DNA of 32,000 bases. It comes from Edaphobacter aggregans. GTDB lineage: Bacteria > Acidobacteriota > Terriglobia > Terriglobales > Acidobacteriaceae. The DNA is taken from assembly GCF_003945235.1 (NCBI RefSeq), contig NZ_RSDW01000001.1:1200001-1232000 (forward strand). Direction: 5' to 3'. Positions 1 to 32,000 of the stretch are shown piece by piece. The notes under the pieces are model-generated. The model was not told where the DNA came from, did no database searches, and saw nothing but the letters and a program-made list of their open reading frames with translations. The first letter of the stretch is position 1. Every line of letters begins with the position of its first letter. Made by a program: the position numbers and the translations under genes.

Positions 1-572
1 GCATCGCGCAATGCCACCAAATCGCCGCCAGCATCACCATGCGCAAGCCACGTATCCTCTTCACGCTCATGCACCGTCACTATCGACGGCATAACAAGCG
101 AGATGAACTCAAAACCCTCGCGCTCTTTCACATCTTCGAGCGTCAGCCGAAGCGTAGCTCCTTCCAGCGCATAACGCAGCGTAAAGTCCGCCGCTGGAGC
201 ATTCGCCGCATACATCGCCGTGAACAGAAAGTCGACAGCATTGCCCGAAACCCTACTTCCCTTAGGCTTCACCGTCACAGTCGCAAACCCAAAGGGCTCC
301 TTGCAATGCACCGTAGCCCGGAGAGCCTCACCTAACCCCTCTCCGGCAAAACGCACGCCGCTCTTTCGCAGACGATACTCAAACGGAACCCCATCTTCCG
401 CATCGAGCAACAACTCAACCGAGGCCGAACGCAGCATCAGCGGACGCGTCGGCGCACCTCTCGTCCCTATCTCTTCCGCTACCGCCCGCGACGATAGGCC
501 CGCCGCCGCAAGCCCCGCAGCACTCAGCTTCAGGAACGCGCGCCGACTCAGCGCTTCATCAACAACCTGCAT
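1..572 (-). CDS. Secreted protein with twin-arginine (Tat) signal, N-terminal ~190 aa only (gene continues past window start); function unassigned, possibly the beta-sandwich N-domain of a glycan-active enzyme
   Basis: Hand translation of the minus strand from the ATG at 572-570 gives MQVVDEALSRRAFLKLSAAGLAAAGLSS..., containing the canonical S-R-R-x-F-L-K Tat motif. The frame stays open to position 3. A GGGAGA Shine-Dalgarno-like box lies ~8 nt upstream. The gene sits 51 nt downstream of, and co-directional with, the GH27 gene. It is absent from the ORF track because it has no stop inside the window. The listed plus-strand ORFs 39-335 and 220-591 are its antisense shadows. Confidence 0.6.
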   Translation of the reverse strand, partial: MQVVDEALSRRAFLKLSAAGLAAAGLSSRAVAEEIGTRGAPTRPLMLRSASVELLLDAEDGVPFEYRLRKSGVRFAGEGLGEALRATVHCKEPFGFATVTVKPKGSRVSGNAVDFLFTAMYAANAPAADFTLRYALEGATLRLTLEDVKEREGFEFISLVMPSIVTVHEREEDTWLAHGDAGGDLVALRD

Positions 573-623
573 ATTCGGTCTCCCAAGCTAAACGAATCGA
601 AGACTAGCGCTACGAAAACCGAA

Positions 624-1811
624 CTACTGCGACACCTTCAGAAACAGAACGCCATGTCCGGGAATCTTAGCCGTAAAAGGTGCGCTAATCGTGCCCATAT
701 CCTTCCCTTGCCAGATATCCCTCGCCTTCACTGCACGAGTAAATCCGAGCGCCTTGAAGTCGACCGTAGTTGTCAGCGGCGAAGGGTGCCGATTGAAAAC
801 TCCGACAGCCTTCGATCCATCCGCAAGTTGTCGCACCCAAATCTCAAGGGGCCCCTCCACCCACGCACGATCGCCCTGCTTACCCGCCGCATCCTGATCG
901 ACCGCAATCACATCGCGATTGGTTAGCATCGCCTTGGTCTCCGCCGTCATCGTCGACAGGTCGTTCCCCGCCAGCAGCGGAGCCGCAAGAATAGCCCACA
1001 AGCTCATGTGAGTCCTGTACTCATCCGCGTTCATACCGCCGTTGCCCACCTCCAGCATGTCAGGATCGTTCCAGTGCCCCGGCCCTGCAAACTTCGCCAA
1101 GCCCGCCTGGCTAAATCCAATCGCCTCCATGCTCGAATACTTGTCTGAGATGTCACCGGTCGTACGCCACAGATTCCCACCAACCTCCGTGCCCCATCTC
1201 CACACCGCATCATTGCCATACTGGCAAAGGCTATACACAATCGGCCGTCCAGTAGCTTTGAGCGCATCGCGCATCTTGATATACGCATCGAACATGATCT
1301 TGTGTGCTTCTTCCGGCGTCGCAGCCACCTTCATCTGTTCGCGCAGACCGCACAGATCGTACTTCAAATAGTCCATTCCCCAGGCAGCATACGTCCGCGC
1401 ATCCTGCACTTCATGGCCGAGACTTCCCGCAAACTTAGCGCAAGTCAACGCCCCGGGCGACGAGTAGATTCCAATCTTCAACCCCTTGCTATGAACGTAG
1501 TCGGCCAATGCCTTCATGTCAGGAAACCTGCTGTTGGCCTGAATATTCCCCTGCGCGTCCCGCTCGCCTTGCCAGGTATCGTCGATGTTGACGTAGACAT
1601 ATCCCGCGTCGCGCATCCCACTCGAAACCATCGCATCCGCCTGAGCCCTTACCGCCGCATCATCCACATTGCGATGAAAGTGGTTCCAGCTATTCCATCC
1701 CATCGGTGGTCGCGATGCGAGACCATCCGTCTGGGCATTACCGATGAAGGAACCAAACATGGATAAGGCCGCAACGGAAAGGCAAGTCACGCGTAACGTG
1801 GACAATCTCAT
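624..1811 (-). CDS. Glycoside hydrolase family 27 alpha-galactosidase (or alpha-N-acetylgalactosaminidase / beta-L-arabinopyranosidase-type), secreted
   Basis: 395 aa with an N-terminal signal peptide. GH27 hallmarks are present: PPMGWNSWNHF, YVNIDDTW, the nucleophile motif DYLKYDLCG, and the acid/base region LWRTTGDISD. Confidence 0.9.
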   Translation of the reverse strand: MRLSTLRVTCLSVAALSMFGSFIGNAQTDGLASRPPMGWNSWNHFHRNVDDAAVRAQADAMVSSGMRDAGYVYVNIDDTWQGERDAQGNIQANSRFPDMKALADYVHSKGLKIGIYSSPGALTCAKFAGSLGHEVQDARTYAAWGMDYLKYDLCGLREQMKVAATPEEAHKIMFDAYIKMRDALKATGRPIVYSLCQYGNDAVWRWGTEVGGNLWRTTGDISDKYSSMEAIGFSQAGLAKFAGPGHWNDPDMLEVGNGGMNADEYRTHMSLWAILAAPLLAGNDLSTMTAETKAMLTNRDVIAVDQDAAGKQGDRAWVEGPLEIWVRQLADGSKAVGVFNRHPSPLTTTVDFKALGFTRAVKARDIWQGKDMGTISAPFTAKIPGHGVLFLKVSQ

Positions 1812-1954
1812 ATCGATAACTCCTCAATCGAACCCATTTAGATTTCGTCAAAAAGTGTCTGGAAGGACAACAGCTTTATACGTGAACACAAGTTATCGTG
1901 CCAAGAGGTGCACGAGTAATTTTTGAATAGTAAAATTCTACTTTCACCATAGTT

Positions 1955-1976
1955 TGTAATCGAACGACTCATTACA
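1955..1976. promoter_or_regulatory. Inverted repeat TGTAAT-N10-ATTACA in the divergent GH27/GH79 promoter region (candidate operator)
   Basis: TGTAAT at 1955-1960 and its exact reverse complement ATTACA at 1971-1976 lie in the 232-bp AT-rich gap between two divergently transcribed glycosidase genes. Confidence 0.25.
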
Positions 1977-2043
1977 TACCCTCAAAACATGCCGGCGGCT
2001 CGCTAAAAGGTTCGCTCCGAGCATTTACCAATCTGGAGACCCG

Positions 2044-3456
2044 ATGCGCCCGCTGCACAGACTCTTGTCAATCGCCTCCCTTGCAACACTCTCCCTCGGC
2101 TCTGCATTCGCTCAGGTCACAGTCCATCTAGACCCCCACGCCCCCGGCAAACCCATCCCTCAGAACTTCCTCGGCCTCAGCTTCGAGACCTCTGCCACCC
2201 TGCCCGACGCAAAGGGCCACCATCCCTACTTCGACCCCGCTAACCAACCCCTGATCCAGCTCTTCAACACCATCGGCGTCAAAAGCCTCCGCATCGGCGG
2301 AAATACCTCTGACCGCCCATCCGTGCCCATACCCGCAACGGTCGACATCGATCAGGTCTTCGCCTTCGCCCAAAGCGCCAACGTCCATGTGATCTACACC
2401 CTCCGCCTGCGTGACTCCACCCCGCCACAGGTCCAGTTAGCAGCCAGCCACATCATGGAACACTACCCCGACCTAGTCGACTGCCTCGTCGTCGGCAACG
2501 AACCCAACGTCTACGAACACACCTACCCCAAATACGCCGAAGACCTCAAAGCCTTCTATCCGGCAGTCCTCGCCGTCGCACCCAAGACGAAATTCTGCGG
2601 CCCCAGCACAACACCCGGCTCCGGCACGTGGGTCAACAGCTACATCAAAGACTTCCACCAGATGTCCCAGCTCTACCAGGTCGTGCAGCACTCCTACCCC
2701 GGCGGAAACAGCCGCAAGGTCACCGACCCGGCCGCAGCACGCGCCAACATGCTCTCTGCCAGCTTCGAGCACGACTACCAGCACCTCTACGACACCTTCG
2801 TCCCCACCGCTCTCTCCTCCGGCGTGCAGTACCGCATCGAAGAGACCAACAGCTACTACAACGGCGGGGCCAAAGACGTAAGCAACACCTTCGCCAGCTC
2901 GCTATGGGCACTCAGCTACATGTACTGGTGGCTCGCACACGACGCCCAGGGCATCAACTTCCACACCGGCGATCAAGTCGCAGCGGGCGAAACCCAAACC
3001 CCGTGCTGGTACGCCATCTTCTGGAACGCCCCGCAAGGCCTCGAGATCCATCCCATCGCCTACGCTCTCGCCGCCTTCCACATCGCAGGACACGGCAAGC
3101 TCATCCCAATCGATCTCTCGTCTAAATCAGACTCGCTCGAAACCTACGCAACGGCAGCCGATGACGGCAGCATCTATCTCACGGCAATCAACAAGAGCTT
3201 CGGAAGCACAGCCAAACCGGAAAGCCTCAAAATTCCTCTCCCGCAAGGCTATGCCGGCGTTGAAACCATGGCCCTGACAGCACCGAACGCAGACATAGCA
3301 GCCACCACCGGAATCCAGCTTGGTGGAGCCTCCATTCAATCGGACGGCCGCTGGTCGGGCCGCTGGACCAAAGTCCGCCACAATTCCAGCGCCCAGCTGA
3401 CCGTAGCACCAGCAAGCGCACTCATTGTTCGGATCACTCCCTCAGCCACCAAATAG
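2044..3456 (+). CDS. Glycoside hydrolase family 79-like enzyme (beta-glucuronidase type), secreted
   Basis: 470 aa with a signal peptide (…GSAFA/QV). It has the N-terminal FLGLSFE…LRIGGNTSD pattern and the clan GH-A acid/base motif VVGNEPN (Glu153). A candidate nucleophile sits in RIEETNSYY (Glu266/267), ~114 residues downstream. From memory, size and spacing resemble the Acidobacterium capsulatum GH79 beta-glucuronidase. A GGAGA ribosome-binding site precedes the ATG. Confidence 0.72.
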   Translation: MRPLHRLLSIASLATLSLGSAFAQVTVHLDPHAPGKPIPQNFLGLSFETSATLPDAKGHHPYFDPANQPLIQLFNTIGVKSLRIGGNTSDRPSVPIPATVDIDQVFAFAQSANVHVIYTLRLRDSTPPQVQLAASHIMEHYPDLVDCLVVGNEPNVYEHTYPKYAEDLKAFYPAVLAVAPKTKFCGPSTTPGSGTWVNSYIKDFHQMSQLYQVVQHSYPGGNSRKVTDPAAARANMLSASFEHDYQHLYDTFVPTALSSGVQYRIEETNSYYNGGAKDVSNTFASSLWALSYMYWWLAHDAQGINFHTGDQVAAGETQTPCWYAIFWNAPQGLEIHPIAYALAAFHIAGHGKLIPIDLSSKSDSLETYATAADDGSIYLTAINKSFGSTAKPESLKIPLPQGYAGVETMALTAPNADIAATTGIQLGGASIQSDGRWSGRWTKVRHNSSAQLTVAPASALIVRITPSATK

Positions 3457-3476
3457 CAACCCATTCCCACTCATTC

Positions 3477-3512
3477 CCCGAAGGCTGATAGCCTAGAAGG
3501 GAGAGGATTTTT
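3477..3512 (+). terminator. Possible intrinsic terminator after the GH79 gene
   Basis: An imperfect hairpin (ccc ga AGGCT gat AGCCT agaa ggg) is followed a few nt later by a T5 run at 3508-3512. The stem is interrupted and the T-tract is displaced, so this is a weak call. Confidence 0.3.
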
Positions 3513-3565
3513 CGCGTCACCCTGGGCCAGCCCTTGGGGCTTCGATTCTGCCGAAATTACGACCT

Positions 3566-4621
3566 ATGTTCTATCCAACTGACGACCTTCGCATTAAATG
3601 GACCAAAGTTGTCCTTCCGCCAATCTTTCTTGAAGAAGAGCTGCCGATCACAGAGACGGCCTCATCAACCGTCTTCAAGACGCGAAGCGAGATCTGCAAC
3701 ATCCTCCAGGCTAAGGACCATCGCCTCGTCGTAGTCGTCGGCCCATGCTCCATTCACGACACCGAAGCCGCACGCGAGTACGGCACACGCCTCAAATCAG
3801 CCATCGCCGAGTTCTCGCAGGACCTCTGCATCGTCATGCGCGTCTACTTCGAGAAGCCCCGCACCACCCTCGGCTGGAAGGGCCTCATCAACGACCCCTA
3901 CCTCGACGAGTCCTTCCGCATCAACGACGGCCTTCGCAAAGCCCGCCACCTCCTCCTCGACCTAGCCGAAATGGGCGTCCCCGCCGGCACCGAATTCCTC
4001 GACATGATCTCCCCCCAGTACGTCTCCAGCCTCGTAAGTTGGGGCGCCATCGGGGCCCGCACCACCGAAAGCCAGGTCCACCGCGAGCTCGTCTCCGGCC
4101 TCTCCTGTCCCGTCGGCTTCAAAAACGGCACCTCCGGCAACGTCCAGATCGCCATTGAGGCCATTATGTCCGCAGGCCACCCGCACACCTTCCTCGGCCA
4201 CTCCAAAAACGGCCAATCCGCCATCTTCGTCACCAACGGCAACCCTGATTGCCACATCATCCTTCGCGGCGGCCGTCAGACCGTCAACTACGATGCCGCA
4301 TCAGTCGAAGACACGAGCCGCCAGATGGAAAAGGCCGGCATCCCACCACGCATCATGATCGACTGCAGCCACGCCAACAGCCATAAGGATCACACCCAGC
4401 AGGCCGCCGTCTGCAGCAACGTCGCCGGTCAGATTGCCAGCGGCGACCGGCGCATTATGGGCGTCATGCTCGAAAGCAACCTCGTCGCAGGAGCTCAGAA
4501 ACTCATCCCCGGCAAGGAGCTCTGCTACGGCCAAAGCATCACCGACGCCTGCATCGGCTGGGACGAGACTCAAAACTGCCTGCGCGAGCTAGCCACAGCC
4601 GTCCGCTCAGCGCGAGGATGA
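3566..4621 (+). CDS. aroG: 3-deoxy-7-phosphoheptulonate (DAHP) synthase, class I (AroF/G/H type)
   Basis: 351 aa with class I-alpha motifs: RLVVVVGPCSIHD, YFEKPRTTLGWKGLINDP, CPVGFKNGT, IMIDCSHANS. The feedback specificity (Phe/Tyr/Trp) cannot be read from the sequence, so the aroG label is only nominal. Confidence 0.92.
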   Translation: MFYPTDDLRIKWTKVVLPPIFLEEELPITETASSTVFKTRSEICNILQAKDHRLVVVVGPCSIHDTEAAREYGTRLKSAIAEFSQDLCIVMRVYFEKPRTTLGWKGLINDPYLDESFRINDGLRKARHLLLDLAEMGVPAGTEFLDMISPQYVSSLVSWGAIGARTTESQVHRELVSGLSCPVGFKNGTSGNVQIAIEAIMSAGHPHTFLGHSKNGQSAIFVTNGNPDCHIILRGGRQTVNYDAASVEDTSRQMEKAGIPPRIMIDCSHANSHKDHTQQAAVCSNVAGQIASGDRRIMGVMLESNLVAGAQKLIPGKELCYGQSITDACIGWDETQNCLRELATAVRSARG

Positions 4622-4627
4622 CATCAT

Positions 4628-6253
4628 TCAATAGTTGAGATAAACAGGATTCCCAAGGATCAGAAGCGCTCCGGTCTCAGACCGTACATTCACACGTATC
4701 CAGTGCTTCGCCCCATCGCTCTGGTAGGTGAACTCCCTGGTCTGGTCCGCCAGTTTGATTGGCGTCCCATCCAACAGATCAGTTACCCGGCCATCCTGAA
4801 TGATCTCGACATGCGCCCCTGCAAGCCCGATCGTTCTGACCGCAAACTGCACCCGTTCGCCAGAAGCAGCCCTCATGGCATCTCCCATCGAAGCAGACTG
4901 CGAGCCTACCCGCGCCGTAAATTCGATGACCCGATCCCTCGTTCCATCCACATCAACAAAAACATGGCCCGCGCGAATCCCCTGTAAAATCGCCCGCTCC
5001 GACAACTCCGGAGCATAGACCACCGTCGTCGGATGGCCCACAGCAGACCGCGCCTCTGGAGGCAGGTCCGCATTATGATTGTCACTCCCAGCGATCCCCG
5101 GTATCCGAAACCCCTTGTTCAACTCTTCCTGCCAAAAAGGAACACCGGAGTAAGGTCCCTCTACCGAACCGCCATTAACTATTTCAATCGAATCCACCTT
5201 GCTGAAGTCTGTATTGGGAACACTCCAACCACACCCCATGCACGCCGCTCCCGACGGAAGCCCCGGATGATTGATCGAAAACATTCCATGCACTTCCCTT
5301 ACATTTTGCAGCAGAGTGTTGATGTCGGGCACTGACGGACTCGTCAGCCGAAAATCAAGGAACGCCGTTGTGCCAAACACATTCGCGTGCCCTTGAAACG
5401 TCGTAATCTCCCGCGCAGGCATTAATAGAAGGTTGTCGAAATAGGGCTGCAACTCGCGCATAACATTGAACTGCGAGGTCGTGTTGTGGTCACTGATAGC
5501 AATAAAGTCCAGCCCACGCGATGCCGCAGCCTCAACTGTCTTATAGAGCGGGCACGGAACCTTATGTCCCGAACGGCTGAGACATGACCCGTCACTGTGA
5601 GCATCGTGCATGTGCAGATCACCTCGGTACCAGGCATTGCCGGTACGTAGAGGCGCCGCACTGAAGGTCGACACTGCGGCGATATCGCCCTTGCGCTCGA
5701 AATGAATTCTGGCCGTAAACTCCGAGCTCACACCCTGCTCAATGTTCGGAACCCCCAGGATCAGCTTCCATCGCCCCGGGCGAATAGTCCCCGGCAAGTA
5801 AGAAGGCGTGGCATCCGTCTCTGAGATCGTGAACGAGCTCTTGTTGCCCCCACTCCACCCGCGAAAGCGCTCTCCGTCAAACATCCCCAGATCGATCACC
5901 GTGTGCTTCTCTCGTTCCGTATAAGAGCAGTCCACCGTGATCCGCGTAACGCCTTCTCCCACATCGAAAGGAACTTCAACATAAGTCTGGCGATCGGCGT
6001 AAGTAATCGGCCGATGAAGGACCATATCGGCAGCAGGCTGCTGAGCCTCCCCCACCGCGAGTCCCGCAGCCATTACAAGCGCCAGACCGAGCGCTCCTTC
6101 AACAAAACGGACTATCGTCCACCGAAATGTAGAACGTCCCCCCGAAGGAGCCGATGATCTTGAAAAAACACGAAGACCCGGCGTACAAGCGAAACCTCGA
6201 TCCATCATCTTCACACCGCGAAGAGTATCAAAGTTCCTTCCATTGCGGGGCAA
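4628..6253 (-). CDS. PHP-domain metallohydrolase (CehA/McbA-like) with N-terminal signal/anchor and beta-sandwich domain
   Basis: 541 aa. PHP metal-binding pattern GDLHMHDAHSDGS, then AISDHNT, INHPG and GSDNH. A hydrophobic N-terminal segment (GALGLALVMAAGLAVGEA) is present. The true start may be the internal MMDRG (about 6208). The stop is only 6 nt from the convergent DAHP synthase stop. Confidence 0.75.
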   Translation of the reverse strand: MPRNGRNFDTLRGVKMMDRGFACTPGLRVFSRSSAPSGGRSTFRWTIVRFVEGALGLALVMAAGLAVGEAQQPAADMVLHRPITYADRQTYVEVPFDVGEGVTRITVDCSYTEREKHTVIDLGMFDGERFRGWSGGNKSSFTISETDATPSYLPGTIRPGRWKLILGVPNIEQGVSSEFTARIHFERKGDIAAVSTFSAAPLRTGNAWYRGDLHMHDAHSDGSCLSRSGHKVPCPLYKTVEAAASRGLDFIAISDHNTTSQFNVMRELQPYFDNLLLMPAREITTFQGHANVFGTTAFLDFRLTSPSVPDINTLLQNVREVHGMFSINHPGLPSGAACMGCGWSVPNTDFSKVDSIEIVNGGSVEGPYSGVPFWQEELNKGFRIPGIAGSDNHNADLPPEARSAVGHPTTVVYAPELSERAILQGIRAGHVFVDVDGTRDRVIEFTARVGSQSASMGDAMRAASGERVQFAVRTIGLAGAHVEIIQDGRVTDLLDGTPIKLADQTREFTYQSDGAKHWIRVNVRSETGALLILGNPVYLNY

Positions 6254-6405
6254 ACTAAAAGCTAATAGAGAAAAAACAACCGACCCAGCCCACTGAGCCC
6301 GGAAAACTTGTCAAGCCCCAAACCGCAAATCTCCGCGTCAATCAAGGAGAATCACGCGCCGAGGAATTCCCTCCAATTCGCTATACTGTAGAGAGACAAG
6401 TAAGA

Positions 6406-6436
6406 GAGCCCGGCCTGCAACCGGGCTTTTCTCTTT
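6406..6436 (+). terminator. Terminator-like GC hairpin plus T-tract with no plus-strand gene upstream (orphan; possible sRNA 3' end or bidirectional terminator)
   Basis: GCCCGG (6408-6413), 7-nt loop, CCGGGC (6421-6426), followed by TTTTCTCTTT. An A-rich run precedes it, so it could also work on the minus strand. Both flanking genes are on the minus strand. Confidence 0.35.
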
Positions 6437-6543
6437 AAACATGGATACTTAGCAAGCGAGCTGACGAATTTGAACTCTTCAGCACGAAACCAATAGATGG
6501 AACTTTAGCAATCAAGTCCGAACCTATCTCTTTACCCTAGAAG

Positions 6544-6567
6544 ACTTTGCATGAAAAACACCCCCCG
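6544..6567 (-). terminator. Intrinsic terminator of the ROK regulator gene
   Basis: The minus strand reads GTACCCCCCGGGGGGTGTTTTTCAT. This is a C6/G6 self-complementary GC stem extended by A-T and G-U pairs, followed by a T-run, ~50 nt downstream of the stop at 6618. Confidence 0.5.
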
Positions 6568-6617
6568 GGGGGTACTTCGGCGGCCTCTACTTCGGATCAC
6601 CATCCATTGAGAAGTTT

Positions 6618-7916
6618 TCAACGCGCCACAGCTGTCTCTTTCTTGGAGCGACCCTTTGGCTTGCGAACCTGCTGTTCCTCCGCAGAGGAATGCGCGGAAC
6701 GATGGTATCCAGAGTGGCGCTGTAGCACCAAAGCGGCCGCGCCCCTGAGCCTTGCTAACTCTGCGTCCGTCGTGACCATCAACCTGGGTGACACACCGGC
6801 CAGCATCTTGCCATTCAGTTCCGCCTCGACGATGGGACCGAACCTCGCCCATGAGATGGTTAGATCTCCGGTGAGCAAGATCAATTCAGGAGATAACGCG
6901 GTTGCAATCAGTCTTAGTCCCTGCCCCAGAAACATCGCCTGCCGGTTCAAGGCTTCGATTGCCTTGCGATCCCCATCCTCTGCTCGATTCAGCAACTCTC
7001 GAATGGTCAGCACAGGCGTCTTCGGAGAGAGCTCTGTATAGAAACGAAGAGCTGCGCGCGAGGACGCATACATCTCCCAGCATCCGTTGCGGCCACAACC
7101 GCACTGCGGCCCGCTCGGATTGAGCGGCACGTGGCCAAACTCGCCCGCTAAGCCGGCTTTGCCGGTCACTAATTGACCGCTCGCCAAAATTGCCGCCCCA
7201 ACACCCTCCGAGATCGTAATGAGCACGGCATTGCGAATGCCATCCATTCGGCCAAACCAAAGCTCCGAAAGCAGACACGCATTCGCTGCGTTGTCCATCT
7301 CTACCTGGAGAGGGATGCGCTGCTCAATCGCCTTCTTGATGTCGTAGTCGGACCATTTCAGATTCGGCGCCAGAATCAGCCGTTGGGAGATAGGATCGAC
7401 GCGTCCGGGAAGGCTGAGACCAATTCCTTCGAACGATTTCTCAGGGTGTCTCGCCCTCATCCTCTCCATGGAATCGATCAGATTGCTTACACCCCGTTCA
7501 GGATCCGTAAGGAGCGGCAGCGCCTCGCGCGACAGAAATCGTCCGTTCAGGTCGACAACAGCAATGATCGCCTGGTCAGGGCGTATATCGGCGACGAGAA
7601 TCACCATGTCGCCGTTCAATGAGAGCAGTGTAGGCCTGCGACCTCGTGGCCGCCGCGCTGCAGCACCTTCGACGATCCATTTCTCCTCTAAAAGCTGTTC
7701 GACGATCGAGGAGACGGTGCTCGGCTGCAAGCCGGAACTGCGCGAAAGGTCTGCACGCGCAATCGGCTGCTTCGTCCGGATAAGCTCAAGAATCACGTCC
7801 CGATTGATATCGCGTGCGACCTCGCTCGACGCAAGCTCCACGTATGCCAGGTCAATTCGTCTGATGCCCTGTCTTCTTTGAGCTCGATCTATCTGCGTCT
7901 TCATCATCCCTTCCAC
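6618..7916 (-). CDS. ROK-family transcriptional regulator (NagC/XylR-like repressor)
   Basis: 432 aa. The N-terminal winged-HTH region (INRDVILELIRTKQPIARADLSRSSGLQPSTVSSIVEQLLEE) is followed by a ROK sugar-kinase-like domain. It carries the Zn motif GHVPLNPSGPQCGCGRNGCWE (CxCGxxGCxE). It is divergent from the SDR/GH3/GH67/ManD genes. Confidence 0.85.
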   Translation of the reverse strand: MEGMMKTQIDRAQRRQGIRRIDLAYVELASSEVARDINRDVILELIRTKQPIARADLSRSSGLQPSTVSSIVEQLLEEKWIVEGAAARRPRGRRPTLLSLNGDMVILVADIRPDQAIIAVVDLNGRFLSREALPLLTDPERGVSNLIDSMERMRARHPEKSFEGIGLSLPGRVDPISQRLILAPNLKWSDYDIKKAIEQRIPLQVEMDNAANACLLSELWFGRMDGIRNAVLITISEGVGAAILASGQLVTGKAGLAGEFGHVPLNPSGPQCGCGRNGCWEMYASSRAALRFYTELSPKTPVLTIRELLNRAEDGDRKAIEALNRQAMFLGQGLRLIATALSPELILLTGDLTISWARFGPIVEAELNGKMLAGVSPRLMVTTDAELARLRGAAALVLQRHSGYHRSAHSSAEEQQVRKPKGRSKKETAVAR

Positions 7917-8080
7917 TTACTGAACTCCATAAATGTATGCGCTACATCACTTGAATCTGTTCATGGTGTTGGATTGTTCCTCAGGTCTGACGGCCCGGTC
8001 ACTGCGAAAAACTACTTCTCGCGTCTTCGAAGACAATGCGAAATGATCAAAGCGACGGACGTATCGGAATAAGATCACCT

Positions 8081-8094
8081 CGCGGATTATTTCC
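8081..8094 (+). promoter_or_regulatory. Candidate operator half-site CGCGGATTATTTCC (member of a recurring ATTATTTC motif)
   Basis: It lies in the ROK/SDR divergent intergenic region. It is near-identical to the reverse complement of 9659-9672 (CGCGAAATTATTTC). Confidence 0.25.
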
Positions 8095-8748
8095 GAAGTT
8101 CGGCAGAAACAGTCCCTCGACTCCTTAAGCGAAATAAGCCCGTGATTACGTATATCTGAATTAAATATTTATTACAACAAAGTTTTTAATGTCATCTATG
8201 ATCTGGCGATAAGACTCGAATATACATCTTCTGCATCATCCCGCCACAGCACCGACCGTTTACCGCTTCTACCAACATCTGCAATAGTCTACGACTATCT
8301 AACGTCAGAACTTCTCGTCTTTCTCTATTTGTCCATTCATATTTATTCGCATATACAACTATACCTATCAGGCATTAGCGTTTCCCCAATAGTGCAGAAT
8401 GAAAGGCGCGTCAAACTTCATGCGTACATCCTCACCGTAGATGGGATGGCACTCTTTCCGTAAGCACCGCCGCAAAGCTCACAATCTAGCGTCTGGAAAG
8501 CATATGGCCCCTTTTGGATATCTGCGAGATAAATCATCGCCATCAGCCACCGGGACTTTTTCTTCATCTCCATCCCGGCGAAAACATGCACAATTGAAAG
8601 GTGTTCTGTTGCAAAGCTGCCGAAGAGCGCTTCGGTTGTCTACGGTATCACTTTCCCAGATATTAGGGTGACAATGTTGAATTATTTGTAGTACAAAACA
8701 TAAGGACTTTTTAGCCAAATTCAGTTGTGCAAAGAGCATCGAGTGACT

Positions 8749-9510
8749 ATGTTTGATCTCACGGCCAAGGTGGCAGTTGTTGTCGGGGGAACATCCGGCC
8801 TCGGCAAGGCCATTGCTCTTGGTCTGGCCGCGGCTGGCGCCGACGTCATTGCCTCCTCGCGGTCTCAGGCCCCTGTTGAAGAAATGGCGTTGGAGATCGA
8901 AGCCGCGGGAAGACGAACGCTGCGGCTGGCATCGGACGTCACCGACCGGCAATCTTTGGAGGCACTCCACGACCAAGTCATCGATACGTTTGGGGCAGTC
9001 CATATTCTGGTCAATGCGGCCGGTATTACAAAACGCATCGAAACTCTCGACTGCCCGGAAGACCTATGGAACAGCATCATGAACGTCAATCTCAAAGGGA
9101 CGCTCCGAGGGTGCCAGATCTTCGGAAAGACGATGCTGGCACAGAAGTATGGCCGCATCATCAATATTGCGTCGCTCTCTACCTATGTTGCTTTCAATGG
9201 AGTCGCAGCCTATTGCGCCAGTAAGGCCGCGGTCGGAGCCCTGACGCGATCGCTCGCGGTGGAGTGGGGTGACCAGGGAGTCTGTGTGAATGCCATCGCT
9301 CCTGGGATATTCCCTACTGAGTTGAATCGCGTTCTTCTCGACTCCCCTCGTGGTCATGAACTTCTGTTGCGTACACCGATGCATCGTTTCGGCAACGTGG
9401 AGGAGGTCGTGGGAGCCGCCATCTATCTTGCTTCCTGCCAGAGTTCTTTCACGAATGGCGAAATCCTAACCATCGACGGAGGATATATGGCAAGCGGCGT
9501 GAATCAATAA
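8749..9510 (+). CDS. Short-chain dehydrogenase/reductase (gluconate-5-dehydrogenase / KduD / SDR-type mannonate oxidoreductase-like)
   Basis: Classical SDR motifs are present: GGTSGLGKA (TGxxxGxG), VNAAG, and catalytic S…YCASK. The ORF track starts at a TTG (8725). I prefer the ATG at 8749 (MFDLTAKVAVVVGG…), which gives the usual short N-terminus. Confidence 0.88.
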   Translation: MFDLTAKVAVVVGGTSGLGKAIALGLAAAGADVIASSRSQAPVEEMALEIEAAGRRTLRLASDVTDRQSLEALHDQVIDTFGAVHILVNAAGITKRIETLDCPEDLWNSIMNVNLKGTLRGCQIFGKTMLAQKYGRIINIASLSTYVAFNGVAAYCASKAAVGALTRSLAVEWGDQGVCVNAIAPGIFPTELNRVLLDSPRGHELLLRTPMHRFGNVEEVVGAAIYLASCQSSFTNGEILTIDGGYMASGVNQ

Positions 9511-9596
9511 CTTTAAGCGACGAGAGCCTTCTTATCCGGAGACAAAATCCTTTCAAGATTCAGCAGACATCACGTCCTCAACTTTATTTGATACGA

Positions 9597-9608
9597 GAAA
9601 TAATGATC
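9597..9608 (-). promoter_or_regulatory. ATTATTTC motif copy upstream of the GH3 promoter
   Basis: The plus strand reads GAAATAATGATC. It has the same orientation as the copy at 9659-9672 and lies 62 bp from it, so the two bracket the predicted -35 box. Confidence 0.2.
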
Positions 9609-9639
9609 ATCTCATCGTCACATCTCTTTGACCGGAAAC

Positions 9640-9668
9640 TTGACACTGTTGATTGGATGAAATAATTT
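9640..9668 (+). promoter_or_regulatory. Putative sigma-70-type promoter of the GH3-GH67-manD transcription unit
   Basis: A perfect TTGACA (9640-9645), a 17-nt spacer, then TAATTT (9663-9668). The GTG start at 9724 is preceded by AAAGGA. Confidence 0.35.
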
Positions 9669-9672
9669 CGCG
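9659..9672 (-). promoter_or_regulatory. Candidate operator GAAATAATTTCGCG overlapping the -10 element of the GH3 promoter
   Basis: The reverse complement CGCGAAATTATTTC matches 8081-8094. Its position over the -10 box fits a repressor site. Confidence 0.25.
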
Positions 9673-9723
9673 TCGCATATTCTTTTTTGGCATTTACAGC
9701 TTCCTTACCGAAAGGACCTTCAC

Positions 9724-12405
9724 GTGGTCAAGTTCCGATTCTCTGGTTCCGTCGCATTATGTTTCGCAGCTGCGCTGTTGATCTCACCTTCGTTGATGCC
9801 GGCGCAGTCAGGCCAGCTTTTTCTAGATCCATCGCAGCCGACGGACAAGCGGGTCGACGATCTCGTTTCACGCATGACCCTCGAGGAGAAGATCACTCAG
9901 ATGGTCAACACCTCGCCAGCTATCCCGCGCCTTGGCGTACCGGCGTATGACTGGTGGAACGAGGGGCTGCACGGCGTGGCACGGTCAGGGTACGCTACCA
10001 TGTTCCCGCAGGCGATCGGCATGGCCGCCACGTGGGACACCCCGCTAGTCGGCCATATCGGCGAGACCATTTCGACCGAGGCGCGTGCCAAGTACAACGA
10101 GGCCGTTCGACATGATATTCACTCGATCTACTACGGCCTGACCATCTGGTCGCCCAACATCAACATCTTCCGCGATCCGCGCTGGGGGCGTGGGCAGGAG
10201 ACATACGGCGAAGACCCGTTCCTCACAAGCCACCTTGGCGTCTCCTTCGTCAAAGGCCTGCAGGGCACCAACCCGGATTTCTACAAGGTCATCGCCACGC
10301 CGAAACACTTCGCCGTGCATAGCGGCCCAGAGTCCGATCGTCACCGCTTCGACGCTACCCCAACGGCCCATGATCTTTGGGACACCTATCTGCCCGCTTT
10401 CCGCGCGACCATCGTCGATGCTAAAGCCGGCTCCATCATGTGTGCCTACAACGCCATCGACGGCTTCCCTTCGTGTGCCAACCATGAACTGCTCGATCAA
10501 ATCCTACGGACGGATTGGAGCTTCCAAGGCTTCGTCACATCTGATTGCGGCGCCGTCGATGACTTCTTCGAAGCGAAGGCCCACCACACATCGGCCGACA
10601 AGGCGACCGCGGCAGCCGACGGCATTAAGTCAGGAACAGATACCAATTGCGGCAAAACATATCTTGCGCTCGGCGAAGCTGTGAAGAGGGGCCTTGTCAC
10701 CGAGGCTCAGATCGACGTTTCCCTCAAGCGCCTCTTCAGAGCTCGTTTCCAGCTCGGTCTATTTGATCCTCCGGCTCGGGTGAGTTACAACAATATCCCC
10801 TTTTCAGTTGTAGGTTCGCCAGAGCACCACGCGCTTGCACTGGAGACTGCACGCAAGTCCATGGTGCTTCTCAAGAATGAAGGCGGCGCGCTTCCCCTGA
10901 AGCGCACCCTCCGTACGATCGCCGTCATCGGCCCAAACGCAGCATCGCTCTCGGCGCTTGAGGGCAACTACAACGCTGTCCCACGCAACCCTGTCCTGCC
11001 GGTAGATGGCATCGCCGCTGAGTTCCCGGAAGCCAAGGTGCTGTACGCGCAGGGCGCTCCGTATGCAGAGGGCGTGGCAGTTCCTGTGCCCCGTACGTTG
11101 CTGCACCCATCCAACCAGCCAACGATCGAGGGGCTCACCGGAGAGTACTTCGACGGCGGCAACTTTGACGCGAAACCCGTCTTCAGCCGTGTCGATAAGC
11201 AGATCGACTTCGATTGGAACTCTGCCAGCCCTGTCCCCGGTGTTGCGCAGAACGCCTTTGCCGTTCGCTGGACCGGCACTATTACTCCTCCCGCGCCGGG
11301 CACGTACAGCTTTGCGATGCGGCTCGCCCACTGCTATCCCTGCGGAGATCACGAGCGCTTCTCGGTTTATGTCGACGGAAAACCGATTGCAGGATTTGCC
11401 TCGCCCGCTAATGCCGAATCCCGCGAGAGCGGCACTCCGCGCTTCACAGTCAACTTTCCTGATGGCAACCCACGCGAGATTCGTGTCGAATACACGCACA
11501 CGGCCAAGCTCTTCGGCGCAGGCATCTCCATGGAGTGGGTGCCCGAACCCGAACCGCTGCGTAACGAGGCCGTCGCCATCGCGCAGAAGGCCGACGTCAT
11601 CCTCGCCTTTGTTGGCCTCTCGCCTGAACTCGAAGGCGAAGAGATGCCGATCAAGGTGGAGGGCTTCGCAGGCGGGGACCGTACCGACATCAAACTCCCC
11701 GGTGCGCAGCAGCAGATGCTAGAGGCTCTGGCGGCAACGGGCAAACCCATCGTCGTCATTCTGATGAATGGTAGCGCGCTGGCCACGCAATGGGCGCAAG
11801 CGCATGTTGGTGCAATCCTCGAAGCCTGGTATCCCGGAGAGGCGGGAGCACAGGCAATCGCCGAGACGCTCAGCGGCAAGAACAACCCCGGCGGACGTCT
11901 CCCAATCACGTTCTACGAGTCGCTCGATCAGCTGCCGGCATTCAGTGACTACTCCATGGCCAACCGCACGTATCGTTATTTCAAAGGAACGCCGCTCTAT
12001 GGATTTGGATACGGACTCAGCTACACCACCTTCCAATACTCTGGCCTGAAGCTTTCGAACAGCCACCTTCATGCTGGAGATACGCTCACCATCGAAGCCG
12101 ATGTGCAGAACGTGGGCGCTCACGCGGGAGACGAGGTTGCAGAGCTTTATCTGACACCACCGCAGACCGAGGTCTCGCCCAAGTTCGCTCTCAGCGGTTT
12201 CACCCGCGTCCACATTGCTCCAGGGCAGAAGCAGCACATTCAGTTCACTCTCGATCCTCGGACGCTCTCACAGGTCGATGCGAAGGGTGTCCGCGCCGTT
12301 ACTCCAGGCAGCTACAAACTTTCTCTGGGTGGCGGTCAGCCGACTGAGGCCAAGGACCTGAGTGTCGATTTCACCATTGAGGGAACGCAGGAGTTACCGC
12401 GCTAA
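9724..12405 (+). CDS. bglX: Glycoside hydrolase family 3 beta-glucosidase/beta-xylosidase with inserted PA14 domain, secreted
   Basis: 893 aa with a signal peptide. GH3 motifs: YDWWNEGLHGV, NINIFRDPRWGRGQETYGEDP, KHFAVHSGPE, and the nucleophile region GFVTSDCGAV. A PA14-like insert spans about 11128-11546 (EGLTGEYFDGGNFDAKPVFSRVDKQIDFDWN…VRWTGTI…GTYSF). An Fn3-like C-terminus follows. The stop overlaps the next start (TAATG). Confidence 0.92.
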   Translation: MVKFRFSGSVALCFAAALLISPSLMPAQSGQLFLDPSQPTDKRVDDLVSRMTLEEKITQMVNTSPAIPRLGVPAYDWWNEGLHGVARSGYATMFPQAIGMAATWDTPLVGHIGETISTEARAKYNEAVRHDIHSIYYGLTIWSPNINIFRDPRWGRGQETYGEDPFLTSHLGVSFVKGLQGTNPDFYKVIATPKHFAVHSGPESDRHRFDATPTAHDLWDTYLPAFRATIVDAKAGSIMCAYNAIDGFPSCANHELLDQILRTDWSFQGFVTSDCGAVDDFFEAKAHHTSADKATAAADGIKSGTDTNCGKTYLALGEAVKRGLVTEAQIDVSLKRLFRARFQLGLFDPPARVSYNNIPFSVVGSPEHHALALETARKSMVLLKNEGGALPLKRTLRTIAVIGPNAASLSALEGNYNAVPRNPVLPVDGIAAEFPEAKVLYAQGAPYAEGVAVPVPRTLLHPSNQPTIEGLTGEYFDGGNFDAKPVFSRVDKQIDFDWNSASPVPGVAQNAFAVRWTGTITPPAPGTYSFAMRLAHCYPCGDHERFSVYVDGKPIAGFASPANAESRESGTPRFTVNFPDGNPREIRVEYTHTAKLFGAGISMEWVPEPEPLRNEAVAIAQKADVILAFVGLSPELEGEEMPIKVEGFAGGDRTDIKLPGAQQQMLEALAATGKPIVVILMNGSALATQWAQAHVGAILEAWYPGEAGAQAIAETLSGKNNPGGRLPITFYESLDQLPAFSDYSMANRTYRYFKGTPLYGFGYGLSYTTFQYSGLKLSNSHLHAGDTLTIEADVQNVGAHAGDEVAELYLTPPQTEVSPKFALSGFTRVHIAPGQKQHIQFTLDPRTLSQVDAKGVRAVTPGSYKLSLGGGQPTEAKDLSVDFTIEGTQELPR

Positions 12406-14936
12406 TGCGACCCCGTTCTCTGCTCCTGTTTCTGGCATGGGCTATACCTTATGCAGCCCATGCTGAAACAGGCGCGGAGGCGTGGCTTCGCTATGAACGC
12501 GTAGCCGATCCTGCAGCCTTGCAGCGCTATCATGAGCTTCCTAGCCGCATCGTTCAGCTAGGGGAAAATCCAATCGCCACGAATGCCGCCGTTGAACTTG
12601 CACGCGGACTGTCCGGTGAACTCGGACTTCAGACACAGCAAGCGACTACTTATGGAACGGAGGATGCCTTTGTTCTGGGCACTCCTGCCGAGCTCACGAA
12701 CCTACTCCCCGGCGAATCTCAGCGACAATTGCCTCCCGAGGGCTTCCGCATCGCTCGCGAACGAATGGGCAAACATACTCTATGGATCATCGAAGGCGGA
12801 ACGCCGCCTGCAGAGCTGTTCGCCGTCTTTCGCCTGCTTGAAAAGATCGCAACGCTCAATCCGCAACTCGAGTCCACCGAAGCTCCATCAGCGCCCGTCC
12901 GCTGGGTCAACCAATGGGACAATCCCGACGGCAGCATTGAGCGCGGATACGCTGGCCGCTCCATCTTCTTCGACGCCAGCCACGTCCGCAGCGACCTGAC
13001 CCGCGCCGCAGAGTACGCTCGCCTTCTCGCCTCTGTTGGCATCAACGGCTGCACGGTCAACAACGTTAACTCCGATCTCCGTACACTCACACCAGAGATG
13101 CTGCACGAGTTCGCACGCATCGCCGATGCCTTCCGTCCGTGGGGAGTGCGTCTCTCGCTCTCAGTTGATCTCTCAAGTCCGCAGGTTGTCGGCCATCTTC
13201 CCACGTTCGATCCCCTTGATCCGACGGTAGCCACCTGGTGGCAGAAAAAAGTCGAGGAGATCTATACCCTCATCCCCGACTTCGGCGGCTTTGTTGTCAA
13301 AGCGGACTCCGAAGGACGAGCCGGCCCATCGCAGTATGGACGAACGCCATCACAGGCGGCCAACGTCCTTGCCCGCGCACTTCAGCCTCATCACGGCGTT
13401 GTTCTGTATCGCGGCTTTGTCTACAACCATCACCTGGACTGGCAGGACTTGAAGGCCGACCGCGCCCGGGCAGGTTACGATAACTTTGCCTCGCTCGACG
13501 GTACCTTTGAACCCAACGTTATCATCCAGGTCAAACACGGTCCCATCGACTTCCAGATACGCGAGCCCGTATCGCCTCTCTTCGCTGCGCTGCAACACAC
13601 ATCGCAGGCCATCGAGGTACAGACCACACAGGAGTACACCGGTCAGCAGCGCCATATGGTCTTCCTAATTCCGATGTGGAAGACCGCTCTCGACACCGAC
13701 CTTCGAGCGCAGAATCGCAGCACCCCTGTAAAGGAAATCGTCACCGGCAAAAGCTTCCATCAACCTCTAGGAGGCTTCGTATCGGTCGTCAATGTTGGCC
13801 TCGACGCCAATTGGCTCCATCATCCCATGGCCATGGCGAACCTCTACGGCTTCGGCCGCCTCGCATGGAATCCTGACCTGACGTCCGAGCAGATCATCAA
13901 TGAGTGGACACGCCTGACCTTCGGAAACAATCCCAAGGTCGTCGACACGGTGAACCATCTACAACTCGACTCATGGAAGGTCTACGAACAATACACCGGC
14001 CCGCTGGGCATAGGCACCCTCACCGACATCATCGGCGTTCACTACGGTCCTGGGATCGAGTCCGCTGAACGCAACGGCTGGGGTCAATGGCTTCGTGCGG
14101 ACCACAATGGTGCCGGCATGGATCGTACGGTAGCCACTGGTACCGGCTTTATCGGTCAATACCCACCTGAACTCGCACGCGTCTACGAATCACTCACCAC
14201 CTGTCCCGACGAGCTTCTTCTATTCATGCACCACGTACACTATACGCACGAGTTGCATACAGGAAAGACCGTAATCCAGCACATCTACGACTCGCATTAC
14301 GAGGGCGCCGCAACAGCCGCAACCTACGCCCCACGGTGGGAGAGCCTCCACGGCCTCGTCGACAATCAGCGTTTTGGTGAGACCCTGAAGCTCTTTCAGT
14401 ATCAAGCCGGTCATGCAATGGTGTGGCGCGACGCCGTTAGCGAGTGGTTCTTTCACCTCTCCGGCATTCCCGACGCCCAAGGGCGCGTTGGCCACCACTC
14501 CAACCGCATCGAGGCAGAGGCAATAACCTCGACCGGCTATACCGTCACCGATGTGCATCCGTGGGAGACAGCCTCTGGCGGCAAGGCGGTAATCTGCAAA
14601 GGCCCCGAGCCATGCATCCTGACCACAAAGCTCAACTTCCCTGCCGGACAATACGACATCGCTGTCCAATACTTCGATCTGCGCGGAGGAGTCTCGCACT
14701 ACGATCTCCTGCTCAACGACAAGCCCATCGCCCACTGGGCTGCAGACGACACGCTTCCGCCCGCAGTCAATGATCGCAATCTCGACGGGCACACGAGCAC
14801 ACGCTTTACTGCGCCATCGGTTACCCTCGCGCCAGGAGACACGCTGACCCTCCGCGGCACACCCGGCGGAGACGAAGCAGCTCCCGTCGACTACATCGAA
14901 ATCACGCCTGTCACCAAGGAAACTCCCAAGCCATGA
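12405..14936 (+). CDS. aguA: Glycoside hydrolase family 67 alpha-glucuronidase with ~144-aa C-terminal CBM6/35-like extension
   Basis: 843 aa with a signal peptide followed by [10 protein letters not shown]67 motifs: [27 protein letters not shown], and [12 protein letters not shown]. The C-terminal tail (14502-14933) carries IEAE…ASGGKAV…AGQYD…DYIEI, a carbohydrate-binding-module-like pattern. Confidence 0.92.
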
Positions 14937-16141
14937 AGATCACCGCCGCACGTCTCATCGTCTGCTCGCCGGACCGCAACTTCGTCACCCTCCGCATCGA
15001 GACGGACGAGGGCATCTACGGACTCGGAGATGCGACCCTGAATGGCCGCGAGCTCGCTGTCTCCGCTTATCTCGAAGAGCACGTGCTGCCTTGCCTAATC
15101 GGACGCGACCCCTTCCAGACCGAGGACATCTGGCAGTATCTCTACCGAGGAGCGTACTGGCGTCGCGGGCCTGTGACCATGACAGCCATCGCAGCCGTAG
15201 ACGTAGCGCTCTGGGACATCAAAGGCAAAGCGCTCAACACGCCACTCTACAACTTGCTCGGCGGCCGCTCCCGAGATGGCGTCCTCGTCTACACTCACGC
15301 AAATGGTCGCGACATCCCTGAAACACTAGACTCGGTCCGCAAGCACATGGACGAGGGCTACCTCGCCGTTCGCGCGCAAGCCGGCGTCCCTGGAGTCGCA
15401 TCCAGCTATGGTGTGCCAAAAGGCGGCAAGCCTTACGAACCAGCCGAACGCGGCCTCCCATCCGAGAGCCTCTGGTCGACGGAAAAATATCTCAACTTCG
15501 TCCCTTCGCTCTTCGAAAAACTCCGCGTTGAACTCGGCTCCGACGTCCATCTACTCCACGACGTTCACCACCGCCTTACTCCCATCGAAGCCGCACGCCT
15601 CGGCAAAGCACTCGAGCCTTACCACCTCTTCTGGATGGAAGACCCCTGCCCCGCCGAACTCCAGGAGGGGTTCGAACTAATCCGCCGCCACACCACCACT
15701 CCCATCGCCACAGGAGAAGTCTTCAATTCAGTGTGGGACGCCCACGACCTCATTCGCCATCAGTGGATCGATTACATTCGCATGACGATCGTGCACGGCG
15801 GCGGAATTACACACGCAAAAAAGACGGCAGACTTCGCTGCCCTCTATCATGTCCGTACCGGCTACCACGGCGCCACCGACCTTTCGCCGATCACGATGGC
15901 GGCCGCACTCCACCTCGGCCTAGCGATCCACAACTTCGGTATTCAGGAGCACATGCACCACAGCGCACTCACCGACGAGGTCTTCCCACATCACTATCGA
16001 TTCGAAGCCGGCTACATGCACCCCGGCGATGCGCCTGGCCTCGGAGTCGAAATCAACGAGACGCTCGCCGCGAAGCACCCCTATCAACGCGCCTACCTTC
16101 CAGTAGCCCGCAAGCTCGATGGGACCCTCACGGATTGGTAA
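14933..16141 (+). CDS. manD: D-mannonate dehydratase of the enolase superfamily (ManD subgroup)
   Basis: 402 aa. The N-terminus [43 protein letters not shown]…[17 protein letters not shown]…ALWDIKGK…LLGGRSRDG is nearly diagnostic of ManD-type enolase-superfamily dehydratases. An ATGA overlap links it to the GH67 stop. Confidence 0.9.
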
Positions 16142-16177
16142 ACGCTGAGTCTCTTCCGCAAGGGAAATTCAGCAGGT

Positions 16178-16618
16178 TTACTTAGCAGCATGCAGTGATG
16201 AGGCAATCTCTCGCGCCTGTTCAACGGTACCGTTCTGATACATCACTTCAACAATGCAGACCTTTGAGCTGCTGATCGGTACGATCCGATAGACGTCCGG
16301 CTTCCCGGTAATGGATTGCCCCTCCATCACGAATTCCGTAGGCGAATTCACCGTCACCTTGCTGTTTTTGTAAACGGTCTGCGCCGACTGTTTCGCCTCG
16401 GCATAAGAGTCAATCATCTTGGGCGAACTCACTGCCATCGAAACCTTATGATCCGGAGCGTCGGCCGAACCACCGATATCGCCCGGAACCCAGTTGGCAG
16501 GCACAGAGACCTGGCAGCTTCCATCCCTGCTCTTGATCGTCTGCTTATCTGCAGCCATCGTAAAAGAACTGGCAGCCAGAGCTACTCCAATCACCGCAAC
16601 AACATTCCTGGTATTCAT
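16178..16618 (-). CDS. Small secreted protein of unknown function (PsbP/DcrB-like pattern)
   Basis: 146 aa with a signal peptide (VIGVALAASSFTMA/AD). It has a beta-rich body containing the 'SCQVSVPANWVP' pattern and two Cys residues. A GGAGGG ribosome-binding site precedes the ATG. It lies 128 nt downstream of, and co-directional with, the large operon. Confidence 0.65.
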   Translation of the reverse strand: MNTRNVVAVIGVALAASSFTMAADKQTIKSRDGSCQVSVPANWVPGDIGGSADAPDHKVSMAVSSPKMIDSYAEAKQSAQTVYKNSKVTVNSPTEFVMEGQSITGKPDVYRIVPISSSKVCIVEVMYQNGTVEQAREIASSLHAAK

Positions 16619-16746
16619 CGATCCCTCCGCTGGTTGCCTTCGGAAATCAAACAGGCAACTTCTTCCTCGCGAATTAATCGCTCAGGCGCTTGCATGCGGA
16701 ATAAATTTGTCTCATTTTTTTGAACGGGTGGACGAGGCCCCCGAAA

Positions 16747-19700
16747 CTACTGCGTCCTGCCTAGCCGACGATAATACTCAGCCACCGCATCCTGATACCC
16801 CGGCGGCACGGTCGGCGACTTACTCGTCCGCACCTGTCCTGGCTGCGGATCATCTGTATTGCGGCGCAGCTGCAGCTCCAGCTTGTCGACGTCGTTCAAC
16901 ACCTGCGTATGCAGTTGTTCCACCATCTCGGGATTCCCCGGAAAGCGACTCGGATCCAACCGCTGCATCTCCTTCACCAGGTCCTGAATCTCGCGAAGCG
17001 CAGCCGGATCATTCTTAGCTAACTGACGCAGGTGGTTCAGCTCCTGCAACCCCTGATTGATCACTAGCTCCGAGTCTGGAGGAACCGCACCATTGTTCTG
17101 TCCAGTCTGGCGTCGCTGCGTCTGATCGAACTTATTGTCCCCCGTATTCACGTTGTAAGTAACAATCCCTCCGCCACCACCACGGGGTTCATAGTTCCCT
17201 ATATCTCCACTCTCCCCACTTTGGGGATCACCACTGCGTATCCCCGGCTGACCACCACCGCGAAGATCGCCCCCCCGCTGGCCCCCACCCTGTTGCCCTC
17301 CACCCTGCGCATCGCCACGCGCTCCTCCCTGACCCTGTTGACCTCCCTGTCCGCCTTGTCCCGACTGCTGCCCGCGCTGACCTTGTTGCGTTCCCTGGCC
17401 CTGACGCTGGCCTCCCTGTCCGCGCCCAGACGACAAACTCTGTATCTCACTGCGCAACCGCTCCACGTGATCAAGCGCCGCCGCCTGCGTGCCCTGCCCT
17501 GCCTTACTTTGGCCATCACGCTCTGCGCCCATGCCCTGCTGCGCCTGCCGGACTTCATCGCTCAACTTTCTAAGTCCAGACGCAATCTCCTCCTCGGTTC
17601 CGTTCGTGTTCGGATTGATCCCTCTCCGCAGCCAGTCCGCCGTTCGCTGCACACGATTCCCCAAATCCGACTGATCCATCTCGCCCAAAGCATCGCGCAG
17701 CTTCGACGACGTGCCTGGCTGGTTAGGCGCCAGCTCACGCGCCGTATCTCGCAAACCCTTCTCCAGATGCGAGAGATCGTCCGACAGCTGCTGCCGATCA
17801 GACGCCAACTTATTACGCTGCTGCGCTCGCGCGGCCATGTCCTCTGGAGTGGGCTCGTTATTCTCATCCTGCTTACCCGCCAGCGAGCGAATCCGATCCG
17901 CCTGCGCAGCCTGCTCCTTCGCAAGCCGCCCCGCCTCGCGCGACAACGAATCCAACTTGCCGGAAGCCTGCTCCTTCTGCGCTCCCCCTAACAAATTCGT
18001 TGCCTCACGAAGATGCTCCGCCGCCCGCCGAGCCTGCTCAGAGCCTTGCTGGCCTTGCGGCTGACCATTCTGAGGCTGACCGCCCGCGCGGCTCATTGCC
18101 TCATTCGCAGCCCGCAGACGATTCAAGGCTTGCTGCACTCGTGGATCAACACCACCGTCCTTCGAATCCGAATTCGCACCACCTTGCAATCTACCCTGCG
18201 CCTGTTGCGACTGACTCTGCTTCCCTTGGCCAGCCTTTCCCTGTCCTGAACTCCCGTCCGCGCTCTGTTGCCCACCCTGCTGCCCCTGCATCTGCTCCAT
18301 CTCGCGCTGCAACTGTTCTGCCTCACGCCGCAACATCTCCTGCTGCCAACGCTGCTGGAAGGTCTGCGCCTTATTCTGCTCTTGTTGAGCCAACTCTTCC
18401 TGCCGACGAGCCAACGCATCCAACTTCTCCAGGGCCTCATCCACCTTCTTCGCTTGTTCCTCCGCAGGCGAGCCTGTCTGTGCCGTCTCGTACTGATTCT
18501 TCTCCGTATCCAATTCCAGATCGAACAGGCTAGCCAGGTCGCGCCCAGCACCGCCGCCTCCTCCACCACCGCCACCGCGCTGGCCAAACGCAACCTGAAT
18601 CTGTCGGAACGTCGCCTCCGCTCGCAACAGTGCTTGCAGCGCTTTCTGTTCATTCGGCATCGCATCGCGCCACGCAAGCTGCTTCAACTTTTCCGCCGAA
18701 GGAGTCATCGCCGCAGCAGCAGCCTGCATGTCCTTCTCAAAGCTGTTGAACTCTTCATTCGCCGCCTCAAGGTCCCTGCTCTGCATCCTCCCCGACAAAG
18801 CCATCACCTGCTCTCTCAACTTCACTTGCGCCTCCGAGAGCACCTTCCCCATATCCTCCGCCTGCTTTGCCGTCGACGCCTTGTCGTTCAACTGCTTCCA
18901 CGTCGCCGCAATCAGTTCTTTCTCCCTGCGCGAAATATCGGTCTGGTTACCCTGTCCTTGCCCACCTCCACCACCGCCACCTCCACCCATCTGCTGCGAC
19001 TGCGAGAACTCCCGCTCGAACGGATCCGCCTGAATGAAGCTGATGTCTGTGCGTGACTCCGCATGAGCGTCTTTCGCCGTGGCATACAAACTCACCACAT
19101 CGCCTGGCACAAGCTTGAAGTCCTCCAAGCTCAACGTCGTCGATCCTTTAGAACTCTTCGCGCCGTCCTCCTTCAGCAGATTCACCGTCTGCTCCGGCCC
19201 CCCGTTGACGGAGTAATGCAAGGTCATCTGATGAAGCCCAAACTCCGCGCCGGCCCTCACTCCAACCGTCACCTCTTCAATCGGACTCGCCCGATAATCC
19301 TGTCCCGGCCGATCGATAGCAATCTCTGGCGGATTCGCCTTGCTGGTCGAGATGAAGTAGTCCTCCGACAGCCTCACCTGCTGACCTTGATCAATTCCCG
19401 CCACATGGTACGCTCCATCCTTCTCCATATGGATCGTGCCCCGATACCGATTGCCTTCGCCCCCCGTCAGATGCAGCGGCTGCCCGCTGTCCATCACAAG
19501 CACGCCATCCTTCAAAGGCGCATCCATCACCACTGTCAGCTCCGCATCCGTACCCTCCAGCGCACGCAGATCGCCGCTATGCTCCTCCGACACCTGCTGC
19601 AAGCCCGTCCACTTCGGATAGTGATACGTCACCTCGATCTGTTTCACCGCGGGCAGATCCACAACGCGGAAATTAAAGTGCTTCGAACGAACCGGCCCGG

Positions 19701-20472
19701 CCTCCACGTAGTACTCCACGCTCTCCGGAAGCCCCGCAAACAGGAACTGATATCCCTTCCCACCCTCCTCAGCCTGCATCGCCACCGGCTCCCACTTCGA
19801 CGTACTCTGATATCGCGCATACAGATTGACCTTGTTCGTCTCCAACCCCATCACCTGAGCCGTCACCAACTGATCACTGTTGCGCCGCACCGCCGCATCT
19901 CCCGGCGTCACGCGAATCTCATATAGTGGAGCCACATTTTTCTTCGGCCCAGTCCACAGCAACGAAGCCCCGTACCCCAGATAGCCCGGCCCAGCCGCAA
20001 TCATCCACAACAGCACTCCCGCGCAAACCACCCCCGCACTCAACAGCACCAGCAGTCGCGTCTGTGGCACAAGCTGCGCCGGATGAGCATCTCCCGCAAC
20101 CGAAAGCGTGTCCGCAGCCAGCAGTTCAATAAAAGGATCACCCGTCTGTTCCCGCTCTGCAAACGTCACCAGCCGCTGATCAAGCTCAGGAAATGCAGCC
20201 TCCGCTCGATGGATCGATCGCCGCCGATTCAACCGCAGCCACGGGAGTGCCAACCCAAATCCCAACGCCGCCGCAACTAGCCCTAGTAACACCAACCGCG
20301 CAGGAGTCAGCCAATGCTCCGGAAACGCATATCGATTCAGTATCAGTGTCAGAAGAACTGTCGCCACTAGCGCAACCGCGGCCACCCCAGCGGCACCCCG
20401 CACCGAAGCATCCAGCCGCAACCGCTGCTGCACTTGCCCGATGTAGAGGTTGAGCTGCTCTCGCCGGCTCAT
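16747..20472 (-). CDS. Large membrane-anchored DUF4175-like protein with extended coiled-coil and Gln/Gly/Arg-rich low-complexity regions
   Basis: 1241 aa with three predicted N-terminal TM helices, a ~300-aa beta-rich region and long E/Q/K/A coiled-coil-like segments. It has two Gly9 runs and an ~89-aa QG/RGG tract. The conserved tail is PPGYQDAVAEYYRRLG. Its ATG overlaps the upstream gene's TGA (ATGA at 20469-20472). Confidence 0.8.
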   Translation of the reverse strand: MSRREQLNLYIGQVQQRLRLDASVRGAAGVAAVALVATVLLTLILNRYAFPEHWLTPARLVLLGLVAAALGFGLALPWLRLNRRRSIHRAEAAFPELDQRLVTFAEREQTGDPFIELLAADTLSVAGDAHPAQLVPQTRLLVLLSAGVVCAGVLLWMIAAGPGYLGYGASLLWTGPKKNVAPLYEIRVTPGDAAVRRNSDQLVTAQVMGLETNKVNLYARYQSTSKWEPVAMQAEEGGKGYQFLFAGLPESVEYYVEAGPVRSKHFNFRVVDLPAVKQIEVTYHYPKWTGLQQVSEEHSGDLRALEGTDAELTVVMDAPLKDGVLVMDSGQPLHLTGGEGNRYRGTIHMEKDGAYHVAGIDQGQQVRLSEDYFISTSKANPPEIAIDRPGQDYRASPIEEVTVGVRAGAEFGLHQMTLHYSVNGGPEQTVNLLKEDGAKSSKGSTTLSLEDFKLVPGDVVSLYATAKDAHAESRTDISFIQADPFEREFSQSQQMGGGGGGGGGQGQGNQTDISRREKELIAATWKQLNDKASTAKQAEDMGKVLSEAQVKLREQVMALSGRMQSRDLEAANEEFNSFEKDMQAAAAAMTPSAEKLKQLAWRDAMPNEQKALQALLRAEATFRQIQVAFGQRGGGGGGGGGAGRDLASLFDLELDTEKNQYETAQTGSPAEEQAKKVDEALEKLDALARRQEELAQQEQNKAQTFQQRWQQEMLRREAEQLQREMEQMQGQQGGQQSADGSSGQGKAGQGKQSQSQQAQGRLQGGANSDSKDGGVDPRVQQALNRLRAANEAMSRAGGQPQNGQPQGQQGSEQARRAAEHLREATNLLGGAQKEQASGKLDSLSREAGRLAKEQAAQADRIRSLAGKQDENNEPTPEDMAARAQQRNKLASDRQQLSDDLSHLEKGLRDTARELAPNQPGTSSKLRDALGEMDQSDLGNRVQRTADWLRRGINPNTNGTEEEIASGLRKLSDEVRQAQQGMGAERDGQSKAGQGTQAAALDHVERLRSEIQSLSSGRGQGGQRQGQGTQQGQRGQQSGQGGQGGQQGQGGARGDAQGGGQQGGGQRGGDLRGGGQPGIRSGDPQSGESGDIGNYEPRGGGGGIVTYNVNTGDNKFDQTQRRQTGQNNGAVPPDSELVINQGLQELNHLRQLAKNDPAALREIQDLVKEMQRLDPSRFPGNPEMVEQLHTQVLNDVDKLELQLRRNTDDPQPGQVRTSKSPTVPPGYQDAVAEYYRRLGRTQ
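17167..17433 (-). repeat. Cryptic coding low-complexity repeat (GQ/RGG-rich, ~89 aa) inside the DUF4175-like gene
   Basis: The plus strand shows reiterated CCCTG/CCACC/CTGTTG units. The translation is SSGRGQGGQRQGQGTQQGQRGQQSGQGGQGGQQGQGGARGDAQGGGQQGGGQRGGDLRGGGQPG…PRGGGGG. Confidence 0.7.
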
Positions 20473-22493
20473 ACTTCCTCCCGCTGCGTGCCCAGGTAGC
20501 GGCTGGCCACCACCGACTCAGCCACCGCCGCGATCAGTATCAAAAGCATAACCCACCACCACAGGCTGTACGCGTTCTTTTTCTCTTCCCCAGCCGCAGC
20601 GGCCACCCCCTGGGTCGCAGCCACATCGGCATTTCCACTCCCGCTCCAAAGCTTCAGTACATCCTGCGGAATCAAATCCAGCCCCGACTCCCGCCGATCC
20701 GGATTCACCGCAATCAGCGCATCCCGGCCATTTGCGAACCGTATCTGATAGAAACCAGCGCGCGTCAGCCGCAACGACTGCGCCGCAGCCTCCTCCTGCA
20801 GCGACAAAGGCCGCTTCCCATCCGGCCCCACGATCTCTACCGACGCTCCCTGATTTCCCTCATTCGTCACGCTCCGCAACTGCACAAACGAGTCCACGAC
20901 CCTCGCTCCACTCAGCCGCTCCACGCCCGAAAGATACCGCGCCGACTGATCGACGAACGGCACAAACGCCGGATGCAGCGGAAGATCATTCGTCACATTA
21001 TCGAAGCCCGATGCAAACACCAGCACATGCCCCTGCCCAATCTGCTTATCCATAAGCAGCGGAGTTCCATCAGCCAGCCGAGCCGCCACACGCGAACGAC
21101 CCGCATCCACCACCGTCGCATAGTAAAACTTCGCATCCTTCCAACCCGCTGACTCCTTCATCGCAGGATGCGACCCATCCACCTGCCCAACATTCGAGAA
21201 ACCTCCAGCCCGCGAATAAAACCGTGCGTCGCTCGCACTCTCTCCAAACACAGGAATCCGTTGACGATGTGCCTCCGAAGTCCCCACCGCAATCAGAACG
21301 CTGCCGCCATTCTTCACATACTGCAACAAGCTGTTCTCCAAAATCGACGGTATAGACACCACATCCGACAGCACCACAAATGCATACTTCGTAGGATCAG
21401 CATCCGCCGCCTGATCAGCCAGAATCGGCTGCAACACAAACGACGCCTGCGCAGCAGCTGCCAACGCCGAACCAAAATAAAGCGCGGACCGCGAGTCCCC
21501 CGCCTGATGCACAAACAACACCCGCTCCGGGTCAGCCCGCTTCACCGCAAAGCTGCTCGCATCATCCACCGGAAATCCATCCGCAGCATCGATTCTCACC
21601 TCGCACCGGTTCGCACCATAGGGCACGTCAAGCGACTCGAACGCGACCGTCGCCCGCCCATCCGCCGGCACCTCCACCTTCTTCATCAAAGCAACCGTGC
21701 CATTGATAATCAGCGACACAGTACGCGTCGCCGCCGGAGTCTGATGTCCCGCAATCACCGCCAACACTCGCGCCCTCTTAGGATCGACCAGCTGCCCCGG
21801 GGCCTCCACGCTCTCCACTGTCCAGTTCGGCACCGCAGCCTTCGCCACCGGATGCAGCACCAGCAAGACATTGCCCGGCATCACCATATCGGCAAAGTTC
21901 ACCGGCATATTCGAAGCCTGCATATCGCTGAACAGATGCAAATCCACCGGCGTATGCACTGTCTCCGTCAGCGCCCTCATCCCGCGCCCCAACTCGCCGA
22001 AGTTGCTCCGCGAATCACCGGGCTGAATACTCTCAACCGCAGCCTTCAGCGCACCAGCATCCTTTATCGGCTGAGTCAGTACCTGCAACTCATCACTCAA
22101 CACCATCACCTGCGCACGCTGTGACGGCTTCCGCGTCGCCAGAACATCCAGCGCTCCTCGCTTCGCATCGTCCAACCGCGTCCCCGCACGCATGCTGAAC
22201 GAATTGTCGACCACAACCACTAACAATCGGTCGCTCGCAACCGCTGATGATCGCCGCAAAAACGGATTCGCAAATACGAGTGCCAGCAACAACACCAACA
22301 ACGCGCGCAAACTGAACAGCAACAGATAGCGCAGTTTTCTGTGCCGCGTCGAACTCTGCGTTCCGCGCTCAAAGAACATCAACGAACTCACTGGCCTCGG
22401 CGTCGTCACATGCCGCCGAAGCAAGTGGATGTACACCGGCAGCCCCACCGCCGCCAGACCCGCCAGAAACCACGGGGCAAGAAAGCCCATCAT
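20469..22493 (-). CDS. BatA N-terminal-domain membrane protein with VWA-like domain (Bat/aerotolerance-operon family)
   Basis: 674 aa. The N-terminus MMGFLAPWFLAGLAAVGLPVYIHLLRR matches the BatA_N pattern. A MIDAS-type motif VVVDNSFSM (DxSxS, 22194-22208) and a C-terminal TM helix (LWWWVMLLILIAAVAESVV) are present. ATGA overlaps occur at both ends. Confidence 0.8.
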   Translation of the reverse strand: MMGFLAPWFLAGLAAVGLPVYIHLLRRHVTTPRPVSSLMFFERGTQSSTRHRKLRYLLLFSLRALLVLLLALVFANPFLRRSSAVASDRLLVVVVDNSFSMRAGTRLDDAKRGALDVLATRKPSQRAQVMVLSDELQVLTQPIKDAGALKAAVESIQPGDSRSNFGELGRGMRALTETVHTPVDLHLFSDMQASNMPVNFADMVMPGNVLLVLHPVAKAAVPNWTVESVEAPGQLVDPKRARVLAVIAGHQTPAATRTVSLIINGTVALMKKVEVPADGRATVAFESLDVPYGANRCEVRIDAADGFPVDDASSFAVKRADPERVLFVHQAGDSRSALYFGSALAAAAQASFVLQPILADQAADADPTKYAFVVLSDVVSIPSILENSLLQYVKNGGSVLIAVGTSEAHRQRIPVFGESASDARFYSRAGGFSNVGQVDGSHPAMKESAGWKDAKFYYATVVDAGRSRVAARLADGTPLLMDKQIGQGHVLVFASGFDNVTNDLPLHPAFVPFVDQSARYLSGVERLSGARVVDSFVQLRSVTNEGNQGASVEIVGPDGKRPLSLQEEAAAQSLRLTRAGFYQIRFANGRDALIAVNPDRRESGLDLIPQDVLKLWSGSGNADVAATQGVAAAAGEEKKNAYSLWWWVMLLILIAAVAESVVASRYLGTQREEV

Positions 22494-23383
22494 CTTCCTC
22501 CCGGACGAAGGAACAGATACTCGCTCAACGCCGCATCCAAAGGCCGGTCCGTCACCAGCAGGTGATAGTCCATCCCTGCAGCACGAGTTCGCTCGCTCAT
22601 CTGCTCGAGATGGCTATCCATCTTCTTGCGATACTCACCCTTCACATACTCCGGTATCACCTCAAGCCGCTGCTCCGTCTCCATATCCACCAAAATCGAA
22701 GGCCCGCGCAGCTCCGGCCGTATCTCCTTCGGATCCAACACGTGGAACAGCACCACATCACTCCCATGAAAGCGCAGCGGCTCGATCGTCTTCACAATAG
22801 TCTCCGGTGACTCATAAAAATCCGAGATCACCAACACCACACCACGTCTGCGCAGAAACTCCTGAAAGTGCGCCAACGGCTTCATAAAATTTGTGCGCGC
22901 CCTCGGCTCTGCCTGCTCCAACCCTGCAAGCAACCGATGCAGCTGCCCTTGTCGCGTCGAAGGCCGTATATAGTTCCGCACCTCGTCATCGAACACAATC
23001 AATCCCGCCGGATCGTGCTGATTATGAATCGCCAGATAGAACAGCGAAGCCGCCGTATACCGTGCATAGTCCATCTTCGACACTGCATGCGAGCCATAGT
23101 TCATTGAATTGCTCGCATCAAGCAGAATCGTCAGCTGGCTATTCGTCTCACCCCGATACCGCTTCAGATAGCAACGCTCTGTCCGCGCAAACAAATTCCA
23201 ATCCACATGCCGCAGATCATCCCCCGGCGTATAAGCGCGATACTCCGCAAACTCCTGACTGAAACCGAAATCCGGCGAACGATGCAGTCCTGCCACAAAG
23301 CCGTCTACCACCGTCTTCGCAACCAGGTCCAGTCCGGAGATACCAGCCAGCACCGCGGGATCGAGAAACCGTTGCACCTTCAC
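22490..23383 (-). CDS. DUF58 domain protein (VWA-fold, MoxR-associated)
   Basis: 297 aa. It has the family pattern HRSPDFGFSQEFAEYRAYTPGDDLRHVDWNLFARTERCYLKRY and DxSxS in LLDASNSM (23105-23119). The GTG start overlaps the MoxR TGA (GTGA). Confidence 0.88.
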   Translation of the reverse strand: MKVQRFLDPAVLAGISGLDLVAKTVVDGFVAGLHRSPDFGFSQEFAEYRAYTPGDDLRHVDWNLFARTERCYLKRYRGETNSQLTILLDASNSMNYGSHAVSKMDYARYTAASLFYLAIHNQHDPAGLIVFDDEVRNYIRPSTRQGQLHRLLAGLEQAEPRARTNFMKPLAHFQEFLRRRGVVLVISDFYESPETIVKTIEPLRFHGSDVVLFHVLDPKEIRPELRGPSILVDMETEQRLEVIPEYVKGEYRKKMDSHLEQMSERTRAAGMDYHLLVTDRPLDAALSEYLFLRPGGR

Positions 23384-24408
23384 ACCTCCTTCGGTGGCGG
23401 CATATGCGCCAGCAAGCGCTGCAGAATCTCATCCGAATCAATCCGCTCCGACTCCGCATGAAAGTTCAGCAGAATGCGATGCCGCAACACAGGAAGCACC
23501 AACGCTTGAACATCGTCATACGTCACGTGATAACGCCGCCGCGACAACGCCCGAGCCTTCGCCGCCAGCACAATAAACTGCGCCGCTCGAATGCTCCCGC
23601 CATAGTTCACATACTTCTTCACAAAATCCGGCGCGTTCTCACTCTTATGCCGCGTCGCCCGCACTAGATTCACCACATACCGAGCCAGCGATTCGGCAAT
23701 CGGAACCATCCGCACCAGCTGCTGAAACTCCAACAGCTCCCCCGCACTCGTCACCGCGCTCACCTGCACCACCTTCGTCGCCGTCGTCAGATCGACAACC
23801 TTCAACTCATCAGTCGCACTCAGATAATCCAGCAACGTGTTGAACAGAAACCGATCCAGCTGAGCCTCAGGCAACGGATATGTCCCCTCCAACTCAATCG
23901 GGTTCTGCGTCGCCAGCACGAAGAACGGCGAAGGCAACCTGTAGACATGCCCGCGCACCGTGCACGACCCCTCTTGCATCGCTTCCAGCATCGCCGCCTG
24001 CGTCTTCGGCGGAGTCCGATTAATCTCATCTGCCAACACGACATTGCCGAAGATCGGACCCTCGACAAATGTCCACTTCCGATGCCCCGTCGTCACATCC
24101 TCTTCAATAATGTCCGTCCCAGTAATGTCTGAAGGCATCAAGTCAGGAGTGAATTGGATCCTCCTGAACGTCAACCCCAGCGTCTCCGCAATCGTGCGCA
24201 CCATCAGCGTCTTCGCCGTTCCCGGCATTCCAGTGATGAGGCAATGGCCGCCCACAAACAACGCGATGAGTATCTGGTCCAGCACCTCATCCTGCCCCAC
24301 AATCACCTGTCGCACCTGGGCAAGGATGCCATCGCGCACCGTCTGGAACCGTTCAATGCGCTGCTGCAGTTGGGCTACATCCGGCGTCAGTTCCGCAGTA
24401 ATCTCCAT
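23380..24408 (-). CDS. moxR: MoxR-family AAA+ ATPase
   Basis: 342 aa with Walker A GMPGTAKT (24208-24231) and Walker B VVLADEINR. It also has IQFTPDLMPSDITG, ATQNPIELEGTYPLPEAQLDRF and a typical MoxR C-terminal helical lid. Confidence 0.93.
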   Translation of the reverse strand: MEITAELTPDVAQLQQRIERFQTVRDGILAQVRQVIVGQDEVLDQILIALFVGGHCLITGMPGTAKTLMVRTIAETLGLTFRRIQFTPDLMPSDITGTDIIEEDVTTGHRKWTFVEGPIFGNVVLADEINRTPPKTQAAMLEAMQEGSCTVRGHVYRLPSPFFVLATQNPIELEGTYPLPEAQLDRFLFNTLLDYLSATDELKVVDLTTATKVVQVSAVTSAGELLEFQQLVRMVPIAESLARYVVNLVRATRHKSENAPDFVKKYVNYGGSIRAAQFIVLAAKARALSRRRYHVTYDDVQALVLPVLRHRILLNFHAESERIDSDEILQRLLAHMPPPKEV

Positions 24409-24424
24409 CGATTAGCATCCCTCT

Positions 24425-26665
24425 CTAATTAGGTTTTTCAGATTTGTTTGCGTCCGTCCCTTTGCTCTCTTCCGACTTGATCTGCAACAACAACTTCTGT
24501 GCGGGCCTAAACCCCGGAGCAGTCTCCAGCGCCAGCAGCACGCTCTCCTCAGCCTTATCCTTCTCGCCTGCCGCAAAGTACGCCTGCGCCAGGTCAAACT
24601 CTGCCGACGCCTTATCCAGCGGCTTCAACGCCAGCACTGCCGAATACTCCCGCACCGCGCCAGCGTAATTGCCCTGCGCCAACCACAACTCTCCAAGATG
24701 CCGATGCAGCCCTTCACTCTCCGGATAGATAAAGTTAATCCGATCCAGCGTAGCCGCAGCCTCCTTCGCATGGCCCAACTCTTCTTCAAGAGACGCCAGC
24801 TTCGTCAGCGCCTCCGGACTCTCGCCGCCCATCTTCTCGTAAGCAGTTAGTGTAGCCATCGCGCCCTGCTTATCACCTTTCGCCAGCTGCGCCACCGCGA
24901 AAAACTCATACGCGTTAGCATCCCCGACATACTCCGGATACATCCGCAACACCTCCGGAGCAGCCTTCACCACAGCATCATTCTGCTTCGACTCGGCCAA
25001 GGTCGCTAGCTCCTTCAAACCCTTGCGCCAGGCGTCGAAGTTCGCCGCCGTCTGCCCGGCACGCTTCTCCAACCACGCCATATACGCCTTGTCGAACTCC
25101 TCCGGCGATATCTGCAAATCCTTCTGGATCACTTCCGGCGTTGTCTTCAGCGCCGCAAACGAGTGCACCATCTCCAGCAGCTTGTCATCGCCCCACCGCT
25201 GCTTGATGTAGTCGCAGATGCTCCCCGCCTGAAAGTACGAAACCACCACCTGCGACGGATACTCCGGAAAAATAAATCCCTGATCCATCTGCGCAACCGG
25301 CAGCAGTTTCTTGTCGCGTATCGCCAGCAGCACCTCCGGCGTCAATCGATCACTCCACTCCGGCGAAGCCTCACCCTCCTCATGCACCGCAAGCCCCTCC
25401 GTAAACCACCGCGGCACGCGATGATTCGTCGCCGACAAAATGTACACGTGGCTCATCTCATGCCACAACGTAGCGCCCCAATTGAACTCGCCCGGCTTCC
25501 TCCCCGACGGACTATCCATCGCCACCACCTCGCCAAACGTCACGCCCAGCGCGCCCAACCCCGGCATCCCCATCGTGCGCACCGCAAAGTCCTCATGGTC
25601 GGGATACACCTCCAACTGCACCGGCCCCGGCAACTTCATCTTGTACTTCTTCTCATACGCCGCCATCGCCTTATGTAACTCCGCTTCAAAATAAGGTCGC
25701 AGCAACTCCGCCTCATTCTTTCGCAACTTCAGAATCGTCGTGTCATCCCGAAAGATCACAAAATTCTTGTAGCTATCCAGCAGCCGCAGACTATTCACTG
25801 TCGCAGCATCACGCTGGCCGTTGTTGTAGCTCATCTCCAATTGCTTGAGCGGCTCCTCCTCCTGCCCAAGCCGCATCAGATTGATTCCCAACTGCGACCG
25901 CGCCGCCCACAACTTCGGATCAGCCTCAATCGCCTTGCGATAATACGCAACCCCATCTTCATACCGCCGATTCAGCACCAGGTGATAACCCACCAGCGCG
26001 TACCCTTCACCATAAGAAGGATTCACCGCGCGTATCTTCGCAAACCAGACATCAGGCGAACGATCCGCGAGCACCTCCACCGCTGCATGCACAGCCATCG
26101 CCTCCAACGCCTCGTTCGACAGAGCAATCGCCTTGTCCGCCTCCTCCACCGCCACCTGAGTCTTTGAATTCTCAAGCGCAAGATTCGCCTTCAACTCATG
26201 CGCCTCCACCAGCTTCGGATCAAGCATCAAGGCCTTCGCCGTATACTCCTCCGCCTTGCTATCAAAACCATCCGCACTCACCAGCGCCAACCCCAGATAC
26301 GCCCGCGCGTTTGTCGAGTCCTGCTGCAAGGCCTCATTGAAAAGATCGACCGCCTCTTTATTGTTGAAGCGCTCATGCAGCAACAATCCCCATCGCACGC
26401 GATAGATCGCCTTACTCCCCGGCTGCGCAACCGCCGCACGAAACGCCTCATTCGCCTGCTCGTACTGCTCCAATCCCCAAAGCCCCTCCGCTCGCAGATA
26501 AGCATCGTTGCTTCGACTCAACGTCTCGTAGCAGGCATTTGCCTCCGCCCGCTGACCATGCTTACGCAATGCATCGCAACTCTCCAGCGTCGCCGCAGCC
26601 GCAGCCCATCCCGTGCCAGCCAAAGCCAGCACAAGCACAGCGCCGCATCTACCAAGCGAAATCAC
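24425..26665 (-). CDS. Secreted TPR-repeat protein with central Peptidase_MA-like (HExxH…E) zinc-metalloprotease domain
   Basis: 746 aa with a signal peptide. Multiple TPR-like A/Y/L-rich repeats occupy both termini. A central WHEMSHV (HEMSH at 25448-25462) is followed 17 residues later by WFTEGLAVHEE, a gluzincin/Peptidase_MA_2-type pattern. The GTG start overlaps the upstream TGA. A 16-nt gap containing AGAGGGA precedes moxR. Confidence 0.78.
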   Translation of the reverse strand: MISLGRCGAVLVLALAGTGWAAAAATLESCDALRKHGQRAEANACYETLSRSNDAYLRAEGLWGLEQYEQANEAFRAAVAQPGSKAIYRVRWGLLLHERFNNKEAVDLFNEALQQDSTNARAYLGLALVSADGFDSKAEEYTAKALMLDPKLVEAHELKANLALENSKTQVAVEEADKAIALSNEALEAMAVHAAVEVLADRSPDVWFAKIRAVNPSYGEGYALVGYHLVLNRRYEDGVAYYRKAIEADPKLWAARSQLGINLMRLGQEEEPLKQLEMSYNNGQRDAATVNSLRLLDSYKNFVIFRDDTTILKLRKNEAELLRPYFEAELHKAMAAYEKKYKMKLPGPVQLEVYPDHEDFAVRTMGMPGLGALGVTFGEVVAMDSPSGRKPGEFNWGATLWHEMSHVYILSATNHRVPRWFTEGLAVHEEGEASPEWSDRLTPEVLLAIRDKKLLPVAQMDQGFIFPEYPSQVVVSYFQAGSICDYIKQRWGDDKLLEMVHSFAALKTTPEVIQKDLQISPEEFDKAYMAWLEKRAGQTAANFDAWRKGLKELATLAESKQNDAVVKAAPEVLRMYPEYVGDANAYEFFAVAQLAKGDKQGAMATLTAYEKMGGESPEALTKLASLEEELGHAKEAAATLDRINFIYPESEGLHRHLGELWLAQGNYAGAVREYSAVLALKPLDKASAEFDLAQAYFAAGEKDKAEESVLLALETAPGFRPAQKLLLQIKSEESKGTDANKSEKPN

Positions 26666-27591
26666 TTCTCCAACTCTCCTTGCACCGTCGCCAATTGCAA
26701 TAGTGCCTCCGTCAACTGCTTCTTGTAATCCCCCGGATCCATCGCCGCCTTCTGATACTTCAATGCATCGATCTTCTGTTCCAGTTCCTCCTTCTTCATC
26801 AGCAAATCCCTCTTCGCCGGATCATTCATCGCCGCCTGACTCGCTCCGATCCGCACCACTGTCAAACTCGAAAGCAACGCTCCCTCTCTGCCCTGCACCG
26901 CAACTGCACGCACCGCTTCACCACGTCCCGTGTCTTCGAACACCGCATGCTCTGTAGCCAGCCGTTTTTGCGACTCATAAAATCCTGCCGTCTTGCGGTC
27001 AGCATACTGAAACGCCTCCATCGCGCTGATTGACTCGCTCTTGTCCACATCCGCCGTCGGATCCTGCAACGCCTCCACCCAGTACCGCGCGAATACCGTT
27101 GCATTCTTCTCCGTGCCCGTCTTCGTCGCCGCAATCACACCACGCCCCGGCCGCTCCAACGCCGCCACCGCCCCCCCACTCGCACTCGTCGTATTCACCA
27201 CCAACTGACGCCGCGCCGGCACCTTGTCGCACATCGCCGCCAGCTCAGCCGCCGACACATCCGGGCCCACCAAATTAAACTTGTACTCCACACCATCAAA
27301 CGACCCATGCCCAATCAGCGTCAGCACAAAATCATCCTCGGGTTTCGCATCACGCGCCACCGCAGCCATCATCTCCGTCAGCCGTGCCCTCGTCGCTTGA
27401 TTCCCTGTCAACGTATAGACATGCGCACCACTTGAAGCCTTGAACACCTTGTCCAAATCCTTGGCCGTCGCCGTAAATCGCTGCTCATAATCCGGCTCAC
27501 CCCCAAGTCCTGCCACCGTGACGTAGTACACACTCGCTCGCATAGGCGACACTGCCAACAGCACTCCGCACATTGCAAGCGCGAGCCTCAT
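26662..27591 (-). CDS. Secreted legumain/C13 (caspase-fold)-like protein with C-terminal coiled coil; the catalytic Cys position appears to be Ser
   Basis: I place the start at the internal ATG 27591 (MRLALAMCGVLLAVSPMRA…, a signal peptide). It forms an ATGA overlap with the upstream stop, whereas the track's 27672 start would overlap the upstream gene by 85 nt. The body aligns by eye with legumain: DDFVLTLIGHGSFDG against DHIFVYFTDHGSTG, and QLVVNTTSASGG against MVFYIEACESGS. The CDS itself is well supported; the family call is tentative. Confidence 0.6.
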   Translation of the reverse strand: MRLALAMCGVLLAVSPMRASVYYVTVAGLGGEPDYEQRFTATAKDLDKVFKASSGAHVYTLTGNQATRARLTEMMAAVARDAKPEDDFVLTLIGHGSFDGVEYKFNLVGPDVSAAELAAMCDKVPARRQLVVNTTSASGGAVAALERPGRGVIAATKTGTEKNATVFARYWVEALQDPTADVDKSESISAMEAFQYADRKTAGFYESQKRLATEHAVFEDTGRGEAVRAVAVQGREGALLSSLTVVRIGASQAAMNDPAKRDLLMKKEELEQKIDALKYQKAAMDPGDYKKQLTEALLQLATVQGELEK

Positions 27592-29873
27592 ATCACACCC
27601 CACTTGCGCCGCAGCATCCATTGCCCCGACATCAACCCCAGCAGCAACAGAAACACAATCGGCATGTTCCAAAGTTCCTTCGTATCCCGCACCGAGATCC
27701 CCGCCTCCGAGTACGAAATCTCGCGCGGCAGCCGCCCCAGCTCATCCGCCTTCCAATACCTCCCACCAGTCTGCGACGATAACTTCTCCAGCAACTCTCG
27801 GTTCTGCTCTGTGTGAAAGTTCTCCGCCACACCATCCGTCCGCTCGAACGTCAGCACATCTCTTCCCAACTCATCCGCACCACGCCCAGCCGTCACCTCT
27901 GTCACATACGATCCCGGCTTTTCCGCCGTCCACTCCGCTTGAAATGTCCCGGCATTGTCCGGCACCGGCCTCATATCTACCAGCGCCGACGTACCCTCAG
28001 GCCCAATCACATGCGCCACAACACGCGCATCCGGAGCGGGCACATACTCCTTATCTCGCACCGTCGCCGTCAACCGCACTCGCCCATCATCCATCAACCT
28101 CTGTACTGGCATCGACGCCATCACGCGGCCCGGAGAATCAGCCGCCACCCATCGCAACAACTGCTGCCAGAACATATCGTGCGTCGGATCACCCAGCGCC
28201 TGACTCATCTGCCACCGCCACGTCCCCGACGTCGCCATCACCGCCGTCCGTCCCCGTCCGTAGTTCTGCGTCACCAGCAGCGGAAGTCTGGCACGCCCCA
28301 CGTTCATCTCCGCCAGCACAGTTGCACCCGGCTTCGGACTCCCCGCATCCTGATAGTCCATCATGTAAGGCAGCTTCTTCCACCGCTCTACATTCTTCGT
28401 CGGATCATCCAGCAAACGCATCACCGCACTATCCGCACCCGCCGCCGTCAACTGTGCCGTAGCCGGATCGCGATGGAACGTATTCTTCCCATTCGGCAGA
28501 AAAGTCGGCAGCAACTCGGTCACACTCGAAGCACCCCATCCACCATCGGCCAGTGCAAATCTTCCACCCAGGAACAGCAGCCCACCGCCTCGCCGATCCA
28601 CAAACTCACGCAGCAGTTCCTGCTGCCTCGGCGTAAAGTATCCCGCCTCCACCGATCCGATGATGATCCCGTCATAGCGAAACAGGTCCTCGGCCTTCAC
28701 CGGAAAACCATCCGCCAACTCCCCCGGATCGCTGATCCCCTGCCGATAAATCTTGTTCTCCGTCGTCCGCAGCATTGAAACGATCTGCATGCTGTGGTCA
28801 TCCTCCGCAGCACGCCGGATAAACTTGTACTCCCACCGCGGCTCACCCTCCACATACAGAATCCGCCGCCGATCCCCACTCACGCTCACCAGCCGAGCCG
28901 TCGCATTGTTCGCAACATTCTCCTCGCCCCCCAACGGCTCCAACGAAAACTGCACCTGCTTCACTCCAGCCGTTCCCGCATTGAAGAACACCGTCTCCGC
29001 CTGAATCGCCCCATCCGCGCCTAACGTCACATCCTTTGACGCCAACGCCTTATTACCATCCTTCACCACCAGCGTCGTCTTACCACCCGCATAACCGCGC
29101 TGATGAAAACTCACCGTAGCCTTCATCCGCGAATCCGCCAGCGCCCGCGAGGCCACACTCACATCATCCATCTCAACGTCATGTCCCGCCTGCTCCTTCC
29201 CAAACCCCACCGTATGTACCGGCAACCGCCGATTCCTCAGCGAGCTGATCGTCTCCAGATCAATCCCGCCGTTATTCTCTCCGCCATCACTCAGCAGCAC
29301 GACTGCCCCCACAGGCAGGTCCGCCGTCTCTGCCACCAACTGCTTCAGCCCGTCATTAATGTGAGTAGCCGAAGCCGTCGCCTGCATCCCGTCCACCTTC
29401 TCAACACGAGCGATCCTCGAATCCATCCGATACACCCGCGTCTGAAACCGCTGCTGCAACCCCGCCAGAATCCCCTCGTTCAGTGAACGAATCGCAGCAG
29501 CCTCCCGCGCAGTCTTCCCATCACCGCCACTATCAGCAATCGCCATGCTTCGCGAGTCGTCCACCAACACAGCAATCAAATTCTGCTGCGACTTCAACTC
29601 CGCAACCGTAATCGCTGGCTGCCACAACAGCACCAGCACCAGAGTCACCAACAGCGACTGAAGCAGCCAAACCACACCCGCTCGCCAAGTCTGCATCTTC
29701 GGAGCTGCTTCGGGCAGCCGCGACCGTATAAGCCACCCCAACCCTGCCACCGACGCAACAATCAGCAGCAACAATACCCATCCCGGCCACGCGCCAAGCA
29801 GCACCAACCTGCCTTTGGTAAACACCGTGATTGGGTACTTGAAGAAAAATTCAAACATGCCTGGGGCCTGCAT
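27588..29873 (-). CDS. Membrane protein with VWA domain and class-I glutamine-amidotransferase-like (DUF1355-type) domain
   Basis: 761 aa. Two N-terminal TM helices follow MFEFFFKYP. There is a MIDAS motif VLVDDSRSM (29547-29561) and a VWA end LLSDGGENNG. The GATase-like core is RRILYVEGEPRWEYKFIRR…GGGLLFLGG, and a C-terminal TM anchor (IVFLLLLGLMSGQWMLRRKWG) closes the protein. The start could instead be Met6 (29858). Confidence 0.8.
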   Translation of the reverse strand: MQAPGMFEFFFKYPITVFTKGRLVLLGAWPGWVLLLLIVASVAGLGWLIRSRLPEAAPKMQTWRAGVVWLLQSLLVTLVLVLLWQPAITVAELKSQQNLIAVLVDDSRSMAIADSGGDGKTAREAAAIRSLNEGILAGLQQRFQTRVYRMDSRIARVEKVDGMQATASATHINDGLKQLVAETADLPVGAVVLLSDGGENNGGIDLETISSLRNRRLPVHTVGFGKEQAGHDVEMDDVSVASRALADSRMKATVSFHQRGYAGGKTTLVVKDGNKALASKDVTLGADGAIQAETVFFNAGTAGVKQVQFSLEPLGGEENVANNATARLVSVSGDRRRILYVEGEPRWEYKFIRRAAEDDHSMQIVSMLRTTENKIYRQGISDPGELADGFPVKAEDLFRYDGIIIGSVEAGYFTPRQQELLREFVDRRGGGLLFLGGRFALADGGWGASSVTELLPTFLPNGKNTFHRDPATAQLTAAGADSAVMRLLDDPTKNVERWKKLPYMMDYQDAGSPKPGATVLAEMNVGRARLPLLVTQNYGRGRTAVMATSGTWRWQMSQALGDPTHDMFWQQLLRWVAADSPGRVMASMPVQRLMDDGRVRLTATVRDKEYVPAPDARVVAHVIGPEGTSALVDMRPVPDNAGTFQAEWTAEKPGSYVTEVTAGRGADELGRDVLTFERTDGVAENFHTEQNRELLEKLSSQTGGRYWKADELGRLPREISYSEAGISVRDTKELWNMPIVFLLLLGLMSGQWMLRRKWGVI

Positions 29874-29920
29874 CTCGAAAAGCGGTGCTGCACTTCCATC
29901 AACGACAATCCATCAGACAA

Positions 29921-30724
29921 TCAGTGCGTCATGCCATAAACGATATAGTTCAGCCCCACGCGAAACGCCATGGAAGCAAACTGCTCCGGGTACTCCGGAT
30001 CGTCCGCCCACTCCCACGCATCGCCCAGGTGCATGTTGTGGCAAATCGCAACCACGATCCGTCCATGGTCATCGCGAATCGCCCGCCACTTCGCCACATA
30101 GCCGTCCTTCTCATACGTCCTGCCCGTGCGAATGTACTGCTCGCCCGGCACCTGAAACCGATCGTCCATGTCATACAGCACATGAAAAATCTCGTCCTTG
30201 TTCTCCAAATCCTCGACCGGCCGATCCGGAAAGACCTGCCGCATGCCATTCATGAAGTTCTCCCAATCGGCCGTCCCGTGGAAATCATCCACCATCAGAA
30301 ATCCGCCCTTCAGCAGATACTCCCGTAGCCGCTTCGCCTCTTCCTCCGTAAACGACCACGTCTGCACCTGCACCGCATACACCCACGGATAATTGAAGAT
30401 ATCGTCCGAATCCAGGTTCACCACCTGCTCTGTAGGACGACCCTCAATCCGCGTCAGCCGATTCAGCGCAATCAAAAACTGCCTGTCAGCCTTCGGATAA
30501 TCCCGCGACCAGGTCGCCCACCCGCGCCCATAGTACCCACCATATCCCCCATAACCGCTGCTCCCCAGGTTCGACGTATAACTCAGCCGCGACCACGCAA
30601 ACTCAGCCTTTACATTACTTTGCTCCGGCTGATACCCCCAGTCCGCCACCCGCTGATACGCAGCCACCGCCGAGCAGAACACCACTGCGACCACGGCAAC
30701 CAACATCGCCTGCACGACCTTCAT
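29921..30724 (-). CDS. DUF4159 domain protein (signal-anchored), first gene of the MoxR/VWA operon
   Basis: 267 aa with an N-terminal hydrophobic anchor. The family-like pattern is FAWSRLSY…DYPKAD…LDSDDIFNYPWVY…EEAKRLREYLLKGGFLMVDDFHG…FPDRP…LGDAWEW…GLNYIVYGMTH. The match to DUF4159 is recalled from memory, not searched. Confidence 0.78.
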   Translation of the reverse strand: MKVVQAMLVAVVAVVFCSAVAAYQRVADWGYQPEQSNVKAEFAWSRLSYTSNLGSSGYGGYGGYYGRGWATWSRDYPKADRQFLIALNRLTRIEGRPTEQVVNLDSDDIFNYPWVYAVQVQTWSFTEEEAKRLREYLLKGGFLMVDDFHGTADWENFMNGMRQVFPDRPVEDLENKDEIFHVLYDMDDRFQVPGEQYIRTGRTYEKDGYVAKWRAIRDDHGRIVVAICHNMHLGDAWEWADDPEYPEQFASMAFRVGLNYIVYGMTH

Positions 30725-30871
30725 CGGCGGACCCCCGGTAGTGGGTGCTAGTAGGCGCGAGAATATCAGACTTTCCGATCAATCCGTGCCCGGCAACGTT
30801 CGCCCCTACGGTGTTGCTATAGACGAAGCCCACCGGCAACATGTTGCGTCCACCCATCACGATTTCGCCCA

Positions 30872-30877
30872 TATAAT
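30872..30877 (+). promoter_or_regulatory. Consensus -10 hexamer TATAAT upstream of the second GH3 gene
   Basis: A perfect TATAAT lies 54 nt upstream of the ATG at 30931. No convincing -35 box sits at 16-18 nt spacing. Confidence 0.25.
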
Positions 30878-30930
30878 GGCCACGCTTCAGAAATCGCTTT
30901 CTCAAACGCATCTAGCAGGAGACAAACCAC

Positions 30931-32000
30931 ATGGCACATCATCATATCCGCCTACTATCCGGCATATTCGCTGCCCTGACCCTCCTGCCGCTCCGTGCTC
31001 AACAACAACCAGACCCCGCCACACTCCCCTACATGAACCCCGCGCTCCCCATTGACCAGCGCGTCGACGACCTCATCGGCCGCATGACCCTCGAAGAAAA
31101 AGTCTCCCAGATGCGCGACCGAGCCCCCACGATCTCGCGCCTCAACATCCCCCGCTACGACTGGTGGAACGAAGGCCTGCACGGCGTCGCCTTCGCCGGT
31201 AACGCCACCAACTTCCCGCAAGTCATCGGCATGGCCGCCACATGGGACACCGACCTCGTCCACACCATGGGCCAGACCATCTCCACCGAAGCCCGCGCCA
31301 AATACAACCAGGCCATGCGCGACAACGACCACGAGATGTTCTTCGGCCTCACCTTCTGGGCGCCCAACATCAACATCTTTCGTGACCCCCGCTGGGGCCG
31401 CGGCCAGGAGACCTACGGCGAAGATCCATTCCTCACCGGCCGCATGGGTGTAGCCTTCGTCTCCGGCATGCAGGGCGACGACCCCAAATACCTCAAGCTC
31501 GTCTCCACCCCCAAACACTACGCCGTCCACAGCGGCCCCGAGCTCCTCCGCCACCGCTTCAACGTCGACGTCTCCCCGCACGATCTCGAAGACACCTACC
31601 TCCCAGCCTTCCGCGCCACCGTAACCGACGCCCACGCTCAATCCGTCATGTGCGCCTACAACGCAATCGACGGCGCCCCCGCCTGCGCCAACACCATGCT
31701 CCTCCGCGACCACCTCCGCGACGCCTGGCACTTCGACGGCTATGTCGTCAGCGACTGCGCCGCCGTAGCCGACGTCAACACCGGACACCACTACGCCCCC
31801 GACATGGCCCACGCCGCCGCCGCCGCCCTCAAAGCTGGCACCGATCTCGAGTGCGGCTTCGGCCAGGGCCAAGCCTTCCCCGCTCTCGTCGAAGCGGTCA
31901 AACAGAACCTCATCACCGAAGAAGAAATCAACACCGCCTTGCATCGCCTCTTCCGCGCACGCTTCCGCCTCGGCATGTTCGATCCGCCCTCCACCTACGC
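30931..32000 (+). CDS. Glycoside hydrolase family 3 enzyme, paralog of 9724-12405, N-terminal 356 aa (continues beyond window end)
   Basis: Hand translation gives MAHHHIRLLSGIFAALTLLPLRAQQ… (signal peptide), then MTLEEKVSQM, YDWWNEGLHGVA, NINIFRDPRWGRGQETYGEDPFLT, KHYAVHSGPE and GYVVSDCAAV. An AGGAGA ribosome-binding site lies 8 nt upstream. It is not in the ORF track because no stop falls in the window. The listed 30955-31944 minus ORF is its antisense shadow. Confidence 0.88.
   Translation, partial: MAHHHIRLLSGIFAALTLLPLRAQQQPDPATLPYMNPALPIDQRVDDLIGRMTLEEKVSQMRDRAPTISRLNIPRYDWWNEGLHGVAFAGNATNFPQVIGMAATWDTDLVHTMGQTISTEARAKYNQAMRDNDHEMFFGLTFWAPNINIFRDPRWGRGQETYGEDPFLTGRMGVAFVSGMQGDDPKYLKLVSTPKHYAVHSGPELLRHRFNVDVSPHDLEDTYLPAFRATVTDAHAQSVMCAYNAIDGAPACANTMLLRDHLRDAWHFDGYVVSDCAAVADVNTGHHYAPDMAHAAAAALKAGTDLECGFGQGQAFPALVEAVKQNLITEEEINTALHRLFRARFRLGMFDPPSTY

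Follow-up and report, generated by a model that had tools for sequence, protein, structure and literature searches.

A conserved eight-gene MoxR/VWA cassette in Edaphobacter aggregans, best read as encoding an ATP-driven envelope complex

We found that eight co-directional genes on the minus strand of Edaphobacter aggregans, running from position 30724 to position 16747 of the window (the whole 32,000-nucleotide stretch of DNA analysed), form a real unit that is conserved over several bacterial phyla. This cassette (g1 to g8; Table 1) is not described in the searchable literature. Its product is best read as an ATP-driven complex for envelope assembly or maintenance: we give a probability of roughly 0.55 to the locus being a single self-contained module, vertically conserved, whose products assemble into an inner-membrane/periplasmic complex that a cytoplasmic AAA+ motor services.

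All eight ORFs lie where the initial annotation had placed them, and the five 4-nt start/stop overlaps that it reported read exactly as claimed: ATGA at 27588-27591, 22490-22493 and 20469-20472, and GTGA at 26662-26665 and 23380-23383. The remaining two junctions are gaps (47 nt between g1 and g2, 16 nt between g4 and g5). A GH3-like ORF begins near 30931 (plus-frame translation), and the divergent region between it and g1 presumably holds the cassette's promoter; searching it for sigma-70-like sites, the sigma-54 consensus and Rfam elements gave nothing. Hydropathy agrees with the earlier statement that MoxR and DUF58 are the only members lacking both a signal peptide and a transmembrane (TM) segment. 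Signal peptides are present on g1, g3 and g4, and g2, g7 and g8 are predicted to be polytopic membrane proteins with most of each chain outside the membrane. As for the family labels, HMM searches recovered DUF4159, GATase1_like, TPR/Peptidase_MA_2, MoxR, DUF58 and BatA_N/VWA (the VWA domain of g2 weakly), while the names legumain-like (g3) and DUF4175-like (g8) have no direct HMM match and stand on the indirect evidence given below.

Table 1. Genes of the cassette and the adjoining intergenic region (positions in the window).
Feature	Position	Strand	Description	Evidence
g1	29921..30724	-	Secreted DUF4159 protein, 267 aa	Pfam PF13709, 7e-45
g2	27588..29873	-	Inner-membrane protein, 761 aa	GATase1_like 3e-10; weak VWA, Big_1, Filamin
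g3	26662..27591	-	Periplasmic legumain/caspase-fold (clan CD, C13-like) protein, 309 aa	AF2 model, Foldseek
g4	24425..26665	-	Periplasmic TPR - gluzincin metallopeptidase - TPR, 746 aa	Peptidase_MA_2 5e-12, many TPR families
g5	23380..24408	-	Cytoplasmic MoxR AAA+ ATPase, MRP type, 342 aa	AAA_3 3e-60, AAA_lid_2 6e-15
g6	22490..23383	-	Cytoplasmic DUF58 protein, VWA fold, 297 aa	DUF58 8e-43, VWA_2 3e-10
g7	20469..22493	-	Inner-membrane BatA_N protein, 674 aa	BatA 4e-16, VWA_2 1e-11, TIGR02226 1.7e-15
g8	16747..20472	-	DUF4175-like giant, 1241 aa	DUF4175 scores of orthologues, AF2 model
Divergent intergenic region	30725..30930	.	206 nt, between g1 and plus-strand GH3 glycosidase gene	

The same gene order recurs in well over 100 independent loci, so the arrangement is far beyond chance. 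The identical set and order were found in 80 Terriglobales genomes wherever the contig permits, and the 4-nt overlaps are often kept within this order (68 of 77 loci for g2/g3, 63 of 75 for g3/g4 and 31 of 37 for g7/g8). The cassette is also present in L081, L083, L084 and L085, where g3 is only 34-41% identical (L085 carries P0383, named by NCBI as from a Pseudomonadota MAG), in L088-L090, and in the cultured Gemmatirosa kalamazoonensis, where DUF4159 is shifted. A divergent g3 subfamily is carried by some 40 informative metagenome contigs with the cassette. Among these divergent loci MoxR is present in 37 of 38, DUF58 after MoxR in 21 of 22, and g2 directly upstream of g3 in 33 of 37, as in all 80 Terriglobales loci; g7 (18/18) and g8 (15/15) were counted only where the locus has room for the gene. 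The neighbours of the cassette vary from locus to locus, which argues that the eight genes are a unit. Co-conservation outside the source genome, which the initial annotation had made decisive, thus extends from Terriglobales to distant genomes and MAGs and to metagenome contigs, and its proposed core of MoxR, DUF58 and BatA_N recurs together across divergent loci. Whatever in the initial interpretation lends itself to a computational check was borne out, apart from the corrections given here. The near-invariant core is larger: g2-g3 plus MoxR-DUF58-g7-g8. The TPR-peptidase g4 is outside it, since 10 of 37 divergent cassettes, about a quarter, go straight from g3 to MoxR without it. DUF4159 differs from cassette to cassette in where it lies and in how many copies there are, and it is not always adjacent.

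The most conserved member of the set is the MoxR protein, with 63-66% identity in distant loci and 100% conservation of its Walker A (GxPGTAKT) and Walker B (DE) motifs. The nearest solved structure is 2r44 of Cytophaga hutchinsonii (E=1e-77), which we take to be a MoxR of the MRP type. DUF58 has no TM segment and is presumed to be the adaptor of MoxR; the two appear fused as a single ORF in L003 and L145. All three VWA domains of the cassette retain their MIDAS motifs: D105-x-S-x-S in g2 (98% conserved), D89-A-S-N-S93 in g6 and D96-N-S-F-S100 in g7 (both 100%).

Judged by their sequence profiles, g2 and g7 are paralogues (hhalign of the two families: probability 97.4%, E=1.4e-11, 519 columns). 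Each has an N-terminal two-TM hairpin, a periplasmic VWA domain and a C-terminal TM segment; between the last two, g2 has a GATase1-like module and an Ig-like domain, and g7 a homologous GATase1-like/Ig-like region. The hairpin loop of g7 is cytoplasmic, basic and highly conserved (HLLRR..P.P.SSLMFFE..QSS.RHRRLRY). A periplasmic location has been shown experimentally for the BatA-type VWA domain of Borrelia BB0173 (PMC5700661). The GATase-like module named in the initial annotation was recovered in g2, yet a nucleophile Cys is missing from the GATase-like modules, and there is not one Cys in the whole of g2. The modules are therefore structural rather than amidotransferases. In g1, an N-terminal signal peptide and a Gly/Tyr-rich linker precede a class-I-GATase-like clan fold in which no Cys position is conserved at 97% or above; orthologues in distant loci are 42-52% identical. 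DUF4159 shares a Pfam clan with GATase1_like and ThuA (PMC4702930).

The third membrane protein, g8, starts with three TM helices and a conserved helical loop that is cytoplasmic (E91, D121), followed at about residues 185-482 by three tandem Ig/FN3-like periplasmic domains, then by some 600 aa of coiled coil and low-complexity sequence rich in Gln and Gly, in which two poly-Gly runs keep their positions, and ends in a conserved extreme C-terminal motif (AEYYRRLG). Although g8 itself has no Pfam or NCBIfam match even at E<=10, full-length relatives fall on or near the DUF4175 threshold of 27.3 bits: its orthologues in L084 and L085, which share 33% identity with it along more than 1000 aa, reach 32.7 and 26.3 bits. 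The AF2 model of residues 1-500 has a pLDDT of 84 and matched only generic tandem Ig/FN3/MG arrays in Foldseek.

Of the two proteins that had been called protease-like, only g4 looks catalytic in the usual way from its sequence: its active-site motif (H402-E-M-S-H406 with E429/E430) has both HExxH and EE 100% conserved across 69 orthologues. The other, g3, carries a signal peptide, ends in a helical hairpin and, like g8, lacks any Pfam or NCBIfam match at E<=10. Its AF2 model (pLDDT 86) has human legumain as the top Foldseek PDB match (E about 5e-8), followed by MALT1, GSU0716 and PIGK, and PF01650 is found on many of its relatives; the g3 family comprises 2469 clusters at 50% identity. H95, S136, S138 and G139 are 100% conserved and position 137 holds A or S, with C a rare exception, but the position of the catalytic Cys is filled by Ser136/Ala137: the Cys is absent from 154 aligned sequences, save three with Cys at 137. 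The legumain-like fold is supported by the model and the relatives.

These features suggest how the complex might work. By analogy with NorQ-NorD, CbbQ-CbbO and RavA-ViaA, a MoxR hexamer would dock onto DUF58, whose MIDAS would grip an acidic residue in a cytoplasmic loop of a membrane subunit, the candidates being the BatA_N hairpin loop in g7 (and g2) and the loop with E91 and D121 in g8; contact of the pair with the membrane subunits is inferred from these conserved loops only. ATP hydrolysis could then remodel or assemble g7, g2 and g8 and so set the state of the periplasmic VWA/MIDAS and GATase-like ectodomains, which may bind the soluble partners (DUF4159, the legumain-fold protein that lacks its Cys and, in cassettes that have it, the TPR-Zn-peptidase), with the Ig-plus-coiled-coil stalk of g8 perhaps spanning the periplasm. 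The physiological role is likely cell-envelope maintenance or assembly, as has been reported of related MoxR-DUF58-BatA_N operons. Mutants of Rhizobium RL3499-RL3502 reportedly have cell-shape and envelope defects (an observation attributed to Vanderlinde, 2011). Arc2 gives Pseudomonas aeruginosa protection from a pore-forming T6SS toxin (PMC8926400), and in Riemerella stress resistance is affected by the bat operon (PMC11834572). The phenotypes of relatives are inconsistent, since Leptospira bat mutants have no envelope or oxidative-stress phenotype (PMC3557215). Further points against this reading are that neither an outer-membrane component nor an obvious substrate is encoded in the cassette, that g4 can be dispensed with and that DUF4159 is not always a neighbour.

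Other readings of the cassette fit less of this evidence. One is membrane-proximal ATP-dependent degradation or processing, with MoxR unfolding VWA-recruited substrates for g3 and g4 to cleave. The linkage of MoxR/VWA to two peptidase-fold proteins, the invariant HExxH...EE of g4 and the MoxR-vWA-YebA precedent (YebA being a transglutaminase-like peptidase) proposed by Zhang and Aravind (PMC3495828) speak for it. We consider it unlikely: both peptidase-fold proteins carry signal peptides and are therefore separated by the membrane from the cytoplasmic ATPase, g3 lacks its Cys, and g4 is losable.

It is improbable that the cassette is an orthologue of the Bacteroides/Leptospira/Francisella Bat operons with a role in oxidative-stress tolerance or periplasmic redox control, even if MoxR, DUF58 and a membrane protein that combines BatA_N with VWA are shared and g4 has the TPR repeats of what have been described as MoxR+DUF58+VWA+TPR clusters (PMC5700661, PMC11834572). 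BatD (PF13584) is unmatched in all eight proteins, and the BatA and BatC NCBIfam scores are far under their cut-offs (26 vs 380 bits and 15.6 vs 175 bits). At 674 aa, g7 is extended by a GATase-like region, while in Borrelia BB0173 the VWA domain is over by residue 328 (PMC5700661); DUF4159, g2, g3, the g4 peptidase and the DUF4175-like protein are not among the Bat components named in PMC5700661, PMC11834572 and PMC3557215, and a part in aerotolerance is contested for true Bat operons too (PMC3557215). Equally doubtful is a chaperone for metal-cofactor insertion or activation like NorQD, CbbQO or CobST, acting on a metalloprotein encoded elsewhere or on the Zn-peptidase g4. Such chaperones are recognised by the pairing of MoxR with a VWA protein that bears a MIDAS motif (PMC9976466, PMC13036017), and three of three MIDAS motifs are intact. 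However, no conserved client enzyme adjoins the cassette, whose flanks differ in every lineage, six of the eight products are envelope proteins with no known cofactor link, and many cassettes do without g4.

That the genes are two or three unrelated neighbouring operons (g1; g2-g4; g5-g8) is very unlikely. The 47-nt and 16-nt gaps sit exactly at the proposed boundaries, DUF4159 is mobile, g4 can be lost, and independent promoters have been shown for Leptospira bat genes (PMC3557215). Against this, g2-g3 and g5-g8 stay side by side and co-directional in 37 of 38 divergent loci, and likewise in every distant genome examined, amid completely different neighbours, and a terminator plus a promoter would hardly fit in 16 nt. 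A MoxR-vWA-type conflict or anti-phage defence system is the remotest of the readings: the secondary match of g5 to bpMoxR (2e-10), its weak PADLOC match to mad8 and a caspase-like fold typical of such systems (PMC7159879) are outweighed by the far higher AAA_3 score of g5, the lack of PADLOC matches for seven of eight proteins and of any beta-propeller, effector or toxin domain in the cassette, an order and sequence stable over a whole taxonomic order, unlike mobile defence islands, and the periplasmic location and missing Cys of g3.

The envelope complex that we favour can be set beside several known systems. With legumain and GPI8 (family C13, clan CD), g3 shares the predicted fold, the invariant His-Gly, the '..xSG' motif after the following strand and presumably the His-to-nucleophile spacing, which we take to be 41 residues in human legumain; it differs in the replacement of the catalytic Cys by Ser136-Ala137-Ser138, in its bacterial periplasmic setting, in its C-terminal helical hairpin and in having no Pfam C13 match of its own. 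NorQ-NorD, CbbQ-CbbO and RavA-ViaA, in which an AAA+ hexamer and a MIDAS-bearing VWA adaptor remodel a target, are the model for g5-g6, but the enzymes on which they act, whether soluble or in the membrane, are encoded close by, whereas the cassette has envelope partners and no client enzyme. The Rhizobium leguminosarum RL3499-RL3502 (cmd) operon, with four genes only versus eight, is said to encode MoxR, DUF58 and a pair of large transmembrane proteins, a likeness in gene content to the logic of g5-g6-g7 (plus g2). Arc2 (PA4317-PA4323) has seven co-conserved genes, including a MoxR-like ATPase and a VWF-domain protein, and protects the cell from a membrane-damaging (ColA) T6SS toxin (PMC8926400); its likeness to the cassette is MoxR/VWA by description, the domains of its other genes not being given in that paper. 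Finally, the Bat operons of Bacteroides fragilis, Leptospira, Borrelia (BB0170-BB0176), Francisella and Riemerella have in common with the cassette an MRP-type MoxR, DUF58 and, in the inner membrane, a protein with BatA_N and VWA whose MIDAS domain is periplasmic; TPR repeats occur somewhere in each cluster. The cassette has no BatD and no BatB/BatC/BatE-type proteins, its MoxR gene is fifth and not first, and its BatA_N protein is twice as long, with a GATase1-like/Ig region; it adds DUF4159, a second BatA-like paralogue, the legumain-fold protein, the gluzincin peptidase and the DUF4175-like giant. The kinship with Bat operons drawn in the initial annotation therefore narrows to the three-gene core, which is all that the two have in common.

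The eight genes of the cassette, all on the minus strand and numbered g1 to g8, were found where the initial annotation had placed them (table). Re-reading the junctions gave the five 4-nt overlaps that it had described, and the other two junctions are gaps. The start of g6 (DUF58) overlaps the stop codon of the MoxR gene, and the BatA_N/VWA gene g7 comes next. The longest open reading frame of g3 begins at TTG 27672; the start proposed initially, ATG 27591, gives a normal signal peptide and the protein length found in most relatives, and creates the ATGA overlap with g2, which is kept in most related genomes. The limits of the unit, 30724 to 16747, are borne out by the divergent intergenic region at the upstream end and by the lack of any counterpart, in related loci, of the ORF downstream of g8, which we rejected as a ninth gene for this reason. 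A Gly/Val/Ala-rich ORF of 329 aa opposite the plus-strand GH3 gene is an antisense shadow of that gene and not a real gene. Within the cassette and upstream of it, we found neither a consensus for sigma-54 or sigma-70 nor any Rfam element or meaningful repeat.

Features of the window and of related loci (L-numbers) compared with the cassette
Feature	Position	Strand	Remarks
g1, DUF4159	29921-30724	-	
g2, VWA/GATase1-like membrane protein	27588-29873	-	
g3, legumain-fold protein	26662-27591	-	309 aa; 100% identical to E. aggregans EDE15_1026
g4, TPR-peptidase	24425-26665	-	
g5, MoxR	23380-24408	-	
g6, DUF58	22490-23383	-	
g7, BatA_N/VWA protein	20469-22493	-	
g8, DUF4175-like giant protein	16747-20472	-	1241 aa
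Junction g1/g2			gap, 47 nt
Junction g2/g3	27588-27591		overlap, ATGA
Junction g3/g4	26662-26665		overlap, GTGA
Junction g4/g5			gap, 16 nt
Junction g5/g6	23380-23383		overlap, GTGA
Junction g6/g7	22490-22493		overlap, ATGA
Junction g7/g8	20469-20472		overlap, ATGA
Divergent intergenic region			206 nt; upstream end of cassette, faces plus-strand GH3 gene
ORF downstream of g8	16178-16618	-	146 aa; signal-peptide-like N-terminus; no Pfam match; 128 nt downstream of g8
Antisense ORF	30955-31944	-	rejected
Carbohydrate-utilisation genes	8725-16141	+	
Carbohydrate-utilisation genes	6618-7916	-	
Carbohydrate-utilisation genes	624-1811	-	
Carbohydrate-utilisation genes	30931-32000	+	
ORF, 470 aa	2044-3456	+	no Pfam match at E<=0.001
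ORF, 541 aa	4628-6253	-	no Pfam match at E<=0.001
L003, MoxR and DUF58 in one ORF	13185-15074		
L145, MoxR and DUF58 in one ORF	9477-11360		
L084, extra DUF4159	5154-6140		Tat signal, PF10518 6e-4
L085, extra DUF4159	6091-6864		
L088, extra DUF4159	13743-14489		
L143, extra DUF4159			
L149, extra DUF4159			
L151, g3 homologue	1-1038		10 kb downstream
L086, IS481-family transposase	15466-16662		directly after DUF58
L081, L082, L086, regulators upstream	~4000-6800	same as cassette	histidine kinase, sigma-54-dependent response regulator

Elsewhere in the window, the gene content suggests a region for the utilisation of glucuronoxylan or hemicellulose. It encodes an SDR, two GH3 enzymes (one with a PA14 insert, the other divergent from the cassette), a GH67 alpha-glucuronidase, a GH27 alpha-galactosidase, a ManD-type enolase-superfamily dehydratase and a ROK-family regulator. 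In other genomes, none of these genes is conserved beside the cassette.

Co-conservation outside this genome, on which the initial annotation had staked its reading, was found, and it extends across phyla. A first scan with g3 covered the best 80 of at least 575 matches, all of them in species-level genomes of Terriglobales, and the eight genes occur there in the same order wherever the contig is long enough. The genes g2 to g4 are present in 80/80 of these genomes, g1 in 75, g5 in 72, and g6, g7 and g8 in 71 each, most absences falling at contig ends. The 4-nt overlaps are kept at g2/g3 (68/77), g3/g4 (63/75) and g7/g8 (31/37), and are less conserved at g5/g6 and g6/g7. Three loci are labelled as Acetobacteraceae, Verrucomicrobiia and Novosphingobium MAGs (L057, L061 and L077), and their cassettes are 70-73% identical to that of Edaphobacter, a level also found among true members of Acidobacteriaceae; mis-binning is the probable explanation, and the three contigs give no evidence of phylum breadth.

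To search beyond Acidobacteriaceae, we used a profile built from remote relatives of g3. It led to four more genomes or MAGs, with a g3 that is only 34-41% identical, which have the eight genes in identical order and a full-length orthologue of every protein (31-65% identity); in one of these loci a protein is assigned by NCBI to a Pseudomonadota MAG. Gemmatirosa kalamazoonensis (Gemmatimonadota), a cultured carrier outside Acidobacteriota, encodes all eight on a 1.1-Mb plasmid, with DUF4159 between g4 and MoxR. Searching plasmids with g1 and g7 (tblastn) returned essentially Gemmatirosa only, and no annotated alphaproteobacterial example. Three more loci carry variants of the cassette. In one lineage (L081, L082 and L086), two regulatory genes lie immediately upstream; a sigma-54 promoter consensus was not found upstream of the window cassette. 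The cassette of L086, in a 6.2-Mb genome, lacks g7 and g8 next to its transposase and is a natural disruption of the cassette, which is intact in the near-identical L081.

Metagenomes were scanned with the most divergent g3 subfamily as the seed, and HMMs of the eight families were applied to 80 contigs. On these, g2 lies directly upstream of g3 in 33/37 cases and MoxR downstream in 37/38; DUF58 is present in 21/22, g7 in 18/18 and g8 in 15/15. The interval between g3 and MoxR holds both g4 and DUF4159 in 16 cases (and in two more with a duplicated call), g4 alone in nine, DUF4159 alone in eight and nothing in two. This defines a near-invariant core of g2-g3 and MoxR-DUF58-g7-g8; the TPR-peptidase g4 can be absent, and DUF4159 varies in both its place and its copy number. 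Extra DUF4159 copies bring the total to as many as three per cassette, and the Tat signal on the copy in L084 suggests that this protein can be exported folded. What flanks the cassette changes with every lineage, which makes the eight genes the unit; they very probably constitute one conserved functional module.

Direct HMM searches confirmed the identity of the cytoplasmic pair. The g5 protein matches AAA_3 (PF07726, 3e-60, 202 bits for a cut-off of 27) and AAA_lid_2 (PF17863, 55 bits), aligns to PDB 2r44 with E=1e-77, and has a Walker A (G60-M-P-G-T-A-K-T67) and a Walker B (L125-A-D-E128) that are 100% conserved in 70 orthologues; its domains, Walker motifs and neighbouring DUF58 and VWA genes are those of MRP-subfamily MoxR proteins. 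The g6 protein matches DUF58 (PF01882, 8e-43, 146.5 bits for a cut-off of 23.4) and VWA_2 (3e-10), and its MIDAS motif, D89-A-S-N-S93, is 100% conserved among orthologues. In two assemblies (L003 and L145), MoxR and DUF58 are read as a single ORF of about 629 aa. Either the two genes are truly fused, in which case a physical complex of MoxR and DUF58 would gain support, or the MAG assemblies contain an indel at the 4-nt overlap.

The labels of g1, g2 and g7 were confirmed in the same way. DUF4159 in g1 (PF13709, 7e-45, 153 bits for a cut-off of 25.9) covers model positions 10-202 of 202; g2 has a GATase1_like match (PF07090, 3e-10, 40.6 bits for a cut-off of 27); and g7 matches BatA_N (PF07584, 4e-16), VWA_2 (1e-11) and TIGR02226 (1.7e-15). 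The g2 and g7 families are paralogous, aligning over about 520 columns in a profile-profile comparison (probability 97.4%, E=1.4e-11). Hence g7 also carries the GATase1-like/Ig-like region, and the cassette has two copies of an arrangement with a BatA_N-type hairpin, a VWA domain, a GATase1-like module, an Ig-like domain and a TM helix. As DUF4159 and GATase1_like share one Pfam clan (PMC4702930), there are three such modules in the cassette (g1, g2 and g7). Aligning DUF4159 with g2 and g7 (hhalign) gave nothing significant (E=0.05 and 0.23), and the shared fold thus follows from the Pfam clan assignment only. The GATase-like module of the initial annotation stands as a fold-family match but not as an amidotransferase: the nucleophile Cys of the Cys-His-Glu triad is absent, g2 having no Cys at all and neither g1 nor the relevant part of g7 a conserved one, which leaves no possible amidotransferase among the three. 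The DxSxS MIDAS is kept at 98-100% across orthologues in all three VWA domains of the cassette (g2 D105, g6 D89, g7 D96).

The TPR-HExxH label of g4 was likewise upheld, by matches to Peptidase_MA_2 (PF13485, 5e-12, 46.4 bits for a cut-off of 32.4) and to TPR families, and by a gluzincin motif (H402-E-M-S-H406 with E429/E430) that is 100% conserved among orthologues. The name DUF4175-like for g8 found no direct HMM match, with no Pfam or NCBIfam hit when pieces were searched to E<=10 and none to TIGR02302, but it is probably right in substance. For more than 1000 residues, the orthologues in L084 and L085 are collinear with g8 and 33% identical to it; against DUF4175 (PF13779, cut-off 27.3 bits) they reach 32.7 and 26.3 bits, respectively, and a few close relatives have a precomputed PF13779 match. 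In architecture, g8 resembles TIGR02302/DUF4175 proteins, in which two or three TM helices at the N-terminus precede a long, Gln/Gly-rich extracytoplasmic region: g8 has three TM helices and a Gln/Gly-rich region. In an AlphaFold2 model of residues 1-500 (pLDDT 84), three tandem Ig/FN3-like domains (185-482) come after a helical bundle in the membrane, and a fold search returned generic Ig/FN3 arrays only; the remainder of g8 is coiled-coil and Gln/Gly-rich. Comparison with the orthologues in L083, L084, L085 and L087 shows that two poly-Gly runs about 137 residues apart (496-504 and 633-641) keep their positions in most of these distant orthologues, and that a motif shared across phyla, (V/I)A(E/D)YY(R/K)(R/K)LG, lies at the extreme C-terminus. 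The searchable literature mentions no DUF4175 function besides that of the Acinetobacter division protein AdvA, whose role we did not extend to g8 because the DUF4175 annotation covers an N-terminal two-TM region and is too partial.

The legumain-like label of g3 also held in substance and not by direct search: neither Pfam nor NCBIfam gave a match, even at E<=10, and weak precomputed matches to Peptidase_C13 (PF01650) occur in a subset of distant relatives but not in the g3 of the window. In sequence searches of the PDB, the one marginal match was the caspase-like GSU0716 (E=0.17 with the single sequence, 0.03 with a profile). An AlphaFold2 model built on 100 sequences (pLDDT 86) has legumains and asparaginyl ligases as its top 18 PDB matches in Foldseek (E 5e-8 to 8e-7), led by human legumain (E ~5e-8), and then MALT1, GSU0716 and the GPI-transamidase subunit PIGK. 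Behind the third strand, where clan-CD enzymes have their catalytic His, all of 154 aligned sequences read G94-H95-G96. The catalytic Cys is not present at the nucleophile site, which reads S136-A137-S138-G139; sequence alignments are ambiguous as to whether residue 136 or 137 is its equivalent, and neither is Cys in the g3 of the window. Ser136 is conserved in 100% of one alignment (A4) and in 52/54 sequences of another (A1), and its distance from H95 equals the His-to-Cys spacing of human legumain, 41 residues. Position 137, adjoining the clan-CD nucleophile site, is A, S or T, with Cys in 3/154 sequences only; S138-G139, T156, D181, E192 and E214-H215 are invariant. Thus, of the two protease-like proteins initially described, g4 has its full HExxH/EE motif and g3 lacks the catalytic Cys.

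The g3 family is very large, with at least 2469 clusters at 50% identity (E<=1e-3) and at least 575 matches among species-representative genomes, and has no Pfam model. It lies inside the cassette in every case with context available except one (L151), where MoxR, DUF58, g7 and g8 were not detected beside the g3 homologue, and so far as these data go the family seems specific to the cassette.

That only MoxR and DUF58 lack signal or TM segments agrees with hydropathy and charge distribution, which place these two in the cytoplasm and the other six proteins in the membrane or beyond it. By hydropathy, the N-termini of g1, g3 and g4 look like cleavable signal peptides. In both g2 and g7, a two-TM hairpin with a basic loop opens the protein and a TM helix closes it, with a large part in between, and g8 has three TM helices and a cytoplasmic loop of about 60 residues. 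The VWA domain of a BatA-type protein, Borrelia BB0173, was shown experimentally to be periplasmic (PMC5700661).

Composition, compartments, intact motifs and tight co-inheritance are what the analysis shows; how the parts may be coupled is our proposal. By analogy with NorQ-NorD, RavA-ViaA and CbbQ-CbbO, the MoxR hexamer would work through the cytoplasmic VWA protein DUF58, whose MIDAS site would engage an acidic residue of the target. The other cassette proteins have just two conserved cytoplasmic surfaces, the BatA_N hairpin loop of g7 and g2 (HLLRR..P.P.SSLMFFE..QSS.RHRRLRY) and the helical loop of g8 (E91 100% and D121 96% conserved). Because there are only these two, we propose that ATP-driven remodelling of the loops assembles or switches the membrane subunits, with periplasmic MIDAS/GATase-like ectodomains that would bind soluble partners and the g8 stalk. 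Relatives hint at a role in envelope maintenance. Mutants of RL3499-RL3502 in Rhizobium reportedly have envelope and shape defects. In P. aeruginosa, the seven-gene MoxR/VWF cluster Arc2 protects against a pore-forming T6SS toxin (PMC8926400), and the bat operon of Riemerella affects stress resistance (PMC11834572); bat mutants of Leptospira had no such phenotype (PMC3557215), so that the phenotypes of relatives are inconsistent. We regard this particular coupling mechanism and envelope role as tentative, at somewhat less than even odds. For the combined statement (one module, with this coupling and this role), our rough probability is 0.55.

A bolder extension seems improbable to us, namely that the Cys-less g3 is an active enzyme, using His95 with Ser136 or Ser138, within an 'inside-out' AAA+/MIDAS machine. 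The cytoplasmic motor could then switch periplasmic MIDAS adhesion modules, as in the activation of integrin ectodomains, and g3, like the legumain ligases and GPI8, could be a clan-CD peptidase or transpeptidase, but one working with serine; it could process or ligate cassette subunits, for instance at the poly-Gly or Gln-rich segments of the g8 stalk.

One alternative to an envelope module of its own kind is an orthologous Bat aerotolerance operon. The initial annotation called the cassette Bat-like, and its MoxR-DUF58-BatA_N core bears this out, but orthology is unlikely. None of the eight proteins matches BatD at E<=0.01, and the N-terminal and C-terminal pieces of g8 give no match to it even when the threshold is relaxed to E<=10; BatB-, BatC- and BatE-type proteins were not found, the Leptospira models scoring far below cut-off (TPR_BatC_Lepto 15.6 bits against 175, VWA_BatA_Lepto 26 against 380); and MoxR, which heads Bat operons, is the fifth of the eight genes in the window and in all related loci. 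A system in which MoxR drives degradation, on the model of PMC3495828, could draw on the two peptidase-fold proteins, yet it is hard to reconcile with their export, with the missing Cys of g3 and with g4 being optional. Against a cofactor-insertion chaperone stands the absence of a conserved client. Nor is a defence system supported: the sole PADLOC match is a weak AAA, conservation is stable and order-wide, and the features of MoxR-vWA-beta-propeller conflict systems were not found, g5 scoring 40 bits against bpMoxR and 202 against AAA_3, with no beta-propeller present. Separate operons adjacent by chance are contradicted by the cross-phylum synteny.

The cassette is now defined as an eight-gene version with sharp boundaries, a clear invariant core, a compartment for each part and intact catalytic and binding motifs that can be mutated, and it brings to light the g3 family with its legumain fold and invariant His. 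If the complex maintains the envelope, it bears on how slow-growing Acidobacteriota and Gemmatimonadota, dominant soil phyla, survive stress and antagonism, and offers a new entry point to the action of MoxR ATPases on targets across the membrane. The cassette is not categorically new. Every domain family in it except g3 already has a Pfam entry, and its MoxR-DUF58-BatA_N core is a well-known MRP-type neighbourhood. To our knowledge, MoxR-DUF58-BatA-type operons are among the most widespread bacterial clusters without a molecular function. In the searchable literature, we found no description of the eight-gene composition and no paper that links DUF4159, DUF4175, GATase1_like or legumain with MoxR, and we therefore see in it a separate type of MoxR/DUF58/BatA_N envelope cassette, which is widely distributed and has a dedicated, unmodelled legumain-fold family. 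It resembles the Bat operon in that g7 is BatA-type, with a BatA_N two-TM hairpin and a VWA domain, but differs from it in the length of this protein (674 aa), which includes an additional region homologous to g2, and in its only TPR protein, g4, which is fused to a gluzincin peptidase.
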